Shown: positions 1 through 64,000 of the stretch, piece by piece | Layout: each line of letters begins with the position of its first letter | Numbering within the stretch: the stretch's first letter is position 1 | From: Escherichia phage vB_EcoM_ASO2A | Sequence record: MZ726793.1 | Direction: 5' to 3' (one strand) | DNA: 64,000 bases | The notes under the pieces: model-generated | What the model was told of the DNA's origin: nothing | Database searches by the model: none | Seen by the model: only the letters and a program-made list of their open reading frames with translations | Position numbers and translations under genes: made by a program

Positions 1-26
1 GGGCGCACCAAGCGCCCTTTCTTTTT
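1..26 (+). terminator. Rho-independent terminator (GGGCGC-ACCAA-GCGCCC + T-run)
   Basis: GC hairpin followed by TTTCTTTTT; near-identical copies at 3983 and 5121. Confidence 0.6.
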
Positions 27-47
27 ACATGTAGAGGATAAACAAAA

Positions 48-233
48 ATGACTTTAAACGAGCTTAAAACAGCCTATAACGCAACATTAAAAATAGCCGT
101 GCGTTACCGTGACGAATACGGTTTTATTGCGCAGGGTGTGATCCTGGGCTTTTCTGACGATGGTTTGATCTATGTTGATGCACATCACAACAAGGTTAAA
201 CCTGAAAACGTCATTAGCATAAAATATCTTTAA
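48..233 (+). CDS. hypothetical protein
   Basis: 61-aa ORF; SD GAGGA upstream of ATG. Confidence 0.5.
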   Translation: MTLNELKTAYNATLKIAVRYRDEYGFIAQGVILGFSDDGLIYVDAHHNKVKPENVISIKYL

Positions 234-239
234 AAACGC

Positions 240-267
240 TTGACACCATAACCAGGTAGGATAAGAT
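240..267 (+). promoter_or_regulatory. sigma70-like early promoter with 5' hairpin
   Basis: TTGACA, 16-nt spacer, TAAGAT; then TAGGGCGG and hairpin 281-295. Confidence 0.55.
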
Positions 268-318
268 GTATCACATAGGGCGGGAATAGTTCCCGACCAC
301 ATAAAAGAGAAAAACATT

Positions 319-531
319 ATGACCACTATCACAACAAAACAAGAAAAAATTATTACAGACATTGCCGCAGTAGCCGCTATTGCTATTATCGGTACCTACT
401 ATGACACCGCGCGTCCTTCCTCCTTGCATGAGATCGCCGCCGTTGCATCAGTTGGCGTGCTGTTTTACGTTGGTAAACGTTATTTATCACCAATGATTAA
501 CAAGCTGACACCGTGGAAAAATAAAGGTTGA
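319..531 (+). CDS. hypothetical protein (hydrophobic)
   Basis: 70-aa ORF; A-rich RBS; hydrophobic stretch IAAVAAIAIIG. Confidence 0.5.
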   Translation: MTTITTKQEKIITDIAAVAAIAIIGTYYDTARPSSLHEIAAVASVGVLFYVGKRYLSPMINKLTPWKNKG

Positions 532-555
532 TCCTGTTTTACATTGTGTTATAGT
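528..555 (+). promoter_or_regulatory. sigma70-like early promoter with 5' hairpin
   Basis: TTGATC, 16 nt, TATAGT; TAGGGCGG; hairpin GCGGCA-ATGG-TGCCGC 567-582. Confidence 0.5.
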
Positions 556-602
556 TATCGTGTAGGGCGGCAATGGTGCCGCGCCCCTTTGAGGATGCAA
601 TC

Positions 603-887
603 ATGAGTAAAGCTAACACCGTGCTAATGTTTTCCCTGATTAATGATCCCGCTTACTTGTCCAACATGACGCAGGAGGGTAACACATTAACGGCAACATT
701 CACCAATAAGCTTGACCGAGTGATCATCATCTCACTGAAAACAGTTAGTAAAGGCTTTTACTCGTTAGCTTATCATTGGATCACTGATACCGACGAGACA
801 AGCCAGGACTATAGCGCCCCTTTCCCTGAATCAATGGCACGGGAGATCATCGCCGCCGTTGTAAATGATGGTTTGTTTACTGCATAA
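603..887 (+). CDS. hypothetical protein
   Basis: 94 aa; start moved from 573 to ATG 603 (SD GAGGA) because the 5' hairpin overlaps 573. Confidence 0.5.
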   Translation: MSKANTVLMFSLINDPAYLSNMTQEGNTLTATFTNKLDRVIIISLKTVSKGFYSLAYHWITDTDETSQDYSAPFPESMAREIIAAVVNDGLFTA

Positions 888-904
888 ATAATTTAGAAAA
901 AGGC

Positions 905-932
905 TTGCAATCATTTTGAGATAGTGTATATT
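905..932 (+). promoter_or_regulatory. sigma70-like early promoter with 5' hairpin
   Basis: TTGCAA, 16 nt, TATATT; TAGGGCGG; hairpin 949-961. Confidence 0.5.
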
Positions 933-984
933 TAATTCATAGGGCGGCGGGAATAGTTCCCAAAGCAAACGAGAGGATTACACG

Positions 985-1104
985 ATGAGCAAGTACACAG
1001 TAGAATACACGGTAGAGAATCCGGTAGTATCCGAAGGTAAAAAGATGACATTTGCCATCAGTATAATCGCTTTCGTTGTCACTATCTTATCAATCATCTT
1101 ATAA
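985..1104 (+). CDS. small membrane protein (39 aa)
   Basis: ORF below track cutoff; SD GAGAGGA; one hydrophobic helix. Confidence 0.45.
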   Translation: MSKYTVEYTVENPVVSEGKKMTFAISIIAFVVTILSIIL

Positions 1105-1114
1105 GGTGCACACC

Positions 1115-1276
1115 ATGAAAATAACAGACATTATCAAAGAGATCGCCCTTGCCGCTGGCGTTGAAGTCGAGGAAGTGATCGCGCTCAATCTTACAGAAAA
1201 CGATCTGCGCAACTATGAAGCGGAAAGCGTGAAAGCAAGCGGCGCGGTCCTGGCATATAATCCGGCTAACAAATAG
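1115..1276 (+). CDS. hypothetical protein
   Basis: 53 aa from internal ATG 1115 with SD AAGGTG (track ORF 1076..1276). Confidence 0.45.
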   Translation: MKITDIIKEIALAAGVEVEEVIALNLTENDLRNYEAESVKASGAVLAYNPANK

Positions 1277-1277
1277 T

Positions 1278-1305
1278 TTGACAAGCTGAATCAACCTGAT
1301 AAGAT
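1278..1305 (+). promoter_or_regulatory. sigma70-like early promoter with 5' hairpin
   Basis: TTGACA, 16 nt, TAAGAT; TAGGGGCG; hairpin GGGGCG-ACAAG-CGCCCC 1316-1332. Confidence 0.55.
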
Positions 1306-1356
1306 GTATCACATAGGGGCGACAAGCGCCCCGCCTAACAGAAGAGAGAAAAAATC

Positions 1357-1635
1357 ATGACCATCGTTAAATTAACAACCGAAGAAATGAAAACAATGTT
1401 AACCACTAATTTACAAAATTGGAAAATTGGTGTTGACGTTGAAACAGTGTGCAAGTTGAACGACAAACTAACACCGGACGACATTGAAACGATCATCCGT
1501 GCAGATTTCTATGATGCTTTATACGATGATTCCACAGTCCTTGAAACGATGTTGGATAACGCTTGGATCAATCCCGATTTGGCGGCTTATGGTCATCTTG
1601 CCTTTGAAGCCATCCATAATGTTTATAATCGTTAA
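1357..1635 (+). CDS. hypothetical protein
   Basis: 92-aa ORF; RBS GAGAGAAAAAATC-ATG. Confidence 0.55.
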   Translation: MTIVKLTTEEMKTMLTTNLQNWKIGVDVETVCKLNDKLTPDDIETIIRADFYDALYDDSTVLETMLDNAWINPDLAAYGHLAFEAIHNVYNR

Positions 1636-1645
1636 GGGGGATAAC

Positions 1646-1756
1646 ATGAATCCGAAAGATATGCAAGCATGGAAAGGGTACGACGATCTAAGCGCCTTGC
1701 GCAATAAGTCAAGCCGTAACTTTAGACGGTTGGAAGCAAAGAAAAAGAAAAAATAG
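1646..1756 (+). CDS. small basic protein (36 aa)
   Basis: SD AGGGGG 7 nt before ATG 1646; C-terminal part of track ORF 1484..1756. Confidence 0.4.
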   Translation: MNPKDMQAWKGYDDLSALRNKSSRNFRRLEAKKKKK

Positions 1757-1757
1757 T

Positions 1758-1785
1758 TTGACAAGTCCGCGTAGTCTGGTAATAT
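1758..1785 (+). promoter_or_regulatory. sigma70-like early promoter with 5' hairpin
   Basis: TTGACA, 16 nt, TAATAT; TAGGGCGG; hairpin 1798-1813. Confidence 0.55.
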
Positions 1786-1834
1786 GTATCTTGTAGGGCG
1801 GCAATGGTGCCGCTCACAAGAAGAGAGAAAAATC

Positions 1835-2119
1835 ATGAAAATTACAAAAAGCCTAACTAATTATGCAGCACGTCGCGGATTATGCTTAACCGTTGAAAAC
1901 TTAGGGAAAGAAGACTTTTTGTGTTTTTGGGAGCTTGAGAATGATTGCGAGTGGATGTTTTCTTATTCTATCTGCGAAGATCAAAACGGTTGTTTGTTAA
2001 CCTGGCGCGGTAATATCTATTTACCGGAAGAAATTAAAGAAGAGTTACCAGGTACGATCATGACAGAGAGACAGCTTAAAGAAGTGATCAATTTTGTAGG
2101 GCAAAACATTAAAAAATAA
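1835..2119 (+). CDS. hypothetical protein
   Basis: 94 aa from ATG 1835 downstream of the 5' hairpin. Confidence 0.5.
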   Translation: MKITKSLTNYAARRGLCLTVENLGKEDFLCFWELENDCEWMFSYSICEDQNGCLLTWRGNIYLPEEIKEELPGTIMTERQLKEVINFVGQNIKK

Positions 2120-2120
2120 T

Positions 2121-2149
2121 TTGACAGTAGGCAAACAACGTAGTAAAGT
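2121..2149 (+). promoter_or_regulatory. sigma70-like early promoter with 5' hairpin
   Basis: TTGACA, 17 nt, TAAAGT; TAGAGCGG; hairpin 2161-2182. Confidence 0.5.
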
Positions 2150-2204
2150 TTATTACATAGAGCGGCGGAATGGTCCACCGCTCACAACAGAAGAGAAACA
2201 AATC

Positions 2205-2375
2205 ATGATCCCGACTATGTTTTATGTATCGCGCAAAGGTCACAATATTTTTTGGTCTGAAGATTTAAATGAAGCTATGACGTTTGCCCATGATCGTGTT
2301 GCTATCGGTGGCGTTAACATCACTGTAACCGATGAAAACGGCATTGAATACTATAACGGCGACGATGAAGAATAA
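2205..2375 (+). CDS. hypothetical protein
   Basis: 56 aa from ATG 2205 downstream of the hairpin. Confidence 0.45.
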   Translation: MIPTMFYVSRKGHNIFWSEDLNEAMTFAHDRVAIGGVNITVTDENGIEYYNGDDEE

Positions 2376-2423
2376 TTAATGAGGCGGGGGGAGTATTCCC
2401 CGCCGTCAATAAAGAGGTAAATC

Positions 2424-2693
2424 ATGAAAATATCATTAGACGTTGCAATCAAGGCCATCGAATCCGGTTACATCCTGGTAAAAGATGATAAGGCTAAAAC
2501 CGTGCACCACGTTAACAAGGAAACAGGCGAAAGCATGATCACATATAAAGCCGCCTACTTTCTCCAATCAGTAGCAGATCCGCGCGTACAACGCCAGGTT
2601 ACAGCGGCTATTGCTAAAAAATTATGTGCTTTACAGGGCACAAGTTTTAACGAGATCGCCCCGTGTTTTGACTGGTCGAGCTTGAAAAAATAA
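2424..2693 (+). CDS. hypothetical protein
   Basis: 89-aa ORF; RBS AAGAGGTAAATC-ATG; GC hairpin 2383-2404 upstream. Confidence 0.55.
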   Translation: MKISLDVAIKAIESGYILVKDDKAKTVHHVNKETGESMITYKAAYFLQSVADPRVQRQVTAAIAKKLCALQGTSFNEIAPCFDWSSLKK

Positions 2694-2694
2694 T

Positions 2695-2722
2695 TTGACA
2701 ACAATTATAAATCGGGTAGAAT
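2695..2722 (+). promoter_or_regulatory. sigma70-like early promoter with 5' hairpin
   Basis: TTGACA, 16 nt, TAGAAT; TAGGGCGG; hairpin 2733-2756. Confidence 0.55.
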
Positions 2723-2774
2723 GTATTTCGTAGGGCGGGGCAATAAGGCAACGCCCATTAATGAGGGTAGAATC

Positions 2775-2879
2775 ATGTTAGAGAAAATTTTCACGGTCGT
2801 AGTAGTGGGCCTGGCGTTATCGGTTGGAGTGGTTGCAACTATGGCTAACATGATCCTATCTTCCCACGGTATTGGATAA
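2775..2879 (+). CDS. small membrane protein (34 aa)
   Basis: ORF below track cutoff; single hydrophobic helix. Confidence 0.45.
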   Translation: MLEKIFTVVVVGLALSVGVVATMANMILSSHGIG

Positions 2880-2889
2880 GGTGAATCAA

Positions 2890-3105
2890 ATGATCACGAA
2901 TAAGACAGGTAAAACAGAATTTTTACGCGCCTTGCAGATCGGCAAGCCTGAGATCTGGCATTGCACTAAATCCGCGCATAATGAAATGAAAGATTTTACC
3001 GCTACTTTACAACGTGTTAAAATATCTATCACACAGAAAAAAGCCTTGTTAGTAGTAGAAAACGAGATCCCGCAAACTATTATTATTGTCGAGCGTACAG
3101 CATGA
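2890..3105 (+). CDS. hypothetical protein
   Basis: 71 aa from ATG 2890 with SD AAGGTG. Confidence 0.5.
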   Translation: MITNKTGKTEFLRALQIGKPEIWHCTKSAHNEMKDFTATLQRVKISITQKKALLVVENEIPQTIIIVERTA

Positions 3106-3488
3106 AAACAGAAATCATTATTGAAATCATCAACGGTTATAAAGAAGCCTTTATTTTTGCTGAATCAGCAAGGGATCATGAAGGTAATTTTATTGATAAC
3201 TTAGACGATTATGATTTTTCTCCTAGCGCGGACGAACGGATCGCCCAGGATGTAACAGCCTTTATTAATGCTAATCTTGCCGCTATCTCTGAGGCAATGA
3301 GCGACGGCGCAACAGCCAACCAGATCGGGAATGATTTACATTTTACCCGTAACGGTCACGGCGCAGGCTTTTGGGATCGCCCTGAAATATACACCACTAA
3401 CACGGCGAACCGCCTAACCAATGCAGCTAAGTTTATGCCGAACGTGTCGGCTTACATTGGTGAAGATAATTTGATTTATATTGAATAA
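3102..3488 (+). CDS. hypothetical protein
   Basis: 128-aa ORF; ATGA start/stop overlap with upstream gene. Confidence 0.55.
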   Translation: MKTEIIIEIINGYKEAFIFAESARDHEGNFIDNLDDYDFSPSADERIAQDVTAFINANLAAISEAMSDGATANQIGNDLHFTRNGHGAGFWDRPEIYTTNTANRLTNAAKFMPNVSAYIGEDNLIYIE

Positions 3489-3494
3489 AAAGTA

Positions 3495-3522
3495 TTGACA
3501 CCGATCCCCAATATGGTACTAT
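3495..3522 (+). promoter_or_regulatory. sigma70-like early promoter with 5' hairpin
   Basis: TTGACA, 16 nt, TACTAT; TAGGCGGG; hairpin 3533-3553. Confidence 0.55.
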
Positions 3523-3576
3523 TTACCACGTAGGCGGGAAATGGTTTCCCGCCAGGTAATCAAAAAGGTAAATACT

Positions 3577-3966
3577 ATGCGCAACCTGGTTTCTGTTTCT
3601 AACGTTGAAAAATTTCAATCTTTACAGGGTATCGTTAACAACGTAGCGCCTTTTTTAGTCAACGGCTTGATTGCAAAGATGAAAAATAAACATCATGCGG
3701 CATGGTCTGCTTACTGCTTTGATAATGATGAAAAAGCGGCTGAAATGATGCTAAATATGCTGTTAGACAGTGTAGAATCATCTTTACCGGAAAACATCGC
3801 AGAAGAGATCACCTATCGTTATAATATGGCGATCACTTACCAGGAGGTTGCGCAATTTAATATGATGGACGATGACGAACAACAGGATCAGGAAATGTTT
3901 TGGGAGTATGCTGATCGTCAATCGGCTTTTGATGAAAAATTAGCGATGTATTATAACGAATATTAA
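3577..3966 (+). CDS. hypothetical protein
   Basis: 129 aa from ATG 3577 downstream of the hairpin. Confidence 0.55.
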   Translation: MRNLVSVSNVEKFQSLQGIVNNVAPFLVNGLIAKMKNKHHAAWSAYCFDNDEKAAEMMLNMLLDSVESSLPENIAEEITYRYNMAITYQEVAQFNMMDDDEQQDQEMFWEYADRQSAFDEKLAMYYNEY

Positions 3967-3982
3967 TACACGGTAAAAGAAA

Positions 3983-4006
3983 GGGGCGCACTAAGCGCCC
4001 TTTTTT
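3983..4006 (+). terminator. Rho-independent terminator
   Basis: GGGCGC-ACTAA-GCGCCC followed by TTTTTT. Confidence 0.65.
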
Positions 4007-4351
4007 GTATTCTTTTTTCACGATGGAAACAACACGTAAAGAATAGGCGTAAAGGTGGCGTAAAACCATCTAAAACCGACTGTAACCGCTTAAACAAGGT
4101 AGGAATGATTAATCACCTTACCAGGATGAAAAAGCCGTTATAAAGCTATCTAGAGCGTTTAAAGCACATAGGAAATAATTTGCTTTTTATCTTGCCTTTT
4201 ACCCTGCTTTTGATTATTATTATGGAACGGGCGGCACCTGGAAGCAGGGGAAGATAATCACCGGAAGACCCCGCTATATATTGATAGCTAACATCTATCA
4301 AACAACAAAACATCAAAGAGATAAACTATCAAATCTTTACAATCCTACCTA

Positions 4352-4380
4352 TTGACACCGGATCACGCTTACATTATCAT
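4352..4380 (+). promoter_or_regulatory. sigma70-like early promoter with 5' hairpin
   Basis: TTGACA, 17 nt, TATCAT; TAGGGCGG; hairpin 4392-4410. Confidence 0.55.
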
Positions 4381-4428
4381 TTATCACGTAGGGCGGGAAT
4401 GTTTCCCGCCTGATTTAGGAGTCATATC

Positions 4429-4662
4429 ATGATCGAACAAATTAAAAGCACTAAACCAAATGTTAACGGTAATGTTTCTCACTTTATCGGGGATAATGAA
4501 AGAGGTACACCGTACGCCGCCGTAACCGTTCAACCGAACGGGGATTATTGGTTTACCGTGTACGGATCTTACTCTTTTGGACGTTCGGCACATGATAAGA
4601 TCTTGCAAGTGGTTAAGCCTACTGGGAAGAATATCACAGCAGAAAAATTTTATAAAAAATAA
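4429..4662 (+). CDS. hypothetical protein
   Basis: 77-aa ORF; SD AGGAG 7 nt upstream. Confidence 0.55.
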   Translation: MIEQIKSTKPNVNGNVSHFIGDNERGTPYAAVTVQPNGDYWFTVYGSYSFGRSAHDKILQVVKPTGKNITAEKFYKK

Positions 4663-4663
4663 C

Positions 4664-4692
4664 TTGCTTTATAGCTCCTGTTAACTTATAGT
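4664..4692 (+). promoter_or_regulatory. sigma70-like early promoter
   Basis: TTGCTT, 17 nt, TATAGT; TAGGGCGA downstream. Confidence 0.45.
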
Positions 4693-4741
4693 TATTGCGT
4701 AGGGCGAGCAATACAGCAAGCCCACAAAGAGGAAAATAAAA

Positions 4742-5110
4742 ATGAGCAAATCAGCAATTAAAGCACTTGAAAAAGCACAAGAAGTGATCGCAACGTCAAC
4801 CACTGGCGCAAAGGTTAATCTTGTTGGTTATCTGACAGATGAAACTATCCGTAAAAATTGGCGTAATGCTGATTTACTGGCTTGCTTATTGATTAATAGT
4901 GTCGCTAATGCTTTCCAGTGCGAAACAGCCGAGAGCCTGGAGGAAAACTTGTTTGATAATATGGATCAAGCCATTGAAACCTATATACAATCAAACATGG
5001 ATAGCTGGAACAGTAAAACATGGCCCGACAATTTACGCGATACAACTGATCAACTGATCCGCCTTGCCCTGATGGTTGAACGCGATAACGTTCACAACCG
5101 CACAAAGTAA
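4742..5110 (+). CDS. hypothetical protein
   Basis: 122-aa ORF; RBS AAGAGGAAAATAAAA-ATG. Confidence 0.55.
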   Translation: MSKSAIKALEKAQEVIATSTTGAKVNLVGYLTDETIRKNWRNADLLACLLINSVANAFQCETAESLEENLFDNMDQAIETYIQSNMDSWNSKTWPDNLRDTTDQLIRLALMVERDNVHNRTK

Positions 5111-5120
5111 GATTATACAA

Positions 5121-5148
5121 GGGGCGCACTAAGCGCCCTTTCTTTTTG
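5121..5148 (+). terminator. Rho-independent terminator
   Basis: GGGCGC-ACTAA-GCGCCC followed by TTTCTTTTT. Confidence 0.65.
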
Positions 5149-6659
5149 CCTAAATAATGTTGATAGATTCCGCCTATGGAAAACCGACACAGAACAAAAC
5201 TGAATAAATAGCGGTATCGAGCTAATCAACCATTAAACGAATAACCATACCTCCCAGGGTAACAGGCTGTTAGAGAGCCATTTAGAGCGGTTAAAATCGA
5301 TCAACAACCAACAACAAACCATCAAAAACACCCTTTTACCTCCTTTCTAGTGCAATGATAACCATTATCATCTATCCATGTTTATCTATGCAATATAAGT
5401 GCATAACTATAATGTTGATAATAGTTCGCAACAACTAACTAACCAACAACCTAAAACAATAAGCAAACTAATCATAATCAAAGGAATAATAGCAAGATGA
5501 TTGATAACGACAAACAATCAAACTATGATGAATACTAAGCAAGATAACGATAATACGACAAAACAACCAACTAACGAACAATAACAAACGAAACCATTAA
5601 AATAATAACTATTAGCAAAATAGTGCCTGAATGAAATCATTACAAAACGAATCATTCACAGGATCATCATTAGCACGCTATGCCGGACACATAGCGAGCT
5701 AATAATAAGCCAACTACACCCCAACAATCATAACCATCGGTGATGGTTATTTCTTGTTACTGCGTAGCTTGCAATAATTGCAAGCGTAATACGCTTACAC
5801 TTATTGCGCTGGCTTATTATTAGCATTATATGTAATTACCAAGATCATAACATTAGCGCAATAACAATAATCATTGTGGTAATTACAAGATGAAATCATT
5901 AGCAAGATGAATAATTGCACGTAGCAACATGAGCGAATAGCGACAGGTTGCATAGTGTGCACATAGATGTACACGCAGTGTATAAACATACAAGAAAATA
6001 AAGGCTAATCTTTCGGGGGCGAATACTATCGCGTAGCGATATGTTGAGCATCTTCTCTTAAACGTAAATAAAATCAGAAAATTCTTGATTTATTTTAGTT
6101 TTTATGTTAATAAACGTTTAAATAATAATCATTCTCATATAAATAATAGTCTGCTTGTCATGAGCGGGATCAGTTGACAATGTTCCGTCATATGATGAAG
6201 TTGCCAAACCATTGATAAATAAGTGTTTGTGTGATTTATAATCAAGTGGCCCACCTTGTCGCTATGTTGGCATGAGCCTTGCATAAGTCCTTGAATACGA
6301 ATGATAATTATTCTCATTCTCATGATATTTGGGAATTGTCGCTGCGTGGACCTGACGGCCCGAAAATTCGCGTTAAGCACTTCTTACGTATGCGCCATGA
6401 TTTTTGCCATATGATATTGATTCTATTAGATATTCTTGCCATGATTGCCATGAAACAGGGTGTCCCGAAATAATCTCTCCCCGTAGATATTTTGGGTTAC
6501 TTTTTATACAAGAGTGGGGTGTCAAAAATAATCGGTATATATGGGATAATTGATAGGAATCCCCTATGATAATTCGATTGTAATTCCCTGAGATTGATCG
6601 TATGATGTTGGTGATTGATGATTGCCATGAAAGATGGCTAACGATGAGAGGAGATTATC
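5141..6659. repeat. 1.5 kb non-coding A-rich region with short direct repeats
   Basis: No ORF with RBS; top strand A-rich and G-poor; repeated ATTAGCAAGATGA, GATTGCCATGAAA and ATCATTCTCAT motifs. Confidence 0.5.
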
Positions 6660-7034
6660 ATGCAAGAGAGTAAAAATGTTCCGTTGAGTAGTGCAACATT
6701 GCTTCGCTTCTATAAAGCATGGATTGCCAACTATCCTGCAATGAATCGCACAACGAGTGGCTTATGTGGTTGTCTGGTGGATTATGTAGATGATTTTGTT
6801 GGTGAGACAACTAGAGAAGAAGATAGAAAATGGCGGGATAGTTTGTTGGACCGTTTGAAATATGAAATGAGGAAACAATTTACATGTGCAGGGCTGGACT
6901 ACAATCTTCCGTTCAATGCAGATTGCATGGATTACCTTTCAGAGTGTATAAACTTGGCGTGTCATACCAACACGTTACGTCTTCAATGGGTGAAAGACAG
7001 AATTGAAGATGCAAATAATGCTTGCATTGAATAA
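6660..7034 (+). CDS. hypothetical protein, paralog family A (GLC...WVKDR)
   Basis: 124 aa; SD GAGGAG; shares FY..W, GLCxxL, PF and R.xWVKDR motifs with five other ORFs. Confidence 0.6.
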   Translation: MQESKNVPLSSATLLRFYKAWIANYPAMNRTTSGLCGCLVDYVDDFVGETTREEDRKWRDSLLDRLKYEMRKQFTCAGLDYNLPFNADCMDYLSECINLACHTNTLRLQWVKDRIEDANNACIE

Positions 7035-7093
7035 AGATGTTTGTATAATGGTTTGCATACCGCGCATAACAGATAGCCAATGAGGAGATTGAA

Positions 7094-7303
7094 ATGTCAA
7101 ATATGAAAACTGTATCCTTGTATTTAGCTAACACTGATCGTGTGCACACCCTTGCTAACGCAAGTCGTGTACTCGTGCAGTTTCGAAACTTCGCACCGTC
7201 CGTTGTGACAGGTAGTGAAACGTGTGTTATCGATTTCATTAACGAATACTTCCGAGGGAATCCGGTTGGTCGTTATTTCATTAAGGGTCTGAAGGATGCA
7301 TAA
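7094..7303 (+). CDS. hypothetical protein
   Basis: 69-aa ORF; SD GAGGAG. Confidence 0.55.
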   Translation: MSNMKTVSLYLANTDRVHTLANASRVLVQFRNFAPSVVTGSETCVIDFINEYFRGNPVGRYFIKGLKDA

Positions 7304-7304
7304 T

Positions 7305-7526
7305 ATGAAACGCATGAAAATTCGTATTGAGAATGATGGTGGTTATAAAGGATTGGCACATGCAAAATTTCCACTTGTGCTGGAAGCTACGGTGGAATAC
7401 AGTGGGCTTGCTCATGTGCGATTCTCGAAGATGATGGAAGTGCAGGAATGGTTTTGGGACGAGATAGATGCACGAGAAGGAGAAGATTATGTTTTCTTTC
7501 CTCACGAATATGAAATTGTCTATTAA
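7305..7526 (+). CDS. hypothetical protein, paralog family B
   Basis: 73 aa; SD AAGGA; C-terminal EW..W..EG.DYVFF shared with 11243..11464. Confidence 0.55.
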   Translation: MKRMKIRIENDGGYKGLAHAKFPLVLEATVEYSGLAHVRFSKMMEVQEWFWDEIDAREGEDYVFFPHEYEIVY

Positions 7527-7538
7527 AGGTTGTGTGCA

Positions 7539-7778
7539 ATGATCACACCACAGCAAAACGAAGCAGCAATGGATCTTCTTGATAGTTTGTATTTCGATAA
7601 TTGGTATTCTGAATGTGAATGGATGAATATGCAAACTCTGAAAGAGAAGACAAAAGCGTTGATTACAGTAGATCAATTTCTTGCAGAGACGGAAAGAATG
7701 AATTATGATATGGCATCTCGCGCACGACGCGTTTCCATTTTCAATAAAATGTTAGCATTATGGGGAGGTAGAAAATGA
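7539..7778 (+). CDS. hypothetical protein
   Basis: 79 aa from ATG 7539. Confidence 0.5.
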   Translation: MITPQQNEAAMDLLDSLYFDNWYSECEWMNMQTLKEKTKALITVDQFLAETERMNYDMASRARRVSIFNKMLALWGGRK

Positions 7779-8236
7779 GACAATTCACTATACTGGCAGC
7801 TTATGTGCAATGTGTTCACGATTATGTTAGTGCTCATACAGGTTTGCTGGAAGTTAATAGTAAAATTGAAGGCAATATGGGTACTGTCTATGTGCAACAT
7901 ACTTTATCCAATGTGCCGTTTAAAGTGTTCACTGTTGTAGCTGCCGATTACAATCGTGTAGATGTACGTTTCTTGGATCATAATTTTCGTAACGCACTAG
8001 ATAATATCGAAGATTATCTTCCCGTGAAACCTTTGTCATTTCCACCAAGTCGTGCAAATAATGTAGTGACAAACCTTAATGAAAGGAATGTGGCTATGCA
8101 CAAAAAAGTCCGTCAACTGAAAACGCTGATGGAAATGCAAGAAGAGATTGAAAAAGAACTAAAAGAAGATTTTGGTATGCTTCCAAAAGACGCTTTGAAA
8201 TGGTATGATGAACTAAGAGGAGAAAGTTATGAATAA
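7775..8236 (+). CDS. hypothetical protein
   Basis: 153-aa ORF; SD GGAGG; overlaps neighbours by 4 and 8 nt. Confidence 0.55.
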   Translation: MRQFTILAAYVQCVHDYVSAHTGLLEVNSKIEGNMGTVYVQHTLSNVPFKVFTVVAADYNRVDVRFLDHNFRNALDNIEDYLPVKPLSFPPSRANNVVTNLNERNVAMHKKVRQLKTLMEMQEEIEKELKEDFGMLPKDALKWYDELRGESYE

Positions 8237-8423
8237 AGGAACTACTGTATATTTAGTAACAAAGAATACCCCAGGCTGGAGCCAATGCAGCACTGTCCCT
8301 TACAAGATCTGTGCAACATTAGAACTAGCACAACGTGCAGAAGCAGAAGTGGATGCCATGCAATACAGCTATGGTGAGATCATTCCTTTTACTCTTGAAC
8401 AAGAAGGAGCATACAATGTTTAA
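8229..8423 (+). CDS. hypothetical protein (tandem paralog D)
   Basis: 64 aa; SD AGAGGAG; shares a W.VV...F.S.EEA motif with the C-termini of the next two ORFs. Confidence 0.55.
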   Translation: MNKGTTVYLVTKNTPGWSQCSTVPYKICATLELAQRAEAEVDAMQYSYGEIIPFTLEQEGAYNV

Positions 8424-8871
8424 AGTAGGGATTACTTATAAATTCAAAAGCGTTGCTGACCAAGGAGATATGGCAACACATGACAAAGCAAATATTGCTG
8501 TTTGCCAAGCGATTGGAAACGAAGTTTTCAAAGTTATGAATACAGATGATAAGTATGGTCATGTTCTTGAGTTTTATATCAATGGTACCCTCTATACAGC
8601 AGGTGTTACCCCAGGGTTTAATTCGTATACTTATTTGATTGATAACGAAGAATTTAAATATTTTGAAGAAGTAAAGGAGGAAACAATGGGTAAAGCAGAA
8701 CCACAATGGCATGTTGTGATCGTAGGATCAGAGTGTGTAGATGTTTGTTCTAGTTTTGAAAAAGCTTCTGAAGTAGCTACAAAAGCTAAGAAGGATTATC
8801 CGTCGAAGACGGTTGAGATTTACGCTCGTGTTGCAGTAGCAAACGCCACAATCACTATTGATAAGGAGTAA
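8416..8871 (+). CDS. hypothetical protein (tandem paralog D)
   Basis: 151 aa from ATG 8416; N-terminal MFKVG..Y.FK shared with neighbours. Confidence 0.55.
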   Translation: MFKVGITYKFKSVADQGDMATHDKANIAVCQAIGNEVFKVMNTDDKYGHVLEFYINGTLYTAGVTPGFNSYTYLIDNEEFKYFEEVKEETMGKAEPQWHVVIVGSECVDVCSSFEKASEVATKAKKDYPSKTVEIYARVAVANATITIDKE

Positions 8872-8876
8872 AGCCA

Positions 8877-9332
8877 ATGTTCAAAGAAGGTCATGTCTAC
8901 CGTTTCCAGGATGAAGATTATATGCGACTATATTCTACCTTTGATAACAGTATTGCGGCTATCATCGGAGAGAATTTTTTCGAGGTGTTGAGCACTGATG
9001 CAAATGGTAATATCTTGTCAATTGTTGTGATAGGGAGAGACGGTATTATCACTGCTAGTGATGGGGATCGTTACATAATCAATTCTGCTCATATAGATTA
9101 TTTTGTTGACGGTGGTATTCGTGGTGGTCGTGGAAAACCCCAAGAAGAACCTGTTGATACAACAAAAGAAGAGTGGTATGTTGTAATGACTGATGACACC
9201 TGTATTTCTGGGTTTGAAAGTTATGAAGAAGCTTTGAAAGAGGCAGCAGAGCATAAAATGTCTAATCCTACAGAAGAGGTTGAAGTTTATAAACGTTTGG
9301 TTGTTGCTACCATCGGCGTATCTTTTGTTTAA
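8877..9332 (+). CDS. hypothetical protein (tandem paralog D)
   Basis: 151-aa ORF; SD AAGGAG. Confidence 0.55.
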   Translation: MFKEGHVYRFQDEDYMRLYSTFDNSIAAIIGENFFEVLSTDANGNILSIVVIGRDGIITASDGDRYIINSAHIDYFVDGGIRGGRGKPQEEPVDTTKEEWYVVMTDDTCISGFESYEEALKEAAEHKMSNPTEEVEVYKRLVVATIGVSFV

Positions 9333-9344
9333 AAGGGGAATGTT

Positions 9345-9782
9345 ATGTTTAAAGTTAATGCTGTTTATTGTTTCAAAAGTAAAGCTGCCTGTGAAGCTTT
9401 CTCTATGATCTCTGATGAAAATTTCAAAATGGCAGCTTTGATTGAAGGGTCTTGTTTCCGCGTCGAGGATGTTAGTGAATCAGGGTCTGTTTGCTCATTG
9501 ATTTTATTGGACAGCGGGGATATTATTGAAGCTGGACAGTATCCGTTCAGAAGTTGGGAGATATTGTTAGCTCGCGGAGAGCGTAACTTTTTTATGTGCG
9601 TGTCTGCGGGGGAAGTTGTGAAAGAAACTAAGGATGTTTCTGTTTACAATTCTGAATTTATAAGTTATAGTGAGTATCAACATCTGGAAGGCATTGTTGG
9701 TCACTTGTTATCTCTGATTGACATTGAATGTGACCTGCCTGAATCATTGAAAGAAGAGTTGAAAGCATTAGATTTGTTATAA
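9345..9782 (+). CDS. hypothetical protein (tandem paralog D)
   Basis: 145-aa ORF; N-terminal MFKVNAVYCFK. Confidence 0.55.
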   Translation: MFKVNAVYCFKSKAACEAFSMISDENFKMAALIEGSCFRVEDVSESGSVCSLILLDSGDIIEAGQYPFRSWEILLARGERNFFMCVSAGEVVKETKDVSVYNSEFISYSEYQHLEGIVGHLLSLIDIECDLPESLKEELKALDLL

Positions 9783-9809
9783 TGTTTCGCACAACGAAAG
9801 GAGAATAAG

Positions 9810-10109
9810 ATGAATCTGACCGAACAGTTACGCCGTATTGCAAAAGAAGCTTCCTTCAACTTCCCTGTTGAAGAAGTGATCGAGACATGTTTTGCTGAAG
9901 CACGAGCGGGGAATTCTTCAAGAAATTTCACACCATCTGATTTTGGTCTGGATAATTCCCCTACCCACCCAGGGGCGATCTACAATCAGGTGAAGTGGAT
10001 GGATGAAGCAGTAGCAATTCTTCGTGAGCGTGGGCTTATTGTTTATAAAGAAATGGATCTGAACGGGGCATACGAGTGGATCACTATTGATTGGTCCGAG
10101 GTGAAATGA
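9810..10109 (+). CDS. hypothetical protein
   Basis: 99-aa ORF; SD AAGGAG. Confidence 0.55.
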   Translation: MNLTEQLRRIAKEASFNFPVEEVIETCFAEARAGNSSRNFTPSDFGLDNSPTHPGAIYNQVKWMDEAVAILRERGLIVYKEMDLNGAYEWITIDWSEVK

Positions 10110-10342
10110 TGAAAGGTAACAAGATGAAAGTTAATCAAGTGCCGAGCGCATACACTTTGTGGCTTGCGCGAGCGTTACACCAGACGATCAAAGACCCTAA
10201 GAAGCCAATGAAGAGTGGGAAGAAGTTTATGTCTAAGGGCAAAACAACCTTTGGCTTCACTCGTATGTCTGTTAAGATGAAAAGGCTGGGGTACAAGCCA
10301 AACTACGCTCGTTACCCTTCTGAATACAACTGGTTTGACTAA
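10106..10342 (+). CDS. hypothetical basic protein
   Basis: 78 aa, lysine-rich; SD GAGGTG. Confidence 0.5.
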   Translation: MMKGNKMKVNQVPSAYTLWLARALHQTIKDPKKPMKSGKKFMSKGKTTFGFTRMSVKMKRLGYKPNYARYPSEYNWFD

Positions 10343-10355
10343 AAGGAGAAAGACT

Positions 10356-10532
10356 ATGGCTACTTTTCAACAACTGAAAGATGTTTCACGTTTAGTAAGA
10401 AAAATCCGAGAAGCAGACGCTGCTGTGCGGAATGCATTAACGCCAGCAGAGCGTGAAGATCTTGAAGAGGAGGTGAAAACAGCCGAGAATGCTTTTGCTG
10501 TGTATCTTTCAACACTGTATACAGGAGGTTAA
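10356..10532 (+). CDS. hypothetical protein
   Basis: 58 aa from ATG 10356; SD AAGGAG. Confidence 0.5.
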   Translation: MATFQQLKDVSRLVRKIREADAAVRNALTPAEREDLEEEVKTAENAFAVYLSTLYTGG

Positions 10533-10847
10533 ATGTCAGAAGAACTTAAAGAATTTTATCAAGCATATCATAACTGGCTGTTAGCTGGTGCTCCTGATAA
10601 TAATCCTTTCTGGCATGATAAAGGATTATGTAGTTGCCTCTACCTTTGGACTGGAGGTTATGATGATCTAAATTATGAAATGCAAATGCAATTCCGTGAG
10701 GCAGGATTGTCTGAAGAATACCCGTTTGATGACGGAGACTGGTTTAAATATGATTTTGCACAAAGAAACGGGCTGCTACATTTGAATGCTGCCCGTATAA
10801 AATGGGTAAAAGATCATGCTACACAGGAGGATGTGCAATGCCAATAG
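10533..10847 (+). CDS. hypothetical protein, paralog family A
   Basis: 104 aa; family A motifs (FY..W, GLC, PF, RIKWVKDH). Confidence 0.6.
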   Translation: MSEELKEFYQAYHNWLLAGAPDNNPFWHDKGLCSCLYLWTGGYDDLNYEMQMQFREAGLSEEYPFDDGDWFKYDFAQRNGLLHLNAARIKWVKDHATQEDVQCQ

Positions 10848-11038
10848 TGTTTAGTTTCTTGGTGATTGTTATGGTTGTTCTTTTCGCGGCATGGCTTTGG
10901 GATTTTGACCCAGGAGCAGCGCAGCAAAGAGCTACAGACTGGAAAGAACAATGTATTGTGCTCAAACATGAACGAAATGCGGAGAAATTTCTTGACCTGG
11001 AGTGTGATCGCCTTGTAAGATACAAGCAAGATAAATAA
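10838..11038 (+). CDS. small membrane protein
   Basis: 66 aa from ATG 10838; SD AGGAGG; one TM helix. Confidence 0.5.
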   Translation: MPIVFSFLVIVMVVLFAAWLWDFDPGAAQQRATDWKEQCIVLKHERNAEKFLDLECDRLVRYKQDK

Positions 11039-11052
11039 CCTTGAGGTGCAAA

Positions 11053-11241
11053 ATGGTAATTGAGATTAAACTTGAATATGCTGGGGCTGTTGCCCTGATC
11101 GCACAAATGTTGGGAGCAAAGATTGAAGAAGTGTGTATCAATGCCTGGAGTGTAGAGATTAATGTTCCTATGGATAACATTGCTAATCGCTTGCTGGTAG
11201 CAGAGTGTGAACGCACCAACATAATCTACAAAGGAGCATAA
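11053..11241 (+). CDS. hypothetical protein
   Basis: 62 aa; SD GAGGTG. Confidence 0.5.
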   Translation: MVIEIKLEYAGAVALIAQMLGAKIEEVCINAWSVEINVPMDNIANRLLVAECERTNIIYKGA

Positions 11242-11242
11242 T

Positions 11243-11464
11243 ATGAAAATTAGAGTTTGTGATGTATTGGGTTATGTTGGTTTTGAGAATGTTCAGATTC
11301 CTTTTGTTGTTGAAGCACATCTTGTTAGCGATGACATGACAACATTCTTTGTTACGATAGAAGAAATGTCCAAAGTTGAGGGATGGGAGTGGTTTGAAGA
11401 AGATGTTTGGGAAGGTTGTGATTACGTATTTTTCTCTGACGAAGTGAATATTCTTGCGGAGTAG
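11243..11464 (+). CDS. hypothetical protein, paralog family B
   Basis: 73 aa; SD AAAGGAG; C-terminal motif shared with 7305..7526. Confidence 0.55.
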   Translation: MKIRVCDVLGYVGFENVQIPFVVEAHLVSDDMTTFFVTIEEMSKVEGWEWFEEDVWEGCDYVFFSDEVNILAE

Positions 11465-11466
11465 GT

Positions 11467-11673
11467 ATGTCTTGTTTTACAAAAGCAGTGTCCATATGTA
11501 AGAAACAATATGAAAGTGATTACGGAATATTTAATATTCCAGTAGATCATACAGAGTATTGTTCATGTGGTGGCAGAATGAAGAAAACAGTGATTTATGC
11601 GGATAATGGAGATGAACTTGTTCCGGTTGTGGTTTGCAAAGCTTGTCATTCTGTTAAAACATTAAAAGCGTAA
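11467..11673 (+). CDS. putative zinc-ribbon protein
   Basis: 68 aa with CSCGG...CKAC cysteine pairs. Confidence 0.5.
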   Translation: MSCFTKAVSICKKQYESDYGIFNIPVDHTEYCSCGGRMKKTVIYADNGDELVPVVVCKACHSVKTLKA

Positions 11674-11768
11674 GGAGTCGGGACACCCGACGATTGGAGC
11701 TAAAAATTTTGCGTACAACCCTTTCCGCCCAACAGGGGCGCGTCGGGTAAGTAAAGAGGAGAGTTTAT

Positions 11769-12167
11769 ATGAAAAAGATCATCGTAGGTTTCTTGTTACT
11801 CATTGCATCACTTGGAACAGCAAATGCGTCTCAAGTTTATGAGTGTGTGTCAGATGTGGTTGTTAAAAATCTGAAAGGTGAAGTGATTTCTGGTCCTAAG
11901 AAAATGGCTTCTGTTGTCATTAATAAAGATAACTCCTTTATCCTTAAAAATTCAGGTGGTGCTTTGATGAGTGGCATTCTGCAATACACAGGAGAAAAAA
12001 GTAAAGATGGTAGTGCTATGTATGGTTCACAACAGTTTATTGGCACTACTGAAGTTGTGATGATGCGCACAGAGTATCGAGACACTTTAGCTTGGTTTGC
12101 ATTTCTAAAAAATGATAAAACAATAACGAATGTTCTTACTCTAGAAGCTGATTGTACGCAACGATAA
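11769..12167 (+). CDS. secreted protein with signal peptide
   Basis: 132 aa; N-terminal MKKIIVGFLLLIASLGTANA; SD AGAGGAG. Confidence 0.6.
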   Translation: MKKIIVGFLLLIASLGTANASQVYECVSDVVVKNLKGEVISGPKKMASVVINKDNSFILKNSGGALMSGILQYTGEKSKDGSAMYGSQQFIGTTEVVMMRTEYRDTLAWFAFLKNDKTITNVLTLEADCTQR

Positions 12168-12177
12168 GGGGGGATTT

Positions 12178-12633
12178 ATGACTAAAATGAGACATTACGC
12201 TGTAAACTGCAACGATGCTTGGCGTTTGTGTCCTGATGATCCGACAGAAGGCACATTTGTAAGATATGAGGATTATAAAGAGTTATCGGATGCTGTAATC
12301 GCATTGTTAACTGATATCCGTTCACGTTATCCAGGACAAGATTTCACTTGCCCTCACATCAAACTTCTTGCTTGCCTGGTAGAAGGTGAGAAAGAAGTGG
12401 AAGATGGCTTCAAGCGTGTAGAGTATCAAGGTGAAACTTTAGATGTTCCTGAATTTGTTAATTATATTGCAACAGATTCAAGTGGCGAGCGTTATGGTTA
12501 CACTCATAAACCGGAGATTCCAGATTTCGCTTATGCGTGGCGTATTCCTTATGAAGTTTTTAATGTTGCAGATTGCTGGTATTTAGGAGAAGGAAACAAC
12601 CTTAATTGGCGTGATTCCTTGTTTCAGGTTTAA
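12178..12633 (+). CDS. hypothetical protein
   Basis: 151-aa ORF; SD GGGGGG. Confidence 0.55.
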   Translation: MTKMRHYAVNCNDAWRLCPDDPTEGTFVRYEDYKELSDAVIALLTDIRSRYPGQDFTCPHIKLLACLVEGEKEVEDGFKRVEYQGETLDVPEFVNYIATDSSGERYGYTHKPEIPDFAYAWRIPYEVFNVADCWYLGEGNNLNWRDSLFQV

Positions 12634-12637
12634 CAAT

Positions 12638-12901
12638 ATGAAAGAGACATTGCCAGCAGCATACCGTTTGAATGATGAACGTATTTGGGAGTGGACCGAC
12701 GTTTCTTGTTTTTACCCTGAAATAGTTCAATATTGGCGAGCAAAAGGGTGTGTTGTAGTTATCAACCCATGTGGACCAGTCGATGAAGATTGCTTGTATC
12801 TCGATGGAAAGTGGCACAGTTATTGTCGCTGGCCTTTTGAGTGGATGTGTAAAGAAGATCTCCCAGAGGGTTGGGAGTATCCAAAAGCAAATAGGAGATA
12901 A
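12638..12901 (+). CDS. hypothetical protein
   Basis: 87 aa from internal ATG; weak RBS. Confidence 0.4.
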   Translation: MKETLPAAYRLNDERIWEWTDVSCFYPEIVQYWRAKGCVVVINPCGPVDEDCLYLDGKWHSYCRWPFEWMCKEDLPEGWEYPKANRR

Positions 12902-12902
12902 T

Positions 12903-13265
12903 ATGTCTAAAGATTTTGTTGAAATGTTTGTCAAAGATGAAGAAACTGGTTTAGGCACAGGTTTCATTTGTGAAGAAACCTTTAAACGTGAACAAGAAAA
13001 AGCTATTCTTATGCGAAACTATGATCACGCATTAGAACAATGGAAAAATGCAGAACAAAAATGCAAAAACCTTTATGCAGAAAATAGAAAACTACAAGAT
13101 CAAATGGAGTTGTTAGCTATCAGTTTACGATCTCTCATTTTGGCTGTAGAAGATGGTTTTAAAAATCCAGATGGTTTTCCTGTGAGCGATATTGAACATG
13201 ATTTGTATCTTGCTCGTGGTGCTTACTTCTATGTTAAACAGAAGTCTGTAGAAGGAGAGAAGTGA
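12903..13265 (+). CDS. hypothetical protein
   Basis: 120 aa from ATG 12903; SD AGGAG. Confidence 0.5.
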   Translation: MSKDFVEMFVKDEETGLGTGFICEETFKREQEKAILMRNYDHALEQWKNAEQKCKNLYAENRKLQDQMELLAISLRSLILAVEDGFKNPDGFPVSDIEHDLYLARGAYFYVKQKSVEGEK

Positions 13266-13462
13266 TGGAAGAAAAACTGGAACGTATTATCGAGTTAGCC
13301 ATGTCTATTGGCTACGACGATTGTTTTCTCCAAACTATTGGAGAAACAGAGAACGATTACGACTCTTGGGTGAAAGAGTTGGAAGAACTTAAAACTTCCT
13401 TGATTGCTGACTTTGCTAAAGCAGAGGATAAAGCAGATCGTTACAACTATCTGTGTCGATAA
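13262..13462 (+). CDS. hypothetical protein
   Basis: 66-aa ORF; ATGA overlap with upstream gene. Confidence 0.5.
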   Translation: MMEEKLERIIELAMSIGYDDCFLQTIGETENDYDSWVKELEELKTSLIADFAKAEDKADRYNYLCR

Positions 13463-13465
13463 ACC

Positions 13466-13494
13466 TTGACATTTATTTTATGTATGGTATACAT
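13466..13494 (+). promoter_or_regulatory. sigma70-like promoter overlapped by a palindrome
   Basis: TTGACA, 17 nt, ATACAT; inverted repeat ATGTATG-GTATA-CATACAT across the -10. Confidence 0.45.
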
Positions 13495-13524
13495 ACATTA
13501 TCAACGTGAGCAAGGTGGTGTAAT

Positions 13525-13797
13525 ATGAATAAAGATCGGTTTCTTTCTTTAGTCGCGGAAGCTCCTTTTGATGTTCTTGGGGTGAGATTATGGAAAGACA
13601 GAAACTATGGGTTAGATGTTCAAACATACTCTCTTTGGTTGGTTGGGGAGCACAGCTTAGATGAAAGCTTGTGCATGGGTAGGGATTCTCGTTCCCTCTG
13701 TTTAAAGTTCAGAAGCTTAGAACGCGCAAACAAAGAGCAAGAAAAACTAACGAGGTGGCTAAATGAAAACAAGCGCAAGGTTGATGGAGTTTTATAA
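13525..13797 (+). CDS. hypothetical protein
   Basis: 90-aa ORF; SD AAGGTGG. Confidence 0.55.
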   Translation: MNKDRFLSLVAEAPFDVLGVRLWKDRNYGLDVQTYSLWLVGEHSLDESLCMGRDSRSLCLKFRSLERANKEQEKLTRWLNENKRKVDGVL

Positions 13798-14089
13798 AAT
13801 TTATCTAGCATGGATTGATGTTGGTGCTCCTGATGGTAAACCTTTTCGGCGGGATTGCGGTTTGTGTGCCAACTTATTCGACTATGTGCACGCGGATGGC
13901 TACAATCCCCTTATAACAACCTTGTCAGATGAAATGCACGCACAGTTTTACCACAAAGGGTTAAGTCAAGAATTACCCTTCAATGAGAACTACGATGCAT
14001 ATGTCTTAGAATCAGATGCAGAGGTATGTCACCTGAATGTGGACAGGATTAATTGGGTAAGAGATCGTATTGCAGAGGAGGATGAATAA
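13763..14089 (+). CDS. hypothetical protein, paralog family A
   Basis: 108 aa; family A motifs; overlaps upstream gene. Confidence 0.55.
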   Translation: MKTSARLMEFYKIYLAWIDVGAPDGKPFRRDCGLCANLFDYVHADGYNPLITTLSDEMHAQFYHKGLSQELPFNENYDAYVLESDAEVCHLNVDRINWVRDRIAEEDE

Positions 14090-14316
14090 TGTCGGATTAT
14101 AACTGGTATGAACTTGAGGCTGTTTGTCAGTTTTATGACTCAATAGTTCTGCGTGATCCAATCTGTCAAGAATTGAGTCGCCGTGCAAGTGCATTGGCAA
14201 TCCGTGTTAAAATAAACGGTTGGAACGCAGATTTGGAAAAAGAGTTGGAATTTCTCTTAGAAAACACGCGGGTCTTCCGCAAAGTGTTCCCTGAATGGTT
14301 TGAGATGGAAGAATGA
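14089..14316 (+). CDS. hypothetical protein
   Basis: 75-aa ORF; start overlaps upstream stop. Confidence 0.5.
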   Translation: MSDYNWYELEAVCQFYDSIVLRDPICQELSRRASALAIRVKINGWNADLEKELEFLLENTRVFRKVFPEWFEMEE

Positions 14317-14531
14317 TCATGTGGATTGTGCGTCTTAAGTATGATGGCAAGTTTCCGTGGGAGAAAGATGTTTGTGCTTGTGATTCGGCAGCACATGCCA
14401 AAGCAGCGGGTCAGGCAGTAGTTGACATGTATAACAACACTTCCGTTGATCCAGAAATGGCAGGTGTTACAATGAGCATGTTCACTTACTATTCTTTTGA
14501 GGTTTACTATCATGAAGGAGAGTGGAAATGA
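14313..14531 (+). CDS. hypothetical protein
   Basis: 72-aa ORF; ATGA overlap. Confidence 0.5.
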   Translation: MIMWIVRLKYDGKFPWEKDVCACDSAAHAKAAGQAVVDMYNNTSVDPEMAGVTMSMFTYYSFEVYYHEGEWK

Positions 14532-14848
14532 GCGAAGAACTATTAACATTTTACCGCACGTATTTGGCATGGTTGGAAGCTGGTGCTCCTGAAGGCGAAC
14601 CGTTCACCCGTTGCACAGGTTTGTGCTCGAACCTCTATGATTTTTACGATATGGGTGAAAGCGAACGATACGAACCCGTACTGGATGAAATGCATGAGCA
14701 GTTCTACCGCAAAGGTTTGGTTATGGTGTTGCCTTTCAACAGTAATTTTGGAAAGTACACCTTAGAAGCGGAAAAAAGCCGCTGTCACTTGAATGTGGAT
14801 CGTGTGAACTGGGTAAAAGAACGTGTAGCAGAAGAAATAATTGGTTGA
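14522..14848 (+). CDS. hypothetical protein, paralog family A
   Basis: 108 aa; closest paralog of 13763..14089. Confidence 0.6.
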   Translation: MEMSEELLTFYRTYLAWLEAGAPEGEPFTRCTGLCSNLYDFYDMGESERYEPVLDEMHEQFYRKGLVMVLPFNSNFGKYTLEAEKSRCHLNVDRVNWVKERVAEEIIG

Positions 14849-14902
14849 CAGAGGGATCTATCTTTGTCATAATCATCTCATCGAAACAGAGAGGAGAGAA
14901 TC

Positions 14903-15316
14903 ATGAAAAAGTTTATTTGCACCCGTTCCACTAACAGTGATATCCTTGTAGGTAAGGTTATCAAAGGAGAACTCTTCCATGCAAACGGTAAGAAATATAT
15001 TCTGCTGAAAGATTCTTTCAACGGGGAATATCCGCGCTGCACTTTCTTCAATTACAACACTCCATTTGCTTTAGAAGGAGATGCTTGGGATTGGGCTGAA
15101 CTCAATCCTTGTTGTGAGGAAGAAGAATCTATGTTCTTAGGTTTAAACGTTTACCGTGTAGATTACACCATGTGCGGAGCGGAACATTCTGTTCGCGTAG
15201 AAGCCGAATCCAAGCTACAAGCACCTTTCAAGGCGGGATTGACTTTGGGTCATTGTTTGGCAAACATTGAAGATGTTGTGATCCAAAGAGTTGTTTTAGA
15301 GAAAGAGGCTATTTGA
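14903..15316 (+). CDS. hypothetical protein
   Basis: 137-aa ORF; SD GAGAGGAGAG. Confidence 0.55.
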   Translation: MKKFICTRSTNSDILVGKVIKGELFHANGKKYILLKDSFNGEYPRCTFFNYNTPFALEGDAWDWAELNPCCEEEESMFLGLNVYRVDYTMCGAEHSVRVEAESKLQAPFKAGLTLGHCLANIEDVVIQRVVLEKEAI

Positions 15317-15369
15317 CAGAAAACGGTGCAATATTTAAAATATAAAGATTAACCACAAAAGGAGAGAAA

Positions 15370-15669
15370 ATGCAAGTTGAAGACCTGATCCAGATTCTAA
15401 ATAAAGCCAAAGAGAAGGGTGCTATCAAAGACTGGAAACGTGAAACGAGTGAAGACCTATCTCACTGTTGCCGAGAATTTTACATCGAAGGTATTGCTGA
15501 CGATCATTATATTATCGAATGGTATATCAACTTAATGACTCTTAAGCACGGTTCGTTTGAGGTTTGGTTTGATGACATTGATGTAAATGGTTTTCATCCT
15601 GGCTATAAAATCGCTATGCAGTTATCTTATCGTAGAGAAGTTGTAGCACATTTGGGTTTACATAACTAA
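15370..15669 (+). CDS. hypothetical protein
   Basis: 99-aa ORF; SD AAAAGGAGAG. Confidence 0.55.
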   Translation: MQVEDLIQILNKAKEKGAIKDWKRETSEDLSHCCREFYIEGIADDHYIIEWYINLMTLKHGSFEVWFDDIDVNGFHPGYKIAMQLSYRREVVAHLGLHN

Positions 15670-15679
15670 GGAGAAAAGA

Positions 15680-16003
15680 ATGCAAGCAGTTGTTAACGAA
15701 GCTATTATGAACTTATCCTTCTTGTTAGCTGGTTTAGGAGGTGTTCTCATAGGTTTGGCTCTTATCTGGTGTATTCGTCGATTAGTCGGGTACCGACAAA
15801 AAGGTGTTTCATGTTTTGTATCTTACAATTTTACAACTGCTTACAGCAATGAGGTTGGATCTGGCAATGCTCAAGCATTTTTACCAACATATCCTCCTAC
15901 GGTGGAAGATATTCGAAACTTGGAAGTAGAACTTATGGGACTAAGTGATAACTATACATCTCTAGTTATTCAAAATATTTTTCGACTAAAACAGGGGGCG
16001 TGA
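15680..16003 (+). CDS. membrane protein
   Basis: 107 aa; SD AAGGAG; TM helix LLAGLGGVLIGLALIWCI. Confidence 0.55.
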   Translation: MQAVVNEAIMNLSFLLAGLGGVLIGLALIWCIRRLVGYRQKGVSCFVSYNFTTAYSNEVGSGNAQAFLPTYPPTVEDIRNLEVELMGLSDNYTSLVIQNIFRLKQGA

Positions 16004-16216
16004 ATGAAGGTACATTACCCTCATCCGTTTGATCCTAAAAACAAAGCCGTAATTCTTCGTCAGTGGCAACGGGTTTGTCGTACTAAATGTCCAATCAATA
16101 GCCCACACAATGTAGACAAGGACTATCTTGGGACATTTGTTGAATACACTTACATAGACAAAAACAAGCGTAAACAACATGTCGAGGAATACTGCTTAAG
16201 AGTAGAATGGCTGTAA
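16004..16216 (+). CDS. hypothetical protein
   Basis: 70-aa ORF immediately after upstream stop. Confidence 0.5.
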   Translation: MKVHYPHPFDPKNKAVILRQWQRVCRTKCPINSPHNVDKDYLGTFVEYTYIDKNKRKQHVEEYCLRVEWL

Positions 16217-16228
16217 ATAATAAATACC

Positions 16229-16257
16229 TTGACAAATGTTTATTCGTTTTGTAAAGT
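16229..16257 (+). promoter_or_regulatory. sigma70-like promoter upstream of recombinase
   Basis: TTGACA, 17 nt, TAAAGT; near-palindrome AATAAA..TTTATT around the -35. Confidence 0.45.
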
Positions 16258-16286
16258 GAGAATACAGCAATGGTTTAGGAGTGGTT

Positions 16287-16958
16287 ATGAAAAAGTTTGT
16301 TGTTTACAGTCGTCTTTCTAAACAGAAAAAAGGTGAGGCACAATATGGTATGGAGAGCCAAGAGAACGATATCCGTTACTTCTTAGACTCTGTACCTGAT
16401 GCGGAAGTTATTGGTCAATTTTCTGAATACTATTCGGGTAAGGGCGATTGGAAGCAACGTAAGGAACTGGTTAAAGCGGTTGAAATGTGTAAAGCTACCG
16501 GAGCAACTTTATTGGTAGCTAAAGTTGACCGCTTGGGTCGTAACAACGCCTCCGTAGCAACTCTTCTAGAAATGATCGATGTTAAGATAGCCATCATGCC
16601 AGACGCAGATAAAATGGTTATACAGCTTCTGTCTGTTCTGGCTGAACAAGAAGTTAGAGGTATTGCTGATCGTATTAAAAAGGGTCTTGCTGTAGCAAAA
16701 AGCAAAGGTGTTTTATTAGGCAGTGCTAATCCTAAAACTGCCGCTGCACGTAGAAAAGGAAAAATGGAATACAACTCTGTTAAAGCAGACGCTTTTGCAG
16801 AGACATTCCGTGAACGTTTGGAGATCCTTAGAGATTTAAATACACCTTACAAAACTATTGCTGAAAAATTCAATAGTAAGAAAATAGCAACAGCACGTGG
16901 TGGTAAATGGGATGCTAAAACTGTTTCTCGTTTGTGTGCCAGACTGAACATTAAATAG
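16287..16958 (+). CDS. serine recombinase (resolvase/invertase family)
   Basis: 223 aa from ATG 16287; N-terminal VVYSRLS...Q with LLVAKVDRLGRN, C-terminal HTH-like region. Confidence 0.7.
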   Translation: MKKFVVYSRLSKQKKGEAQYGMESQENDIRYFLDSVPDAEVIGQFSEYYSGKGDWKQRKELVKAVEMCKATGATLLVAKVDRLGRNNASVATLLEMIDVKIAIMPDADKMVIQLLSVLAEQEVRGIADRIKKGLAVAKSKGVLLGSANPKTAAARRKGKMEYNSVKADAFAETFRERLEILRDLNTPYKTIAEKFNSKKIATARGGKWDAKTVSRLCARLNIK

Positions 16959-16966
16959 GAGAGGAT

Positions 16967-17389
16967 ATGAAACAAGAAAATGAATCTGTAGATCACTTAA
17001 TCATGCTGTCAGCCCTTTTTGCCGGATGGGACGTATTTTTTGAAAATTTGTTCAATTCTGCTACAGATGGTTCCGATTTTATGCGCCAGTTTAAACGACG
17101 AACTGTTGAGGACTATGCTTTCTATTCAGGTCGGATTGAAAAAGGTTACGAAGATACAAATACAACACTCACCATTAAAGTTTTAGATGTGATGTTTAGT
17201 GTTATAGATGCTATCGACGAAAGTCTTCCGATCCTAGATAATTGTAATACGAAAGTCTATGTTTACAAAATAGCTCGTGCTTATGTGTCTGCAAACAGTT
17301 GTCTTCTTTCCACCCAGATTGCCGTGAACAATCTTGCCAACTTGTTTGATGAAGGAGAAACTTTTTATGACAATCGATTTGAAGTGTAA
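16967..17389 (+). CDS. hypothetical protein
   Basis: 140-aa ORF; SD AGGAGAGG. Confidence 0.55.
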   Translation: MKQENESVDHLIMLSALFAGWDVFFENLFNSATDGSDFMRQFKRRTVEDYAFYSGRIEKGYEDTNTTLTIKVLDVMFSVIDAIDESLPILDNCNTKVYVYKIARAYVSANSCLLSTQIAVNNLANLFDEGETFYDNRFEV

Positions 17390-17732
17390 GAGGATTCTTT
17401 TAGATTTCTATAATAATTGGTTAGAACACCTCCGGCTCTTTCCAAGAGAAAGTGGTTACGCTGATGTTGGCTTATGCCGAGGTCTACGTATGTATATAAG
17501 TGATGAATTTCGGGCCGAGCATTCTTTAGCATATTCTGTTTATGGTATGCAATTAGCCAGTTTTGAAAACGCTGGCTTAGATACAACTTTCCCATTTAAC
17601 ACAGCAAAATCTTTTGAGCAAGAGTGTAAGGAAAAACGTTGCATGTTTAATGAAAAACGTGTACAGTGGGTTAAGGATCGAGTTAAACAACTGGAACAAG
17701 AGTTGGATTTCTTCTATGATGAGGCAGAATAA
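17367..17732 (+). CDS. hypothetical protein, paralog family A
   Basis: 121 aa from ATG 17367; SD GAAGGAG; family A motifs. Confidence 0.55.
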   Translation: MTIDLKCKRILLDFYNNWLEHLRLFPRESGYADVGLCRGLRMYISDEFRAEHSLAYSVYGMQLASFENAGLDTTFPFNTAKSFEQECKEKRCMFNEKRVQWVKDRVKQLEQELDFFYDEAE

Positions 17733-18004
17733 TGGATAGACAAACCTTAAAAACAATGGCAGATGCCACTAATTCCCCGTACTTTGAAAAAGTAAGTAAA
17801 TTGGTAGCTCAAGCCGCAGAGGAAGGATATTATAACATAAACATCCACAACCCAAGTCTTATACTAGAAATGCCAAGTGATAAGAAGATACAAGAGAGTA
17901 TCTGTGAAGGTATTGTTAGTTACTGGCGCGAGCGTGGGTGTGGTGCAAACATGGCTTTAGACAGTGCAAACATTGTAAGATATATAAATATTTCTTGGGG
18001 GTGA
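17732..18004 (+). CDS. hypothetical protein
   Basis: 90-aa ORF. Confidence 0.5.
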   Translation: MDRQTLKTMADATNSPYFEKVSKLVAQAAEEGYYNINIHNPSLILEMPSDKKIQESICEGIVSYWRERGCGANMALDSANIVRYINISWG

Positions 18005-18008
18005 TTTT

Positions 18009-18620
18009 ATGATTCAATGCACTCATATCCAAATTACTTGGAGAGATGAACTTTACCATTTGGGACAATTTACTGTAGGGGAAACATACCCTGTCATTAA
18101 ACATAATCCTAACATCGCAAACTTTGATAGGATGGTTCTTGTTGAGGACGATCTGGGTCAAACTTATTCTTTAGATCTAAAATATCCGTTTTCTTACGGC
18201 TACGATTGGATCGTTACTTTTGAAGACGTGGAGGAAAATAAAACAATGAACGAAAAAAATTCTTGGTATTATCGTTGTGAACTGCCGCCAGTAGGTGAAA
18301 AGGTTATCTTTGTTCCTGATTTGGAAAGATATTCTTGGGACAGTTCTTATTCTGTTCCTAAAGAAGGCACCGAAGTTGAAGTTATTGCACATCGCACGAC
18401 TTCGCATGGTAACGATGTAGCAGTTGTTTTCTGGGATGATGAAGGCGCTGCTTGTGCAGGTGGCTTTGTTGCAGGTAACTTTGAACCCCTGCCAGATCCT
18501 TTGAAGGAGGCAATTTTAGGCGTAGCTTCTTTTGGACTCTCTTACACGTCTGCACAGGAGATCGTAGAAGGTATTTTAAACGGTACTGTTCCAAACGAAA
18601 TTTTCAAACAGATTAAGTAA
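18009..18620 (+). CDS. hypothetical protein
   Basis: 203-aa ORF; hairpin CACCCCG-TTCT-GCGGGGTG follows stop. Confidence 0.55.
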   Translation: MIQCTHIQITWRDELYHLGQFTVGETYPVIKHNPNIANFDRMVLVEDDLGQTYSLDLKYPFSYGYDWIVTFEDVEENKTMNEKNSWYYRCELPPVGEKVIFVPDLERYSWDSSYSVPKEGTEVEVIAHRTTSHGNDVAVVFWDDEGAACAGGFVAGNFEPLPDPLKEAILGVASFGLSYTSAQEIVEGILNGTVPNEIFKQIK

Positions 18621-18671
18621 CAGTTGCACCCCGTTCTGCGGGGTGTTATTGTATATGTAAAGGAGGCGCTA

Positions 18672-19010
18672 ATGTATTACACTGAAGACTACATATTGTA
18701 TAACTTTTTTAAAGGTTGGTTGAAATGGGCGGAACAAGCTCCTGTCGGAGATTGTGTTTTTCCTTGGGATTCTCGTCAAGGCTTGTGTCGTTGTTTGGAA
18801 GATTGGCTTATAACCACAAACTACAATTCAGAAACTAAGAAATCTACATCAAACAGATTAAAAATGTTGTTTGAAGAAGATGGTTTAGATCCAATTTATC
18901 CTTTCGGTGAGGAAAGTTTCCACAATGGTCTTTTCCTTGGCACTCAACATTATGATAAAGATCGTGTAGATTGGGTAAAAGAAAAGGTAGCACAGTATGA
19001 ATGGGGTTAA
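18672..19010 (+). CDS. hypothetical protein, paralog family A
   Basis: 112 aa from ATG 18672; SD AAAGGAGG; family A motifs. Confidence 0.55.
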   Translation: MYYTEDYILYNFFKGWLKWAEQAPVGDCVFPWDSRQGLCRCLEDWLITTNYNSETKKSTSNRLKMLFEEDGLDPIYPFGEESFHNGLFLGTQHYDKDRVDWVKEKVAQYEWG

Positions 19011-19200
19011 GAATTATCACCGCTGGTTAGAAAGCTATCTTAAGAAATGTGAACTTGGTGTTCCAGGTTATACTTACGACACGGACGAGATTCTTGATGA
19101 AATGGAAGTTTGGTTTAAAGAGCCTCGTGAACTATTGGAAAACATTCTAATGGCTTGGGATGGTACGGCACAAAGCATTGAAGGAGGTAGAAATGAGTAA
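18997..19200 (+). CDS. hypothetical protein
   Basis: 67-aa ORF. Confidence 0.5.
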   Translation: MNGVKNYHRWLESYLKKCELGVPGYTYDTDEILDEMEVWFKEPRELLENILMAWDGTAQSIEGGRNE

Positions 19201-19327
19201 GAAATTGTTTAATATTCGTGAGAACCGTGATGGATCGTTCTCTGTAGTCAATGAGTTTAACGTTTCGGTTGGGACTTTTATTACTAAACGTCAAGCAGAA
19301 CAAGTAAGAGATACTTTAAACAAGTAA
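19193..19327 (+). CDS. small protein (44 aa)
   Basis: ORF below track cutoff; SD GGAGG upstream. Confidence 0.4.
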   Translation: MSKKLFNIRENRDGSFSVVNEFNVSVGTFITKRQAEQVRDTLNK

Positions 19328-19345
19328 ATTTTTAAGGGGGGACTT

Positions 19346-19765
19346 ATGTTAGGTAAGATCAAAGCTTTTTTCAAACGTATTGTTGAAGGAAGTCCAACAG
19401 AAGGTGCATTAGGAAGATCTCTAACAGGAGAACCACTTGCCATAATTTCTATCAGTCGGTATGGTGGATATTCAATTAAACAAACACCTTTAGGTATAAA
19501 AGGTAGTATGCTTTCTTGGACAATATCTCAAGTTGGTGATAACAGACTTGCAGCTATAGCATTGCTTCGTGGGGAGTATGACTATTGTTTATCAGCATCT
19601 TGTAAAAAGCACCTCATAGAGCACATTAGAGACAGAGTAGAAAGAGAAGGCGGATACTTCTTCGAAACTAAGAGAAACGAACAAGGAACTCTTGACTTCA
19701 CTAAGGTTTACTGGGACAATCATACTCGTCAAACTGTTGAACAACTTCTGGAGGAAAGATGTTAA
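19346..19765 (+). CDS. hypothetical protein
   Basis: 139-aa ORF; SD AAGGGGGG. Confidence 0.55.
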   Translation: MLGKIKAFFKRIVEGSPTEGALGRSLTGEPLAIISISRYGGYSIKQTPLGIKGSMLSWTISQVGDNRLAAIALLRGEYDYCLSASCKKHLIEHIRDRVEREGGYFFETKRNEQGTLDFTKVYWDNHTRQTVEQLLEERC

Positions 19766-19968
19766 AAGCTTTTGCTGTATACTCTACTGTAGGATTCTTT
19801 TATTGGATTATAGTTGTTGTTGGATGTTGGTTGGGTTCTTCTGTTGTGATGGGAGAATGGTTAACATACAATGTATTTGAATGGGATGTAGTTTGTAGAT
19901 CATTACTTGTTATATGGACTGCTATTGTTTGTTGGATAACTGTTAGTCTAACATTAGATCTATATTGA
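19759..19968 (+). CDS. small membrane protein (two TM segments)
   Basis: 69 aa; two hydrophobic helices; last gene before the 360 bp gap. Confidence 0.5.
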   Translation: MLKAFAVYSTVGFFYWIIVVVGCWLGSSVVMGEWLTYNVFEWDVVCRSLLVIWTAIVCWITVSLTLDLY

Positions 19969-20261
19969 TTAATAGATGGTAGATAGATGATCATAGTTTA
20001 TCTACCTTCACTTACGTTTCATACCTCACTATCGTGAGTAACATGAAACATTATTATATAGAAATCTACTACTCGCTATCGCTCGTAAACATATGTTTAG
20101 GGTACCATATTTTTTTGAAAAAGTCAATGTTGATTCACCTATCAATTATCTGTTTAAGATAAATCTTACCTATCAATCTAACTCTTAACTAGTATTGCAC
20201 CTATAGTAAGACTATTCCTATAGTTATTAACCCTCTTCTTCTGTAGAATGTAATTAGATCC

Positions 20262-20290
20262 TTGACAAACTCACAAAGCTTGTGTTACAT
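20262..20290 (+). promoter_or_regulatory. sigma70-like promoter
   Basis: TTGACA, 17 nt, TTACAT; followed by SD AGGAGGAAG and ATG 20329. Confidence 0.5.
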
Positions 20291-20328
20291 TGTGTCTCAC
20301 AAGTGAATAATACCGAACAGGAGGAAGA

Positions 20329-20544
20329 ATGAGTTCCAATTTTCTATACAAAGCAAAAGATTCACGAGATGGAGAGAACCATTGGTGGTTGATCACAGAA
20401 GATGGTGTTATCATCCTACCGTGGGACGGAGAGACGAAAGTTCAAATACTAGAGAAAGTAAAAGGTGTTAGTTTTAATGTTAGTCATGATATAACAACTT
20501 TCAAAGCTTTTGCTATGAATCCTAGTCTTGTTGCTGAATGGTAA
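20329..20544 (+). CDS. hypothetical protein
   Basis: 71-aa ORF; SD CAGGAGGAAG. Confidence 0.55.
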   Translation: MSSNFLYKAKDSRDGENHWWLITEDGVIILPWDGETKVQILEKVKGVSFNVSHDITTFKAFAMNPSLVAEW

Positions 20545-20557
20545 TCCAGGAGAAGAT

Positions 20558-20776
20558 ATGACTAAAATGTATGCAGCCGTTGATAAGCTGGATGGGTCTG
20601 ATTCTGTTTTTATTTTGAATAAAATGGGTGTCTTAGTTTATGCCCGAACTTCTCAAAACATAGAGCACCAAGTGGAAGCAGCACAAATTTTAGAGCAAAT
20701 AACCCCTCCATACCTATACTCAAATGTTGAGCGTTTTAACGATGCACTTGGTTTGACGTTAATAGCGGAATGGTAA
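20558..20776 (+). CDS. hypothetical protein
   Basis: 72 aa from ATG 20558; SD AGGAG; C-terminal AEW like the preceding ORF. Confidence 0.5.
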   Translation: MTKMYAAVDKLDGSDSVFILNKMGVLVYARTSQNIEHQVEAAQILEQITPPYLYSNVERFNDALGLTLIAEW

Positions 20777-20976
20777 TAATGGCGAAAATGTTGAAAATTG
20801 ATAATGTCGTAACAATCACTACGTCCATACCTTGTCCTCCTATGCCTTGCCCCTATTGTGGTGGTGCAGGATATGTTATGGCGGATGTAGGTCAAATTTA
20901 CGAGTGTAACCCGTGCAAAACCACAGGTTATATCCAAATAGAATCAGAGGAGAAACACTATGAGCCAAAACGCTAA
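20770..20976 (+). CDS. putative zinc-finger protein
   Basis: 68 aa with CPYCGGAG and CNPCKTTG (CxxCxGxG-type). Confidence 0.5.
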   Translation: MVIMAKMLKIDNVVTITTSIPCPPMPCPYCGGAGYVMADVGQIYECNPCKTTGYIQIESEEKHYEPKR

Positions 20977-21409
20977 AGAAAAAGAAGTAATCACGGTAAT
21001 CCGTCAGATGGAAGGTGCCGAAAACAATGCTTTTGTTACTAAGATTCTTCTTAATATTTTTGAAGATGTTATTTTAAACAATCCTGGTCATAAAGATTAT
21101 CAGTATGATGTTATGATGGGTGCTTTGCTTGAGATTAACAAAAACACTTTTGCTGAATATGAGCAACACATGCTTTTACCAGAGGAAGATCAGGATTATT
21201 TGTTATCTGGTGCTTTAAGTGCACAAGAAAATTTCTACCACGTTCTTAATATGGCTTATGCAGATGAACTTGCTGTCTCCCTTGAAGAGCGGATTCAAAT
21301 GGTTCGTGACGTAATGAATGAACAAATCCAAGAAGTTGAAGATCTGGTAGCAGAGCCTTTAGCAGAAATTCGTGCAGCTATTGAAAAACAAAAAGGAACT
21401 CAATCATGA
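20960..21409 (+). CDS. hypothetical protein
   Basis: 149-aa ORF. Confidence 0.55.
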   Translation: MSQNAKEKEVITVIRQMEGAENNAFVTKILLNIFEDVILNNPGHKDYQYDVMMGALLEINKNTFAEYEQHMLLPEEDQDYLLSGALSAQENFYHVLNMAYADELAVSLEERIQMVRDVMNEQIQEVEDLVAEPLAEIRAAIEKQKGTQS

Positions 21410-21573
21410 TGCAAGTAGGTGATGTGGTTTGTCTTAAAGGTGCAAACAAACAAATGACAGTAATAGAAAGTTATGGTGAATCTTGTAAAGTAACTTGGTT
21501 TGATGAAAACGGGGATTTGCAACACGCTATATTCGATCAAAAAGCTTTGAGGAAGGTTGAAGAAAAAGAATGA
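21406..21573 (+). CDS. small protein (DUF2158-like)
   Basis: 55 aa, below track cutoff; MMQVGDVVCLKGANKQMTV resembles the small GDxVxLKSGGPxMTV family; ATGA overlap. Confidence 0.5.
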   Translation: MMQVGDVVCLKGANKQMTVIESYGESCKVTWFDENGDLQHAIFDQKALRKVEEKE

Positions 21574-21833
21574 GCCATCCGTCAATATTTTTCTGTTTTG
21601 TAGATCTTGAAAACGAGTCTTTAATCGTTGATAGTGAGGGTTACTTCACTTATTGGGAATCCGAGCACGAAACTATAAGTGTAGTGAAAGAAATTATGCA
21701 AACCAATCCAAACCTACCAGCGCATAAGTACGGTATTGCAAAAGTGTTTGTTACTAAAACAGAGTACACAAAAGAGCGAAGCACTTTGTACCATAATATT
21801 GAAGTGATTCACTATTTCAAAGATGTTATTTAG
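21570..21833 (+). CDS. hypothetical protein
   Basis: 87-aa ORF. Confidence 0.5.
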   Translation: MSHPSIFFCFVDLENESLIVDSEGYFTYWESEHETISVVKEIMQTNPNLPAHKYGIAKVFVTKTEYTKERSTLYHNIEVIHYFKDVI

Positions 21834-21841
21834 GAGGTTAT

Positions 21842-22450
21842 ATGGAAGAGAAGATTTGGGATGGTAAAGATCCTTTAGAAGTTGGACACGTAGCACGTGT
21901 CAAAAAATCTACTACAGGTCCTGGTTTTTCTGGTTTGTATCATATACCAGAAGAAGGTCAGCACGTTACAATTTTGGCTCGTGACAAACAAAACGGAGCA
22001 ACGCCTGTGTGGATTGTTCGTTGGTATGACAAAGATCTTAACATTTGCTTGTCACCTATTATGGCTCATTTGCTGGAAGCCCCTTGCTCTGAAGAAGCTC
22101 TAATTTTTGTTTCGGCTTTTCAGAAAGCCACAGGTTTAACATTAGATGCAAAAGATGTGCAAAAAGCATTTGACATTATTCAGGAAGACAACGATACTAC
22201 ATCTAACGACGAACTGGTTGAAGTTACAATCTTATCTTCAGCAGATATCCGAGAGATTGATAATTGTGATTTTCCAATCACATTTAAAATGTCGCAGAAA
22301 GACATGCAGTCATCTGGAAGTTGTTTTGGTATACCTCGTTGGTTTTTTGATTCTATCAAAAATTCTACTACAGAGGGATCAGACTATGATCAAGATGACA
22401 TGCTTTGGTTCTTAAAAAACCGAGAGATTGTTCTCTCACCACTTAAATAA
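21842..22450 (+). CDS. hypothetical protein
   Basis: 202-aa ORF; SD AGGAGG. Confidence 0.55.
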   Translation: MEEKIWDGKDPLEVGHVARVKKSTTGPGFSGLYHIPEEGQHVTILARDKQNGATPVWIVRWYDKDLNICLSPIMAHLLEAPCSEEALIFVSAFQKATGLTLDAKDVQKAFDIIQEDNDTTSNDELVEVTILSSADIREIDNCDFPITFKMSQKDMQSSGSCFGIPRWFFDSIKNSTTEGSDYDQDDMLWFLKNREIVLSPLK

Positions 22451-22459
22451 GGAGAAATA

Positions 22460-22561
22460 ATGGTTTCATTTATCGTAGGTGTAGTTGTAGGCTATCTTAT
22501 TAACAAATATCAAGACGTTATCACGGCAAAAGTAAAAGACATTTTAGACTCATCTAAATAA
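22460..22561 (+). CDS. small membrane protein (33 aa)
   Basis: ORF below track cutoff; SD AAGGAG; hydrophobic N-terminus. Confidence 0.45.
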   Translation: MVSFIVGVVVGYLINKYQDVITAKVKDILDSSK

Positions 22562-22613
22562 TCTATCAAAGCTGCATCTTCAATAGGTGCAGCCTTTTAA
22601 AAGGAGATATGGC

Positions 22614-22784
22614 ATGACTAAACGCACTGATTTTAAATGTATGCATTGTGGGAAATCTTTTGGGGATCATCAAGCTCGCACATTCAACTGTCCACGTAAA
22701 GGTCGCGGAAATTTTAAAGGTTTTAATCCCGCACATGTTTATTCTCCAGATTACGATAAGCCAGAAGAAAAATTTGTTATTTAA
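22614..22784 (+). CDS. small cysteine-rich protein
   Basis: 56 aa from ATG 22614; SD AAGGAG; CMHC...C. Confidence 0.5.
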   Translation: MTKRTDFKCMHCGKSFGDHQARTFNCPRKGRGNFKGFNPAHVYSPDYDKPEEKFVI

Positions 22785-22796
22785 TAAGGAGGTCAT

Positions 22797-23078
22797 ATGG
22801 AACTCGTTCAAGAATTGTATAATGCTTTAGGAGCAAAAGGAAAAGATTGGCCCGAACATGCGCTTATTGCTATAAGAGACTCCGATGGTGAGATTAAGTT
22901 TTCAAGCGTAAGTAAAGAGCACATCGTAGAAACAAAACTGGGTATTTACATGCGTGGAACTTATTGCTTATTCAACACTAGAATGGTAGAAGCCCCTGTT
23001 ATCGAGGATGGAACAAAAGGTTGCCCCACAATCGTAACAAAATCTGAATATGAGAAGTTTTTCTACGCTAAGGCTTGA
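22797..23078 (+). CDS. hypothetical protein
   Basis: 93-aa ORF; SD AAGGAGG. Confidence 0.55.
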   Translation: MELVQELYNALGAKGKDWPEHALIAIRDSDGEIKFSSVSKEHIVETKLGIYMRGTYCLFNTRMVEAPVIEDGTKGCPTIVTKSEYEKFFYAKA

Positions 23079-23122
23079 CACAGAAACAATACTATAGGAT
23101 AGTGATCCTATCGTAGCAATAG

Positions 23123-23145
23123 AACCCGCTTCGGCGGGTTTTTTC
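23123..23145 (+). terminator. Rho-independent terminator (UUCG loop)
   Basis: CCCGC-TTCG-GCGGG followed by TTTTTT. Confidence 0.65.
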
Positions 23146-23169
23146 ATATCTGTAGCAATAGGAGGTCGT

Positions 23170-23400
23170 GTGTTAAATAAAATCGAAGAAGGTTGTATGG
23201 CATTTTTGGTAGATAACCCGTTTCCCTTTATGGTTAAGGTCCATGTAGGAGAGTATTTAGGTTATGACGAATGGGATTGTAGTATCAATAGTGAAATGCA
23301 CCACTACCAACCAACAATACTTAAGACGGATCAAATGGCGCGTATTACAGTAGAGGATGAATTGATCATCGAGTTATACGAGAGAGCACTGCACAAGTAA
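23170..23400 (+). CDS. hypothetical protein
   Basis: 76-aa ORF with GTG start 4 nt after AGGAGG. Confidence 0.45.
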   Translation: MLNKIEEGCMAFLVDNPFPFMVKVHVGEYLGYDEWDCSINSEMHHYQPTILKTDQMARITVEDELIIELYERALHK

Positions 23401-23440
23401 GCTAGAACCCACCTAAATCGAACAGAGACGCTCTAAAATA

Positions 23441-23472
23441 GAAAAGGCACCCACTTGGGTGCCTTTGTTTTA
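23441..23472. terminator. Bidirectional rho-independent terminator
   Basis: GGCACCC-ACTT-GGGTGCC flanked by AAAA and TTTGTTTT, between converging gene blocks. Confidence 0.65.
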
Positions 23473-23742
23473 TTCTTCGTTAGATTGCGTCTCAGACGCG
23501 TTAAATTCGGTTTCAGTACAACTTGCTAGGTAACTTATATTTTGCATCACTACAACTACAGGTGTTTGAAGTTTATCTTCTAGCCCCGCAGCCACTTGAG
23601 CCAAGGCATTATCAATATTTGATTTCCTAACGCCTGTTCCATGTCCTGTTGCCAAGTAAAGATTACCTTCCCCTTTTTGTGTAGCATTAGCAAAGTAGTA
23701 AACGTAATGTGCAAGGTAGTAATCACGGATTTCTTCAGTCAT
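23470..23742 (-). CDS. hypothetical protein
   Basis: 90-aa ORF; SD AGGAG; last gene of the SIR2 operon. Confidence 0.5.
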   Translation of the reverse strand: MTEEIRDYYLAHYVYYFANATQKGEGNLYLATGHGTGVRKSNIDNALAQVAAGLEDKLQTPVVVVMQNISYLASCTETEFNASETQSNEE

Positions 23743-23785
23743 TTTATTCTCCTAATAAGAAAGGGGCCGAAGCCCCTTGAGTGGT

Positions 23786-24586
23786 TTATTTGTTTAAGTG
23801 GTCTTCGACCATTTTAATGAAACCTTCATTGCTGAAGGCTGTTGCAGCTTTTTCTCGGTAAACAAAAACTCCACGATCTTCATAGAGAAGTGTTTCTTCG
23901 TAATTAACTCCAGGGTTAACTACAACCATTTTTGTCCCGATATTAAGAGCAGGAAAAAGCTCCCAGTTAAAATTGATAACTTGATTAGAGCAACCCACTA
24001 CAATCACCATATCTTGAGCCGTCAAGCCGTCTAAGATGTGGTACATATCGTTATACAATGGGGCAGTCTCCCCAAAGAACACTACATTGGGCTTCACATA
24101 CTTGTAATCATCCACATCGATAGCAGCATAGCCAACATCTTTGATGATTCTATTGTCTACGATCACTTCAGGCAGGAAGCCGTGAACATGTAGAACATCT
24201 TCATGAACAACACCCGCTTGTTCCAGAAGATCATCTACGTTTGTCGTGATGTTGATAACACGATCACAGCCGTACTCTTGAAACCATTCCGCGATCTGGT
24301 AATGCGCAGCGTTAGGAGACACACTATCCATCTCTACGCGACGTTTATTGTAGAAGTCATGAGTTTTACGGTAGAGGTTGTATCCCTCTGCATCTAATCC
24401 ACCAACAGCGCCAGGAACACACTGTTCTTGCTGGTAGCCAGCACGGAAATTGAAAATGTCACACACTTCAGAAAGGTCGTATTCATCCCACAAAGCTTTA
24501 CCACTTTCTGTGTCAGTGCGGAAAGTACGAATACCGCTATCGGCGCTTAAGCCAGCGCCGCTAATCACTATTAATCGTCTTGGCAT
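23786..24586 (-). CDS. SIR2-family protein (sirtuin-like NAD-dependent enzyme)
   Basis: 266 aa; N-terminal VISGAGLSADSGIRTFR matches the sirtuin GAGIS..SGIP.FR motif. Confidence 0.65.
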   Translation of the reverse strand: MPRRLIVISGAGLSADSGIRTFRTDTESGKALWDEYDLSEVCDIFNFRAGYQQEQCVPGAVGGLDAEGYNLYRKTHDFYNKRRVEMDSVSPNAAHYQIAEWFQEYGCDRVINITTNVDDLLEQAGVVHEDVLHVHGFLPEVIVDNRIIKDVGYAAIDVDDYKYVKPNVVFFGETAPLYNDMYHILDGLTAQDMVIVVGCSNQVINFNWELFPALNIGTKMVVVNPGVNYEETLLYEDRGVFVYREKAATAFSNEGFIKMVEDHLNK

Positions 24587-25056
24587 TCTTCCTCCTCAAA
24601 TGGATCATAAGAATCGTACTCGTAAGTATCATCTTCTGAAAATTCTACTTCGAAATAAATATCAAACTCTGCAAACAGACGTAGGATGTTAGACATGCTG
24701 TAATAATTATCGTAGGCAGATTCAGCTTCATAGTAAACATAAAGCAAATGGTTAGCCTTATCATCTTCCAAATATTTCCCGTCTGCATACGCATAGTCTG
24801 CATATGCTTTACCTGCATCTTCCACAAGAGAACGATCAAGCAGAGTAGGAAATGGTTTCTCTTTTTCTTTTAGTTTGCTCACCAACCAATGTGCAATATC
24901 ATTCCATTCTGCATCCATACCACTAAAGCAACTTGCTTCTTCTCCAAAAGAAGCTTCTCCTAAATCGCCACTAATACGAACAACATTAGATGAACTATAG
25001 CCACACGTTTCACAATCAGAGTAACTATTATGCACATTGACATTTACTTGAAACAT
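24571..25056 (-). CDS. hypothetical acidic protein
   Basis: 161 aa, strongly acidic C-terminus. Confidence 0.5.
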   Translation of the reverse strand: MFQVNVNVHNSYSDCETCGYSSSNVVRISGDLGEASFGEEASCFSGMDAEWNDIAHWLVSKLKEKEKPFPTLLDRSLVEDAGKAYADYAYADGKYLEDDKANHLLYVYYEAESAYDNYYSMSNILRLFAEFDIYFEVEFSEDDTYEYDSYDPFEEEECQDD

Positions 25057-25114
25057 ATTCCCTCCTATAAAAGAAAAGCCCCCTGAAACAGGAGGCTTTG
25101 TTCAGATATCGGCA

Positions 25115-25768
25115 CTATACCAGACTTTGAAGGTATTTGTCAAGTGCTTCTTGATCACCTTGACAAACATAGCAACGGAAGTCTTGAGCAGAAGGTTCTT
25201 TGTCCTCGTCCCAATCCCAATAGACAGTACCTTTATAGCGTGAGCCTGGGAACTCGAAGTATGCCACATGAGTAATATGGTGTGGGCCACCCCAAAACTC
25301 TGTAAAAGTAAATTGAGGATACGCTGCTTTAACTGTATTTTCAAACCAAGTTTTACGATCTAATGCTTCGTTTATAAAATAAGCATGGCGTTCCATTTCA
25401 TCCCACGTTTTCCAGACACTTCTCTCATCAGGAGAAAAGACAAGCCATTCTGGAAGGTAGAGAGTGTCATAGTAATCATCATATTCGATCTCGGAGACGC
25501 ACGAAGCTGACTCCTCCAGTTTTGAGTAATCAAAAGCAGAATATACCCACCAACCATCTTCCAGTAACGCTTTGATAGGGACGAAGCCTTTATCAGCATA
25601 TTGATCGAATTGTTTGACACGGTGGCTTGTGCAGTCTTCAAACTCACATTCTAAACGATATGCACCTTTTCGACGAGCCTCAAGACCGTGTGCACTGAAA
25701 ATAACAACACTTCCTTCACCATCATTACGATCTACTTGATAAGCAACTACTTGTTTTGAATTTGACAT
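25115..25768 (-). CDS. hypothetical protein
   Basis: 217-aa ORF. Confidence 0.5.
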   Translation of the reverse strand: MSNSKQVVAYQVDRNDGEGSVVIFSAHGLEARRKGAYRLECEFEDCTSHRVKQFDQYADKGFVPIKALLEDGWWVYSAFDYSKLEESASCVSEIEYDDYYDTLYLPEWLVFSPDERSVWKTWDEMERHAYFINEALDRKTWFENTVKAAYPQFTFTEFWGGPHHITHVAYFEFPGSRYKGTVYWDWDEDKEPSAQDFRCYVCQGDQEALDKYLQSLV

Positions 25769-26451
25769 TATTTCTCCTTATCTAGAAGATTGTTAGACAA
25801 AAACACTGCACGAGCAAAACCACGTGCGGTTAAGGATCTAAGTTGTTTTGTTTTTGCACTAGCTCCACCTAAGCTTTTCCAACCCCAGAAGCAGCCTATA
25901 TGATCTACTGGTTTCTTCACTGGTTGAACAAAACCATTGCCGTGCCAAATACAAGTTTTCTTTGTATACCCATCACGGGTAGGCATTTTAGGATGAAAGC
26001 TTCCTTCCTCTTCAAACAAATACCCACCATACTCATAAGGATCAAAGTAAAAATCGGGTTTACGCCATAAGGTTGAAAGTTTACCTACTGGGTTCTCAAT
26101 CATCCAAGGAACATTATATTTGTTACCCAAAGCTTCCACTACACGAATATTAGCTAAAGCTTCATCTAGTTCCTCTGTGCTACGTTCGTGTTTGCTACCA
26201 CTACCTGCTAACATAGTGCAAGGTGGAAATCCAAAAATAATATCGGGTTTAGGTATCCCATGATCTTCAGGGTTGAATGTAGAATCTATCCAGGCATTCA
26301 CATAGGTTATGTTTGGGTGCTCCATCCTAACCTCGTATTTACCGTGATCCCCTTCATCAGCGTTTACACAAAAACACTTGTGACCTGCTTCGGCATAACG
26401 TAACACCATAATCCCAGATCCGTCAAACATAGACAAAACTGTTTTACTCAT
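25768..26451 (-). CDS. C5-cytosine methyltransferase-like protein (compact)
   Basis: 228 aa from ATG 26451; motifs FDGSG, GFPPC and ENPVG in canonical order. Confidence 0.5.
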   Translation of the reverse strand: MSKTVLSMFDGSGIMVLRYAEAGHKCFCVNADEGDHGKYEVRMEHPNITYVNAWIDSTFNPEDHGIPKPDIIFGFPPCTMLAGSGSKHERSTEELDEALANIRVVEALGNKYNVPWMIENPVGKLSTLWRKPDFYFDPYEYGGYLFEEEGSFHPKMPTRDGYTKKTCIWHGNGFVQPVKKPVDHIGCFWGWKSLGGASAKTKQLRSLTARGFARAVFLSNNLLDKEK

Positions 26452-26857
26452 TACCCCTCCATTCAAGACAAGCCATAACTTTACGCCAATCACTTTCTGT
26501 AAGAAAAATCTCGTTTGCTTTCTTCCACAAATCTAAATCGTGAAGGGTTGGAATACGATATGTTAGTTCACAGAATCTATGCTCTTCTTCTGTAATATAA
26601 CCAAAATGCAGAGCCACATCGTGAAACCAACACCAACCATGCATCTCTCGAACAACATGGTCATGCTGAGACATTGTTTTATGCCGTAAACCTAACCAAC
26701 AAGGAACAGATACTTTAGTAGTCTTTAATCTGTGATCAACAGTATTAGAGTATTCAATAATAGCTGTCAGTTTCAATCGTGCTTTTTCTAAATCCTCATG
26801 GGTCACTTTGAAATAACTTTCTGAAAGATATCCACACATATTAATAACCTCCTTCAA
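26444..26857 (-). CDS. hypothetical protein
   Basis: 137-aa ORF. Confidence 0.5.
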   Translation of the reverse strand: MKEVINMCGYLSESYFKVTHEDLEKARLKLTAIIEYSNTVDHRLKTTKVSVPCWLGLRHKTMSQHDHVVREMHGWCWFHDVALHFGYITEEEHRFCELTYRIPTLHDLDLWKKANEIFLTESDWRKVMACLEWRGNE

Positions 26858-27782
26858 AAGGCTTAACTACATGTTGATTAGCTTTAAAACGTTCAACATA
26901 GTCGTTTTCGCCCATGTTTTCATATAGCTTAGTAACAACATAAAAGTTTTCCCAAGCATATTCCCTAAACCAACCACTAGTGATGGATGTGCAGACTTTA
27001 GATAAAGCCATTATAAAACTTTGCTTAGGGGTTGGACCTCCGATCTCTTCACCGAAAGGAATTTGTGAACGTTCCAAAGCCAAAACACACGCTTCTTCAT
27101 AAACACCTAACAGGCGCACATGTTTTGGTTGAGCAAAAAACTTTTCTTTGCTGGTCATAACTTCACTTCCATCTTTCATATAAGATTTATATGCTGGAGC
27201 ATCCATTAACGCGATTGCTTCATGGATAGAATCATGATCATAAACATAGGGAACCTCGTCACCTTTAAAGAAGTCTTTACTTTTTACGTTTAAGTTCGGA
27301 TGAGAGTAAGTGTATGTTTCTTTCTCACGTAACTCATAAATACTCTTAAGATTTTCTGGGATCTTTGCGCCCAGTGACCGCATGAAATGAATATCTTTCA
27401 TAGTTTTAAAGAAGTGAGGACTATCCTTTTTAAAACGATGACTCATTTTAAGAAGGTAGAGCACATCTAAAGGAGCAACAACATGTCCAGCGTAAGTTCG
27501 ACGAACATCATCAGAATCTTCACAATAACTAATCAAAGCTTCTGTGCTATCTCCTTGAGAAGCAATATCATATTCCAAATGTGCACCAGCTATCATTTTG
27601 ACGTGGCCTTTGTTCCTTTTACGTTCTACAAGTTCAACAAACTCGTCTTGAGAGAACATTTTTGATAATTCTTCCCACTCTTGTTCTGTACACAGGTAAT
27701 CTAAATCTACACAAGGGCGATACAAGTCTTTTCCCATGTCCATAGCATGAATTTGTAATGCACGGCTACCAATTAACACCAT
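26841..27782 (-). CDS. hypothetical protein (possible nucleotidyltransferase fold)
   Basis: 313 aa; weak N-terminal GS...DLD pattern; first gene of the operon. Confidence 0.45.
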   Translation of the reverse strand: MVLIGSRALQIHAMDMGKDLYRPCVDLDYLCTEQEWEELSKMFSQDEFVELVERKRNKGHVKMIAGAHLEYDIASQGDSTEALISYCEDSDDVRRTYAGHVVAPLDVLYLLKMSHRFKKDSPHFFKTMKDIHFMRSLGAKIPENLKSIYELREKETYTYSHPNLNVKSKDFFKGDEVPYVYDHDSIHEAIALMDAPAYKSYMKDGSEVMTSKEKFFAQPKHVRLLGVYEEACVLALERSQIPFGEEIGGPTPKQSFIMALSKVCTSITSGWFREYAWENFYVVTKLYENMGENDYVERFKANQHVVKPFEGGY

Positions 27783-27840
27783 AATATTTCTCCTCTATTG
27801 GTTGATAGGTTAAGTTTATCAAGCTTCCAGATTCCTGTCA

Positions 27841-27864
27841 ATAAAAAACCCGCCGAAGCGGGTT
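27841..27864 (-). terminator. Rho-independent terminator (UUCG loop)
   Basis: On minus strand CCCGC-UUCG-GCGGG then UUUUUU; the T-run overlaps the -35 of the SIR2-operon promoter. Confidence 0.6.
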
Positions 27865-27872
27865 ATTATTTA

Positions 27873-28145
27873 CTAACACATTGAGGAAGAAGAGATCCAA
27901 ACACCTCTTGTGGTTAAACCATTTTCATCCAACTCTACACCATAATCTTCACAAATGAAATCAATATAGTGATCTGCGGCTGGCGTTCCTGTAGGGTAAT
28001 AAGTTTCTCCGTTACCGTAGTCACCTATCCAAGCTTGTTCCTGAAACTGTTCACAGAGTTCTTCAATTTCCTTACGAAACTTTCTTTGTGCTTGTTCCAT
28101 CTCTTTAACTTTCTTTTTTATCAGCAGTTCGCCTTCAGACTCCAC
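27873..28145 (-). CDS. acidic small protein, paralog family C (C-terminal W-SSS-C)
   Basis: 90 aa, GTG start after SD AAGGAG; ends GVWISSSSMC. Confidence 0.5.
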   Translation of the reverse strand: MESEGELLIKKKVKEMEQAQRKFRKEIEELCEQFQEQAWIGDYGNGETYYPTGTPAADHYIDFICEDYGVELDENGLTTRGVWISSSSMC

Positions 28146-28154
28146 AATCTCTCC

Positions 28155-28373
28155 TTAACAGCTACTACTGTGCCAAACGCCTTGAGAATTAACGACGAAA
28201 CCATCATCACCTTCACCATAACAAGAAGAGGATTGCCAATCTTCAAAACAGATTGCGTCATCTTCTAAGCTAAGACCAAAACCAGCATCTTCGGCTTCTT
28301 TTGTAAGTTCGTCCACTAAAGCCATAATAGCTTGGGCTTTTTCAGTTAATTCTTCAATGTTACGATAACTCAT
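28155..28373 (-). CDS. acidic small protein, paralog family C
   Basis: 72 aa from ATG 28373; SD GAGGAG; ends GVWHSSSC with an internal WQSSSC. Confidence 0.55.
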   Translation of the reverse strand: MSYRNIEELTEKAQAIMALVDELTKEAEDAGFGLSLEDDAICFEDWQSSSCYGEGDDGFVVNSQGVWHSSSC

Positions 28374-28642
28374 TAGTATTTCTCCTCTGGTTGGAAAACG
28401 GAACGACAGGCCCACATAGAAGCTTCTTTCAACTTAGTCTTTGCTATTGAAATTTGGTCAAGGCGGGTGGATATATTGGTAGACTCTTCCAAATCTTCAC
28501 AATCATCCAGTTCAGCCCACAATTCAGACATTAGAGCATCAAAGATTAATCCTAATCGAACTTCAGCATCTTTAATAGCATTCACTTTACCAATTTTGTC
28601 ATCGGTATGCGGTTTATAACCTTTGATATCTTCGATTCCCAC
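28373..28642 (-). CDS. hypothetical protein
   Basis: 89 aa with GTG start 4 nt after AGGAGG. Confidence 0.45.
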   Translation of the reverse strand: MGIEDIKGYKPHTDDKIGKVNAIKDAEVRLGLIFDALMSELWAELDDCEDLEESTNISTRLDQISIAKTKLKEASMWACRSVFQPEEKY

Positions 28643-28653
28643 TTTACCTCCTA

Positions 28654-28851
28654 TTAACAACTTAAAGAAGATGGATGCCAATTTGTTCCAGTATTCTCAT
28701 TTTCATCTTCTGGATCATAATAACCACCCATCCCATATTCAGGAGAGAAACTGAAACCTTCACCAGTCTCGTCTGCTAACTGTTCTGCTTCCGCTAAAGC
28801 CTCATAAGCTGCTTTTACGGCTTCTTCTACTGTTTTAAACTTGGTCGTCAT
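28654..28851 (-). CDS. acidic small protein, paralog family C
   Basis: 65 aa; ends NWHPSSLSC. Confidence 0.55.
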   Translation of the reverse strand: MTTKFKTVEEAVKAAYEALAEAEQLADETGEGFSFSPEYGMGGYYDPEDENENTGTNWHPSSLSC

Positions 28852-29125
28852 AAAATTTCTCCTCTCCTAAAGACATGTTGACATGAAATGCGCGGTATGT
28901 AAATTCGTTGTCCGTTGTGTTAGAATAAAACTCAAATTGAACAACACCGTCTTGAGAAGACAAATACATGCCAATTTGAACTGTTCCTTCTGGTACCAGG
29001 TAAGCATACTCTGGACGTAGTGTTACATTGTAAAAATAAAGTTCCCCAACACCCATTTCATCCCAAGCTTCCCAAGCGGTAACGAAGTTACTTTCAAAAC
29101 TTGTTACTGATCCGAACTCTGCCAT
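28835..29125 (-). CDS. hypothetical protein
   Basis: 96-aa ORF. Confidence 0.5.
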   Translation of the reverse strand: MAEFGSVTSFESNFVTAWEAWDEMGVGELYFYNVTLRPEYAYLVPEGTVQIGMYLSSQDGVVQFEFYSNTTDNEFTYRAFHVNMSLGEEKFYDDQV

Positions 29126-29616
29126 AAAACCTCCTCAATCTTGTAGTTTGACTCCATCTCCAACACATTTCCACGAACATCTCTCCGAAGAAAGGCATAA
29201 GCTTTATTAGGTATTGTAGACTCATATTTAACCATATCTGGCACAGCAAAAGATACTACTACTCCTGCTGGGCTTCTGTCAAGAGCCTTATTAATATTTC
29301 TAAGGATATCGTTAGCCAAGATTTCTGCCAATTCTCCAAGAACAGTTTCGGTTATATCTTTATATCCCATTAAATATTTGTTGATATCTTTCATCTCTGT
29401 ATTGTTCAGAGTATAGTCTAAAGGATAAAAATTCAAAGAGGAGTCACTTTTATGTGTCCACATGAAATGCACCCGATCCGAGCAGAATCGTAACCCTCTA
29501 CGAAGAATATCTTCTACAACAGGGAGAATTTCTTTTGTCACATCATTAACCATGTTGTAATCTAAGATTTCTGCCAAGTTTGTTCTTTGTTCACCACGTT
29601 TACGTCTAGGAATCAC
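29104..29616 (-). CDS. hypothetical protein
   Basis: 170-aa ORF. Confidence 0.5.
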   Translation of the reverse strand: MIPRRKRGEQRTNLAEILDYNMVNDVTKEILPVVEDILRRGLRFCSDRVHFMWTHKSDSSLNFYPLDYTLNNTEMKDINKYLMGYKDITETVLGELAEILANDILRNINKALDRSPAGVVVSFAVPDMVKYESTIPNKAYAFLRRDVRGNVLEMESNYKIEEVLWQSSDQ

Positions 29617-30187
29617 TTGTTATTGCCCTCATTACCAAAGGTCGTAGAAAATCGTAAATCTCTTGTTTTGTTTTCCCACGAATGTTTAAACAAGGAACAT
29701 TATTGGCTTTAGCTATCTTCCAAGCCGTAGCTGTTCCACCTTTTGCATCTCCATGTTTATCAGTATTAGTACAAGCCAACAAGAAACATGATGGAGCAGG
29801 ATTCTCCAAATCTCTGCCTAACACTTGATGCACATTACGTTGGTGCAATTTTCTAGCACCCTGCTTAAGCTTTTCATAAGCTGGGTGAACATCTTTGATC
29901 CATTGCACAGAGATAGCATAGTTCATTGTATCTGGTTTTGCAAGAACAATAACATCACCTGGAATCTGATTACCTTTGAAATTTTCCCAAGGAACATAAA
30001 TTTCCTTGTTAGTAGGATTTTCAGACTCTTGGACACCTGTTTCAAAAGCAGAATCACTACCCTCTGCCTTACCAGACCGTAATTTAAACCCAAGGTTTGA
30101 AAGCCATTTCCCTATGCCTACCATCAAAGCCCACTCTTCTTCAGATATGTCCCTACTTCCAACTCCCGTATAGAACAGTTCTGCCAT
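29606..30187 (-). CDS. DprA/Smf-like Rossmann-fold protein (putative)
   Basis: 193 aa from ATG 30187; YTGVGSRD and SGKAEGSDSA resemble DprA motifs. Confidence 0.4.
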   Translation of the reverse strand: MAELFYTGVGSRDISEEEWALMVGIGKWLSNLGFKLRSGKAEGSDSAFETGVQESENPTNKEIYVPWENFKGNQIPGDVIVLAKPDTMNYAISVQWIKDVHPAYEKLKQGARKLHQRNVHQVLGRDLENPAPSCFLLACTNTDKHGDAKGGTATAWKIAKANNVPCLNIRGKTKQEIYDFLRPLVMRAITSDS

Positions 30188-30194
30188 AATCACC

Positions 30195-30503
30195 TCAACA
30201 AGTAATTTCAAAAGGTGTATAGGGTTCCGTATTTCTCATAATCCAAGGACTGCTAGGATTGCTCGGATCATAAGGACCAAAAGGTTTTATGGTAGGTTGT
30301 GTTTCTTTCTTCTGAATCTCTTCAAAAATACGACGAAGTTCAGAATATTCTTGATCCACCATAAGATTCGGTGCATCTGATTCTACAGTTTGCAGGTTAT
30401 CTTCCTTAAGAACAATCTCACGAACAAGATTAACATCTTCTGTTTCTAAGATAACTTCTTTACGGATATTACCTACACTTTGAATAATTGTAATTTTATA
30501 CAT
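30195..30503 (-). CDS. hypothetical protein
   Basis: 102-aa ORF. Confidence 0.5.
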   Translation of the reverse strand: MYKITIIQSVGNIRKEVILETEDVNLVREIVLKEDNLQTVESDAPNLMVDQEYSELRRIFEEIQKKETQPTIKPFGPYDPSNPSSPWIMRNTEPYTPFEITC

Positions 30504-31246
30504 TAATCCTCCTCAAGAGTTGAATAAAATTGAAGACCACCATCCATATCGAAATAAGCAAATGTTAAGTTATTATTGAACACAGATCCAGTATCCATAT
30601 AAACACGATTCGCATTGATAATAGGTGTTTTTACATAAGAGTGTCCATGAAACACATAATCCACACCCATCACAACAGGAAGTTTCATTCCCTCTTTAGC
30701 ACAGTCTACCATATCTCTGTCCCACATAAGTGCTTCAGCAAAACGGTTTTCCTGTGTTTTTGTCATCTTCGAAATGTATTCTGGAAGATCTGTTACAGGG
30801 AGATATTCCAAAGAAGATGGATACCCACCATGAATAAACGCAAGTTTCATGCCTCTGTAGTTAACAATGAGAACAACAGGTAAATCTTCTGTCATCATTG
30901 CTAAGGCTGTAGCTCCTTCTTCACCACATTCTTCAAATACCGTATATCCTCCATTTTGATACCAACACTCGTAGTAGCTACGATCTCCTTCCAGCATACC
31001 TTTAATCATCATGTCTTCATGATTGCCACGAATAGCGTAGCGATTGTGTTTACGAGTAAATTCTAAAACACAACGAAAGTTTTGCTTTCCACGATCAGTA
31101 AGATCTCCTAAAGATACAACTACATCTGTATCTCGGATACCTAACTTTGCCTTTCCTTTTTCATACAGATTATAACAACCATGTAGATCTCCAATTATAA
31201 AAAGGTCTTGATCGCTTTTAACAGTAATTTCTCTATGTATGATCAC
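30503..31246 (-). CDS. Ser/Thr protein phosphatase (metallophosphatase)
   Basis: 247 aa; motifs GDLHGC, GDLTDRG, GNHE. Confidence 0.8.
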   Translation of the reverse strand: MIIHREITVKSDQDLFIIGDLHGCYNLYEKGKAKLGIRDTDVVVSLGDLTDRGKQNFRCVLEFTRKHNRYAIRGNHEDMMIKGMLEGDRSYYECWYQNGGYTVFEECGEEGATALAMMTEDLPVVLIVNYRGMKLAFIHGGYPSSLEYLPVTDLPEYISKMTKTQENRFAEALMWDRDMVDCAKEGMKLPVVMGVDYVFHGHSYVKTPIINANRVYMDTGSVFNNNLTFAYFDMDGGLQFYSTLEED

Positions 31247-31572
31247 TTATCCTCCTCAAAATCTAAGAAAATAAAAATATTCACCTTTCCTTCAATCTCT
31301 TGTTCTAAAACAAGATCGGCAAATTCTGCATAAGCTTTCTCTTCAACTTTTTCAATATGCTCTGCGGCATCTTTAAAAGGCGTATCCCCATCCACCTTTA
31401 CTAATAAGAAAAGAGATCGCATTTCTACGCTTTTACTGTTACGAGGAAGGAAATCTACAGCTTCAACAATTCTCCAACCCAAATAGCCAGGGGTTTTATG
31501 AATCTCTCCTAAATACTTTTCTAAGATTTTACGACCCTCGTCGATAAGGGCTTGTTCTGTAGTAATTTCCAT
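31243..31572 (-). CDS. hypothetical protein
   Basis: 109-aa ORF. Confidence 0.5.
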   Translation of the reverse strand: MEITTEQALIDEGRKILEKYLGEIHKTPGYLGWRIVEAVDFLPRNSKSVEMRSLFLLVKVDGDTPFKDAAEHIEKVEEKAYAEFADLVLEQEIEGKVNIFIFLDFEEDK

Positions 31573-31582
31573 TCCTTCCTCC

Positions 31583-32173
31583 TCAAATTATTAACGAAAC
31601 CGCATGACTAAATCTTGGTTCAGATATAACCTCTGCTACAGTAACATATGTATCGTGCAGCCAAAAAGATTCTACTCTACAAACACAAATACCGTTGATA
31701 ATGAAATCTACACAGGCTTTATTATTTTCGCACACTTGTTGACTATAAACAACCCCTAAAGAGTCATAAAGTGATCTCACTGTTGCTACCATTTCATCTG
31801 TTTCGTCTTCCTGTGAAACAAAGAAAACGAATACAGACAAGTTATTAGCGAAAGTATTGCTATTCTCTACTTCAACCGACTTACAAGGTAAAAAGGAGTA
31901 ATATTTACCATTAGGTATCAATTTCGCCTCAACCTGGTTAAGTATGCTTTGAGATGGTTTTGTTACATAAAAAAGATTTTCTGTTGGGTTTTCAACATTA
32001 CTCCTTACTATGCAACGAGTGGGGTTCGAAGGATCAAAAACATGATCGAAATCGACACACACAGGTAAGTTAACAACTTTAAACTTTTTGCTAAGAATGC
32101 TTACTGCTGTAAAAATCAAACCAGCATTTATTTTGCCAGTGAAAGTTGAACGCATAACTACTCCTCGGATCAT
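31583..32173 (-). CDS. hypothetical protein
   Basis: 196-aa ORF; ATGA overlap with upstream gene. Confidence 0.5.
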   Translation of the reverse strand: MIRGVVMRSTFTGKINAGLIFTAVSILSKKFKVVNLPVCVDFDHVFDPSNPTRCIVRSNVENPTENLFYVTKPSQSILNQVEAKLIPNGKYYSFLPCKSVEVENSNTFANNLSVFVFFVSQEDETDEMVATVRSLYDSLGVVYSQQVCENNKACVDFIINGICVCRVESFWLHDTYVTVAEVISEPRFSHAVSLII

Positions 32174-32364
32174 TCTACCAAAGAGAATTCCGCCTCTTCC
32201 AGGTAGATTACAGACCTTGTTGCATGATATTTAACGCTCCAGAAATTACCTTCGCGCCGTAAAAGTATCTCATTCACATCAAGATTGCTTAGAAAAACCA
32301 TATAACTTAAAGCTTGTTGACGCGTTGAGAATTGTTTCTCTAAAAGTTCTTCTCCGCTCTGCAT
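32170..32364 (-). CDS. hypothetical protein
   Basis: 64-aa ORF. Confidence 0.45.
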   Translation of the reverse strand: MQSGEELLEKQFSTRQQALSYMVFLSNLDVNEILLRREGNFWSVKYHATRSVIYLEEAEFSLVE

Positions 32365-32409
32365 AATCCCTCCTTAAAATACTCCCTCCGAAAAGGGAGT
32401 ATAAGTATA

Positions 32410-32613
32410 TCACGTAGTTGTTATGTTGTCTTCTTGGATTCTAGAATCCACTTCTGCAAACATATCTTCTGCACTGTAATTATTTCCAGTCCAGCGTGAT
32501 AAAAGGATAGCACCAATCTCTTTTGCATGAGATTCGGACTCCGCATAAACGTTAGTCCCAGTGTCACCTTTTTTCTTTTCATGTGCATAAATGCAGTAAT
32601 AATTGTAAGCCAT
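32410..32613 (-). CDS. hypothetical protein
   Basis: 67-aa ORF. Confidence 0.45.
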   Translation of the reverse strand: MAYNYYCIYAHEKKKGDTGTNVYAESESHAKEIGAILLSRWTGNNYSAEDMFAEVDSRIQEDNITTT

Positions 32614-32849
32614 TAGTCTTCCCAGTCATTGCCCTCGGTAGAGTGAACCAAAGCTCGCACGATACCGCCGTAATCTACTGCCTGATTTGCAGCATGTTCG
32701 GCATAAACTTCAATGGCTTTTTTGAAGAAAAGAGCAGTAGCTGCTTCAATATTATCCATTTCGCCATCTACGTCAGTAGAAAGTGAAAGGTTGAGGCTTT
32801 CATCTACTTCATCAAAATCAATAGCCACTGTCATAATTAGTTTACCCAT
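32613..32849 (-). CDS. hypothetical protein
   Basis: 78-aa ORF. Confidence 0.5.
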   Translation of the reverse strand: MGKLIMTVAIDFDEVDESLNLSLSTDVDGEMDNIEAATALFFKKAIEVYAEHAANQAVDYGGIVRALVHSTEGNDWED

Positions 32850-32861
32850 AGTTCACACTCC

Positions 32862-33371
32862 TTAAACAAAATAAAATGGTTGAGAGAGGCCCAAACGATT
32901 CTTTGGGTCGTATACATACCAAGCGTATGCTGTCTTATCTGTTCCACCTGCAACAAACGAAGGCCGTTCTGAAAGGACTATAAGGTTTGTTGGTGGATTC
33001 TTTTGATGGAACTCTCGTCGTTTCTTTGACTCCAAGAAGCCCAACCGAAGAAGATAAATACAAACATCCGCCTCTTTTAAGCTCTTTTCCAAGAACTCCA
33101 TTGCTAACTTAAATGGAGGATTTGTGATTATAATATCGGGACGATTTTCCCATTTATGACTAAAATAATCTTTACCTTCTTCAAGTTCGCAATATTCTGA
33201 ACCTTCAGGAAAATGGCGATAAATCGCTTCAGCTTCACCTCTACAAGGTTCTGCAAAAACCCAACCTTCTTCCTTTAGATTTTTGAAATCTATAACACTA
33301 AACAAACTATTGATTGCTTTTTGCGGTGTCGGATAATAATCGCTCGTTGGGCGATCATAATCTAATGCCAT
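32862..33371 (-). CDS. N6-adenine DNA methyltransferase-like protein (small phage Dam type)
   Basis: 169 aa; DYYPTP near the N-terminus and IITNPPF catalytic motif. Confidence 0.5.
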   Translation of the reverse strand: MALDYDRPTSDYYPTPQKAINSLFSVIDFKNLKEEGWVFAEPCRGEAEAIYRHFPEGSEYCELEEGKDYFSHKWENRPDIIITNPPFKLAMEFLEKSLKEADVCIYLLRLGFLESKKRREFHQKNPPTNLIVLSERPSFVAGGTDKTAYAWYVYDPKNRLGLSQPFYFV

Positions 33372-33789
33372 CTAAAATCTCCTCTTTTGTAATATTATCC
33401 AACTCTTTAAAGGATGAAATCTCGTTTAATAATCCTATTTGATCAGCCTCTAGAGGATAAGTGTTTTTATCTGTTTTTCTAGACAGAATATCTTCAACAA
33501 ACTTATCAATAGCCAAAGAAGAATCATAAAATTTTAAAAGTTGGTAATCCATAGGAGATATTTTGTCATCTCTTAGAAATATTTCTAACATGTTTTCAGT
33601 AGTATCGTGGTTTAGTGTATGTTCACCAAAAATATTAACTTCGTAAACATCTTTGCCAAACCAACGTTTCTTCTTTTCAACAGTATAGGTTTTTGCCACC
33701 AGACCATCTAAACAGTTTCTTGCCCTCTTACATGTTTGACGGTAAGAGTGGATAGCGCCTTCAACAAACTTAGCAGGAACTTGTAACAT
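33355..33789 (-). CDS. hypothetical protein
   Basis: 144-aa ORF. Confidence 0.5.
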   Translation of the reverse strand: MLQVPAKFVEGAIHSYRQTCKRARNCLDGLVAKTYTVEKKKRWFGKDVYEVNIFGEHTLNHDTTENMLEIFLRDDKISPMDYQLLKFYDSSLAIDKFVEDILSRKTDKNTYPLEADQIGLLNEISSFKELDNITKEEILDGIRL

Positions 33790-33834
33790 TATTAATCTCC
33801 TATGTTTAAGAAATGCCCCCGAAGGGGCAGTTTG

Positions 33835-34527
33835 TTAAATAGCGGTTCCTTCGAAATCCGCCACATTTACGAGATTAATATTTTCAGATTTAGAAGTCAA
33901 GTTGTTTTCTGCAACAGATTTTTCTTCAGTATCCGCCTCGTTACCTGCCACGTTACGAGGTTCTTCTTCACCGTAGGGATTACCGAATTTCAAAAGATTG
34001 ATCAATTCTTCTTTGGAGAAGTTTTCTAAATCATCGTCTGTTAATTCAATAATCTCGTCTTGTTCTTCAATAAATGTTTCACCACCAGAAAAAGCATCTC
34101 GCTTTTTAGCTACTTCCATAGCTTGTTCTGGTGTTGCCCCTGCGTCAAGAGCAGCTAAAGCAAAGTCTGACCCACTTCCTACTGCATAATATTCTTCATC
34201 AATCGGATATGCACGTGTTGGGTTGTTACCTTCGTGCAAGAAAATACGTCCGTCTGGATGAACAACAAGTGCAATAAACTCTTCATCTTCTTTATCTGGA
34301 TCAGAGTGAATCATCAAACCAGGGACAGCATCACGTGCTGCTTCGCACTGTAGATTTTGTTCAAACCATTGAAAGAAAGAAAGCACGGAGGTCAGACGAC
34401 CAGCACCACCTACAAGGTAATCTCCAATTTTTCGGACCTTTTTGAAATTAATAGAATCTACACGTCCACCAAAAGTTACCTTACCGTCACTCAAAATCTT
34501 ATTTTTGGTTGCAATAATTGTCGTCAC
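33835..34527 (-). CDS. HslV-like (proteasome beta-type) threonine peptidase homolog
   Basis: 230 aa; N-terminal MTTI, LVGGAG and AVGSGSDFALAA resemble HslV; long acidic C-terminal extension. Confidence 0.45.
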   Translation of the reverse strand: MTTIIATKNKILSDGKVTFGGRVDSINFKKVRKIGDYLVGGAGRLTSVLSFFQWFEQNLQCEAARDAVPGLMIHSDPDKEDEEFIALVVHPDGRIFLHEGNNPTRAYPIDEEYYAVGSGSDFALAALDAGATPEQAMEVAKKRDAFSGGETFIEEQDEIIELTDDDLENFSKEELINLLKFGNPYGEEEPRNVAGNEADTEEKSVAENNLTSKSENINLVNVADFEGTAI

Positions 34528-35030
34528 TATTCTTCCTCCTCTGTTAATGTTTTAAGAACCGCTTTCCCGCCATTCACATATTTGCAGATGTATTCTATCG
34601 CACGTAGTGTCTCTTTGTCAACAAAAATTTGATCAGACGTTGCGAGCGGGTTATTAAGAAGATCACTGCAATCACGAACAAGCAGTGCTTTCTTATTAAA
34701 CAAATTACTTAAGAACAGTAACTTCGCCTCTTCTTCTGTTATGTGCAGAAGGCTAGGATCGGAGCCAGCTATTCCTATTATACAATCAAACAAGCTTTCT
34801 TTACTATCAGAAAGTTCTTGAAAATGGTTTAAAAGCCAATCTTCTCCTAGACACCAACATTTAAACATTTCCAGTTTATCTCGGAGGGTCATATTCTCTA
34901 AAGTAAGAGCAATCTCTTTTTCAATATGGTTTACACAAATTTGACGAAATTCGTTAGGTTTTACGAGTCCCGTTTGATAGCACTCATCTATACCGCTTCT
35001 TCCGATAGCTATTGTTGCTACACCCATCAA
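34527..35030 (-). CDS. hypothetical protein
   Basis: 167-aa ORF. Confidence 0.5.
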   Translation of the reverse strand: MMGVATIAIGRSGIDECYQTGLVKPNEFRQICVNHIEKEIALTLENMTLRDKLEMFKCWCLGEDWLLNHFQELSDSKESLFDCIIGIAGSDPSLLHITEEEAKLLFLSNLFNKKALLVRDCSDLLNNPLATSDQIFVDKETLRAIEYICKYVNGGKAVLKTLTEEEE

Positions 35031-35062
35031 TCCTCCTTATAAATGGCTTCCCTGCCATGTCA

Positions 35063-35872
35063 TTAAATAAACACTTCAGTAATCAGTTTAGACAAACGTC
35101 CACGTTTATTATCGTCCGTTGTCAGTTCAACGTATCCAATAAAATCTACAATTGGCTCACGAACACCTTCTTCATTTTCTGGATATAAAAGTTCCAAAAT
35201 TTGATGCAGACCATTGCTACGTTTTTTAATTGCATATGTCTGGCGAACATCGCCTAATACAATAACATGCGTATTAATACCTGCACGTTCAATAAGAAGT
35301 TTAAGTGTTTCTGTTGACATAAGTTGTGCTTCGTCAATAATGACGATTGTATTATCCAGGGTGGCCCCCAACAAATAGTTAGGAATATTCAATTCGATCT
35401 TACCTGATCCAATATCGTTTTCCAATTTGTTGGCTGTCATGAATTGCTGGAAAATACGTTTTGTAGATTCATAGTGTGCTGCTAGTTTATCTGTTTTATC
35501 TCCAGACAAGAAACCAATCTGGTCATCTCCGACTTCAGTAGGGTTCTTGATAAAAAGTAGTTTACGGAAGTCTCCTGAACGAAGCATCTGCAAAGCTTTC
35601 CATAAAGCAACAGAGGTTTTACCAGTCCCTGCCGGAGCATTTACAACAGTCAGATCATTCCAAATCATGCTTTGAACAATCTTATTTTGGTCCCCTTCAG
35701 GCATAAATTCATCTAAACGGTAATCGTCATTACCTACCGCTTTTGCTGCATAACGGCTTTCAATCTTTGCTGAATTAGCCAGTTTCTGCCGTTGTGTTTT
35801 AGCTGCGGTTTTATTTCCCATAGTAGCACTCCTTTTAGAAGGGGCCGAAGCCCCTTTATTAGTTGTAAGCAT
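35063..35872 (-). CDS. phoH: PhoH-like ATPase
   Basis: 269 aa; Walker A APAGTGKTS; overall PhoH layout. Confidence 0.8.
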   Translation of the reverse strand: MLTTNKGASAPSKRSATMGNKTAAKTQRQKLANSAKIESRYAAKAVGNDDYRLDEFMPEGDQNKIVQSMIWNDLTVVNAPAGTGKTSVALWKALQMLRSGDFRKLLFIKNPTEVGDDQIGFLSGDKTDKLAAHYESTKRIFQQFMTANKLENDIGSGKIELNIPNYLLGATLDNTIVIIDEAQLMSTETLKLLIERAGINTHVIVLGDVRQTYAIKKRSNGLHQILELLYPENEEGVREPIVDFIGYVELTTDDNKRGRLSKLITEVFI

Positions 35873-36359
35873 CTAAAGTTCCAGAAGTCAGAACTTTAAT
35901 TACTCGTTCAGCACGGTTTGGCGTCTGGCTATACCATCGGCTTTTACGCATGTTTTTACCTGCTTGAGTATAATATGCATTGCTGATTAAAGTCAAGCTA
36001 TTTTGAAACCCTTCAGCACCTTTTAACCCCAACTGGAAAACCATGTTGATTATTCCCAATTTACGAGTATCACTAACCTTATCATAGATTGGTGATAAGA
36101 TAGCACTGTTTTTTATGTCTCTCTTCACTTTTGCAACATCGTCAGCAAAGATTTGACGGGCTTCTTTTTCTGTGATAACTCCATTAGTCTTACGACCAAG
36201 AAGATTATCTAAGATTTGAATAGCCTTTGCTTTATCTTTTATTTTAGTCAGAAGGTGTCCTATGCCGACTGTCCAATAACCAAGATGGTCTTGATAAACA
36301 GTAAGCTTCAGTCCTTCATCGACTCGTAGCATATCAAACTCATCTACTACTTTAGCCAT
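35859..36359 (-). CDS. T4-type lysozyme (endolysin)
   Basis: 166 aa; MLRVDEGLKLTVYQDHLGYWTVGIGHLLTK closely matches the T4 lysozyme N-terminus including catalytic E, D and T. Confidence 0.9.
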   Translation of the reverse strand: MAKVVDEFDMLRVDEGLKLTVYQDHLGYWTVGIGHLLTKIKDKAKAIQILDNLLGRKTNGVITEKEARQIFADDVAKVKRDIKNSAILSPIYDKVSDTRKLGIINMVFQLGLKGAEGFQNSLTLISNAYYTQAGKNMRKSRWYSQTPNRAERVIKVLTSGTLDAYN

Positions 36360-36366
36360 TTACTTC

Positions 36367-36516
36367 CTATTCGTCGTCTCCTACTCCGTGATCCAACTCG
36401 TTAAACAACAGATGTTCTGGAGAAGTTTCACGTTTTGGTTTCGTTTTCTTTATGTTGGACTTCAGCTCATTTGCCAAAGCACGAGAAAAGATCTTACGTT
36501 TCTGTTTACTTTTCAT
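36367..36516 (-). CDS. small basic protein (49 aa)
   Basis: ORF below track cutoff filling the lysozyme-glutaredoxin gap; weak SD. Confidence 0.3.
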   Translation of the reverse strand: MKSKQKRKIFSRALANELKSNIKKTKPKRETSPEHLLFNELDHGVGDDE

Positions 36517-36521
36517 AATTG

Positions 36522-36782
36522 TTACTCCGCAATTTGAGCCATGAGATCACGCAGTTCGGTAAAACCGCCTACGTATGTTACCTCCCCGTTCACTTCGGAC
36601 AGAATTTGTGGAAATGTGCGTGGAGGAACTCCGGTAAGATCAACAACTGTTTTAGTCATTGATTCTAAATCATAGTCTTGATCAAGACTTAAATATTCAA
36701 ACTGTTTATTGCGCATGGTTAATAGTTGTTTTGACATTTCACAAAATTGACAGTTAGGTTTACCAAAAATTACAAATTCCAT
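36522..36782 (-). CDS. glutaredoxin/thioredoxin-like protein
   Basis: 86 aa; N-terminal CQFC redox motif; next to the rml and nrd genes. Confidence 0.65.
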   Translation of the reverse strand: MEFVIFGKPNCQFCEMSKQLLTMRNKQFEYLSLDQDYDLESMTKTVVDLTGVPPRTFPQILSEVNGEVTYVGGFTELRDLMAQIAE

Positions 36783-37624
36783 TACCTCTCCTTATTAAGT
36801 AATACTGCTAAAGACTGTTCAATACCTTTATTTAAATCTGATTTTGTAAGATAGTGACTGGTTACTAGTTGTGACTTCACCGGACGTGCTGCTGGAGCAT
36901 TATAGGTTGAAGCTGATACCGCCGATATCTTAACAGGTTCTGGCATCTGTGTCAAGATCTTTTCCGCAAACTCCGCCCAAGAAATAAGATGGCTTCCTGC
37001 AAAATGGTAAGTCTTAACAGACCTTGACCAACCTGTTTTTAATACTTCAAAAATAGCTTCTGCTAAATCTGGAGCATATGTTGGACAAGAGAACTGATCA
37101 GCAACAATAATAAAATCACGTTGTCCATCATTATAGCGAGACAACATGGTTTTTAGAAAGTTATTTCCAAATTCGCTATATACCGAGGCTGTTCGAATAA
37201 TATATGCATTTGGGTTAACTCCTCGCACCATTTTTTCACCAAGTTCTTTCGTATACCCATAATTGTTTATTGGGTTAGGTGTAGTATCTTCAAAAATAGG
37301 ATGAGAATAATTAAAAATATAGTCTGTAGAAATATGCACAAAATCAATTTTAAGTTTGCTGCACACTGCCGCAATATTTGCAGGTCCATACGCATTAACA
37401 GCCAAAGCAGTAGCAAAATCATGTTCTGCTTTATCTACAGCCGTATAAGCGGCGCAATTAATAACACCATCTACATAATCTTCAATAATAGCGTTTCGCA
37501 CAGCTTCAAAATTTGTAATATCTACACGTTCTTTAGGATAAATTAAAGATACATTTGAAGGAGCCACTTTACGTAAAGCTTGTCCCAGTTGTCCATTACC
37601 GCCCAATACCAGATATGTTAGCAT
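36782..37624 (-). CDS. rmlD: dTDP-4-dehydrorhamnose reductase
   Basis: 280 aa; N-terminal LVLGGNGQLGQAL Rossmann motif; last gene of the rml operon. Confidence 0.8.
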   Translation of the reverse strand: MLTYLVLGGNGQLGQALRKVAPSNVSLIYPKERVDITNFEAVRNAIIEDYVDGVINCAAYTAVDKAEHDFATALAVNAYGPANIAAVCSKLKIDFVHISTDYIFNYSHPIFEDTTPNPINNYGYTKELGEKMVRGVNPNAYIIRTASVYSEFGNNFLKTMLSRYNDGQRDFIIVADQFSCPTYAPDLAEAIFEVLKTGWSRSVKTYHFAGSHLISWAEFAEKILTQMPEPVKISAVSASTYNAPAARPVKSQLVTSHYLTKSDLNKGIEQSLAVLLNKER

Positions 37625-38184
37625 ACACCCTCGCTACGTAACTGTTGAAAAGATTTAGCCATTGCATCTTTTGTTGATAGAATAGGTTTAAAACCTTCGT
37701 CAAAAATCATATCGAAGCCCCAATCGATCCCTATATCAGGATCATCCCAACGTAAACTTTGTTCACTAGAAGGGTCGTATGGAGTTGTGCATTTGTATTC
37801 AAAGATAGCATCCATACTCAAAACTATAAAACCATGAGCCAAACCAGGCGGAAGCCAAAACTGCGTATGGTGTCGTGCACGAAGAACAACACCGTCCCAA
37901 GCACCGTAAGTTGGACTATCTTTACGTAAATCTACAGCGAAATCCAATACTTCCCCACTTACACAACGAACTAGCTTACCTTGCGGGTTATTTGTTTGAA
38001 AGTGCATTCCTCGCAAAACACCGAAGTTTGATTTAGACATGTTATCTTGAACGAAAGTTTGTCTACCAATAATATCTTCGTATTTTTGTTCATTATATGT
38101 TTCTAGAAAGAAACCACGATCATCTTTATAAACGTCTGGTTTGATAATTACCGCACCTTCAATTTTTGTTTTTTCTACTTTCAT
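37618..38184 (-). CDS. rmlC: dTDP-4-dehydrorhamnose 3,5-epimerase
   Basis: 188 aa from ATG 38184 (ATGA overlap with rmlA stop); cupin-type RmlC motifs DDRGFF and RGMHFQ. Confidence 0.8.
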
Positions 38185-39059
38185 TTTCTCTCCGCTAATT
38201 TGAGTAGGTATTGCCCGTACTCTGTTTTCTTCAGTGAGTTTCCATGATACACCAAAGTCTCTAAAGAAATCCACCCTTTTTTGAAAGCAATTTCTTCCAG
38301 GCACGCAATCTTCAATCCTTGACAGTTCTCAATAGTCTGCACGAATTGACCAGCTTCCATCAGACTGGCGTGTGTTCCTGTGTCAAGCCAAGTAAATCCT
38401 CGTCCGAGAACTTCCACTTGTAACTTCCTGTCTTCTAGGTAGCTGCGATTGATATCAGTGATCTCCAGTTCTCCACGCGCGGAAGGGGTTACTTCTAATG
38501 CACGTTGAATAACAGAGTTATCATAGAAATACAAACCTGTGACAGCATAATCTGATTTAGGATTTTCAGGTTTCTCTTCAATAGAAATAGCTTGACGATT
38601 ACTCCCAAATTCAACCACACCGAATCGTTCAGGATCTTTCACCAAATACCCGAAAATACAAGCTCCGCCCCAAACATCTACCATCTCACTGGCGTTAATC
38701 AGTAGTTTACCAAAGCTTTGTCCGAAGAATAGGTTGTCACCTAAAATAAGAGCAACAGAGTCTTCTCCGATAAAATCTTTACCTATGATGAAAGCTTCCG
38801 CAAGACCTCGTGGCTCGGATTGGATTGCGTAAGTGAGTTTTATCCCAAACATAGACCCATCTCCGAGAAGATACTCAAAGTCTTCCTGATCACCTGGTGT
38901 GGTGATGATTAAAATATCCTTAATGTCAGCCAACATCAATACCGATAAAGGGTAGTAGATCATGGGTTTGTCATACACAGGGAGCAATTGCTTGCTCACA
39001 CTGCGTGTTACCGGATGAAGGCGGGTTCCGCTTCCTCCCGCCAAAATAATACCTTTCAT
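38181..39059 (-). CDS. rmlA: glucose-1-phosphate thymidylyltransferase
   Basis: 292 aa; [18 protein letters not shown]...[17 protein letters not shown] is the RmlA signature. Confidence 0.9.
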
Positions 39060-39067
39060 AACCCTCC

Positions 39068-40060
39068 TTAAATTTTCTCACTCCACCATTGAGGGTTGTT
39101 TAAGTACCATTCAATCGTTGAGTAGAGATCTTGTTCAAATGTAGAGTTTGCACTCCAGCCCAGTTCAGACTCTATCTTAGAAGGATTGATTTCATAACGC
39201 AAGTCATGTCCTTTACGATCTTCAACAAAAGTTATCAAGTTGGAAGAAGGGTAGGTTACTGCTTCTGGATGTACAGTATCCATATAGTCACAAACCATAT
39301 AGATGATCTCCATATTGGTTTTGGGATTACGTGTTCCAACATTATACGTTTGACCTGGTTCTCCACCTGTTGCCACTTGAAGAATAGCTCGCGCATGATC
39401 CTCAACAAAAAGCCAGTCTCGCACCTGGTCGCCTTTACCATACACCGGAATCTCTTTATTCGTCAAGATACTTGTGATGATTTTTGGGATCAGCTTTTCT
39501 GGATGTTGATAAGGCCCAAAGTTATTGGAGCAGTTGGTTATCACAACAGGCAAATCGTAGGTGCGGTGCCAAGCTTTCACAAGATGGTCAGATGCCGCCT
39601 TAGACGCACTGTATGGGCTTGAAGGGGCATAAGCTGTCTCTTCGGTAAAAGGAACGCCAGAGTCTGCCATATCGCCGTACACTTCGTCTGTGGAGACGTG
39701 TACGAACATCTTCAGTTTATTTTTTGGGAGGAGCCTTGCAGCTTCCAATAAATTGTATGTACCAATAATATTGGAGTCAATGAAAACTCGTGGATTCTTG
39801 ATAGAATTATCCACATGACTCTCTGCCGCTAAGTGAATGATGAAATCGGGATTGCACTCTACTACTAAACTTTTGACCTGGGTTTCGTTTGCCAAATCTG
39901 TCATGCTTAGTTTAATGTGAGTGATATCGCCTACATTCTCAATATCTGCTGCATAGCCCATCTTATCAACGACAAAAACTTCGTTATTAGGATCTTGACA
40001 AAGAGAGCGCACCACGGCACTCCCAATAAAACCAAGACCACCTGTTACCAGATAGCGCAT
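39068..40060 (-). CDS. rmlB: dTDP-glucose 4,6-dehydratase
   Basis: 330 aa; [21 protein letters not shown]-binding N-terminus typical of RmlB. Confidence 0.9.
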
Positions 40061-40069
40061 CAGTTCTCC

Positions 40070-40396
40070 TTACCAGACATGTTGAGAAATAATAGTTTCC
40101 GTTTTAATGTTATATTTTTCAAGTAGTTTTGCATAGGCTTCTTTTGCATTCTCATTCAATTGCTCAAGATCTACAGCTATGCTTCCCTCTCCGCCTTCTA
40201 AATCAAGGCCATATATGCAATAAGACTCATCCGCATCGTAGAAAGGAGAGATGCGGCTTAAGTCCAGACCTTCTTGTAAGAACCAGTTAAAATCTCCATC
40301 AAATTCTTCTTCAATTCTAGGATCTTCTCCTACAGCCTCTTCCCATTTATTAAAAGGTGCACCCTGTAACATACGCCATGCAATATCAACTCCCAC
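40070..40396 (-). CDS. hypothetical acidic protein
   Basis: 108-aa ORF. Confidence 0.5.
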   Translation of the reverse strand: MGVDIAWRMLQGAPFNKWEEAVGEDPRIEEEFDGDFNWFLQEGLDLSRISPFYDADESYCIYGLDLEGGEGSIAVDLEQLNENAKEAYAKLLEKYNIKTETIISQHVW

Positions 40397-40532
40397 TATC
40401 TTCCTCCTCTTCTTTTTCTTCTGTATGAACGAAACCTAAGCCGTTACAATTCCAACAAGGAATAAATTGTTCCATACTAACAATAAAATTCCCAGTGCCG
40501 CCGCAGATAGGACAAATACTTACATCATCCAT
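40386..40532 (-). CDS. small zinc-ribbon protein (48 aa)
   Basis: ORF below track cutoff; CPICGG...CWNC. Confidence 0.45.
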   Translation of the reverse strand: MDDVSICPICGGTGNFIVSMEQFIPCWNCNGLGFVHTEEKEEEEDSGS

Positions 40533-40534
40533 TA

Positions 40535-40741
40535 TTAAAGCTCCTCAATCTTTTCTAACATCTGTTTTAACTCATTCTCTGTTAACAGAATTTCTGTGAT
40601 ACCATCATAAGTTTCTACCATCAGAGTAAAACATTTTTCCCCATCTGAACACACAAAAGCGCCACCTTCATCTTCTGTTAAGTCAGAATTAATATCTACA
40701 TCACCAAAATCAATCATCTTTTTCTCCTTTGATAATTTCAA
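40535..40741 (-). CDS. hypothetical protein
   Basis: 68-aa ORF. Confidence 0.5.
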   Translation of the reverse strand: MKLSKEKKMIDFGDVDINSDLTEDEGGAFVCSDGEKCFTLMVETYDGITEILLTENELKQMLEKIEEL

Positions 40742-40928
40742 ACTTGGCTACACCATTAACTATAATGTGACCACAAGACATAACTCCTAGCCAAGGATCG
40801 CCGTTTTTCTTCAGGCGTTTACCGAATACATCACAAAAACCATTCTTCATTTCGGAGGCTTCATAAGAAGCCCCTTTATCAAAAACGTCTTTGAATGTGT
40901 CGATTATACCAACACATCTCAAAATCAT
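40710..40928 (-). CDS. hypothetical protein
   Basis: 72-aa ORF. Confidence 0.45.
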   Translation of the reverse strand: MILRCVGIIDTFKDVFDKGASYEASEMKNGFCDVFGKRLKKNGDPWLGVMSCGHIIVNGVAKFEIIKGEKDD

Positions 40929-42013
40929 TAGAAGTCAAGCTCCTCATCATCAGAGAGATCTTTGTTAGCTGAATTCAATTTGTAATTAGTTAACTGAATC
41001 TCTTGGGCTGCTGACTGAATCAAATCAGGATTCAACCATTTTTCCATCCAAGCTAAAGGACTATGTTTAGGTGCTTTAAACTTGGCTTTCATTTTCAATC
41101 GACGATAAATAGGAGCAGCATTGAAATAAACCCACTGTTTAGACAATTCGGCGTTAAGACCTACAATAAAACGACCTTCACTAAACAGGTAGTCACACCA
41201 CTGTTCCTCTTGTTCAACAACAGTGTCGAGGATCAAAGTCAACTCTTCAATATTGTCTTCGTAAATTTTACGCCAAATTGGGTCATGCATCAATGCATCA
41301 ATTACAGCATAATCCATCTTAACATGCAAGATTTCATCTAGCATAATTTTCTGGATCAGTTTACAAGCCCCAACAAACAGTTGTTGTTCTGCCATAGCAA
41401 AAGTAGCAGAGAAGGAAGATATAAACTGAATACCTTCTAATCCAATCAGGGCTACCATCCCTTTAAGAATCAGCAGTCGAAGTTCATCGTTAGCTTCAAT
41501 CAATCCTAGAGCATACTTATGACCAGCTTCTTCCAACTGACCCATGATATCAGCAATGATACCCATACGATTGAAAATTTTATCATTAATCATAATCTGA
41601 TTGATGACTTCAATTGGATCTGGAGTACATTGACGGATTATTTCAGAATACGTTAACGCATGGAGAACTTCCATTTCACTCTGCTTCATCATCATAGCAC
41701 AGGCTTCATTGTTACTCAAGAATGGAGAGAACAAAGTGATGATTGATTTTGCAAGAGAATCATTTTCCCATTGGAACGATAAGTTTTTAATCATAACATC
41801 ATAGTTGTTTTTAGAACAAGCTACGAAATCTTTACGTGTCTGATCCAGATTAACTTCGTTTTCATCCCAATCTTGTGCTTTTTGAAGTTTGTAGAGTTTG
41901 TGCATTTCAGGGTAAGTCACGTTGATAGAATCAAAAATCCCCAACTGTTCCCCCATGAAAACTGGATATTTACCTGTTTTGTAAGTCTCGTTATGTAAAT
42001 TAATTGCTGCCAT
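40928..42013 (-). CDS. nrdB: ribonucleotide reductase class Ia beta subunit
   Basis: 361 aa; R2 di-iron/ferritin-like architecture; adjacent to nrdA. Confidence 0.85.
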   Translation of the reverse strand: MAAINLHNETYKTGKYPVFMGEQLGIFDSINVTYPEMHKLYKLQKAQDWDENEVNLDQTRKDFVACSKNNYDVMIKNLSFQWENDSLAKSIITLFSPFLSNNEACAMMMKQSEMEVLHALTYSEIIRQCTPDPIEVINQIMINDKIFNRMGIIADIMGQLEEAGHKYALGLIEANDELRLLILKGMVALIGLEGIQFISSFSATFAMAEQQLFVGACKLIQKIMLDEILHVKMDYAVIDALMHDPIWRKIYEDNIEELTLILDTVVEQEEQWCDYLFSEGRFIVGLNAELSKQWVYFNAAPIYRRLKMKAKFKAPKHSPLAWMEKWLNPDLIQSAAQEIQLTNYKLNSANKDLSDDEELDF

Positions 42014-42338
42014 TTAAATCCTCCACTATTTCACAAAAACCTCTTAAGCTTAAAATATCTTCTTCCTCAAAATCATTGCTCCGGTAGAAAGCTTCCAGTG
42101 CTTCCCATACGCTTCTACCAAGTATAACAGTCACTGTTTCTTCACTTCTTGCCCTTGTTATTGCGTAAGCCGTGGCTTCTGGATAAAAAGATTCCCAAAT
42201 CTGCATGTTAGCTATTTCAAGACCGCCAAGATAATGGTGACACCAAGTAGGGGTAAAATCTTCAGGGCGAATCAACAGAGGCTTAAACCCAGGTCGGTAG
42301 ATTGGGGTTACTCCAGGTAAAACTATAATTGTGCTCAT
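42000..42338 (-). CDS. hypothetical protein
   Basis: 112 aa from ATG 42338, downstream of hairpin 42357-42370 and SD GAGGAGG. Confidence 0.5.
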   Translation of the reverse strand: MSTIIVLPGVTPIYRPGFKPLLIRPEDFTPTWCHHYLGGLEIANMQIWESFYPEATAYAITRARSEETVTVILGRSVWEALEAFYRSNDFEEEDILSLRGFCEIVEDLNGSN

Positions 42339-42378
42339 AATCCTCCTCAATAAAAAGGGGCTGAAGCCCCTAGTTTCA

Positions 42379-44619
42379 TCACATTTTGCAAGCTTCACAA
42401 CCACCATCAGAATCTTCTTGTGCTAAAGAGTCTGCTGATTTTGTTCTACTGTTAAGGTAATACAATGACTTGCCACCCAGTCTAGCAAAATTCAGAATAA
42501 ACTGCATCTCAGCTTTCACTGATAAACGTCCACCTACCAATTTAGAATAATCTAGCCAAGAATCACAAGAAATTCCTTGGTCCGTAAACTTGGTAAAGAT
42601 ACCATACATTTCTGCAAGATCTTTAGCCGGAGTGTCCCAGGCAGACTGGTAGAACATTTTCAGTTTTTCATAGTCTGGAACAATAAATAATACACTACCT
42701 TTCTGACTTTGTTTATACATAATAGTATCACGAACAGGATACAGAGAGTTAGTAGTATTGCTTACCAAACTGCTGGACTCATTAGGTGCAATAGCAGCCA
42801 AGACACTGTTACGGATACCACCTTGTTCAATGATTTCAGCACGTAAGCCTTCCCAGTCCATTTTAAGATCAAAATTACCGATACTATCTACTGTTTTAGC
42901 ATAAGTGTCAATTGGTAGCCAACCTTGAGGCCATTTGGTCTTATCGATCCATTCTGCATTACCTTTTTCCTTAGCCAGACGCAGAGAGGCTTTTGCCAAC
43001 CAAAAGTAATGACGTTCTGCAAGTTCATGCATTAATTTTTTAGCATAAGCGTCTGAATAATTTACAAAATTACTTGCCAAATAATGCGCTAAGTTTGTAA
43101 TGCCTACACCAATAGATCTACGTGCTTTAGCAGTTATTTCGTTATGTTTAAATGGATAATCCATTGTTTCAATAACGTTGTCAATTGTCAATACAGTGTA
43201 GTATGCAACATCCTCATATTCTTCAGGTAAGACACGACCAGCAACAATAGAAGATAAGAAGCATAAAGCCAATTCTTGATTTTCTGTATTCTCACCAGTA
43301 AAGAGATCCGGCATACTGTGGAAAGCTTTAGTTGGTAAGAAGATCTCTTGACACAGGTTTGATTGATACACCGTATCCAGGAAAGGTGTATGGTTGTTAA
43401 CGTTGTCAGCAAAGAACATGTAAATACGTCCTGTTTCTGCACGTTGAACAATAATCTCTGTCAGAAGATCACGAGCCTTAACAAATTTTTTCTTAATGCG
43501 ACGACGGCTTACTTTGTCATAAACTGCATCAAACTCTTCTTCACTTTTATACAAAGCTTCATAAAGTTCAGGAGCATCATCACAACTAACTAACATCCAA
43601 TCTTCGTTTTTTGCTGCTCGACGCAAGAACGAACGGTTAACAACAATAGAATAATCCAGTTTGTCTACTCGTTTATCTATAGGTGTTGTTGGATTCTTCA
43701 GTCGAATCAGATCGTCGAAGTCTGGTTCAAGTATGGTAAAGGTAACTGTAGCACTACCTCCACGGCTTGCTTGCTTCGAAGCTCCAACACTATCTTCCAT
43801 CCATTTCAGATACGGAAGAAGACCACCATGAATAATACGATTATTCTTAACACCTTGACCTGTGGCACGAGTTTGAAGATTAACACCAATACCTGCGTTA
43901 TTCAACGTATACTCATGAGCTAAGTAATTAGCAATGGCTAAAGACTCTGCCGTATCGTCTGCACGGAACAAACAACAAGACGCACTTCCTTTGATTGGAG
44001 TTCGTAGAGTTGTCAGATACGGCGATGGCAGATTAATCTTAAGATCGCTAACATAAGTATAAAGTTTTTTAATATCTTCTATACGGCGTTCTTTTGGTTG
44101 GATCTCCATAACCTTCATTGCGATACCAATGAAAAGAAACTGTGGAGACTCATGCACCACATCGTTTACTGCATCTCGAATAAGATATTTATCTACCATC
44201 TGACGTAAAACAGAATAACCATAAGTTAGATTTTTATTATGCTTTACAATCTTACCGATTTCTTTGATCTCTTCATCAGTATAATCCATTTTAGCCCAAT
44301 GTCCACGTTCTACCATATCATGATAAAAGGTATTCAGTGAAGGGATACTGTGGTATCCCCCATGAGCCTGTTTGTAAATCATACCCAGAAGAAGTCTTCC
44401 TGCCATATCACTGTAAGCTTGTGTTTTCTTGTCAATACACGCTGCAATCATTGCTTTATGCAGATCACGTGTAGACACACCGTCATAACACCGCTTCACA
44501 GCTTCTAATTCAATTTCAGACCAGTTTAGTTTACCTGCTGCAAATTCAGACCACTTGCGAAGTTTTTCTGGATTAAACTCCTCTGTCTTACCGTTAGATT
44601 TAGTTACAAAACGAATCAA
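42379..44619 (-). CDS. nrdA: ribonucleotide reductase class Ia alpha subunit
   Basis: 746 aa; NLCQEIFLPT active-site region and C-terminal CxxC tail. Confidence 0.9.
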   Translation of the reverse strand: MIRFVTKSNGKTEEFNPEKLRKWSEFAAGKLNWSEIELEAVKRCYDGVSTRDLHKAMIAACIDKKTQAYSDMAGRLLLGMIYKQAHGGYHSIPSLNTFYHDMVERGHWAKMDYTDEEIKEIGKIVKHNKNLTYGYSVLRQMVDKYLIRDAVNDVVHESPQFLFIGIAMKVMEIQPKERRIEDIKKLYTYVSDLKINLPSPYLTTLRTPIKGSASCCLFRADDTAESLAIANYLAHEYTLNNAGIGVNLQTRATGQGVKNNRIIHGGLLPYLKWMEDSVGASKQASRGGSATVTFTILEPDFDDLIRLKNPTTPIDKRVDKLDYSIVVNRSFLRRAAKNEDWMLVSCDDAPELYEALYKSEEEFDAVYDKVSRRRIKKKFVKARDLLTEIIVQRAETGRIYMFFADNVNNHTPFLDTVYQSNLCQEIFLPTKAFHSMPDLFTGENTENQELALCFLSSIVAGRVLPEEYEDVAYYTVLTIDNVIETMDYPFKHNEITAKARRSIGVGITNLAHYLASNFVNYSDAYAKKLMHELAERHYFWLAKASLRLAKEKGNAEWIDKTKWPQGWLPIDTYAKTVDSIGNFDLKMDWEGLRAEIIEQGGIRNSVLAAIAPNESSSLVSNTTNSLYPVRDTIMYKQSQKGSVLFIVPDYEKLKMFYQSAWDTPAKDLAEMYGIFTKFTDQGISCDSWLDYSKLVGGRLSVKAEMQFILNFARLGGKSLYYLNSRTKSADSLAQEDSDGGCEACKM

Positions 44620-44635
44620 CTTCTCCTCCCTATTA

Positions 44636-44890
44636 TTAATGCATATTCAAAACATCTACATCATAACCGAACTTCATTTCATTAAAAAGTCCATTAGCAT
44701 ATAGAAAACCTTCAAAATGAGTTATGTCATCAAACCCTTTTGCTTTTGCTCGACGGTCTGCTTCTTGTCTTTTAGGAGATAAACGTTTTGAAGTGTCTAG
44801 AATTACAGTTACATTACAACCAACAGTTTCATCAAAATAGACTTCGATTTCACAGCCTTCATATTTATTATCAGTCATTGTCCCTCTCAT
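44636..44890 (-). CDS. hypothetical protein
   Basis: 84-aa ORF. Confidence 0.5.
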   Translation of the reverse strand: MRGTMTDNKYEGCEIEVYFDETVGCNVTVILDTSKRLSPKRQEADRRAKAKGFDDITHFEGFLYANGLFNEMKFGYDVDVLNMH

Positions 44891-45297
44891 TGATTAGTAT
44901 CATCTGCTTTCGCAGGATCATAAGAGTTACCGAAATCATCCATCTTAATATGTGACGCACCCCAACCTGTAAATTCTTCATCACCAAAATGAAAAATATC
45001 ATTTTCTTGATAGATTCGTTTAAAACCACAATTAGGTGAAACAGGGAAAGTGAAAAGCGTTGTATTTGAAAACACTACTCGCTTATCGTTATTGCTTCGG
45101 ATATTCACATTACGCTCAACAGAATAGTGTGAATCTTCAGCCATACCCAGCATTACAAGCGACGCTCTAATAACAGCATTTTGTTTCTCGTGTGGGATAT
45201 TGCCATTGTGTTTATTTGATTCTAGTTTCCAGATAGGGGTAGACATTACAGTAGACATGCTTACGGTAGCCCAAGTTGTAGTATTTACTAATGACAT
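44887..45297 (-). CDS. hypothetical protein
   Basis: 136 aa from ATG 45297; SD AAGGAG. Confidence 0.5.
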   Translation of the reverse strand: MSLVNTTTWATVSMSTVMSTPIWKLESNKHNGNIPHEKQNAVIRASLVMLGMAEDSHYSVERNVNIRSNNDKRVVFSNTTLFTFPVSPNCGFKRIYQENDIFHFGDEEFTGWGASHIKMDDFGNSYDPAKADDTNQ

Positions 45298-45395
45298 ATT
45301 TTCTCCTTCATTTTGAATGGGAGGACTCACCTCCTCCCAGTATTGTGCTATATTATACTAAAACTAATACTAAAGTCAATAACTATTTAAACAGA

Positions 45396-46394
45396 TCACC
45401 ATTTAGTATGATTTGTTAAAAGTTGACGATGTTGAATCCAGCCTTTGAAATTGCCAGACCAAAACTTACCATTACGATCTACATGGGTAATACCTGGTTC
45501 CCAAGAGTTAAAATCCCAAGGAGCATTGATAAACAAATCTTCAAAACAGTTCTCTCCATATTGTTCGCATGTTTCTTGAATTGGAGTGGCTTGATGTTCA
45601 AACGGAGAAGCATGAACCTTGCGCCCAGTCAGCAAACGACCATAGATATCTAAAGCTTTATCTTTAGTTGCATTTAAACGACGATAGCTAACCTGTGCAC
45701 AACATGAAGCTGAAATAGCTTTGGCTTCTTCCAAGGTAAGCACAACAACTTCTCCAGATTCATCTTGAACGTAGTATCCACCAAAAACAAAATGATCGTC
45801 ACCTTCTGTGCCAATATTATCGTAGAAATGGTCTACATAAGGTGTGTGCCATTGCCCTGGTTTCAGCACTTCTGGTGTAGATCCTTCATACTCTTTGTGC
45901 ATCTCTTTAGCCAAAGCTTCGATAGTAGGATCGGCTTCTTTGTCATCACGTAGCCACCAGAAATTTTCATATTCTGTTGCTGTCAGAACTGTTTTAATTC
46001 GTTGGAAAGGTTCCAGAAGACGGTTTGCAACTTGTTTGTGGTACCCTGCCAAAGAGAATTCTTCTGCAAAACGTGCTGCACTAAGCGCGGCAAGATCCCA
46101 CCACTCTTGAGCAGTATAACCTGCATCAATAAGAGCGTCATGATCAACACCTTTATCCTGCATACCAGGTTGGTTAGCCCCAAAACGATAAGGACGAGCA
46201 GGTTGATTTCGCACCATTTCAATCAGTGTTTTAACAGGTATAGCACGGCTAGAAGCAGCATTACGACTGAACAGGCGGTGAGTCATCAATTCTGAATGAA
46301 TAATACGTGGATATTCTAGTTCAAAAGTTACAATCTCTTTTCCGTCTTCAGTGATGGAATGCGCAATAATACTAGCCGAAATCTGTTTTGTCAT
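45396..46394 (-). CDS. thyX: flavin-dependent thymidylate synthase
   Basis: 332 aa; ThyX RHR...S.R signature in MTHRLFSRNAASSRAIP. Confidence 0.8.
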   Translation of the reverse strand: MTKQISASIIAHSITEDGKEIVTFELEYPRIIHSELMTHRLFSRNAASSRAIPVKTLIEMVRNQPARPYRFGANQPGMQDKGVDHDALIDAGYTAQEWWDLAALSAARFAEEFSLAGYHKQVANRLLEPFQRIKTVLTATEYENFWWLRDDKEADPTIEALAKEMHKEYEGSTPEVLKPGQWHTPYVDHFYDNIGTEGDDHFVFGGYYVQDESGEVVVLTLEEAKAISASCCAQVSYRRLNATKDKALDIYGRLLTGRKVHASPFEHQATPIQETCEQYGENCFEDLFINAPWDFNSWEPGITHVDRNGKFWSGNFKGWIQHRQLLTNHTKW

Positions 46395-46403
46395 TTTTTC
46401 TCC

Positions 46404-47012
46404 TTAGTTTTTAAAATTGTTCAAAGTGTTAAAAACATCCAAACATGTTAGCCACTGATCTTCTAAACCTGTGATCACAACATTTGGTTTTTTCTTTAGT
46501 TCTTCTAGATGGTTATCTTTATAAGGCGTATTAAAATATATTTTAACCACTTCATCTGGAAAATATAGTAGGTTATCAGCCCTGTCATCTATTGCTATAT
46601 CACAAGGCAATAAGTATTTTTCTTTCGTAGCAAAAAAGCCGTTACCAGATCCTTTGCTAAAATCAATCGTATCTAACGTTCTTAAAACATGCTTATGTTT
46701 AGAACTTAAGTGACCACCTTTTGTCACACTTGCGATCAAAAGATTGCTACCTTTCCTTGAAACATACTTTAAGAAATCTGGCATACCTGGAACAAAACCC
46801 ATTGTATCATAGAGATGAGGATTATCCAGAAATCCGTAAGGATCTATATTGAACTCCTCCCTGAAACCAGGAAAGTAGTTGGTAAGATCATAGTCTGCAT
46901 TTTTTGTGAATGTGTCTATCTTAACACCAAGTCCACTAATCTTATTCAACCATTCTAACCAAGCAACATCTAATGGAGCCACAACTAAATCCCAATCACA
47001 TACTATCTGCAT
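46404..47012 (-). CDS. HAD-family 5'(3')-deoxyribonucleotidase-like protein
   Basis: 202 aa; N-terminal DWD (HAD motif I); nucleotide-metabolism neighbourhood. Confidence 0.5.
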   Translation of the reverse strand: MQIVCDWDLVVAPLDVAWLEWLNKISGLGVKIDTFTKNADYDLTNYFPGFREEFNIDPYGFLDNPHLYDTMGFVPGMPDFLKYVSRKGSNLLIASVTKGGHLSSKHKHVLRTLDTIDFSKGSGNGFFATKEKYLLPCDIAIDDRADNLLYFPDEVVKIYFNTPYKDNHLEELKKKPNVVITGLEDQWLTCLDVFNTLNNFKN

Positions 47013-47048
47013 AAAACCTCCTCTCTCTTTTAGTATAGTTATCTTATA

Positions 47049-47624
47049 CTAACTTTCAATTTCCTGCAATAGGATTTTGACTATTTGTTTGCGGCGTTTC
47101 GCTACTGTGCTTTCAGGTTCTATTTTACGCTTCTTCAACCAAGCTTTATCTTTCTTAGCTCTACACAAAGCTATTGCTTCTTTTTCAGCTTTCGCTTCTT
47201 CAAAAGATATACCTTGTTTATCTGCATAAGCAAGAATAGAGTTGCACAATTTACAAACCATTCGCAAATCTTCTTCTTTCACATAGATCAAACGGAAAAC
47301 AAAAAGGGGAATATCCTCAAAACATTGAAGTTGTTTTGCTGCGTGAATATGATCCACTTGGAAGTCTTTCATTCCTCCTCTGTGTCCACATATTTCGCAC
47401 TCACAATTCCAAACTTGTTTTGGTTTTCCAGTTTTCTTGTCTATCATCACATTGCCGTCTTTATCTACACGATCAACTTTAAAACGCCTTGCATTGATAA
47501 CCTTAATTTTATTAGGGTGTCTCATCCATGCTTTTCTAAAACATCCCCTAAGATAAGTATAAAATTCAGCTTGTGTTTTCCAGGGTGTTCCTTCACCCCA
47601 CATTATTTTTGGTTCACCTGCCAA
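47049..47624 (-). CDS. HNH / endonuclease VII-like nuclease
   Basis: 191 aa; CECEICGHRG...DFQVDHIHA zinc-binding HNH-like core. Confidence 0.55.
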   Translation of the reverse strand: MAGEPKIMWGEGTPWKTQAEFYTYLRGCFRKAWMRHPNKIKVINARRFKVDRVDKDGNVMIDKKTGKPKQVWNCECEICGHRGGMKDFQVDHIHAAKQLQCFEDIPLFVFRLIYVKEEDLRMVCKLCNSILAYADKQGISFEEAKAEKEAIALCRAKKDKAWLKKRKIEPESTVAKRRKQIVKILLQEIES

Positions 47625-47667
47625 TATTGCTCACCTTTTTAGCTGTATATTCCCCTGGTGGGATATT

Positions 47668-47703
47668 GTGTTTAAAAAACAAAAGGCGGTCTAACCCCGC
47701 CTT
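47668..47703 (-). terminator. Rho-independent terminator
   Basis: On minus strand AAGGCGG-GGUUAGA-CCGCCUU followed by a U-run. Confidence 0.5.
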
Positions 47704-47791
47704 GCACATTGTTTCTGGAATAGTCAAAGTTAGTAAAAGTTTATCACCTTTTCGGTTGAATATTTTATAAACTTCTCCTGCTCCATATTGT

Positions 47792-48193
47792 TTAGTATTG
47801 CTCGCCACTAATACGTTCCTTAAGTTGTTTAATAGCTTCGATTGCATCTAAATAAGAAGAGTTATACATGTGTTTCAGTGCTACTCGTACTAAAGGATCT
47901 TTTGTGAAGAAATCAATAAGAAGCATAGCTTGATCATGTTTAGCTGCATTTGTCATAGATGGATAATTTTCACGAACCATATACGTGCTATTTTGCATAA
48001 GGGTTCTTTCTAGTTCAATACAATGAATAGCTTTATCTAGGTTAATCTGACGTTCACCTTTAATACGTGTTGCGTATTTTGCCAATTTGCAAAAACAAGG
48101 TGTGCCACCAACCAAATAAGCTAGTTCAATAGGTTGCATTGCCATTTTTGTGTAGTGATCACCGTCAACCTGATTATCAAAAGCATTAGACAT
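47792..48193 (-). CDS. DUF3310-like protein
   Basis: 133 aa; GDHY...IE motif near the N-terminus, as in the phage DUF3310 family. Confidence 0.45.
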   Translation of the reverse strand: MSNAFDNQVDGDHYTKMAMQPIELAYLVGGTPCFCKLAKYATRIKGERQINLDKAIHCIELERTLMQNSTYMVRENYPSMTNAAKHDQAMLLIDFFTKDPLVRVALKHMYNSSYLDAIEAIKQLKERISGEQY

Positions 48194-48413
48194 AATTTTC
48201 CTCCTGAATTCCTACTGCACCTTCTTCTGGGTAGTCTGCATAATAAGCTACCCTACCTTGATAGATAACATCACCATCATTATTGTAGATTGCTGTATCT
48301 TCTTGAATTGTTATTTCAACATCAAGTAAATCTGGGTCTTTCTCGATGGTATAGTTCAAACCTAACATTTCAAACAGTTCGAAAATTTCGTTACCTGTTA
48401 ATGTAATGCTCAT
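48186..48413 (-). CDS. hypothetical protein
   Basis: 75 aa from ATG 48413; SD AAGGAGG. Confidence 0.5.
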   Translation of the reverse strand: MSITLTGNEIFELFEMLGLNYTIEKDPDLLDVEITIQEDTAIYNNDGDVIYQGRVAYYADYPEEGAVGIQEENYV

Positions 48414-48499
48414 ATTTCCTCCTTTTATTGTGGTTAGCAGAGTATACACTAATATAAAATTTTTGTCAATAAAAAAGGGAGCAATAAGCTCCCTGATTA

Positions 48500-49459
48500 T
48501 TAGATTCCAATAATAGTTGCTGCTCGTTTATCCTTGGATCTGGTGTTTGCTCTACTACGTGACAAACCGCCGCAAGATTCACAACGAATGATATCGAAAG
48601 AACTTACCGCAGTGTGGTATTGTTTACCAGTAACAACGTGAACGTGATCACTGCCACAACGAGAACAACGGACCTTCTCATCTGGGTAATAAGCGGATAA
48701 GTTAGGATGCTGTGGAATCCACGGAAGGATTTTCATATACAAATCACGGAGTGAAACAACATCACCATCATTGTAAATCTGCATACGTTCAAAAGCATCA
48801 CGATCACCTTCACAACATGCTTTCCATAAAGGGAATCCCTCGTTATCCAGTTTTTCACTTTCTGTTTCGAAATATGCTCCCATTTCTTTAAGGGAGTTGG
48901 AAGGAAGTGCAAATTGTTTCTTAGCTGCCTTCAATGTATCAACAACTACATAATTAGAAGGAGGAGCCATATCGTGATATGCAAATCGTTGGTTAATGTA
49001 TGCACGGTCAAACTTATACCCGTTGTGTGCCACAACTACATCTGCCTCATTCAGAAGGTTCCAAAGATCTTGGCAAAGCTCCCAATCATCTGTATGATCA
49101 ATATCAAAAAGAGGATAAGAAGACAAGTTCTTACCTTCCACTTCACCAGTATACAGGTCAGCAGAAGAGTAAGATAACAAATAACCCCTACGAATTACTT
49201 GATCTGGAGAAATGAAGGCTTTGAATCGACGGAAAGTATATGCAATCTCTGGTGCAGTTTCAACATCAATAATTTTAATAACGGGTTGTTTCTTTTTAAC
49301 TGGCTCTTGTTTACTTGCTCCAAATCGTGCAAGGAAATCGTTCACTGTGCTTTTTCTTGTTGGACTACCTAAAACAATTGCTGCAATATTACGAGAAGAC
49401 ATACCCTCTGCACTCATACTAAGGATATCTGCTTTCTGCTCTTCTGTTAATCTGCTCAC
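48500..49459 (-). CDS. DnaQ-like (DEDD) 3'-5' exonuclease
   Basis: 319 aa; Exo I motif IIDVETAP, VVAHNGYKFD, C-terminal Cys cluster. Confidence 0.6.
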   Translation of the reverse strand: MSRLTEEQKADILSMSAEGMSSRNIAAIVLGSPTRKSTVNDFLARFGASKQEPVKKKQPVIKIIDVETAPEIAYTFRRFKAFISPDQVIRRGYLLSYSSADLYTGEVEGKNLSSYPLFDIDHTDDWELCQDLWNLLNEADVVVAHNGYKFDRAYINQRFAYHDMAPPSNYVVVDTLKAAKKQFALPSNSLKEMGAYFETESEKLDNEGFPLWKACCEGDRDAFERMQIYNDGDVVSLRDLYMKILPWIPQHPNLSAYYPDEKVRCSRCGSDHVHVVTGKQYHTAVSSFDIIRCESCGGLSRSRANTRSKDKRAATIIGI

Positions 49460-50574
49460 TCTGCCTCCTGTTGTGAGATGTATGACTGAAGCATACTCTC
49501 AAATGTTGTATCGTCATTATCCCAGCGTTTCATGTATACCAACTGGAAAATTGTTTCTATCCATTCATCTGTTGTCATATGGACTTCTTCTCCATCCCAA
49601 GAAGTAAAATTAACACCATCTGGGAACCATGAGTAGTAAGTATCTTTAACTGTTTGGAAAAGTTCTGCTTGAGTTTTACAAGCTGAAAGAAGATTAAAAC
49701 AAGTAATATCTCCGAACTTAATATCAAAATCTTGATAAGGTCGGATACTATCTGTTTTATCTCCCATTAGCATCTGATATGCTAACCAGTAACTGCCCCA
49801 ACCTTTAACTTCTTTCTTTTTACCTTTATCTACGATCCATATATCGCCAATAGACTCGTCAATAAGAATTATATCTGGATTTTTAAATACTCCATCCTCT
49901 TTGTAGAAATTAAAAAGGATACTAGGAGTATGTAAACTATCTTTATCTATAGATACTACGATATAAGAAAATTTACCCGTCCTTTTATAATCTTTATAAC
50001 CTTGGAAACCATACTTCTCTAACTCATCATCAGCTTCTATTACAGTAACAACATCACCATTGTGGAACTCCACAAGATAATCTTTGGTTTCTGAAAGCTG
50101 AAGTGGTTTGATATCTAATCGTTCAGATTTATATTCTACAGGCATTTTGAAGGCGTGTCTGAAAGTTTTTCCTACGCCAATAACTCCGCAATATTTTTCT
50201 AAACGTAGATGTTTTAGAATACCTAAGACTTTTGTTTTAGCTGCTTGGAAGGTGTGTCCGATATCTTCTGGCGGGTATTGCTTATCAATGATTTCGAACT
50301 CTTCCTTTGTGAAGGGACGTTTGTTTTTGGAGGATCTTTCTGCATTTGTATCTCCTAGCCAACCTCCAATTTTAGTCTTGCTTTTACCCCAAAACTCTGT
50401 CTTATTTTTAAATTCCTTTTGAGCACCTGAAGGGATGTGCTTCGCAATGATTGTTCTTTTCTCTAATGCAGACGCTGCTTGGAAAGCGATCTGATCATAA
50501 TCAATTGCAGCTATTGTTTCTTCATTGACATATAAATGAAGATCTTCAGGTTTAATTAAAATATAACCGCTAAT
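49456..50574 (-). CDS. FEN / RNase H-like 5'-3' exonuclease (start codon uncertain)
   Basis: Frame open from 50586 to 49456; IDYDQIA and GDKTDSI resemble T4 RNase H; no in-frame ATG/GTG/TTG before 50145; ATT at 50574 follows AGGGGG. Confidence 0.5.
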   Translation of the reverse strand: MSGYILIKPEDLHLYVNEETIAAIDYDQIAFQAASALEKRTIIAKHIPSGAQKEFKNKTEFWGKSKTKIGGWLGDTNAERSSKNKRPFTKEEFEIIDKQYPPEDIGHTFQAAKTKVLGILKHLRLEKYCGVIGVGKTFRHAFKMPVEYKSERLDIKPLQLSETKDYLVEFHNGDVVTVIEADDELEKYGFQGYKDYKRTGKFSYIVVSIDKDSLHTPSILFNFYKEDGVFKNPDIILIDESIGDIWIVDKGKKKEVKGWGSYWLAYQMLMGDKTDSIRPYQDFDIKFGDITCFNLLSACKTQAELFQTVKDTYYSWFPDGVNFTSWDGEEVHMTTDEWIETIFQLVYMKRWDNDDTTFESMLQSYISQQEAE

Positions 50575-50586
50575 ATTTCCCCCTAG

Positions 50587-50796
50587 TTATTCATCGTCAT
50601 CCTCTGTTGAGAATGTTTTAGTATACGGACATTGACGACTTTTCGGGATTGCTATAACTTCATCTTGGTTAGCGTTAGAATAGTAGCAATATTTTGTATT
50701 GCCATTAACTTCAGAATCAGACAAGATTAAAGTAATTTGACCTGCTGCTACTGTGAAACTAAAAGCTAAAAGAACGACTGTCAGAATCTTTTTCAT
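50587..50796 (-). CDS. small secreted protein with signal peptide
   Basis: 69 aa; MKKILTVVLLAFSFTVAAG signal-like N-terminus; SD AGGAGG. Confidence 0.55.
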   Translation of the reverse strand: MKKILTVVLLAFSFTVAAGQITLILSDSEVNGNTKYCYYSNANQDEVIAIPKSRQCPYTKTFSTEDDDE

Positions 50797-50802
50797 AACG
50801 CC

Positions 50803-50835
50803 TCCTAAAAAGCCTACCTCATTAAGTAGGTAGGC
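50803..50835 (-). terminator. Rho-independent terminator (partial)
   Basis: On minus strand GCCUACC hairpin followed by UUUUU, just upstream of the next SD. Confidence 0.45.
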
Positions 50836-50868
50836 ATAATATCATAACTAATCCCGCAAGTCAAGAAC

Positions 50869-51747
50869 TTATTTAAGGATTGTTGCTTTGGTTAAATCTT
50901 CCATCAGACCTCGAATCTCATTGAAGCACAGAAGGACTGAAGCTTCAATACTGCCTTCTTCGTCTGCAAAATATTTCGGAAAACGTAGTTTAGAAAGTTT
51001 AAACTCTTTATCCACTACGAAATCTACAACACCGTCATATTCAAGACCGATTGCAACAACATCTTTACCATCTTCTTTTAGTTCGACAGCTTTAGACTCG
51101 TATAGGGATTCTTTACTCCAAACAACAACGCCCTCGCTATCCTCCATTTTGATATAATTTCCGAGAGTAATACGATCTGCTTCGTGATTCTCCAGCAATT
51201 CACCAAAACCTTTTACAATAGCTTCTTCATGCACACTAAAACCTACCGAAGGGAAAGTCCCCAGAACGGAACGGAGGAAAGAAGTAATCTCTTCTGCAAC
51301 CTTTTTACTTCCATTAAGAACATAAAGAAGATTCGTAGTTTTATCCAAGACAACATAGTTAAAGAAATCTTCAGGTTCTGTTTCAGGCAATAGTGCAAAT
51401 TCAATATCTTCCTTCATTGCTTTTACTACTTCTTTATCGACATAAAACTCTTTACCTTCGCTCTCCATGTCCTGACGCATTTCTTCTAGACGTTCATTCA
51501 GAATACGTTTAACTTTCTTTTTATCTACCTTCTTCACAGATTGACCTACATTAAGCAGTTCAAGATCTGAAAACTCTTTTACAAATTTAGAGTCATCTTC
51601 GAAACGAACAAGACCGATAGTGTGTGACTGGGAGCCTTCTGCTGTTACAAATTCCAGAGGAATATCTGTAATGTTGTTAAGGGATGCTACAGAAGCATTG
51701 TCACCAACAACCATAGGCAGAGCGGATTTAAAAGATTTTACAAACAT
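50869..51747 (-). CDS. RdgC-like recombination-associated protein
   Basis: 292 aa; central LLP...VVLD...NLLYVLNGSKKVAEEI...FLRSVLGTFP aligns with the E. coli RdgC core. Confidence 0.5.
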   Translation of the reverse strand: MFVKSFKSALPMVVGDNASVASLNNITDIPLEFVTAEGSQSHTIGLVRFEDDSKFVKEFSDLELLNVGQSVKKVDKKKVKRILNERLEEMRQDMESEGKEFYVDKEVVKAMKEDIEFALLPETEPEDFFNYVVLDKTTNLLYVLNGSKKVAEEITSFLRSVLGTFPSVGFSVHEEAIVKGFGELLENHEADRITLGNYIKMEDSEGVVVWSKESLYESKAVELKEDGKDVVAIGLEYDGVVDFVVDKEFKLSKLRFPKYFADEEGSIEASVLLCFNEIRGLMEDLTKATILK

Positions 51748-51803
51748 GTTTCCTCCTATTTAATACATCTCACATTACCGCCCGTAAAGGGCGGCTTACA
51801 ACA

Positions 51804-52529
51804 TTACTTGTTAATAATACCTGCAATATTAGGTTTGACAAAGGTCGATGGTTTCATGATCTTACCTTTATCATCAAAGAACACATACACTTTCTGTTTT
51901 TCATTATAAACAGCATGAACACCAGTGTATGCCCCTTCTGGACGATTGGCATTTCGTTCTTCAATTGCAGCGCATTCTTGTGCAATGGCTGAATCGATAT
52001 CCGAAGTTTTCCAAGTTTTCAGCAACTGTTGTTTAGTTGGATACTTGGAATCATTACTTTTCAATACCTCTTTAATAACTTTCTTTTCTGGATATTTTGA
52101 ACGGATTAGAGTGTCACGAGACATACGCATAATACCAGCAGCCATTAGTGCCATTTGAACTGGCTCTGTAAATGTTTGTTCCAAAGCATCAAAATCAGTA
52201 TACACAGTTGGAGTAAAAACATCGCCTACAGCATAGTCCAAGAAATTCATCGTATGTTCTTCACCAAAGAACATGTAAGTCAGATAACTGGATACTACAA
52301 AAATATCCGCTGCTGCATCCAAGAGTTCTACATGATCGTTTACTTTCGCGGCTGTTTCATACTCTTTAAGCTCTTCACGAACGAACCCGATTTGGGACAT
52401 AAATAACTCTTGAGTGAATTCAGGTTGTTCACCACCTCGTGCTTTGGCATTCCAATCAATTACGTGCTTTGCTGCATTTTTGAAAAATTCAGTATCGAAT
52501 TTAATATCTTTAAAAAAATTCTCGATCAT
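51804..52529 (-). CDS. hypothetical protein
   Basis: 241-aa ORF. Confidence 0.5.
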   Translation of the reverse strand: MIENFFKDIKFDTEFFKNAAKHVIDWNAKARGGEQPEFTQELFMSQIGFVREELKEYETAAKVNDHVELLDAAADIFVVSSYLTYMFFGEEHTMNFLDYAVGDVFTPTVYTDFDALEQTFTEPVQMALMAAGIMRMSRDTLIRSKYPEKKVIKEVLKSNDSKYPTKQQLLKTWKTSDIDSAIAQECAAIEERNANRPEGAYTGVHAVYNEKQKVYVFFDDKGKIMKPSTFVKPNIAGIINK

Positions 52530-52538
52530 TATAACTCC

Positions 52539-52721
52539 TTATTTAAAATAGCTTTCTAGAAAGTTGCTAATATTTACTACAGACTCACCCATGTAAATCC
52601 CTGCGAAACCGAAAACAAGCATACGTGGAATATTGAAATACCATTTATCTGCCGGAAAAGATGCCAGAATTACAATAGCAATTGCTATCAACATCATAAG
52701 AATTGTTGCTAAAATTATCAT
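52539..52721 (-). CDS. small membrane protein
   Basis: 60 aa; two hydrophobic segments. Confidence 0.45.
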   Translation of the reverse strand: MIILATILMMLIAIAIVILASFPADKWYFNIPRMLVFGFAGIYMGESVVNISNFLESYFK

Positions 52722-52774
52722 AAAAATGCCTCCAGGTATTTTTCACAATGATAAGCTAAGAACATTTTTCCTCC

Positions 52775-53902
52775 TTATTCTGCTGGTTCCCAAGTGCCTG
52801 GGATCATTTCTCGAATACGAACACCAACAGGTTTTGTTGGAATACCTTCATCTGAAAATTCTTCATACTCTATTTCAACGAACTGATTAATCAAGGTAGA
52901 AGCATTCTCTGCTTTACGATAATTGATAGTCTCATGAGCATCTTTACGCATTAAGAATTCGACTACTTTACCATTTTCCATCTCGCCTGTCAACACTCCA
53001 TCACCATTTTTATCACTTTTTGAATTTATTACTTTAACTTCAAGCGTATGACGAGGCTTACGTTTAATAACATCATAAGAACGTTTATCAAATTCGTAAA
53101 CTCCGTGAGCATTACGATATACTACACCTTCAGCTTTCTCAAGTAAAGCTTTTTCATAGAAAGCATCAAACTGTTCTTGGTTTTCAATATACTCTGTATG
53201 AACTACACAAATAAGCTCATCAAGACCATAATCCTCCACTACTGCCTTAAGAGCAGTAAGAACATCAACACGTTTTTCAAACGGTAGATCTGGAACTGGA
53301 ATATCGTATACGTAATAGTTCAGCAAAGGTGTATTTGCATTATGCTTCTTCCAGGCACTGTTAATTTGTTGTAGACTAAGGACACCTAACCCAGCAAACA
53401 CTTCACCATCAAGAGGATGACCAACAACTTCACTAATAAAGTTTGGAATACCTTTCCAATGAGGTGGCAGGTTATACACTTCCCCAGCTTTTGATAAACA
53501 CTCCCCTTTCATGTTAATCATAGAACGTAACCCGTTCAGTTTGTATTGTGCATAACCAGGGAACACAACCCTTTCAGGATAATCTTTATAATCCTGGCAT
53601 TTCATTGGTGTGGAAGGAACATGGTTTTCAGCTTCTTCTTTTGTTTTATAATAGCCATTCTTTAACTGTTTTGTCCATTTGGCAAAAGCTTCAAGTTCAG
53701 CTTGTTCTTCCGGTGTTGTTTCATTGGAACGACCAATGTTTTTTGCTTCTGCTGTATAAGATTTTTCTGTGATTTTTCCACCTACCCTTCCATGAGCTAC
53801 AGTAACAACTGCACCATCTGTATACACTGTCCACTGTTTAAGTTTTCCTTTTGAATCTTTACCATACAGCGTTTGATTTGTTTGTTGCATTAGTCCTCCC
53901 AT
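52775..53902 (-). CDS. ATP-dependent DNA ligase
   Basis: 375 aa; nucleotidyltransferase motifs KLNGLR, LDGEVF, EGVVYR and a downstream KxK. Confidence 0.65.
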   Translation of the reverse strand: MGGLMQQTNQTLYGKDSKGKLKQWTVYTDGAVVTVAHGRVGGKITEKSYTAEAKNIGRSNETTPEEQAELEAFAKWTKQLKNGYYKTKEEAENHVPSTPMKCQDYKDYPERVVFPGYAQYKLNGLRSMINMKGECLSKAGEVYNLPPHWKGIPNFISEVVGHPLDGEVFAGLGVLSLQQINSAWKKHNANTPLLNYYVYDIPVPDLPFEKRVDVLTALKAVVEDYGLDELICVVHTEYIENQEQFDAFYEKALLEKAEGVVYRNAHGVYEFDKRSYDVIKRKPRHTLEVKVINSKSDKNGDGVLTGEMENGKVVEFLMRKDAHETINYRKAENASTLINQFVEIEYEEFSDEGIPTKPVGVRIREMIPGTWEPAE

Positions 53903-54111
53903 TTAAAAACTGAAATTTTCAATCTGTTACACACTTCATCCAAATCTGCGTCGAGTAACGTTGTAGATGTTGCCAACATATAATCAATGCTTGTGAAACC
54001 TTGCCCTTTGGCATAGTCAAACATATCTTCATACATATCTTCAAGATCACCGTCATCAAAAGTAGCTAGAAAATCCTCGTCCCCACTACGAACATAAAAT
54101 GCAGTACTCAT
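53890..54111 (-). CDS. hypothetical protein
   Basis: 73-aa ORF. Confidence 0.5.
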   Translation of the reverse strand: MSTAFYVRSGDEDFLATFDDGDLEDMYEDMFDYAKGQGFTSIDYMLATSTTLLDADLDEVCNRLKISVFKWED

Positions 54112-54296
54112 TCATCTTCATCCCAAGATTCAAAAACGCAGCAATCATCGGTTTCTATAATACCAACACGTCCGCAGGTATTGCAAGTGATTTTATCACC
54201 GTAGAATAAATAATTTTTATCACCCTCTGTGTTTACAGAGATTTCATGACTGCCACAAGGACAAGTCAGCCAATCAACAACGATATCTTTTTTCAT
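54108..54296 (-). CDS. zinc-ribbon protein
   Basis: 62 aa; CPCG...CNTCG. Confidence 0.5.
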   Translation of the reverse strand: MKKDIVVDWLTCPCGSHEISVNTEGDKNYLFYGDKITCNTCGRVGIIETDDCCVFESWDEDE

Positions 54297-54305
54297 AATC
54301 CCTCC

Positions 54306-54632
54306 TTAAGCGTTCAGTTCGTTGTTGAGTTCGTAAATCTCTTCTTGAAGAGCATCAATCTCTTCCTCCAAACGGGAGATCTCTTCTTTTAGATATACCA
54401 TTTCTGATTCTTTCTCTTCTAACTCATTTTCAAATTTTACTTTATTCGCCTCATTTTCATAATGGAGTTCAGCGTAATCATCGCGCATTTGTTCAATAAG
54501 ATGAATCAGAGACAAGATGTAATTATCTCCCGTTTCATCACGCCATTCTTCACCGTGGCGGAGAACGGTAATTCGTCCAGTATCTTCATCTAAAATTGTC
54601 TCATATTTACGATCATCTGTATAAATCTGCAT
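54306..54632 (-). CDS. hypothetical coiled-coil protein
   Basis: 108 aa; E/L-rich heptad-like C-terminus. Confidence 0.5.
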   Translation of the reverse strand: MQIYTDDRKYETILDEDTGRITVLRHGEEWRDETGDNYILSLIHLIEQMRDDYAELHYENEANKVKFENELEEKESEMVYLKEEISRLEEEIDALQEEIYELNNELNA

Positions 54633-54641
54633 TATTACTCC

Positions 54642-55046
54642 TTATTGAAGTTTAAGTGAACCACGAAGACGTTTCTCTTGCTGATCACGAATATATTGTG
54701 GAACCTCGTGAATTGAATCATTACCGTGCCTATTTTCAACAACTAAAGAGATAACTTGATAACCAAACTCTTCAGCAAGAGTTAGATAAGGTTTAAGTTC
54801 TTTCTCTGTGGTTGAAGTGTTAGAAACAATAATCTTGTTAAGATTAGATGCCATAGCATCACGAACAATACTCTGACACCATGCGTGTGCTTTACCTACG
54901 TTTTCTGGCTTCCAATCGTAAACACCACTTTCTGTGTAATGATATTGATCTGCCTCACAGATAGGCCAATAACCTTCAGAAATAATTTCTGCTACTGTAG
55001 ATTTACCAGCACCTGAAACGCCACGTAAAATGATAAGTTGTTTCAT
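54642..55046 (-). CDS. P-loop polynucleotide kinase-like protein
   Basis: 134 aa; Walker A GVSGAGKST; directly downstream of the RNA ligase. Confidence 0.55.
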   Translation of the reverse strand: MKQLIILRGVSGAGKSTVAEIISEGYWPICEADQYHYTESGVYDWKPENVGKAHAWCQSIVRDAMASNLNKIIVSNTSTTEKELKPYLTLAEEFGYQVISLVVENRHGNDSIHEVPQYIRDQQEKRLRGSLKLQ

Positions 55047-55979
55047 TTATCCTCCAAAGAAGTTTTCGATTTTTTCACGTCGCTCCTGCTGATTTAAAGC
55101 AGCCCATTGAGTCTTCGTAAAATTATTTCGAATCCATTCTAACAAAGCGTAATATTCTTCGTCAACAATTTGTTTGGCATTTTTTGGATTATCCCAAATC
55201 AGATCCCACTTTTTATCTCCACCACGCATAAGAAACTTCTTAGTAAGATAGTGTGGTGATTTAATTTTTAAAAGTAAGTTGAACGGATAGTTTGTTTCAC
55301 GAACTACAAATCCTTCGTGTTTACAATGTTTAGACATTTCAACAACATCTGAAAACTTAACCATTGGATGAACTTCAGGACGCTTAAATTTGGTGACAGA
55401 AGCAATTCCATCAAGAGCACCTTCAGGTAACATAAAACTTGTCCCATCAGGATTTTGAATTCTGGCACCAATTAAGTATGCACCTGGTTCTTCTTCGACA
55501 ATATGCGGATCAGAAGGATCACAGATTTCAAAAAGGAAAGTTGCTTTTGCACTCTCTATCCATTTGATGAAATGTTCTATGTCATCACACTCTGAAATAA
55601 TATGATTCTTTGCAATACTTGCAAAATCTGATTCAAGGCTTCCTGTTGTCGATACAATAAGTTGACCTTTATATACACCTACAGAGGCCATAAAACCATT
55701 TACTTTACGAACCACATCTACAAATTCATCCGCTGGTAGATCTGTGCCATTCTCAAAACGATTAAAAATCTTAGTGAAAGGCCAAATAACAACATTGTCA
55801 TCATCGTCAACAACGATTCCGCGACATTCTAGAAGACGAGAATCAATGTTCCACAGGTTATCCCAGAAAACTTTGTTCTTATACTTAAGAACAGATAGAC
55901 CAGAATACTCTCCTTCTTTATATGTTTTCTTATGAACTAAACCTTTTTCAACCAAATCGTCGCAATTAAATTTAGCCAC
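55047..55979 (-). CDS. RNA ligase (T4 Rnl1-like)
   Basis: 310 aa; LECRGIVV, KIFN and KVNGF...STTGS align with T4 RnlA ALECRGIMF, KFFN and KEDGSL...SKGS. Confidence 0.65.
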   Translation of the reverse strand: MAKFNCDDLVEKGLVHKKTYKEGEYSGLSVLKYKNKVFWDNLWNIDSRLLECRGIVVDDDDNVVIWPFTKIFNRFENGTDLPADEFVDVVRKVNGFMASVGVYKGQLIVSTTGSLESDFASIAKNHIISECDDIEHFIKWIESAKATFLFEICDPSDPHIVEEEPGAYLIGARIQNPDGTSFMLPEGALDGIASVTKFKRPEVHPMVKFSDVVEMSKHCKHEGFVVRETNYPFNLLLKIKSPHYLTKKFLMRGGDKKWDLIWDNPKNAKQIVDEEYYALLEWIRNNFTKTQWAALNQQERREKIENFFGG

Positions 55980-55980
55980 A

Positions 55981-56532
55981 TTACTCTCCTTTGATTATTT
56001 TGTGATGGTCTACAGTTACGATATCTCGTTTACTCATCATAGAAATTATCTCATCAAAATGTAAGATTTTTCCGTGTGCATCCCAACCCACATCTAACAT
56101 TTTACCATAAGCTTCATCAGGGAAAGATCCGTGGGAATGCCCGTGTAGCATGATTGATCCACGACCTTGCTTATTCCAGGAGGCCATAGGGTAATGGCTT
56201 AAGACGAAGAACAGCTTCTGATATTTCACTTCGTCATAATACACCACTTCTCCATACTCTGCAAGCACTTCTCGGTGTTTGCTGTAATCATGGTTCCCAA
56301 CACAATAAGTGATATCCCCTTGGAGGCGGGAAGCAATCTTACGGGTATCTTCTTCAGTCCCGAAACAGAAGTCACCCAAATGCCACATCTTGACACCTGG
56401 ACTCGTAGCGCATTTATTCCATGCTTCGATCAGTGCTTCTGTCATGTGGTCCATATCTTCCCACGGTCGATATTCAGGAGCAAACTCTCGTATACGTTTG
56501 TGCATAAAATGCAAATCACTTGTAATAAACAT
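55981..56532 (-). CDS. calcineurin-like metallophosphoesterase
   Basis: 183 aa; motifs DLHF, GDFCFG, GNHD, HGHSH. Confidence 0.7.
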   Translation of the reverse strand: MFITSDLHFMHKRIREFAPEYRPWEDMDHMTEALIEAWNKCATSPGVKMWHLGDFCFGTEEDTRKIASRLQGDITYCVGNHDYSKHREVLAEYGEVVYYDEVKYQKLFFVLSHYPMASWNKQGRGSIMLHGHSHGSFPDEAYGKMLDVGWDAHGKILHFDEIISMMSKRDIVTVDHHKIIKGE

Positions 56533-56888
56533 TAGTATAATCCCTCGCTAAATAGGTCACGATCATGACCATTACGTTCGTAGTCAATCTGGTCTGCGTG
56601 TTTTGCAATAATGTATGCATCTTCACGACTCCACCAATTGTAGTATTGATCAATAAAACCTTGATTGTTTGGAAGACAATGCACTTTATCAAGCACACCT
56701 GCTTCTTTCAATACATTCAATTGTGCTGATAATATAGGATTTGCATGTCGAACACAAGGAATAATTAACTCTTCACCATTTTTCAGAATATATTTATTCG
56801 CAGCACAGACGATAACACGTTGCGCATAATGACCCTCACCAATCCAGGTAAGAGGTTGGTAACAAATATTGTTTTCAATACCACTCAT
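56532..56888 (-). CDS. hypothetical protein
   Basis: 118-aa ORF. Confidence 0.5.
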   Translation of the reverse strand: MSGIENNICYQPLTWIGEGHYAQRVIVCAANKYILKNGEELIIPCVRHANPILSAQLNVLKEAGVLDKVHCLPNNQGFIDQYYNWWSREDAYIIAKHADQIDYERNGHDRDLFSEGLY

Positions 56889-56894
56889 TGTTTC

Positions 56895-57038
56895 CTAATC
56901 CTCCTCTCTTAAGTTATCCTCGATAAAACTAGTATCTGGAAGTAAAAGATCATTACTTGTGTCGGGCCAATCCTCTTCTTCTCGGTAGATAAAATAACCT
57001 TCGTCCTCTTCTTGTTCCGACCAAACCGAATGATGCAT
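56895..57038 (-). CDS. small acidic protein (47 aa)
   Basis: ORF below track cutoff; SD AAGGAGAG; its stop lies next to the SD of the following gene. Confidence 0.45.
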   Translation of the reverse strand: MHHSVWSEQEEDEGYFIYREEEDWPDTSNDLLLPDTSFIEDNLREED

Positions 57039-57047
57039 GTTCTCTCC

Positions 57048-57404
57048 TTAATAGTGCACACGAATCATTTTAATACCATAACGCAGCATGGATTCTTTTG
57101 CAAGCATGAATTTATCCCCAGCGGCTGGATTAGAAGTATGCACGAAAATGGTAGGTGAACCAAAGCAAGGTTTACCAAACGCCAGAAGTTCTTCCAGGCA
57201 CAGGAAAACATCATACCCATCTTGGTCAGAATCTTCACCCAAATCGTTGTCAAAATGCCACTCGTCTACAAAACGATAACCCTTCTGCACCTCATTCATG
57301 TAGCGAGAGGCAAGAAGTTCCTGTGATGTTTTAAACCAGATTGCATCTGGACAACCATAATCTTTTGGATCACGTAAATCATCAAGCCAAATAATAGTAC
57401 CCAT
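57048..57404 (-). CDS. hypothetical protein
   Basis: 118-aa ORF. Confidence 0.5.
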   Translation of the reverse strand: MGTIIWLDDLRDPKDYGCPDAIWFKTSQELLASRYMNEVQKGYRFVDEWHFDNDLGEDSDQDGYDVFLCLEELLAFGKPCFGSPTIFVHTSNPAAGDKFMLAKESMLRYGIKMIRVHY

Positions 57405-57414
57405 ATAACCTCCT

Positions 57415-57885
57415 CTAAGCTGGCATGATTAAAAAAGAACTCTCCACTTCAAAATGCCAATCATCTACAAGCCCTGATTCCCAATCCTTCTCTTCATGGA
57501 AAGAGCAAATCCAACGGTACATACCTGGCGGTGTATTCTCAACATCTTCTGGCAACCCGTAATCCAAAGCTGTCAAACCGTTCTCTGTAAAACTAGAATG
57601 GAGATTAGGAGCTTTCAATACAGAAACCCTGCCTCCAACATCTACAGCCACAATCCACTCTGTCATGTATGGGCTGTCATATTGAGGCTCATCAGAACCT
57701 ACCTCAACAGCCTCTGTGCGTAAGATGATAAGAGGCTGCTCTGTGATTGGGGCTTTGACAATATACCCGTGATCCTCAAAAAGATCGATAACCTCGAACT
57801 CATCGCCGTTTTCGACACCATAACTCTTATTCAAAGAGATAAACTTCGGGTTATCATCGTAAGCTTTAGTTACTTTAATTCTCAT
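57415..57885 (-). CDS. hypothetical protein
   Basis: 156-aa ORF. Confidence 0.5.
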   Translation of the reverse strand: MRIKVTKAYDDNPKFISLNKSYGVENGDEFEVIDLFEDHGYIVKAPITEQPLIILRTEAVEVGSDEPQYDSPYMTEWIVAVDVGGRVSVLKAPNLHSSFTENGLTALDYGLPEDVENTPPGMYRWICSFHEEKDWESGLVDDWHFEVESSFLIMPA

Positions 57886-58106
57886 TTTTCCTCCTTCACT
57901 TTAACCTCAAATTCTACAGGCTTACCCTCAATGTAAAAACACTGATACTCTGCCTTATCATCCTCATCACGAGGCCAAGTTACCAAGGAGTTATAGCAAT
58001 CTTCTGGTGTTTTGAAGATGTTTTTAGTCTCCACAGTAACATTCCCATTAAGTGTTGCCAATACCACCCACCCAGCTACAGGGATCATAGTGCCTCCACT
58101 TTCCAC
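57882..58106 (-). CDS. hypothetical protein
   Basis: 74-aa ORF. Confidence 0.45.
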   Translation of the reverse strand: MESGGTMIPVAGWVVLATLNGNVTVETKNIFKTPEDCYNSLVTWPRDEDDKAEYQCFYIEGKPVEFEVKVKEEK

Positions 58107-58267
58107 GTTTTACCCTTATCAACCAAGGTCTTTGCTACAGCATACTCCTTCCCATTAACAAGGAAATAATAAACGATAAAAGATTTCCCGATTGTTACTG
58201 TCTTAGTAACCTCTACACGTTTAACACCTTGCATGTATTTTGCCTTACCGGAATAGAGTAAAATCAT
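58085..58267 (-). CDS. hypothetical protein
   Basis: 60-aa ORF. Confidence 0.4.
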   Translation of the reverse strand: MILLYSGKAKYMQGVKRVEVTKTVTIGKSFIVYYFLVNGKEYAVAKTLVDKGKTWKVEAL

Positions 58268-58545
58268 TTTGCATTCCTCTTGTTGTTGATAACATCCATA
58301 GCAGTATATGGTTTATTAGTGCCATGATACTCCAGAATCATTGGAGAGCCTTCTTGCACTACTTCAAAGATACCATAAACAGAACTTTCAGCAAATACCA
58401 TTTGCTTCGTGCCTTCATCGTTTACAACGAGAGAAAACTTCTTGCCTGTCCCGTTGAGGATCTCGTATTTCTTGCCAGCAGTGAATAATCCAGAGTACCA
58501 CTCATTATCTGTTGCTTTTACACACTTCAGGAAAGTCTTGATCAT
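58264..58545 (-). CDS. hypothetical protein
   Basis: 93-aa ORF. Confidence 0.5.
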   Translation of the reverse strand: MIKTFLKCVKATDNEWYSGLFTAGKKYEILNGTGKKFSLVVNDEGTKQMVFAESSVYGIFEVVQEGSPMILEYHGTNKPYTAMDVINNKRNAK

Positions 58546-58895
58546 TTCTTTTTGCTCCTCTTTTTAGATTTCTCATACAAACCTAACACAGCCGCTTCTT
58601 TTGCACAAGTAGGAACTGAAGTCATCCCTCTTCTTTTTGCTTCTGGTAGTTGCAAAGTCCATATTCCCCACCAATAAATTTGGTCTGCCGTGAGTGGTTC
58701 AGCCATTGGATCTGCCTCCTGCTCCTCAAGACGTTGCAACGCTTCTTCAATCTTCTCGATTGGTGTGTCAAAGACGAATGCCTCCGTATCAAATTTATCT
58801 TTCTTAGGAACTGATTTGGCTACTTTGAGAACCTCGTTTTTCGGTTTCTTAGTAACGTTCTTTGGCTTTGATAACTTCTTCGGTGTTTTCGCCAC
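58542..58895 (-). CDS. lysine-rich protein (possible nucleic-acid binding)
   Basis: 117 aa; K-rich N- and C-termini. Confidence 0.5.
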   Translation of the reverse strand: MAKTPKKLSKPKNVTKKPKNEVLKVAKSVPKKDKFDTEAFVFDTPIEKIEEALQRLEEQEADPMAEPLTADQIYWWGIWTLQLPEAKRRGMTSVPTCAKEAAVLGLYEKSKKRSKKK

Positions 58896-59088
58896 TTACT
58901 ACCTCCATACGATCTAAAAAGTCATTCACAAATCTCCAGTAACGTTGACCTGTTCTAAGATCTTCATAGATAACCACAGGATCAAACACTTTAGATATTC
59001 CGGCAGGTTTTGGAAATTCCACTACTGTATATAAACCACCTTTTGCTACACAAGAATAGGTTACGCCTGTAATTGGATAGTTGCTCAT
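58849..59088 (-). CDS. hypothetical protein
   Basis: 79-aa ORF. Confidence 0.45.
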   Translation of the reverse strand: MSNYPITGVTYSCVAKGGLYTVVEFPKPAGISKVFDPVVIYEDLRTGQRYWRFVNDFLDRMEVVSGENTEEVIKAKERY

Positions 59089-59279
59089 TTCTTTACGTAC
59101 TCCATGATTGGGGTATGGTCGCCAGTAAGCGTAACACGGCTGTAGGACACATCTTGTGTCTTCAACGTATCAATCCACTCTAAGAAGTGTTCTTTAGCTT
59201 CTGTGTAGTTCTGTGTGCCTTTAACAACGTGTATACCATCTAGCGTTACACGGAATACCATTTGAATAACGTCTTTCAT
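59085..59279 (-). CDS. hypothetical protein
   Basis: 64-aa ORF. Confidence 0.5.
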   Translation of the reverse strand: MKDVIQMVFRVTLDGIHVVKGTQNYTEAKEHFLEWIDTLKTQDVSYSRVTLTGDHTPIMEYVKK

Positions 59280-59392
59280 TTCTTACCTCCTTTGTTGTCA
59301 AAGTAGCTTACCAGAACATCGTGAACCACACACATGGCAAAAATCAGAACAATTGTTGCCAGGATTGGGTTCTCACTAATTAGTGCTATCAT
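59276..59392 (-). CDS. small membrane protein (38 aa)
   Basis: ORF below track cutoff; SD GGAGG; ATGA overlap with next gene. Confidence 0.4.
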   Translation of the reverse strand: MIALISENPILATIVLIFAMCVVHDVLVSYFDNKGGKK

Positions 59393-59699
59393 CTTTAACC
59401 ACCTCCAATTGCCTTTCTAGTTTGACTCTGTTTGAGAACTGATAATGACACAACTTACATTGCATGTCAACAATCTGATCGTGATTTAACCCTACAATTT
59501 TAACTTCCTTTGCACCATCCCACTCCAAATACTCAAAGCCATCCAAATGATTACTCTTGTACAACAGGAATGCTATCTGCTTCCATTCAATCTGAATATC
59601 ATTTAAATGATATGCTGCACAGAAGATATCCTCATAGTAAAAGACGATCATTGTCATTGCTTCGTCAAGTACAACTACCTCTTGTCTTGTAAATCTCAT
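59376..59699 (-). CDS. hypothetical protein
   Basis: 107-aa ORF; first gene of the leftward block; SD AGGAGG; GCGTC-AGA-GACGC hairpin in its 5' leader. Confidence 0.5.
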   Translation of the reverse strand: MRFTRQEVVVLDEAMTMIVFYYEDIFCAAYHLNDIQIEWKQIAFLLYKSNHLDGFEYLEWDGAKEVKIVGLNHDQIVDMQCKLCHYQFSNRVKLERQLEVVKDDSTN

Positions 59700-59952
59700 T
59701 CTAGCCTCCTAAACGCGTCTCTGACGCACTTTTATATATAAGATGATAAATCACCTTACCTAGTAAGTAAACTTGCTCTACAGCCTCTTATGAAGCTTAT
59801 GTTATAGGCTATACTATTGCTACCTGTTTAAGCAAGGTTTTTGCACACAGAAAATAATTTTTAATAAAACTCTTGACTTTTGTGTTCGAAGTATGCTACC
59901 CTAGAAATCTATTAACGAGCGCAGCGAGTTAAGGTTTTAGGTTGGTGATGTA

Positions 59953-59985
59953 GTACTCTGTACTCAAGTACTGTACTCCGTACTA
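59953..59985. repeat. Five tandem GTACT(C) iteron-like repeats
   Basis: GTACTC, GTACTC, GTACT, GTACTCC, GTACTA within 33 bp. Confidence 0.6.
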
Positions 59986-60030
59986 GATTAATAATTATTA
60001 AATATTAATAATAAATAATTATTAGATCTA
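59986..60030. repeat. AT-rich palindromic tract
   Basis: TTAATAATTATTAA palindrome and TAATAATAAATAATTATTA, essentially pure A/T. Confidence 0.55.
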
Positions 60031-60117
60031 ACAAACAGGTACAGTGTATCAGAACTGGTACGTACAGATCAACTTCTATCAATTAAAAATAAAATAATAA
60101 ATTATTATAAATAATAC

Positions 60118-60146
60118 TTGATCTATAGATTAGTATGAAGTACAGT
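60118..60146 (+). promoter_or_regulatory. sigma70-like promoter
   Basis: TTGATC, 17 nt, TACAGT; then SD GGAGGTG and ATG 60179. Confidence 0.45.
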
Positions 60147-60178
60147 ACGAAACATCTTAACAAGAATGGAGGTGTGCA

Positions 60179-60364
60179 ATGATTAGTGAGAATCCGTGCA
60201 AATGGCATCATGTGCCTATTAAAGATTGTATGTCTTGTAATCCACGTTCTATTTATAACATTGCATCTTATGATGATGACAATGTGTTAGACGATGATGA
60301 AGGCTGGGAGGATTTAGATTGGACTGGTTATGAAACCAAAAAGGATAAAATTATTCCTAGTTGA
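60179..60364 (+). CDS. hypothetical protein
   Basis: 61-aa ORF; SD GGAGGTG. Confidence 0.5.
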   Translation: MISENPCKWHHVPIKDCMSCNPRSIYNIASYDDDNVLDDDEGWEDLDWTGYETKKDKIIPS

Positions 60365-60401
60365 CTTAAGATATCCTTCGTGCTAAACTAGAAGTGAGGA
60401 G

Positions 60402-60653
60402 ATGCCGATCACTCCCCATTTGGGGTTCGAAGGATATATGCAAAATAGCTTTTATTTTAGGTGCCGTGCTTGTAATAGGCATTTGACAAACCACTCCAGA
60501 CGTGATAAAAATGGAGTCATCAAGGAATCAGACCTCTGTTCTATTTGCACAGGTTTGGCTTTTGATGATAGTCCCGAAAGGGTTTATCAGCATCAATGTA
60601 TAACAGACGTTCTCGTGTCAAACTTGGTAGAGGACGAACAACTAACAGATTAG
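60402..60653 (+). CDS. cysteine-rich protein (zinc-finger-like)
   Basis: 83 aa; CRACNRH...CSIC; SD GAGGAG. Confidence 0.5.
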   Translation: MPITPHLGFEGYMQNSFYFRCRACNRHLTNHSRRDKNGVIKESDLCSICTGLAFDDSPERVYQHQCITDVLVSNLVEDEQLTD

Positions 60654-60661
60654 GAGGAACA

Positions 60662-60910
60662 ATGTCTCTATTAGAAAAACACGTGTTTGAAGATGGTAAC
60701 GGCAATGCAGTTTTTCTTTTCCATCCAGAAAAATACACATCTGAAAACAATGGTACAACTTCTATTGTAATCACTAAAGATGTTAAAGTTATTGATTTCT
60801 TGGCTCTGATGCGAGAGATGGATCTTGAAATTAATACTTTTAACGCAGAAGCTTTGGTTGTTGCTCTTCTGGAAAAGAAAGATAGTGAAGAAGTAGCAGA
60901 ATATGCTTAA
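60662..60910 (+). CDS. hypothetical protein
   Basis: 82 aa from ATG 60662; SD AGGAGG. Confidence 0.5.
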   Translation: MSLLEKHVFEDGNGNAVFLFHPEKYTSENNGTTSIVITKDVKVIDFLALMREMDLEINTFNAEALVVALLEKKDSEEVAEYA

Positions 60911-60917
60911 ATAACTA

Positions 60918-60947
60918 TTGACAAACGTATCCTTCATATGTTAGGAT
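60918..60947 (+). promoter_or_regulatory. sigma70-like promoter (conserved ACTATTGACAA box)
   Basis: AACTATTGACAA recurs at 61501 and 62471; -10-like TTAGGAT. Confidence 0.5.
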
Positions 60948-60961
60948 ACGTTCATCAAGTG

Positions 60962-61148
60962 TGGTAACAGGGTCGTTGACTTTTGTTAAGAGGGGCTTGC
61001 ACTGCGGTAGTGTTAGAGACTACTTCTTCAGAGGTTAGCTACCAAAGAGGAAAAGGAATAGTCTCGGCTCAAGAACTTTTACGCTGAAAGTTGGGCTTGG
61101 TCTTAGAGAATGTAGCGGTTCTCTACAATCGTCAGCGTCTCTGTTACC
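60962..61148 (+). ncRNA. Candidate structured small RNA upstream of the tRNAs
   Basis: 187 nt closed by GGTAACAG...CTGTTACC with nested stems (GAGACTA..TAGTCTC; TAGAGAA..TTCTCTA); no ORF. Confidence 0.3.
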
Positions 61149-61156
61149 ACATTTAT

Positions 61157-61231
61157 GGCCCTGTAGCTCAATGGGAGAGCTGTCGGCTCATAACCGATAG
61201 GTAGCTGGATCGAAACCAGCCAGGGCCACCA
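61157..61231 (+). tRNA. tRNA-Met (anticodon CAT)
   Basis: Manual cloverleaf: acceptor GGCCCTG/CAGGGCC, D-stem GCTC/GAGC, loop CTCATAA, T-arm GCTGG/CCAGC, encoded CCA. Confidence 0.8.
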
Positions 61232-61233
61232 AC

Positions 61234-61308
61234 GTCTTTATGGTGTAATGGATAGCACAGGAGTCTTCTAAACTCTTAGTCAAGGTTCGATTCCTTGTAA
61301 AGACACCA
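61234..61308 (+). tRNA. tRNA-Arg (anticodon TCT)
   Basis: Acceptor GTCTTTA/TAAAGAC, loop CTTCTAA, T-arm CAAGG-TTCGATT-CCTTG, CCA. Confidence 0.8.
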
Positions 61309-61503
61309 GAACATTTTAACATGAATTAGCTCAAGTGATTTGAACCCACTACTGATCATGGTGGCAGAGAATGAGGCAAGTATGTCAGACATTATAAACA
61401 AAGGCCACGGTTATATTAGAAGACATAAATGCTCGAAGAGCACCGTTCGTGGAGAACGGGGTTGGTGGAGTCACCATTCATGGTAAAATGTTTTAAAAAA
61501 CTA

Positions 61504-61533
61504 TTGACAACTAACATTATTTTATGTTAGATT
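61504..61533 (+). promoter_or_regulatory. sigma70-like promoter (ACTATTGACAA box) for tRNA transcription
   Basis: TTGACA, 17 nt, TTAGATT; tRNA-Ser begins about 9 nt downstream. Confidence 0.5.
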
Positions 61534-61541
61534 ATAAGTAT

Positions 61542-61632
61542 GGAAGGGCAAATCGACGTGGCGACGAAAACGGTCTTGAAAACCGCCGAGCTTGAAAGAG
61601 CCTTGGGAGTTCGACTCTCCCTCCTTCCGCCA
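61542..61632 (+). tRNA. tRNA-Ser (anticodon TGA), long variable arm
   Basis: Acceptor GGAAGGG/TCCTTCC, loop CTTGAAA, T-arm GGGAG-TTCGACT-CTCCC, CCA; D-arm atypical. Confidence 0.7.
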
Positions 61633-61637
61633 GATTA

Positions 61638-61723
61638 GGTAGATTGGTGAAATGGTAGCCACGACAGTTTGCTAAACTGTAGTCGGAAACGGCGTGTAGG
61701 TTCGAGTCCTACATCTACCGCCA
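61638..61723 (+). tRNA. tRNA-Ser (anticodon GCT), long variable arm
   Basis: Acceptor GGTAGAT/ATCTACC, arm ACAGT-TTGCTAA-ACTGT, 15-nt variable arm, CCA. Confidence 0.8.
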
Positions 61724-61853
61724 AGTTCTTTTTAATATAGCTTACTTTAGCAGAGTAAATCTTCGGCAAGTGGCGGTAACCACTTTACCGATAACTCATA
61801 GTTAGTGGTGTGAACACTGGCTATTTTAAAAAGAATTTAAATATTAGTATTTA

Positions 61854-61941
61854 GGTGAGTTAATTCCGTAGGGGTAGCGGGGCAGACTGTAAATCTGTTA
61901 TCATTGCGATTCGGGTGGTTCGACTCCATCACTCACCACCA
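61854..61941 (+). tRNA. tRNA-Tyr (anticodon GTA), long variable arm
   Basis: Acceptor GGTGAGT/ACTCACC, GCAGA-CTGTAAA-TCTGT as in E. coli tRNA-Tyr, CCA. Confidence 0.8.
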
Positions 61942-61947
61942 AATTAA

Positions 61948-62033
61948 GATGAGTTGGCTGAATGGTTTAAGCGGCGGACTGTTAATCCGTGTTCGAAAGA
62001 ACGATATAGGTTCAAATCCTATACTCATCGCCA
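61948..62033 (+). tRNA. tRNA with anticodon GTT (Asn by position) and an atypical long variable arm
   Basis: Acceptor GATGAGT/ACTCATC, arm GCGGA-CTGTTAA-TCCGT, 15-nt variable arm (GTTC-GAAA-GAAC), CCA. Confidence 0.5.
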
Positions 62034-62040
62034 GAATTAT

Positions 62041-62117
62041 GGACTTGTAGAGTTAAGGTAAACCCCCAGTCGCCAAGAGGCTTCTGGAATTGCAGGTATC
62101 GAATCCTGCCGAGTCCC
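62041..62117 (+). ncRNA. tRNA-like element (degenerate, no canonical anticodon arm)
   Basis: Acceptor-like GGACTTG/CGAGTCC and T-arm-like GCAGG-TATCGAAT-CCTGC (8-nt loop); no 5-7-5 anticodon arm; no CCA. Confidence 0.2.
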
Positions 62118-62123
62118 AGCTTT

Positions 62124-62198
62124 GCTCCTATAGTATAATGGCTATTACAACGGTTTTGTAATCCGTGGATCTCTGTTCGATTCAGAGTGGGAGCACCA
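62124..62198 (+). tRNA. tRNA-Thr (anticodon TGT)
   Basis: Acceptor GCTCCTA/TGGGAGC, loop TTTGTAA, T-arm CTCTG-TTCGATT-CAGAG, CCA. Confidence 0.75.
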
Positions 62199-62473
62199 AC
62201 ACAACATTAAGGGCACTGTGATTGATCGTCGTATCCTGTGCACAAGGTCTGTTCGAAAGACAGTGTTCTTAGTATTGTGTTGATCACACAAAAAGAGTTA
62301 CCTGAAACTTGACCGGAGTAGGGTTGGATGGGGCAAAAGAAGAAGCGGCTCTCCCATCGACAGCAACGAAGAATAATATTTGACTTTGGTTTTGTATTAT
62401 TTTAAGTTAGCTTACCGAACGTAGGGCTAGTCACCCAACGGGATACTCGTCACTGTCCCACTCAATAAAACTA

Positions 62474-62503
62474 TTGACAACCAATAGTAAAATGTAGTAT
62501 AGT
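62474..62503 (+). promoter_or_regulatory. sigma70-like promoter (ACTATTGACAA box) upstream of tRNA-Gly
   Basis: TTGACA, 18 nt, TATAGT; then GTAGGGCG and tRNA-Gly. Confidence 0.5.
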
Positions 62504-62514
62504 AAAGATGTAGG

Positions 62515-62588
62515 GCGTTCTTGGTGTAGCGGTAGCATTCCGTCCTTCCAAGTCGGCGGCACGAGTTCGATCCTCGTAGAACGCTCCA
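62515..62588 (+). tRNA. tRNA-Gly (anticodon TCC)
   Basis: Acceptor GCGTTCT/AGAACGC, loop CTTCCAA (stem has one U-U mismatch), T-arm ACGAG-TTCGATC-CTCGT, CCA. Confidence 0.65.
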
Positions 62589-62686
62589 AATTATTTAATA
62601 AAGGGTTGCCAGAAAACTTTCTCTTTTACTCATGGTTTTCTCCTTCTCTCACACCTCTTCTGGTTGCCCTTCATTAAATGATTTAT

Positions 62687-62762
62687 TGGTTTGTAGTGTA
62701 GTCCGGTAGCACACGACACTTTGACTGTCGTAGGTTTGGTTCAAATCCAGACAGACCAGCCA
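62687..62762 (+). tRNA. tRNA-Gln (anticodon TTG)
   Basis: Starts with U like E. coli tRNA-Gln; acceptor TGGTTTG/CAGACCA, arm CGACA-CTTTGAC-TGTCG, CCA. Confidence 0.75.
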
Positions 62763-62855
62763 TATAACAAAGGTGAGTCACTACCTCAAGTGTGAAGTTA
62801 AAAACGAGGAGCCGCCGAACACTTTCTTTTGCGGTGTACCTTTAGAATGTTATGA

Positions 62856-62932
62856 CGGAATTTAGCTCAGTTTGGTAGAGTGTACGCTTTGGGAGCGTAT
62901 TGTCGCAGGTTCGAATCCTGCAATTCCGACCA
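62856..62932 (+). tRNA. tRNA-Pro (anticodon TGG)
   Basis: Starts with C like E. coli tRNA-Pro; acceptor CGGAATT/AATTCCG, arm TACGC-TTTGGGA-GCGTA, T-arm GCAGG-TTCGAAT-CCTGC, CCA. Confidence 0.8.
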
Positions 62933-62938
62933 ATTAAA

Positions 62939-63012
62939 TGTTTCGTAGTTCAATGGTAGAACCCACGACTGATAATCGTGAGATACAAGTTCGATTCTTG
63001 TCGAAACAACCA
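62939..63012 (+). tRNA. tRNA-Ile (anticodon GAT)
   Basis: Acceptor TGTTTCG/CGAAACA, D-stem GTTC/GAAC, arm CACGA-CTGATAA-TCGTG, CCA. Confidence 0.75.
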
Positions 63013-63014
63013 GT

Positions 63015-63084
63015 TTCCCGTTAGACTTACAGGATAAGAGTTCCACAATTTATTGTGACGCTGGTTCGAATCCAGCACGGGATA
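63015..63084 (+). ncRNA. tRNA-like element with aberrant anticodon arm (possible pseudo-tRNA)
   Basis: Canonical T-arm GCTGG-TTCGAAT-CCAGC and 6-bp acceptor, but the anticodon region folds as CACAA-TTTA-TTGTG; no CCA. Confidence 0.25.
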
Positions 63085-63090
63085 CATAAT

Positions 63091-63169
63091 AGCGGGATAG
63101 AGGAGTCTGGTCGTCCTCGCCAGTTTCATATGCTGGAGATCATTGGTTCAAATCCAATTCCCGCCTCCA
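63091..63169 (+). tRNA. tRNA with anticodon CAT (Met, or Ile2 if modified)
   Basis: Acceptor AGCGGGA/TCCCGCC (1:72 mismatch), 11-nt D-loop, arm CCAGT-TTCATAT-GCTGG, CCA. Confidence 0.7.
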
Positions 63170-63285
63170 AATATCGCTTGCCAGCGGTATCTTTGAAGAC
63201 CTTGCCTGGTTCCTTCTAAGATGGAGGGGTGCGACTCCTTAACGCACAATTATAATAAAGCATTTCAAATTAACAGTATTTATTA

Positions 63286-63308
63286 GCCTCCTTATTGGAG
63301 GCTTTTTG
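63286..63308 (+). terminator. Rho-independent terminator after the tRNA cluster
   Basis: GCCTCC-TTATT-GGAGGC followed by TTTTT. Confidence 0.65.
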
Positions 63309-63326
63309 CTATCTATTGAATAAAAC

Positions 63327-63355
63327 TTGACTTATTATTTTTTATATGTTAAGAT
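63327..63355 (+). promoter_or_regulatory. sigma70-like promoter
   Basis: TTGACT, 17 nt, TAAGAT (same -10 as the early cassettes). Confidence 0.5.
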
Positions 63356-63376
63356 AAAGTTTAGGAGGATTTTATT

Positions 63377-63673
63377 ATGCCTAAACTAAAACGTGGTCGT
63401 GGAAGACCAACAGCCGAAATGCAACAGATTTACGCAATGGATGCGGCGCAAGCAAGTGTAAAAGAATTATTTGCAGAGCATTATTTAGAAGCTATGCGGT
63501 ATATTGTTGAACTTGTTAATGATAAGGATGCAGCAAAACCTCTCCGCTTCCAAGCAGCTAAAGCTATTAAAGAGCAAGTAGAAGAATGGTTAGAAGAACA
63601 TTATGAAGCTATGGAAGAAGAAACCCCTGCCGTGCAGAATACAGATGACGTTCCTAAAAAGATCGTAATCTAA
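63377..63673 (+). CDS. hypothetical protein with AT-hook-like motif
   Basis: 98 aa; N-terminal KRGRGRP; SD AGGAGG. Confidence 0.55.
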   Translation: MPKLKRGRGRPTAEMQQIYAMDAAQASVKELFAEHYLEAMRYIVELVNDKDAAKPLRFQAAKAIKEQVEEWLEEHYEAMEEETPAVQNTDDVPKKIVI

Positions 63674-63722
63674 TCCCTCTCCTCTCTTGGGGCTTTGCCC
63701 CTCCTCCTTGTTATTTTTAACA

Positions 63723-63752
63723 CCCCTCTCCGAAAGGTTAGGGGCTTTTTTA
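63723..63752 (+). terminator. Rho-independent terminator
   Basis: CCCCT...AGGGG hairpin followed by TTTTTT. Confidence 0.5.
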
Positions 63753-63762
63753 TTTTTAATGC

Positions 63763-63792
63763 TTGCAATTATATATCATTTTGTGATAAGAT
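63763..63792 (+). promoter_or_regulatory. sigma70-like promoter
   Basis: TTGCAA, 18 nt, TAAGAT; then SD GAGGAGG. Confidence 0.45.
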
Positions 63793-63813
63793 CAGATATG
63801 AGGAGGATAAAAT

Positions 63814-63984
63814 ATGCGCAATTTTGTAGTTAAAAATGATTTTAACCGTTCTTCTTATCATAAAGATAAAAAGAATGATTACACACGGGCTTGGAACTTG
63901 GAGGAAGAACTTTATGATGACAGAGAAGACTTGGGAAGAGATCCTAGCGGAGGCTCAACCAATGGAAGTGAAGAAGATAGTTAA
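63814..63984 (+). CDS. small protein (56 aa)
   Basis: ORF below track cutoff; SD GAGGAGG 7 nt upstream. Confidence 0.4.
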   Translation: MRNFVVKNDFNRSSYHKDKKNDYTRAWNLEEELYDDREDLGRDPSGGSTNGSEEDS

Positions 63985-64000
63985 CAACGCCCCTTCTCTT

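Follow-up and report, generated by a model that had tools for sequence, protein, structure and literature searches.

A phage sirtuin, a compact C5-methyltransferase and a nucleotidyltransferase-like protein in probable separate cassettes of a phAPEC8-like genome

A clade of phage sirtuins that includes the T5 'Sir2-like protein' and rV5 gp080-type proteins was described by Iyer, Burroughs, Anantharaman, and Aravind (2022, PMC9503650), and an RNA-repair role was predicted from gene neighborhoods in rV5-like and Mydo-like phages. A compact phage 'Dcm' of the Hanrivervirus type, encoded by phage K42, reportedly generates 5mC in msDNA and requires C82/E128/K175/K176; CCWGG was proposed as its specificity, and the K42/KarlJaspers Dcm was reported as the trigger of retron Ec86/Eco1 (bioRxiv preprint 10.1101/2023.08.16.553469). 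Relatives of both occur together in the locus described here, accompanied by a protein whose predicted fold resembles the MenT/AbiEii tRNA-nucleotidylating toxins.

The window, a 64,000-nt stretch of Escherichia phage vB_EcoM_ASO2A (MZ726793.1), belongs to a Phapecoctavirus (phAPEC8-like) genome with 99.9% identity to Escherichia phage PNJ1809-36 and 96% to phAPEC8, in whose records the sirtuin and the methylase are both already annotated. Seven tightly packed minus-strand ORFs span 27782 to 23470, with neighboring genes overlapping or abutting (Table 1). Each protein matches a PHROG family (E 6e-53 to 7e-126), all seven genes are kept in >100 related phages, and at least 62 Phapecoctavirus records have all seven in synteny. 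An isolated island is ruled out, as the genes form the tail of a minus-strand block of ~40 kb. With a probability of roughly 0.7, we read this 4.4-kb stretch as the promoter-distal end of that leftward block, divided into three hairpin-delimited cassettes of separately evolving accessory genes, not one system.

Table 1. Genes and candidate transcription signals, in minus-strand order (window coordinates)
Feature	Coordinates	Strand	Remarks
Upstream intrinsic-terminator-like hairpin, AACCCGCTTCGGCGGGTT + T6, CUUCGG loop	27847..27864	-	-14.8 kcal/mol, z -4.8
Sigma-70-like promoter, TTGACA-17-TAAACT, extended -10 TG	27813..27841	-	consensus match only
313-aa DUF7277 + DUF7275 protein	26841..27782	-	
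131-aa protein, phrog_16551	26444..26839	-	both neighbors overlapped
Compact Dcm-like DNA cytosine-C5 methyltransferase (putative), 227 aa	25768..26451	-	
217-aa acidic protein, phrog_8514	25115..25768	-	
Internal promoter-like site, TTGACA-18-TATAGT, 11/12, TG	25114..25143	-	within 3' end of 217-aa gene
Internal terminator-like hairpin, 11 bp, then UUUUCUUUU	25075..25099	-	-16.4 kcal/mol, z -3.9
161-aa very acidic protein, phrog_9509	24571..25056	-	16-nt overlap with sirtuin start
Phage-clade sirtuin, 266 aa, phrog_2162	23786..24586	-	
CUUCGG hairpin + UUUCUUAUU	23761..23778	-	-12.7 kcal/mol, z -1.8, weaker support
90-aa protein, phrog_15991	23470..23742	-	last gene of the block
Bidirectional terminator hairpin	23443..23466	both	-18.5, -19.0 kcal/mol; z -4.7, -5.0

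The region holds an excess of terminator-like sites (12 observed versus 4.7 ± 1.8 in shuffles). The outer boundaries proposed by the initial annotation, an upstream terminator with an overlapping promoter and a bidirectional terminator, are both confirmed, the hairpins by their energies and z values. The upstream hairpin is the putative close of the preceding small-gene cassette, and the -35 hexamer of the adjacent promoter-like site, which is identical in phAPEC8 and ESCO37, abuts its T-tract. An identical second copy of the hairpin's 18-mer lies on the + strand at 23123-23140. At the other end, plus-strand and minus-strand gene blocks converge on the bidirectional hairpin, annotated as a terminator in phAPEC8. 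The seven-gene unit drawn between these boundaries stands insofar as all seven ORFs are real, but it is interrupted by two internal hairpins and a promoter-like site, and ORF overlaps sort the genes as 4+2+1. One internal hairpin, between the 217-aa and 161-aa genes, equals the boundary hairpins in strength; the other separates the sirtuin from the last gene. The internal site at 25143-25114 is the top promoter match of the whole region, its hexamers conserved in three phages, including phAPEC8 and ESCO37, while the codons nearby vary. The hairpins may be leaky or RNA-stabilizing instead of efficient terminators. The accessory genes of the three cassettes would have arrived separately and would evolve separately.

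The distribution of the genes is uneven, with phage collection records numbering 979 for the sirtuin, 1487 for the methylase, 734 for the nucleotidyltransferase, 157 for the 217-aa gene, and 128 for the 161-aa gene. At seven loci (rV5-like, PVP-SE1, T5-like, Webervirus, Mosigvirus, Otagovirus), the three enzyme genes each stand without any of the other six. Around sirtuin homologues of rV5-like, PVP-SE1, T5-like, KVP40-like, and jumbo phages, the other six are absent within 4-6 kb, and the annotated sirtuin neighborhoods of one KVP40-like and one jumbo phage hold unrelated genes; these settings count against the self-contained module suggested in the initial annotation. Compact methylase genes of Webervirus, Hanrivervirus, Warwickvirus, and Vequintavirus adjoin genes for a helicase, primase, or polymerase. 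Justusliebigvirus muut, of the sister genus, is missing the nucleotidyltransferase, carries a full-length 329-aa PF00145 methylase (E 1.7e-43) in the slot of the compact one, and has an HNH-like gene inserted ahead of the sirtuin. Even with the methylase type swapped, the order methylase, 217-aa, 161-aa, sirtuin, 90-aa is kept in Stephanstirmvirinae; because of this conserved order and the overlapping or abutting genes, some genes, e.g., those for the 161-aa protein and the sirtuin, may be functionally coupled.

The likeliest start of the methylase gene is the ATG at 26451, giving the 227-aa product of the phAPEC8 and PNJ1809-36 annotations. [quoted passage not shown] The earlier description of C5-methyltransferase motifs without room for a TRD is therefore upheld, with the length corrected to 227 aa, and the SAM-binding residues on which it depended are in place: SAM-binding and catalytic motifs are intact and, in 30 family members, invariant. 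The predicted fold matches DNMT3B (best), M.HhaI, and M.HaeIII, although the PF00145 score of 11.4 bits falls below the Pfam threshold of 22 bits. Judged by motifs and predicted fold, the 227-aa protein comprises a full DNA cytosine-C5 methyltransferase catalytic core with a mini-loop as TRD. Canonical C5 methyltransferases (M.HhaI, M.HaeIII, DNMT3A/B) instead possess a TRD, a region of roughly 80-100 residues in M.HhaI, and unlike them the 227-aa protein displays no clear motif X.

Alignment places the 227-aa protein in the compact phage 'Dcm' family, with ~50% identity (49-53%) to the Drexlerviridae 'Dcm' of vojen and Phunderstruck, genus- and subfamily-mates of K42. The positions mutated in K42 Dcm are occupied in Tempevirinae homologues by exactly C82/E128/K175/K176, which align to C78/E119/K164/K165 here; K42 Dcm itself is placed in the family via genus-mates with identical residue numbering, not by its own sequence. 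The compact Drexlerviridae enzymes share the motif set and DNMT3 as best structural match but are 234-236 aa long, differ in the motif VIII-IX loop, and adjoin a replicative helicase, whereas the 227-aa methylase sits in an accessory block. The Pro-Cys dipeptide varies across the compact family, with P, D, S, or Q directly before the catalytic Cys. The protein looks like an anti-restriction DNA methylase, which would methylate phage (and host) DNA and thereby blunt cytosine-sensitive restriction, at the cost that retron Eco1-type systems could sense it. The host-modification role raised in the initial annotation fits this enzyme.

For the 266-aa protein, the earlier sirtuin call is corroborated by Pfam PF02146 (E 3e-20), phrog_2162 (6.6e-102), and CobB 1s5p (1.1e-15). 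Its motifs (GAGLSxxSGIxTFR, FYNKRR, TTNVDD, H135-G136, KPNVVFFGE, VGCSN) place it in the phage sirtuin clade, with the NAD-binding and catalytic-His motifs intact; like its clade relatives, which display the same invariant motifs, it is devoid of zinc-ribbon cysteines, having no cysteine between HG and KPNVVFFGE in the alignment. The class III Tyr-x-x-Arg pair is kept (Y79-x-x-R82). Identity is 50-64% with rV5-like, PVP-SE1, and T5-like proteins and 40-41% with KVP40-like and jumbo-phage proteins, and a 22-aa insert at about residues 50-72 is confined to Stephanstirmvirinae. The nearest solved structures are those of the deacylases CobB and SIRT5, with Sir2Af2 also among the best relatives. 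GAGxSxxSGIxxFR, the catalytic His-Gly, FGE, and G-x-S are common to CobB/SIRT5 and the phage protein, and FYNxRR lines up with the part of CobB containing Tyr92/Arg95, the acidic-acyl binding pair. The differences are a missing Cys4 zinc module, TTNVD in place of TQNID, and an NCBIfam CobB score of 98 bits versus a cutoff of 243 bits. The enzyme would spend NAD+ and move ADP-ribose onto an anionic acceptor. Two acceptors appear about equally likely: an acidic acyl-lysine, through CobB/SIRT5-like deacylation of host proteins, and an RNA 2'-phosphate, through KptA-like RNA repair, as Iyer et al. (2022, PMC9503650) predicted.

The nucleotidyltransferase-like pattern noted earlier in the 313-aa protein resolves into a Pol-beta nucleotidyltransferase core in the N-terminal half (DUF7277), with MenT1 as the nearest match to the predicted fold. 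The N-terminal G-S ... D-x-D signature and a later acidic residue are shared with MenT1/MenT3/MenT4 and AbiEii (DUF1814) toxins, although at the sequence level there is no match to AbiEii or NTP_transf profiles. Unlike these toxins, the protein has an extra helical C-terminal DUF7275 half, an extension of 140-170 residues that carries an invariant His/Asp cluster and for which structural comparison gave no match, and its family is encoded by lytic phages. Across the phage loci compared, no conserved antitoxin-like neighbor accompanies it. As an enzyme it would transfer nucleotides onto the 3' end of an RNA or a comparable hydroxyl group. We infer the methylase, sirtuin, and nucleotidyltransferase activities here from sequence homology or from the predicted fold.

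That the three enzymes cooperate as one co-transcribed module in anti-defense, superinfection exclusion, or host modification is unlikely. The strong hairpins at both ends, the promoter-like site at the head, the packing and synteny of the genes, and the persistence of a C5-methylase, 217-aa, 161-aa, sirtuin, and 90-aa core in Justusliebigvirus all favor such a module, but synteny at 92-99% DNA identity reflects common descent, not functional coupling. A single defense module is disfavored because the sirtuin, methylase, and nucleotidyltransferase are each distributed independently, the sister genus dispensing with the last, and because the internal hairpins, joined by the internal promoter-like site, split the unit; screening with PADLOC defense profiles also gave no system match. 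The self-contained defense or anti-defense module with a SIR2 effector envisaged in the initial annotation is unsupported on the same grounds. It is quite unlikely, too, that the compact methylase acts on something other than DNA, such as RNA or a nucleotide, or relies on the 131-aa or 217-aa protein as a separate recognition subunit. The short loop, the subthreshold Pfam score, and the overlap of its gene with both neighbors could be read this way, and split C5-methylases such as M.AquI are known. Against this, the family member K42 Dcm is reported to make 5mC in msDNA with residues conserved here, DNMT3B, the best fold match, methylates DNA and has a small TRD, the corresponding slot in Justusliebigvirus is taken by a canonical DNA C5-methylase, and in Webervirus, Hanrivervirus, Warwickvirus, and Vequintavirus the methylase is not accompanied by these neighbors.

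The sirtuin admits two further readings. As a KptA-like 2'-phosphotransferase, it would be dedicated to RNA (tRNA) repair alongside the RNA ligase, phosphoesterase, and kinase genes of the phage, the remaining block being unrelated cargo. This is possible, if tentative: the neighborhood argument is published for rV5-like and Mydo-like phages (PMC9503650), we confirmed that the sirtuin of rV5_ev158 and PVP-SE1 adjoins RNA ligase 1 and phosphoesterase genes, and the same genome here carries an RNA-ligase cluster (51.8-57.4 kb) and 10 tRNAs; the conserved Tyr/Arg pair could accommodate phosphate no less readily than carboxylate. However, the RNA ligase, phosphoesterase, and DNA ligase genes that neighbor clade relatives lie ~28 kb from the sirtuin here, the T5-like and KVP40-like neighbors examined are unrelated to RNA repair, and phyletic patterns disagree, with 979 sirtuin records (289 named Salmonella phage) against 609 of the Rnl1 family (15 named Salmonella phage, 175 named Pseudomonas phage). 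The literature searched held no biochemical test of this role and no tested activity for any clade member. An NAD+-depleting or toxic effector in the style of Thoeris ThsA, DSR, SIR2-HerA, or SIR2-Argonaute, serving superinfection exclusion or host shut-off, is very unlikely. Defense SIR2 NADases generally lack a zinc ribbon, and ThsA, DSR1/2, SIR2-HerA/Nezha, and SIR2-APAZ share with the phage sirtuin this absence, a Rossmann fold of the SIR2 type, and the substrate NAD+; with its intact NAD-binding and catalytic-His motifs, and with alleles deeply diverged (~71-77% aa identity) between genomes that are nearly identical elsewhere, a hint of conflict-driven exchange, the protein has some features of an effector. 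Yet a SIR2-effector module is disfavored because PADLOC returned no defense-SIR2 match, the sole match being a 38-residue stretch to PDC-S65 (E 4.7e-4), and because the nearest solved relatives are deacylases, to which the sequence is closer than to defense-associated effectors. The retained Tyr-x-x-Arg substrate pair also counts against this role, as do the absence of a sensor, SLOG, HerA, or Argonaute partner and of any conserved neighbor in the phage groups checked outside Stephanstirmvirinae, and hundreds of strictly lytic phages, themselves needing NAD+, carry the sirtuin.

Under the preferred reading of separately evolving cassettes, the four small acidic proteins would be lineage-restricted host-interaction factors. 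The 161-aa protein (pI 4.05) is found in Stephanstirmvirinae only and has hypervariable patches, and the 217-aa protein is essentially limited to the same group, with a hypervariable patch at 25200-25400. For the second gene (131 aa), the likeliest start is the ATG at 26839, and a homologue with 24% identity precedes the methylase slot in Justusliebigvirus also. A homologue of the 90-aa protein, with 46% identity, occupies the same position in phage muut.

The 4.5-kb region matches Escherichia phage PNJ1809-36 at 99.9% identity and phAPEC8 (Stephanstirmvirinae, Phapecoctavirus) at 96%; the phage collection contains 126 records that match it, 62 of them over ≥80% of its length. Positions 27782-23470 are filled by seven minus-strand ORFs, the number given in the initial annotation; each matches a PHROG family (E 6e-53 to 7e-126), and they are therefore genuine genes. 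They constitute the final portion of a ~40 kb minus-strand gene block, which also encodes ribonucleotide reductase, thymidylate synthase, dTDP-rhamnose genes, PhoH, lysozyme, and a calcineurin-like phosphatase, and which, at a bidirectional terminator, converges with a plus-strand block composed of small early-type genes. Each recognizable part of the region can be placed in a known family, and none of the exact sequences is new to the databases. For two of the three enzymes, GenBank and RefSeq already give annotations: the sirtuin is "Sir2-like" in the matching records, and RefSeq names the 227-aa gene product "DNA methyltransferase".

Elsewhere in the window, four minus-strand genes at about 36782-40060 are annotated as dTDP-rhamnose biosynthesis (RmlA/B/C/D-like) in the lytic phage PNJ1809-36, for which roles in DNA or surface-sugar modification are possible. 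A 230-aa ORF at 33835-34527 (-) displays a weak N-terminal match to proteasome subunits (PF00227, E 1.1e-5, 25.6 bits), although no single stretch of it passes.

The outer boundary signals are as initially described, with a promoter overlapping the upstream hairpin and a bidirectional hairpin at the far end. The accompanying picture of one uninterrupted transcription unit did not hold: two internal hairpin/T-tracts and an internal promoter match, all predicted from the sequence, argue against a single operon with one promoter and no internal terminators. The internal promoter match is kept in phAPEC8 and ESCO37 despite differing nearby codons, the hairpin sequences are identical across the three close relatives aligned, and the same division into four, two, and one genes is also given by the gene overlaps. 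Terminator-like sites are enriched in the region relative to shuffled sequences (12 observed vs 4.7 ± 1.8), whereas promoter-like sites are not (23 vs 19.1 ± 3.9).

Predicted transcription signals in and around the seven-gene region (window coordinates)
Feature	Position	Strand	Characteristics
Upstream hairpin	27864-27847	-	CUUCGG loop; -14.8 kcal/mol, z -4.8; T-tract runs into promoter-like site
Promoter-like site downstream of upstream hairpin		-	TTGACA-17-TAAACT; extended -10 TG
Internal promoter-like site	25143-25114	-	11/12 match with TG; best promoter match of the region
Internal hairpin with U-tract	25099-25075	-	11 bp; -16.4 kcal/mol, z -3.9; separates genes 1-4 from the next two
Second CUUCGG hairpin, internal	23778-23761	-	-12.7 kcal/mol, z -1.8; between sirtuin and last gene
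Bidirectional hairpin	23443-23466	both	about -19 kcal/mol, z about -5

Two identical copies exist of an 18-nt hairpin, AACCCGCTTCGGCGGGTT, each with a T6 run behind it: one at 23123-23140 (+) in the plus-strand block and the other at 27847-27864 (-) as the upstream boundary of the region. No such repeat is expected by chance, and the element looks like a reused terminator module. Just upstream of the region lie three small acidic minus-strand ORFs (27873-28145, 28155-28373, and 28654-28851) sharing the C-terminal motif W-x(1,2)-S-S-x(0,3)-C-stop, which occurs in no other ORF in any of the six frames of the window. Their C-termini (…VWISSSSMC; …VWHSSSC, with an internal WQSSSC; …NWHPSSLSC) suggest tandem paralogues.

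Short, sharply divergent patches occur within the region. The N-terminal two-thirds of the sirtuin gene (23950-24580) shares only 57-69% nucleotide identity with ESCO37, and parts of the 161-aa gene (24600-25100) and the middle of the 217-aa gene (25200-25400) share 66-84% with phAPEC8 or ESCO37, while the flanks in both relatives are 97-100% identical to the window. Such patches within otherwise near-identical Phapecoctavirus genomes suggest allele exchange at these three genes, or diversifying selection.

The view of the region as a self-contained defense, antidefense, or host-modification module did not survive comparison with other phages. In tblastn searches with all seven proteins, seven loci taken from other groups of phages each gave only the bait gene, and the 217-aa and 161-aa genes proved essentially confined to Stephanstirmvirinae. 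In muut, a phage of the sister genus Justusliebigvirus, the order is a 131-aa-like gene, a 329-aa PF00145 methylase, the 217-aa gene, the 161-aa gene, an HNH-like insertion, the sirtuin, and the 90-aa gene. The muut methylase is a canonical C5-methylase (PF00145 E 1.7e-43; L013, the muut locus, 4235-5224) occupying the slot of the compact enzyme, and the HNH-like gene (246 aa; L013 6544-7284) separates the 161-aa gene from the sirtuin, its PF13392 match (E 1.1e-4) falling below the cutoff. The nucleotidyltransferase (NTase) is absent from the muut slot and is thus dispensable; the methylase function is kept there by a different enzyme, so what the two genera share is lineage synteny. Within a well-sampled phage genus, the region amounts to a patchwork of accessory genes, unimportant as a module. 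The remaining interest lies in the phage sirtuin clade and in the DUF7277/DUF7275 nucleotidyltransferase.

Homologue N-termini place the methylase start at ATG 26451, giving a protein of 227 aa that matches phrog_757 (E 6.7e-85). The C5-methyltransferase motifs noted initially were borne out: across 30 family members, motifs I (FDGSG), IV (FPxCT), VI (ENPxG), VIII (YTKKTC), and IX-like (RSLTPRGFARAV) show little or no variation, and the window protein (FDGSG, FPPCT, ENPVG, YTKKTC) carries both SAM-binding and catalytic (Cys, Glu) residues. A loss of SAM-binding residues, raised at the outset as grounds for doubt, is contradicted by the conserved motif I. Motifs I-IV align to M.HaeIII, and the predicted fold is that of a C5-methyltransferase catalytic domain; the PF00145 gathering score is not reached (11.4 bits vs 22, E 0.21, N-terminal third only). 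There is no target-recognition domain (TRD) between motifs VIII and IX, merely a loop (residues about 173-199) before the C-terminal helices, and with ~27 residues in that place the original remark that the protein has no room for a TRD stands. Provision of the TRD as a separate subunit by the 131-aa or 217-aa neighbor was considered and rejected, because in four other phage groups the compact methylase occurs without them.

This compact family has members in 1487 phage records (among them Webervirus, T1-like Drexlerviridae, and Vequintavirus), usually adjoining helicase, primase, or polymerase genes. According to a preprint, the dcm gene (711 bp) of K42, a KarlJaspers-like phage, makes 5mC in the msDNA of retron Ec86 and triggers that retron; the modification was measured by LC-MS, and a C82A/E128A/K175A/K176A mutant was inactive. 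KarlJaspers is a Hanrivervirus, and the family comparison was made through genus-mates of KarlJaspers/K42. C82, E128, K175, and K176 are found exactly in the Hanrivervirus vojen protein and in the 711-bp gene of the Warwickvirus Phunderstruck, and they align to C78, E119, K164, and K165 of the window methylase at 53% identity. On the basis of this homology and the retained required residues, the window protein, a putative DNA methylase, is filed in the compact phage Dcm family. From this tie it would follow that therapeutic phages of the phAPEC8 type have 5mC in their DNA and may be open to detection by retron Eco1-type defenses. CCWGG is not avoided in the window (73 sites vs 63 ± 8.6 expected), a count that is uninformative as a read-out of Dcm-type protection, and the BASEL study found no simple link between such methylase genes and restriction resistance.

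The 266-aa protein is a sirtuin, as its motifs had indicated, with a PF02146 match of 73.3 bits (cutoff 24; E 3e-20); among solved structures, it is closest to CobB (1.1e-15), Sir2Af2, and SIRT5. The NAD-binding and catalytic motifs GAGLSADSGIRTFR, TTNVDD (with Q replaced by T), and H135-G136 align to CobB and are invariant in an alignment of eight phage homologues from six lineages, with identities down to 40%. Invariant across the eight are GAG..SG..FR, FYN, T-x-N-V-x-D, HG, KP...F.E, and one glycine of VGCSN. Y79 and R82 in FYNKRR align to FYNARR of CobB and form the class III Tyr-x-x-Arg pair, which is retained in seven of the eight homologues (Y79 in all, R82 in seven). From SIRT5 and CobB, this pair is known to bind acidic acyl groups. 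In contrast to CobB, in which the aligned segment holds the zinc-ribbon cysteines, the window protein lacks a Cys4 zinc-binding small domain: no cysteine occurs between H135 and K165, nor in the seven other phage-clade members. Sirtuins from Stephanstirmvirinae possess an extra 22-residue insert. The NCBIfam CobB equivalog cutoff is not reached (best 98.3 bits vs 243), nor are those of the other NCBIfam models (41-81 bits vs 221-395).

Two functional assignments bear on this clade. The suggestion that SIR2 here acts as a defense effector found no backing in a PADLOC screen, where no SIR2 profile of the Thoeris, DSR, SIR2-HerA, or SPARSA kind matched and the sole hit was a 38-residue stretch to PDC-S65 (E 4.7e-4), and no partner genes of defense SIR2 proteins occur among the ORFs of the region. 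Iyer et al. 2022 (PMC9503650) instead assigned the clade a predicted KptA-like RNA 2'-phosphate removal step, arguing from gene neighborhoods such as that of rV5. The window sirtuin is orthologous to the rV5 type (50% full-length identity to the rV5_ev158 protein), and the published adjacency to RNA ligase 1 and phosphoesterase was confirmed in rV5_ev158 and PVP-SE1. In the window, about 28 kb separates the sirtuin from the homologues of rV5 Rnl1, phosphoesterase, gp077, gp079, and DNA ligase (51.8-57.4 kb), and the immediate neighbors of the sirtuin include no RNA ligase, cREC, kinase, MazG, or phosphoesterase domain. Sirtuin neighbors are likewise unrelated to RNA repair in the T5-like and KVP40-like phages examined, and the phyletic patterns differ markedly, with 979 records in the phage collection for the sirtuin vs 609 for the Rnl1 family. 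A literature search on phAPEC8 Sir2, DUF7275, and phage or viral sirtuins returned no experimental work.

The rV5-type cluster itself, the neighborhood housing the sirtuin in rV5 and 28 kb from that of the window, spans 51840-57395 (-) and comprises gp079-like, phosphoesterase, RNA ligase 1, gp077-like, ATP-dependent DNA ligase, and gp081-like genes. Next to it, at 61157-63169 (+), are ten tRNA genes, all with an encoded CCA.

For the 313-aa protein, the "weak nucleotidyltransferase-like pattern" of the initial annotation proved correct, being supported by an invariant signature together with a predicted fold. Its Pfam domains are DUF7277 (residues 1-87) and DUF7275 (residues 107-297); at E ≤ 1e-5 it has 2208 homologues in the database searched, and the family is present in 734 records of the phage collection. 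Across an alignment of 27 homologues, which are 51-81% identical to the protein encoded here, residues G5, S6, D26, D28, and E70 are invariant and constitute the Pol-beta nucleotidyltransferase signature G-[GS] ... D-x-[DE] with a third acidic residue, albeit with a 19-residue spacer that exceeds the usual 9-13. The C-terminal half contains an invariant His/Asp cluster (H115, H123, D130, H161, H183, D184, and H187). The confident AlphaFold model (pLDDT 90.5) resembles solved Pol-beta/MenT/AbiEii-like members, and its predicted fold is closest to that of toxins whose function is nucleotidylation of tRNA 3' ends; the C-terminal 140-170 residues found no structural match in the fold comparison. 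Membership in AbiEii/DUF1814 or NTP_transf_2 failed, as Pfam at E up to 1 gave only DUF7275 and DUF7277, and PADLOC detected no AbiE. Both this protein and the methylase are linked to known structures solely through fold comparison, since neither family-alignment profile matched any PDB sequence.

Under a toxin-antitoxin interpretation, the adjacent 131-aa gene would encode the antitoxin. No homologue of that gene lies next to the NTase in Mosigvirus and Otagovirus loci, and the pairing was rejected for want of a conserved partner adjoining NTase homologues. A CCA-adding or repair role, argued from need, was likewise dropped because CCA is already encoded in all ten phage tRNA genes.

The best-supported reading is one of three independent activities. 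The compact Dcm would carry out DNA C5 methylation, on the basis of motifs, fold, and family membership, and may serve in restriction evasion. The sirtuin would consume NAD+ and transfer ADP-ribosyl to an anionic acceptor, probably either acidic acyl-lysine or an RNA 2'-phosphate, to which we give about equal weight. To judge from its predicted fold, the MenT-like enzyme would transfer a nucleotidyl group to a hydroxyl acceptor, with an RNA 3' end as the most plausible one. A more adventurous proposal, which we consider rather unlikely, is that at least one of the NTase and the sirtuin has a new nucleic acid activity in phage-host conflict. On this view, the DUF7277/DUF7275 protein would be a phage-borne MenT-like NTase tagging or repairing tRNA/RNA 3' ends, and the zinc-less sirtuin would ADP-ribosylate and remove RNA 2'-phosphates via its Tyr/Arg pocket instead of deacylating proteins. 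The hypervariable acidic 161-aa and 217-aa proteins could act as specificity or counter-defense partners.

The sirtuin clade, found in about 1000 sequenced phages including T5-like ones, offers acidic acyl-lysine and RNA 2'-phosphate as two assayable candidate substrates, and the predicted MenT-like fold of DUF7277/DUF7275, a family widespread in large phages, is a first clue to its function that experiments can address. Several of the MG0656xx records, labeled as Campylobacter jejuni phages ("Campylobacter phage A127, A12a, A145, A147 ..."), gave, in every search, high-identity matches to E. coli phage genera (Phapecoctavirus, Vequintavirus, and Drexlerviridae-like), which suggests mislabeled or contaminated deposits.

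Follow-up and report, generated by a model that had tools for sequence, protein, structure and literature searches.

The leftward early/middle operons of the phage analyzed here carry a recurrent set of short intergenic hairpins that probably act as Rho-independent terminators or attenuators for the host RNA polymerase. The kind of element is already known: it is the ordinary factor-independent terminator/attenuator found between phage genes. The window, a 64,000-nucleotide stretch of Escherichia phage vB_EcoM_ASO2A (MZ726793.1), represents a phAPEC8-like Phapecoctavirus, a coliphage, and is 99.8% identical to phage PNJ1809-36. It contains seven such hairpins: J1 to J5, which an earlier note on this DNA had listed, and J6 and J7, which that list had missed. 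These hairpins and the elements associated with them are as follows.

23761..23778, minus strand: J1, hairpin AAGGGGC-UUCG-GCCCCUU (core 23763-23776, GGGGC-UUCG-GCCCC)
27847..27864, minus strand: J2, hairpin AACCCGC-UUCG-GCGGGUU with a U6AUU tail (core 27849-27862, CCCGC-UUCG-GCGGG)
27813..27841, minus strand: putative sigma-70-type promoter, TG-extended, directly after J2 (sequence motif TTGACA-17-TAAACT)
33814..33829, minus strand: J3, hairpin UGCCCC-UUCG-GGGGCA
35839..35856, minus strand: J4, hairpin AAGGGGC-UUCG-GCCCCUU (core 35841-35854, GGGGC-UUCG-GCCCC)
42356..42371, minus strand: J5, hairpin AGGGGC-UUCA-GCCCCU with a U5AUU tail (core 42357-42370, GGGGC-UUCA-GCCCC)
32379..32402, minus strand: J6, hairpin AUACUCCCUU-UUCG-GAGGGAGUAU with a U.G closing pair (nine Watson-Crick pairs plus the wobble)
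23123..23140, plus strand: J7, hairpin AACCCGC-UUCG-GCGGGUU with a U6 tail, close to where the rightward operon ends
23443..23466, both strands: bidirectional terminator AAAGGCACCC-(AAGU/ACUU)-GGGUGCCUUU with a non-UUCG loop, where the rightward and leftward operons converge
25075..25099, minus strand: terminator-like intercistronic hairpin AAAGCCUCCUG-UUU-CAGGGGGCUUU in the leftward operon, with the tail UCUUUUAU and then a Shine-Dalgarno (SD) sequence

Sequence and folds confirmed all five hairpins of the earlier note on the minus strand. The near-identical GGGGC...GCCCC motif that it attributed to them holds for three (23763-23776, 35841-35854, and 42357-42370) but not for those at 27849-27862 and 33814-33829. 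The sites at 23761-78 and 35839-56 (J1 and J4) are identical over 18 nt; J2 and J7 also share an identical 18-mer, J7 being inverted relative to J2.

The number of hairpins far exceeds chance. Under strict criteria (5 bp or more in the stem, 4 or more GC pairs, and TTCG or TTCA as the loop), 6 were observed against 0.044 expected, and none of 1000 dinucleotide-preserving shuffles reached 6. All seven are intergenic, with UUCG or UUCA on the same strand as the flanking genes; when the three hairpins found elsewhere in phAPEC8 are included, 10 of 10 follow a gene in sense, as intrinsic terminators do. Each of J1 to J7 is contained in the minimum-free-energy fold of its own intergenic region, and the isolated stem-loops fold with -10.3 to -13.2 kcal/mol. 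The core stems of 5 to 7 bp (10 bp at J6 with the U.G wobble included) hold 4 to 5 GC pairs and carry a 4-nt loop, the GC-rich hairpin with a short loop that is typical of intrinsic terminators. J1, J2, J3, J4, and J7 have a C-G-closed UUCG loop of the UNCG class; J5 and J6 are not strict C(UUCG)G hairpins, because J5 has a UUCA loop and J6 a U.G closing pair. Wherever the annotation of the leftward block leaves an intergenic gap of at least 35 nt, that gap contains a hairpin and, after it, a U-rich stretch and an SD. At the Rfam gathering threshold, the whole window yielded only 11 tRNAs (61.1-63.2 kb), and the hairpins had no match.

The hairpins are kept at orthologous junctions in related phages, with UUCG, UACG, GAAA, GCAA, or GUAA loops and compensatory stem pairs; that is, UNCG loops interchange there with other extra-stable loops. 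Six junctions gave 27 distinct hairpin variants; 10 of these have UNCG and 8 have GNRA loops (18/27 together), and the mean tail contains 5.2/8 U. For J3, 100% of cells are paired across 7 relatives, with compensatory changes in three of the six pairs. Such loop swapping, together with the compensatory pairs, points to selection on hairpin stability. GAAA tetraloop hairpins are also annotated as ARNold terminators in phAPEC8. More widely, more than 120 unrelated viral contigs in IMG/VR contain the identical 18-mer, AAGGGGCTTCGGCCCCTT. Of these copies (n = 123), 90% have at least 5/8 U downstream on the UUCG strand, versus 53% with a matching A-tract on the opposite side, and an SD-like motif lies within 25 nt in only 32%.

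A U-rich tract lies directly 3' of the stem at every site except J4. Past the last GC pair, the next 8 nt read UUUCUUAU at J1, UUUUUUAU at J2, AUUUCUUA at J3, UUCUAAAA at J4, and UUUUUAUU at J5; such tails contain 5 to 7 U at six of the seven sites and 3/8 U at J4. In a simple terminator scan, four of the five hairpins J1 to J5 pass, and J4 (35839-35856) alone fails, with no call on the minus strand. The stems start 2 to 8 nt past the upstream stop codon, which is unusually close. At five of the seven sites (J1 and J3 to J6), the SD begins 4 to 13 nt past the stem, and these sites lack a promoter before the next gene; the next start codon is 64 nt after the J2 stem and 29 nt after the J7 stem. 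The earlier note had described most of the hairpins as adjacent to an SD rather than to a U-tract: an SD does lie immediately downstream at four of its five sites, but the denial of a U-tract was mistaken. Since UUCG is always on the strand of the flanking genes and the U-tracts are directional, the role of the hairpins appears to be at the RNA level. Partial terminators or stabilizers that set expression ratios, two of the roles proposed in that note, fit the evidence because GC hairpins with U-rich tails lie in sense just past stop codons, are mostly promoterless, and are retained at orthologous junctions.

J2 and J7 appear to terminate transcription efficiently. Judged by its sequence, J2 is a canonical intrinsic terminator closing a transcription unit, and the phAPEC8 GenBank record labels its equivalent “putative terminator determined with ARNold.” Its stem is invariant even in relatives whose upstream protein is only 35 to 46% identical. 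The putative promoter at 27813..27841 would restart transcription for the gene after J2; the TTGACA box downstream of the hairpin is kept in relatives, and a phAPEC8 hairpin at 107535 is likewise followed by a sigma-70 promoter. J7, preceded by a promoter-like TTGACA-17-GATAGT, is conserved in phAPEC8, nieznany, and phiWec190, and phi92 too has an AACCCGC-UUCG-GCGGGUU hairpin. The element at 23443..23466 is annotated as an ARNold terminator in phAPEC8 and belongs with the same terminator set.

J1, J3, J5, and J6 have the appearance of leaky attenuators, which would grade expression along the operon. The J1 stem starts 7 nt past the stop codon of a Sir2-like gene; its U-rich tail precedes the SD AGGAG, with AUG 18 nt after the stem, and the orthologous loops are UACG in phiWec190 and GAAA in phi92. 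J3 starts 5 nt past the stop codon of an HslV-like peptidase gene and has the tail UUUCUUAA before its SD, whereas the tail in Justusliebigvirus is only UUAUUAGG. At J6, the tail UAUUUUAA is followed by the SD AAGGAGGG; phiWec190 has another stem (CUCCUUGU/GCAAGGAG) with the loop unchanged, and the comparison of orthologous junctions did not find this hairpin outside Phapecoctavirus. J5 starts 7 nt past the nrdA stop codon, with the SD GAGGAGG and an AUG at 42338 downstream. Its orthologs have UUCG, GAAA, or a 6-nt loop, and in phage nieznany a GGGGC-UUCG-GCCCC hairpin with U6 stands after an inserted HNH gene, directly before nrdB. No promoter-like site was found between the J5 hairpin and the nrdB start; since J5 looks canonical and nrdB lies directly downstream, termination at J5 must be leaky for the attenuator model to hold. 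J4 is the weakest terminator candidate. Its stem starts 2 nt past the stop codon of the lysozyme gene, and the SD of the PhoH gene lies 4 to 5 nt past the stem. Across 63 records this junction shows 100% identity, and no terminator is annotated there in any of the 60 listed. In relatives, the stem is invariant while the loop becomes GCAA, GUAA, or GAAA. With almost no U-tract, J4 may serve mainly as a 3'-end, structural, or stability cap.

In the attenuator model, the short GC-rich stem with its extra-stable tetraloop (UUCG in this phage and UNCG or GNRA among relatives) would fold fast in the nascent RNA; at the U-tract, some polymerases would be released, and the remainder would read through into the next gene. 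A ribosome sitting on the upstream stop codon would occlude the 5' arm of the hairpin, so that termination would be expected to be partial and coupled to translation of the upstream gene. Leakiness is also expected because the sites are unusually close to both the stop codon and the next SD. Transcripts ending at a hairpin would retain it at their 3' end, protected from 3' exonucleases. We infer termination and its efficiency, ribosome gating, and mRNA stabilization from the features described above; literature searches found no Phapecoctavirus transcriptome study. In published work, ribosomes almost completely silence a terminator that lies a few base pairs past a stop codon, and its efficiency climbs with distance up to ~30 bp (PMC4824070); tetraloops with perfect U-tracts favor strong termination, while 3' hairpins protect mRNA (PMC9257418).

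The last of these effects could also be the whole function. The hairpins may not terminate transcription at all but block 3'-to-5' exonucleases (PNPase and RNase II) after an endonucleolytic cut in the AU-rich spacer, protecting the mRNA of the upstream cistron and causing differential decay along the operon, like REP elements and similar intercistronic stabilizers. RNase E prefers AU-rich single-stranded sequence, and by their sequence the spacers 3' of the hairpins are of this kind. Protection of mRNA by 3' stem-loops is known (PMC9257418). Swapping among the most stable tetraloop classes shows selection on thermodynamic stability itself, and the GGGGC/GCCCC stem of J4 is kept across genera with an extra-stable loop despite its poor U-tract; conservation in spite of a weak U-tract suggests a value beyond termination. 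Yet a pure stabilizer would not need the U-tract found at six of the seven sites, nor its markedly stronger presence downstream on the UUCG strand in the 123 identical copies from other phages, and fresh promoters follow J2 and the 107535 site, as they would true terminators. We consider stabilization without termination unlikely, although the two roles are not mutually exclusive.

A bolder idea, to which we give little credence, is that the hairpins are translation-gated attenuators ending only the transcripts of untranslated cistrons, tuning ratios such as nrdA:nrdB, and that their 18-nt cores might also be PeSL-like crossover points for Stephanstirmvirinae cassettes, for example, the HNH gene at nrdA/nrdB.

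It is highly doubtful that the hairpins are mainly translational insulators, in which a fast-folding hairpin past the stop codon shields the SD from upstream coding RNA, or modulates reinitiation, and makes cistrons independent of context. The short distance from stem to SD at five of the seven sites would suit such a function, as would the mostly unpaired SD in the predicted folds of J4, J5, and J6, and according to one description the UUCG hairpin is a folding nucleus that acts autonomously and binds nothing (PMC4371310). However, the next SD is a long way from J2 and J7, and the folds of J1 and J3 predict weak pairing between the U-rich tail and the SD, the opposite of insulation. Insulation also leaves unexplained why 90% of the identical hairpins have a U-tract and only 32% an SD-like motif.

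A mainly DNA-level function, in which the hairpins are short homologous cassettes where recombination swaps gene modules, is very improbable. The model would be the PeSLs of T4-like phages, which combine an intergenic stem-loop terminator/attenuator, a sigma-70 early promoter, and an SD (PMC2839356, PMC4122927). J2, a terminator followed by a promoter, resembles this composite, as does J7 with its preceding promoter-like site, and the shared 18-mers (J1/J4 and J2/J7) offer homology. Two exchanges also lie nearby: the HNH cassette at nrdA/nrdB ends 43 nt from the J5 hairpin center, and in phi92 the gene downstream of J6 is replaced, with the boundary 23 nt from the hairpin center. Unlike PeSLs, however, J1 and J3 to J6 are promoterless, and the shared sequence spans ~18 nt versus ~100 nt of PeSL conservation (PMC2839356). 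Alignment breaks between relatives are mostly far from the hairpins, a role in module shuffling is anecdotal here, and the uniform sense orientation with directional U-tracts argues for RNA-level selection; any recombination role would be a by-product.

Equally improbable are RNase III processing sites cutting the polycistronic mRNA into units, as in phage T7, a role that the earlier note had also raised and that found no support, because the stems are only 5 to 10 bp. E. coli RNase III normally needs ~20 bp of double-stranded RNA (about two helical turns), and the hairpins that form T7 R-sites are irregular and much longer. Intercistronic position is the sole support for this role, apart from flanking A- and U-tracts that at J2 and J5 only can extend the helix to at most ~13 to 17 imperfect pairs; T7-type internal loops are absent, and free loop swapping and the widespread, mostly U-tracted 18-mer suit terminators better.

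The significance of these elements is mostly at the level of annotation. With terminators and attenuators as the preferred reading, they would give a transcription-unit map for phAPEC8-like phages: termination would be strong at J2, at J7, and where the operons converge, and J1, J3, J5, and J6 would probably be attenuators. They also offer a clean case of UNCG and GNRA loops substituting for each other at orthologous terminators. For phage engineering, these compact junction elements probably set expression ratios and are worth keeping during gene swaps. Two start codons were flagged as likely overextended.

Tetraloops, especially UUCG, are reportedly overrepresented in E. coli Rho-independent terminators, according to d'Aubenton Carafa et al. 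in 1990 in J Mol Biol. The phage hairpins resemble these terminators in their GC-rich stems (5 to 7 bp) with 4-nt loops, in the A-tract before and the U-rich tail after the stem, and in lying in sense past the stop codon; they differ in their proximity to the stop codon (2 to 8 nt) and to the next SD and, at J4, in lacking a proper U-tract. Partial terminators exist inside operons (PMC4824070), and many intergenic terminators are common in phages: 61 phiKZ terminators mapped by ONT-cappable-seq share one motif (PMC10914365). The phiKZ set resembles ours in its many near-identical intergenic hairpins, its read-through, and the position of some terminators directly after promoters, but it was mapped experimentally and has another motif, whereas the present hairpins are known from sequence. 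Another close likeness is to T4, for which Tuerk et al. are said to have described C(UUCG)G hairpins in intercistronic regions in PNAS in 1988. UUCG hairpins were first found in T4 mRNA (Hall 2015, PMC4371310). Although the phage studied here belongs to Stephanstirmvirinae and not to Tevenvirinae, it is, like T4, a large virulent coliphage using host RNA polymerase, and its hairpins have the same C-G-closed UUCG loop on a short GC stem, recurrence between genes, unusual stability, and fast folding.

All five minus-strand UUCG or UUCA hairpins of the earlier note (J1 to J5) were recovered at exactly the coordinates reported when the sequence was re-checked. An inventory of GC-rich hairpins added two members, J6 and J7. 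They are listed here with the tail, meaning the first 8 nt beyond the final GC pair.

J1, 23761-23778, minus strand: AAGGGGC-UUCG-GCCCCUU, A-U extension included; tail UUUCUUAU
J2, 27847-27864, minus strand: AACCCGC-UUCG-GCGGGUU, A-U extension included; tail UUUUUUAU
J3, 33814-33829, minus strand: UGCCCC-UUCG-GGGGCA; tail AUUUCUUA
J4, 35839-35856, minus strand: AAGGGGC-UUCG-GCCCCUU, A-U extension included; tail UUCUAAAA
J5, 42356-42371, minus strand: AGGGGC-UUCA-GCCCCU, A-U extension included; tail UUUUUAUU
J6, 32379-32402, minus strand: UUCG loop, U.G-closed in the fold; tail UAUUUUAA
J7, 23123-23140, plus strand: the 18-mer of J2 on the opposite strand; tail UUUUUUCA

Over the 20-kb stretch around the hairpins, identity is 99.8% to Escherichia phage PNJ1809-36 and 98.4% to phAPEC8 (Stephanstirmvirinae, Phapecoctavirus). 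Genes are transcribed leftward from ~23.5 to 60 kb and rightward from 1 to 23.4 kb, and the two blocks meet at a bidirectional terminator (23443-23466). Between 23.5 and 44.6 kb, the leftward genes encode a Sir2-like protein, methylases, a phosphatase, an HslV-like peptidase, lysozyme, PhoH, dTDP-rhamnose enzymes, and NrdA/NrdB.

If a hairpin must have five or more contiguous pairs, four or more GC pairs, and a loop of TTCG or TTCA, six occur in the window, against a mean of 0.044 in 1,000 dinucleotide-preserving shuffles, none of which reached six. This genome-wide motif count is the valid test of excess; z-scores of short intergenic folds (-0.7 to -3.2) are uninformative because shuffling preserves the G/C blocks. 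Nor is a d'Aubenton-Carafa style d-score taken as evidence, since counting the A-U extension as stem or as tail flips its sign. An Rfam scan of the whole window returned only tRNA matches, none at the hairpins. All hairpins are intergenic, and UUCG or UUCA always reads in the same direction as the neighbouring genes; at other places in the phAPEC8 genome, three more UUCG hairpins share this sense orientation (10/10). Since the stems are near-palindromic, direction is visible only in the loop and tail; thus, this bias points to a role at the RNA level.

The earlier note placed most hairpins upstream of a Shine-Dalgarno sequence (SD) rather than after a U-tract, a description that does not hold: a U-rich tract lies directly 3' of the hairpins, followed at most sites by the SD. 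The recurring order is stop codon, 2-8 nt, hairpin, U-rich stretch, SD 4-13 nt past the stem, and AUG; J7 is the exception in spacing, with 44 nt from stop codon to stem. J1, J2, J3, and J5 pass a simple intrinsic-terminator criterion, and J4 fails it. In the phAPEC8 GenBank record, the J2 equivalent and the hairpin where the two blocks converge are labelled "putative terminator determined with ARNold," as are late-region hairpins with GAAA loops. A TG-extended sigma-70 promoter (TTGACA-17-TAAACT) lies directly 3' of J2, and an annotated host-type promoter follows the phAPEC8 UUCG hairpin at 107535. According to the phAPEC8 annotation, every intergenic gap of at least 35 nt in the leftward block has such a hairpin, counting two non-UUCG hairpins (25075-25099 and the gap after PhoH), which suggests that the spacers exist mainly to hold hairpin elements. 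Two ORFs in the leftward block can be read across a hairpin. The ORF after nrdA (phAPEC8_00109) has its annotated start at the equivalent of 42407 (minus strand), inside nrdA, reading across J5; the ATG at 42338 (minus strand), 5 nt past the SD GAGGAGG, is the likelier start. Similarly, the longest PhoH ORF (start 35872, minus strand) reads across J4, and the annotated start at 35821 has an SD.

We compared orthologous junctions in phAPEC8, nieznany, phiWec190, phi92, Serratia phage KKP_3264, and nine IMG/VR contigs. The hairpins are kept even though the flanking proteins drop to 35-85% identity, and their details vary. All J4 orthologues share the GGGGC/GCCCC stem, with UUCG, GCAA, GUAA, or GAAA as the loop; J1 orthologues carry UUCG, UACG, or GAAA, and J5 orthologues carry UUCA, UUCG, GAAA, or, on a GGGGG/CCCCC stem, a loop of 6 nt. 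Stems at J3 are distinguished by compensatory changes (100% of cells paired, double changes in 3/6 pairs, observed score reached by 0/500 shuffles). The junctions gave 27 distinct variants: the loop is UNCG in 10 and GNRA in 8, these being the two tetraloop classes of unusual stability (PMC4371310). On average, 5.2 of the 8 tail positions are U. Persistence through such changes argues for selection on a stable hairpin with a U-rich tail rather than on a particular sequence. A sequence-specific recognition factor was also considered and judged unlikely, as loops and stems vary freely at orthologous sites. IMG/VR searches for more distant relatives returned the same few contigs (9 loci for PhoH, 6 for NrdB), and an exact-pattern scan of IMG/VR for the J5 junction found one contig only.

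Among the matches listed, more than 120 unrelated IMG/VR contigs contain the exact 18-mer shared by J1 and J4. Across the 123 copies listed, U makes up 71-86% at positions +3 to +6 after GCCCC, and at least 5 of the 8 downstream nucleotides are U on the UUCG strand in 90%, against 53% for the equivalent A-tract on the other side; an SD-like motif lies within 25 nt in 32%. This directional U-tract suggests that the same hairpin is a common directional terminator in many phages. Judged by its tail, J4 falls in the weak-tail minority of copies.

Of the readings considered, the best supported is that host RNA polymerase undergoes intrinsic termination, or attenuation, at these sites. J2 and J7 have canonical tails and would be expected to terminate efficiently. 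J1, J3, J5, and J6 lie inside operons, with no promoter ahead of the next gene. Expression of the genes that follow, nrdB among them, therefore needs read-through, and these sites should be leaky. Leakiness is expected on two grounds: the stems are short and the U-tracts interrupted, and the stop codon is close. Li et al. found that lambda tR2 is almost fully repressed a few bp past a stop codon and reaches an efficiency of ~0.9 only when more than ~30 bp away, because the terminating ribosome prevents the hairpin from folding (PMC4824070). By extension, hairpins 2-8 nt past a stop codon would terminate mainly transcripts without a closely trailing ribosome. Literature searches for Phapecoctavirus transcript maps returned genome papers with predicted terminators only.

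Terminated or processed RNAs would retain a very stable 3' hairpin, and such hairpins protect mRNA (PMC9257418). J4 may serve mostly in this way, and a purely post-transcriptional stabilizing role suits that site; it leaves the directional U-tracts unexplained. Insulation of translation would suit the closeness of the SD, yet it is at odds with J2, J7, and the U-tracts, and the J1 and J3 tails are themselves predicted to form a weak pairing with the SD, contrary to insulation.

Some intervals beside the hairpins are variable. The nrdA-nrdB interval (42000-42406, minus strand) holds a 112-amino-acid ORF in the window and phAPEC8; in nieznany (20499-21243 of its locus), a 657-nt HNH endonuclease gene replaces this small ORF, and a GGGGC-UUCG-GCCCC hairpin with U6 still lies directly before nrdB despite the swap. 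The phi92 gene here (19734-20468 of its locus) has the same length as that of nieznany and is annotated only as a potential transcription factor. In T4-like phages, mobE is inserted between nrdA and nrdB, and the polymorphism seen here is reminiscent of that arrangement. In place of the gene downstream of J6 (32110-32413, minus strand), phi92 has a ~1-kb segment with a resolvase/invertase-family gene (9021-10014 of its locus), whose boundary lies 23 nt from the J6 hairpin centre. The identical 18-mers, together with two cassette boundaries adjoining hairpins, suggest a recombination role like that of the promoter-early stem-loop cassettes of T4-like phages (PMC2839356). Yet the homologous stretch is very short, and alignments between relatives mostly break away from the hairpins; support from the breakpoints is anecdotal only. 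RNase III processing, proposed in the earlier note, is unlikely, since the enzyme requires ~20 bp and these stems have only 5-10 bp.

The rightward block carries other hairpin families, all on the plus strand of its early region.

281-295, plus strand: GC-rich hairpin
567-582, plus strand: GC-rich hairpin
1316-1332, plus strand: GC-rich hairpin
1798-1813, plus strand: GC-rich hairpin
2383-2404, plus strand: GC-rich hairpin
3533-3553, plus strand: GC-rich hairpin
4392-4410, plus strand: GC-rich hairpin
1-17, plus strand: GGGCGC-AC(U/C)AA-GCGCCC with U-tract
3984-4000, plus strand: the same hairpin with U-tract
5122-5138, plus strand: the same hairpin with U-tract

Examples of the first seven are GGCGGGAA-UGU-UUCCCGCC and GCGGCA-AUGG-UGCCGC. 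Six of them lie ~10-12 nt past a sigma-70-like promoter (TTGAC/T box, -10 box, and a common TATCAC[A/G]TAGG-like motif); at the remaining one, 2383-2404, the sole promoter-like element is a weak TTGAAT box. An SD and ATG follow each. These look like a repeated module of promoter and 5'-UTR stem-loop, perhaps a 5' mRNA stabilizer or operator. The GGGCGC hairpins are three copies of another terminator; terminator "brands" thus differ between the transcription blocks of this phage. Directly upstream of J7 (23075-23146, plus strand) lies a promoter-like TTGACA-17-GATAGT, conserved as TTGACA-17-GATACT in phiWec190; its transcript would measure only ~35-40 nt and could be a tiny RNA or reflect a promoter-proximal attenuator. 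Elsewhere, 11 tRNA genes cluster at 61157-63166 (plus strand), in agreement with the phAPEC8 annotation. The stretch at 28372-28653, under a vs.4-like gene in the nieznany annotation, shares 76-92% nucleotide identity with T4-like vs.4 genes (JS10, CC31, SP18, and others), which suggests gene exchange between Tevenvirinae and Phapecoctavirus.

The hairpin observation is correct, and the feature is known and ordinary. It chiefly yields an improved transcription-unit annotation and a tidy case of UNCG/GNRA loop interchange at orthologous terminators. Tetraloop terminators are standard in E. coli, and the first UUCG hairpins were reportedly described in T4 mRNA by Tuerk et al. in 1988. Predicted terminators among relatives number 20 in rV5 and 55 in Phapecoctavirus ASO2A. 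T4 mRNA is given as the source of the first UUCG hairpins by Hall (2015, PMC4371310), and in phiKZ, shared terminator motifs have been mapped experimentally (PMC10914365).

Follow-up and report, generated by a model that had tools for sequence, protein, structure and literature searches.

The question raised by this locus is what a small methyltransferase-like protein of Escherichia phage vB_EcoM_ASO2A (sequence record MZ726793.1) methylates and how it would find its substrate. The window, that is, the whole stretch of DNA analysed, comprises 64,000 nucleotides. An earlier note on this DNA had described a 169-aa ORF with the sequences DYYPTP and IITNPPF as a Dam-like, N6-adenine-type methyltransferase gene, had set it beside a C5-type gene and had seen in the two a layered protection against host restriction. 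The ORF was found exactly as described; it lies on the minus strand, whereas no strand had been given. The gene and the features upstream of it are as follows.

32862..33371, minus strand: methyltransferase-like CDS of 169 aa, an ATG-to-stop ORF
33379..33384, minus strand: Shine-Dalgarno sequence GAGGAG, 7 nt upstream of the start codon (inspection of the sequence)
33355..33789, minus strand: upstream gene gp176, 144 aa, phrog_15078 (ORF call and PHROG match)
33814..33829, minus strand: terminator-like hairpin between an HslV-like gene and gp176 (consensus scan only)

The start codon is at 33371 and the gene is read downward to 32862; the plus-strand frame at the same coordinates is riddled with stop codons. 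The GC content of the gene equals that of the window (38.4% versus 38.7%), and comparison with the phi92-type ortholog gave a dN/dS of ~0.06, which is an approximation, dS being saturated. This is a real gene, on which strong purifying selection acts. Since the stop of gp176 overlaps the start of the gene by 17 nt, the two are probably co-transcribed. No other ORF of 90 aa or more in the window carries a [DNS]PP[YFWH] motif. The predicted protein is acidic (pI 5.5), which was counted against a reading as DNA methyltransferase.

The surrounding region is 99-100% identical to phAPEC8-type Escherichia phages (Phapecoctavirus, Stephanstirmvirinae), and the protein itself is identical to gp177 of phAPEC8 (YP_007348460.1 / AFU62665.1), deposited as "DNA methyltransferase". 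Orthologs are gp056 of phi92 and proteins of the BASEL phages EmilieFrey (Bas61) and PaulScherrer (Bas60), and in these three phages they are labelled "DNA methyltransferase" or "putative N6 adenine methyltransferase". Because the exact protein is deposited and annotated and the family exists as a PHROG, the finding as such was already known. The PHROG in question is phrog_799 ("DNA methyltransferase"), which matched aa 4-163 on profile positions 206-373 of 458 with E=8.1e-59; its name is an annotation and not a function shown by test.

Apart from this match the protein is poorly covered by domain models. Pfam returned nothing above threshold, the best hits being EcoRI_methylase with 13.9 bits (cut-off 26.4) and MTS with 11.5 bits, and NCBIfam gave zero matches. 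A word-indexed search found 247 homologs, and none of the best 120 of these had a precomputed Pfam domain. The family is nevertheless large: an exhaustive profile search recovered 13,223 cluster representatives at E<=0.001 and 6,725 at E<=1e-10, which amounts to at least 13,000 clusters when clustering is done at 50% identity. Nearly all of the best 150 of the 13,223 representatives were 160-220 aa long and two were fusions; in neither of the latter (P0214 and P0245) did a scan for additional domains yield a confident Pfam match for the fused part. Thus, cores of ~170 residues that have neither a Pfam model nor a solved structure are very abundant in phages and prophages. A literature search found no experimental test of substrate or activity for any member of the family, and the 'N6 adenine methylases' of K139 and PV94 are labels based on motifs. 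Thousands of phage genes bear the name 'DNA methyltransferase' on the basis of a four-residue motif.

An AlphaFold model built from an alignment of 28 homologs (pLDDT 90, pTM 0.86) showed the entire chain as a single compact alpha/beta domain with the Rossmann fold of the class I SAM-methyltransferase core. In a fold comparison the model scored 13.3 with PH1948, 13.1 with lmo1582, 13.0 with METTL5 and with MmeI, 12.9 with M.TaqI, 12.1 with BseCI, 11.9 with ErmC' and about 11-12 with type I HsdM subunits. These matches mix DNA and RNA enzymes and, therefore, the fold identifies an "amino-methyltransferase core" without separating DNA from RNA as substrate. Against PDB sequences, neither a single-sequence search nor a profile of the 28 sequences gave a significant match. 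A profile of 68 sequences, compared with all PDB sequences, matched M.TaqI (E=5e-7), the HsdM subunit of StySJI (4e-6), PacII (1e-5), ErmAM (1.7e-5) and BseCI (8e-4); METTL5 (0.3), RsmC (about 0.6-1) and PH1948 (0.8) stayed far behind. In the HMM alignment, ETP, LEPACAHG, DF and NPPY within residues 22-111 of M.TaqI are in register with motifs X, I, III and IV of the family, which thus belongs to the gamma-class (TaqI, HsdM) lineage of N6-adenine DNA methyltransferases.

In the 28-homolog alignment the conserved motifs follow each other in the order D-x-Y-x-T-P, E-P-C-R-G-x-G, E...G-x-D-Y and (I/V)-T-N-P-P-(F/Y), and the C-terminal half is family-specific, with LLRLNFLGSxKR, RPSF and TDxxEYAWFVWD. 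Their positions in the gene are:

33324..33341, minus strand: motif X, DYYPTP (aa 11-16); D11, Y13, T15 and P16 at least 90% conserved; aligns with ETP of M.TaqI
33237..33251, minus strand: motif I, EPCRG (aa 41-45), predicted SAM-binding loop; P42 invariant, G45 at least 90% conserved; aligns with LEPACAHG of M.TaqI
33165..33188, minus strand: motif II/III region, ELEEGKDY (aa 62-69); E62, G66, D68 and Y69 at least 90% conserved in the 28-homolog alignment
33111..33134, minus strand: motif IV, IIITNPPF (aa 80-87), predicted catalytic; P85 and P86 invariant, T83 and N84 at least 90% conserved
32907..32966, minus strand: C-terminal signature RPSF ... TDxxxYAWxVxD (aa 136-155); R136, P137 and F139 invariant, D145, Y149 and W151 at least 90% conserved

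By analogy with TaqI-type enzymes, motif X would belong to the cofactor pocket. The motif II/III region contains the acidic residue that follows strand 2 and also the D-Y pair, located 16 residues ahead of motif IV, that aligns with DF of M.TaqI. Motif IV was counted in 266 relatives: NPPF occurred in 191, NPPY in 71 and NPPH in one, so that 262 of the 266 carry NPP(F/Y), and SPP or DPP was never found. An NPP(F/Y) motif IV fits adenine-N6 chemistry, a rule that is not absolute. Together with the class I fold and the match to M.TaqI, this bears out the N6-adenine-type assignment of the earlier note, with DNA as the likely, albeit unproven, substrate. R118 is also invariant in the 68-sequence alignment, and the C-terminal signature is a candidate for the region that contacts the substrate. 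Variability is limited to short loops (aa 21-40, 51-60, 71-78 and 156-169); after RPSF there is an insertion hot spot, at which 30 of the 266 relatives (11%) carry a Cys4 segment of ~30 residues.

One motif deviates. The consensus of motif I in the family is EPCRGxG, but the lineage of the target protein lacks the second glycine and has EPCRGEAEA or EPCKGAAAA, which was counted against an active enzyme of the kind proposed below. This loss, and the fact that strand 3 was undetected in the AlphaFold model, would suit a catalytically dead protein that keeps the fold for binding of SAM or nucleic acid only. Such a protein is highly improbable here: in thousands of relatives NPP(F/Y) and all the remaining motif residues vary hardly or not at all, motif I of M.TaqI is likewise not glycine-rich (EPACAHG), and purifying selection on the gene is strong. 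Overall, the protein is very probably an active SAM-dependent amino-methyltransferase.

The likeness to Dam noted earlier proved to be partial. Proteins of the PF05869 'Dam' family (about 170-200 aa) are similar in size, share the N-terminal layout x-TP ... (D/E)PC ... NPP(Y/F) and are, like the target gene, phage-borne orphans, but the C-terminal halves do not align. In Pfam the target had no PF05869 match at E<=1. An hhalign comparison of the 68-sequence alignment with a genuine PF05869 member (L128:4331-4918, PF05869 E=9e-31) gave a weak relation (59%, E=9e-5) that covered the N-terminal 76 columns only; since members of both families occur in this one viral contig (L128), they are not interchangeable. 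Membership in the alpha class of GATC-specific Dam enzymes was ruled out. There was no match to MethyltransfD12, and motif I precedes motif IV by only about 40 residues; alpha-class Dam has the order I - TRD - IV with DPPY, whereas the target has NPPF and no TRD between I and IV. The part of the claim that stands is thus size and motif layout, and the protein is a core of the TaqI/HsdM lineage, not a classical Dam.

A more conventional relative is encoded by the phage itself. The protein gp078 (264 aa, 'putative DNA N6-adenine methyltransferase'), whose gene adjoins that of DNA polymerase I beyond the window, has the canonical motifs DQYYTNP, EPSAGEG and GNPPFG. It aligned with the entire core of the target by hhalign over 140 columns (95%, E=2e-8) and then extends by about 97 C-terminal residues. 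Over its full length gp078 matched type II methyltransferase models with E=2e-36, and it also touches phrog_799; a single-sequence search of the PDB with gp078 gave no match. The target has neither the canonical motifs nor the ~97 extra residues nor full-length type II matches, and it is a bare-core paralog of gp078. A ClaI digest of phage CB7 that had been considered as evidence for adenine methylation was set aside, as it probably concerns the gene of gp078 type beside the polymerase, and as Dam of the host is a confounding factor.

As the fold admits both kinds of substrate, the protein could instead be an RNA methyltransferase acting on adenine N6 or guanine N2 of rRNA or tRNA, similar to METTL5/PH1948, Erm/KsgA, TrmN6 or RsmC, and tuning translation of host or phage. 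This is unlikely. The sequence profile favours DNA enzymes over METTL5, PH1948 and RsmC by 5-6 orders of magnitude, and with profile E-values of 0.3-0.8 membership in the METTL5/PH1948 group (COG2263) was ruled out at the sequence level. The paralog gp078, moreover, matches models of type II DNA methyltransferases, and the synteny with tRNA genes is restricted to Vequintavirinae and relatives. METTL5 and PH1948 are cellular 18S rRNA m6A enzymes, METTL5 acting with TRMT112, whereas the target family is found in neighbourhoods of DNA replication and modification.

The latter became evident from the loci of homologs. The bacterial homologs are prophage genes, and these copies are located in replication and DNA-methylase clusters, which speaks against an RNA substrate. 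Among 112 neighbouring ORFs at 28 bacterial loci there were six P2-type replication protein A and four C5 DNA methylase genes, and other DNA-methyltransferase PHROGs, repressors, integrase and terminase recurred as well. The immediate surroundings at single bacterial loci comprise MmeI/Eco57I-type enzymes, GmrSD, a TOTE conflict system or a C5 methylase of 757 aa. The neighbourhoods in 37 viral contigs contain genes for GPA, DNA polymerase A, ThyX, Dam/C5/N4-N6 methylases, Mom, QueC and a TET-associated glycosyltransferase (TAGT); genes of the RNA-ligase family adjoin in four loci. In K139-type Vibrio phages a homolog, "orf8; N6-methyltransferase motif", is located immediately upstream of rep. 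Systematic pairing with a restriction endonuclease was not seen across the neighbourhoods examined. Such surroundings are characteristic of orphan DNA methyltransferases of phages and favour, without proving it, a DNA substrate.

If DNA is the substrate, it has to be asked how a site would be recognized. That the motifs come in the order X - I - II - III - IV, motifs I and IV not being separated by a TRD, is a gamma-class feature; the remaining equipment of that class is missing, since there is neither a TRD nor a specificity subunit (HsdS) and the core takes up all 169 residues. M.TaqI has 421 aa and a C-terminal recognition domain of the TaqI_C type, whereas no TaqI_C or other domain was found in the target protein with Pfam and its 169 residues leave no space for a conventional TRD. 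Type I HsdM works with HsdS; the target has no HsdS-like partner and carries instead its own C-terminal signature (RLNFLGSxKR, RPSF, TDxxEYAWFVWD).

A bare core of this kind, with HsdM subunits and METTL5 among its closest relatives, might be a catalytic subunit that needs a separate specificity factor from the phage (for example gp078) or the host, as in HsdM/HsdS or METTL5/TRMT112. The overlap of the start codon with gp176 and the retention of both gp078 and gp177 in this phage group would agree with such a dependence. As a conserved partner, gp176 and the downstream gene gp178 were ruled out: homologs of either were confined to the phAPEC8 and phi92 lineages, and neither accompanies the gene in phages of the rV5, CR9 and Avunavirus types, in a Listeria phage or at 64 bacterial loci. 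In the rV5-, CR9- and Avunavirus-type phages the gene comes right after a Clp/HslV-type protease gene. Since neighbours vary widely between loci and almost all of the best 150 cluster representatives are stand-alone proteins, a requirement for a partner is very unlikely.

The absence of both TRD and partner could also mean that there is no specificity at all, and the protein would then be a (nearly) sequence-non-specific DNA adenine methyltransferase like Hia5, Hin1523 or M.EcoGII. The core is conserved along its full length in the family, which suggests that its members share one target instead of having many different specificities, and there is a precedent in Hia5, Hin1523 and Nma1821, prophage-associated orphan adenine methyltransferases with little or no sequence specificity (PMC3299994). 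Hia5-type enzymes are, however, alpha-class Dam relatives of 281 aa with DPPY and a (divergent) TRD region (PMC3299994); they had been considered as TRD-less relatives of the target and were dropped, as the TRD region and the alpha class leave a functional analogy only.

Restriction data bear directly on such broad methylation. In the BASEL study six RM systems were used (EcoKI, EcoCFT_I, EcoRI, EcoRV, EcoCFT_II and EcoP1_I), and the phage group of Bas60 and Bas61 was called 'exceptionally susceptible' to RM systems (PMC8594841). Both phages encode orthologs of the target gene. The cognate modifications known for the six systems are adenine methylations; therefore, the susceptibility speaks against an enzyme that methylates adenines of virion DNA efficiently and without specificity, since heavy m6A should protect. 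Site avoidance in the phage genome points in the same direction: observed/expected ratios were 0.34 for GTAC, 0.44 for CCGG, 0.45 for GGCC and 0.55 for CTAG, and CTGCAG, CAGCTG and CCATGG are absent where 16-29 were expected. Strong avoidance of palindromes suggests that the genome is not broadly protected, and a non-specific enzyme is accordingly improbable to a high degree. GATC, GAATTC, GATATC and AGACC occur at the expected frequency, and the over- and under-representation of palindromes, computed for a clue to specificity, gave nothing that could be assigned to the target enzyme.

By the same data the layered protection against restriction that the earlier note had proposed is not supported, given the susceptibility of ortholog-bearing phages and a genome that avoids restriction sites. 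An anti-restriction role, if there is any, is by the BASEL result limited to specificities outside the six systems, and the anti-restriction reading is at odds with published phenotypes. The lack of protection was also counted against the explanation that we prefer, as were the missing matches above threshold in Pfam and NCBIfam and the lack of space for a TRD.

This explanation is a stand-alone (orphan) N6-adenine DNA methyltransferase of the gamma lineage that consists of the catalytic core only and acts at a defined site; we give it a probability of roughly 60%. By homology to M.TaqI-type enzymes, S-adenosyl-methionine would be held by motif X (DYYPTP), motif I (EPCRG), E62 and D68-Y69. The loop N84-P-P-F87 would receive the flipped-out adenine and place its N6 amino group for methyl transfer, and R118, R136-P137-x-F139, D145, Y149 and W151 may, together with nearby variable loops, stand in for a separate TRD. 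The likeliest substrate would be DNA of the phage, possibly also of the host, methylated at some short, defined sequence other than sites of the EcoRI, EcoRV, EcoP1I or EcoKI type. Expression would occur together with gp176 from a long minus-strand block of early/middle genes. Candidate roles, for any one of which our confidence is lower, are evasion of a particular RM system outside the six or the marking or regulation of phage DNA.

A wider reading, which is tentative and rather doubtful, is that the protein stands for a very large family of gamma-type 'bare-core' methyltransferases whose substrate is selected with neither recognition domain nor partner. Recognition might then rest on the invariant C-terminal signature and the variable loops, with the Cys4 insertion, which resembles a zinc ribbon, contributing in 11%; alternatively, the enzymes may act on single-stranded or replicating DNA, on RNA or on a modified base and not on ordinary duplex sites. 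If true, this would be a new mode of substrate selection by phage orphan methyltransferases.

For this particular phage little is added, as the gene had been named before and the group is known to be poorly protected against restriction; what changes, besides the strand and the lineage of the core, is the inventory of methyltransferase genes, which the earlier note had put at two. RefSeq names four in phAPEC8 (gp194, gp177, gp117 and gp078). Of these, gp117 is mislabelled and is an XkdF-type prohead protease (PF14550, E=1e-11). With gp194, gp177 and gp078 the phage has three methyltransferase-like genes, the third of which, gp078, is encoded outside the window. The remaining gene is the C5-type one:

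25768..26451, minus strand: gp194, 227 aa, C5-cytosine-methyltransferase-like (phrog_757, E=2e-84)

This ORF, too, is real. It contains FDGSG (motif I), GFPPCT (motif IV, with P-C) and IENP (motif VI), as expected for the C5 type, and its sole match among PDB sequences was M.HaeIII, with the motifs in register but an E-value of 0.35. The match to Pfam DNA_methylase (PF00145) remained below threshold (E=0.18, 11.6 bits, cut-off 22). Some homologs carry the NCBI name 'DNA cytosine methyltransferase', and gp194 is plausibly of the C5 type as had been claimed. The gp194 family measures about 215-245 aa; like the target protein, gp194 is unusually short.

The target methyltransferase has a distant paralog, gp078, encoded next to DNA polymerase I in a stretch of the phAPEC8-type genome outside the window (L068; NC_020079 is the RefSeq phAPEC8 genome):

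L068:13872-14666 (NC_020079 106221-107015), minus strand: gp078, 264 aa

Both proteins have the gamma-type core in common (hhalign 95%, E=2e-8), but gp078 carries ~97 C-terminal residues beyond it and matches type II MTase models over its full length. Like the target, gp078 was not assigned to any Pfam family. Within the target's own family, 30 of 266 members, among them the homologs P0038, P0050, P0072, P0080, P0110 and P0113, contain a zinc-ribbon-like Cys4 insertion (CxxC...CxC) of ~30 residues. The insertion lies after the invariant RPxF and before the TDxxEYAW element, and it is possibly an additional nucleic-acid-binding module.

The C5-like methyltransferase gp194 is encoded in the window itself:

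25768-26451, minus strand: gp194, 227 aa

Its homologs (n=870) have a length of ~215-245 aa, which leaves the family some 100 residues below the usual size of a C5 DNA methyltransferase; because of this difference gp194, like the target, may lack a conventional recognition domain. In a paper on a related Certrevirus, the best HHpred match reported for the C5-like methyltransferase was DNMT2, a tRNA enzyme.

Site statistics were determined for the whole window and the outside stretches L067 and L068, together ~142 kb of phAPEC8-type genome. Short palindromes were strongly avoided, as seen from the O/E values of GTAC (0.34, z ~ -17), CCGG (0.44), GGCC (0.45) and CTAG (0.55), and the 6-mers CTGCAG, CAGCTG and CCATGG did not occur at all (29, 16 and 16 expected). 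In the same ~142 kb, no avoidance of GATC, GAATTC, GATATC or AGACC was found. The strong avoidance of short palindromes suggests that avoiding sites matters more to the phage than methylating them.

Two annotations of the phAPEC8-type genome, one of them shared by two genes, are questionable:

L067:24138-24617 (NC_020079 66487-66966, outside the window), plus strand: gp117, 'DNA methyltransferase' in RefSeq phAPEC8
31583-32173 of the window, minus strand: 'histidyl tRNA synthetase', ~190 aa, phrog_4806
NC_020079 128761-129318: second 'histidyl tRNA synthetase', ~190 aa, phrog_4806

In a Pfam comparison gp117 fell to PF14550, the family of XkdF-type prohead serine proteases (E=1e-11), and its gene is flanked by the portal gene on one side and head genes on the other; its label is probably wrong and was probably carried over from phrog_1530. 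The histidyl tRNA synthetase label is doubtful for both ~190-aa genes, since they are much shorter than genuine HisRS; a Pfam scan of the gene in the window gave no match.

Upstream of the target, two features were located:

33814-33829, minus strand: GC-rich hairpin TGCCCCTTCGGGGGCA and, after it, a T-rich tail (consensus scan only)
33835-34527, minus strand: HslV/ClpP-like protease stretch, gene-order region compared with the related-phage stretches L070 and L071

The hairpin separates gp176 from the HslV-like peptidase gene and may be where a small transcription unit, which includes the target methyltransferase, begins. In Vequintavirinae and Stephanstirmvirinae alike, the methyltransferase has a constant position downstream of PhoH and the HslV/ClpP-like protease gene, and in some genera it is followed by a CCA tRNA nucleotidyltransferase gene. 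In the region 6484-12037 of L053 (Formosa sp. A9), a bacterial homolog adjoins a two-gene TOTE conflict system with S1CSD-TOTE and TBP-TOTE domains together with UvrD and NERD.
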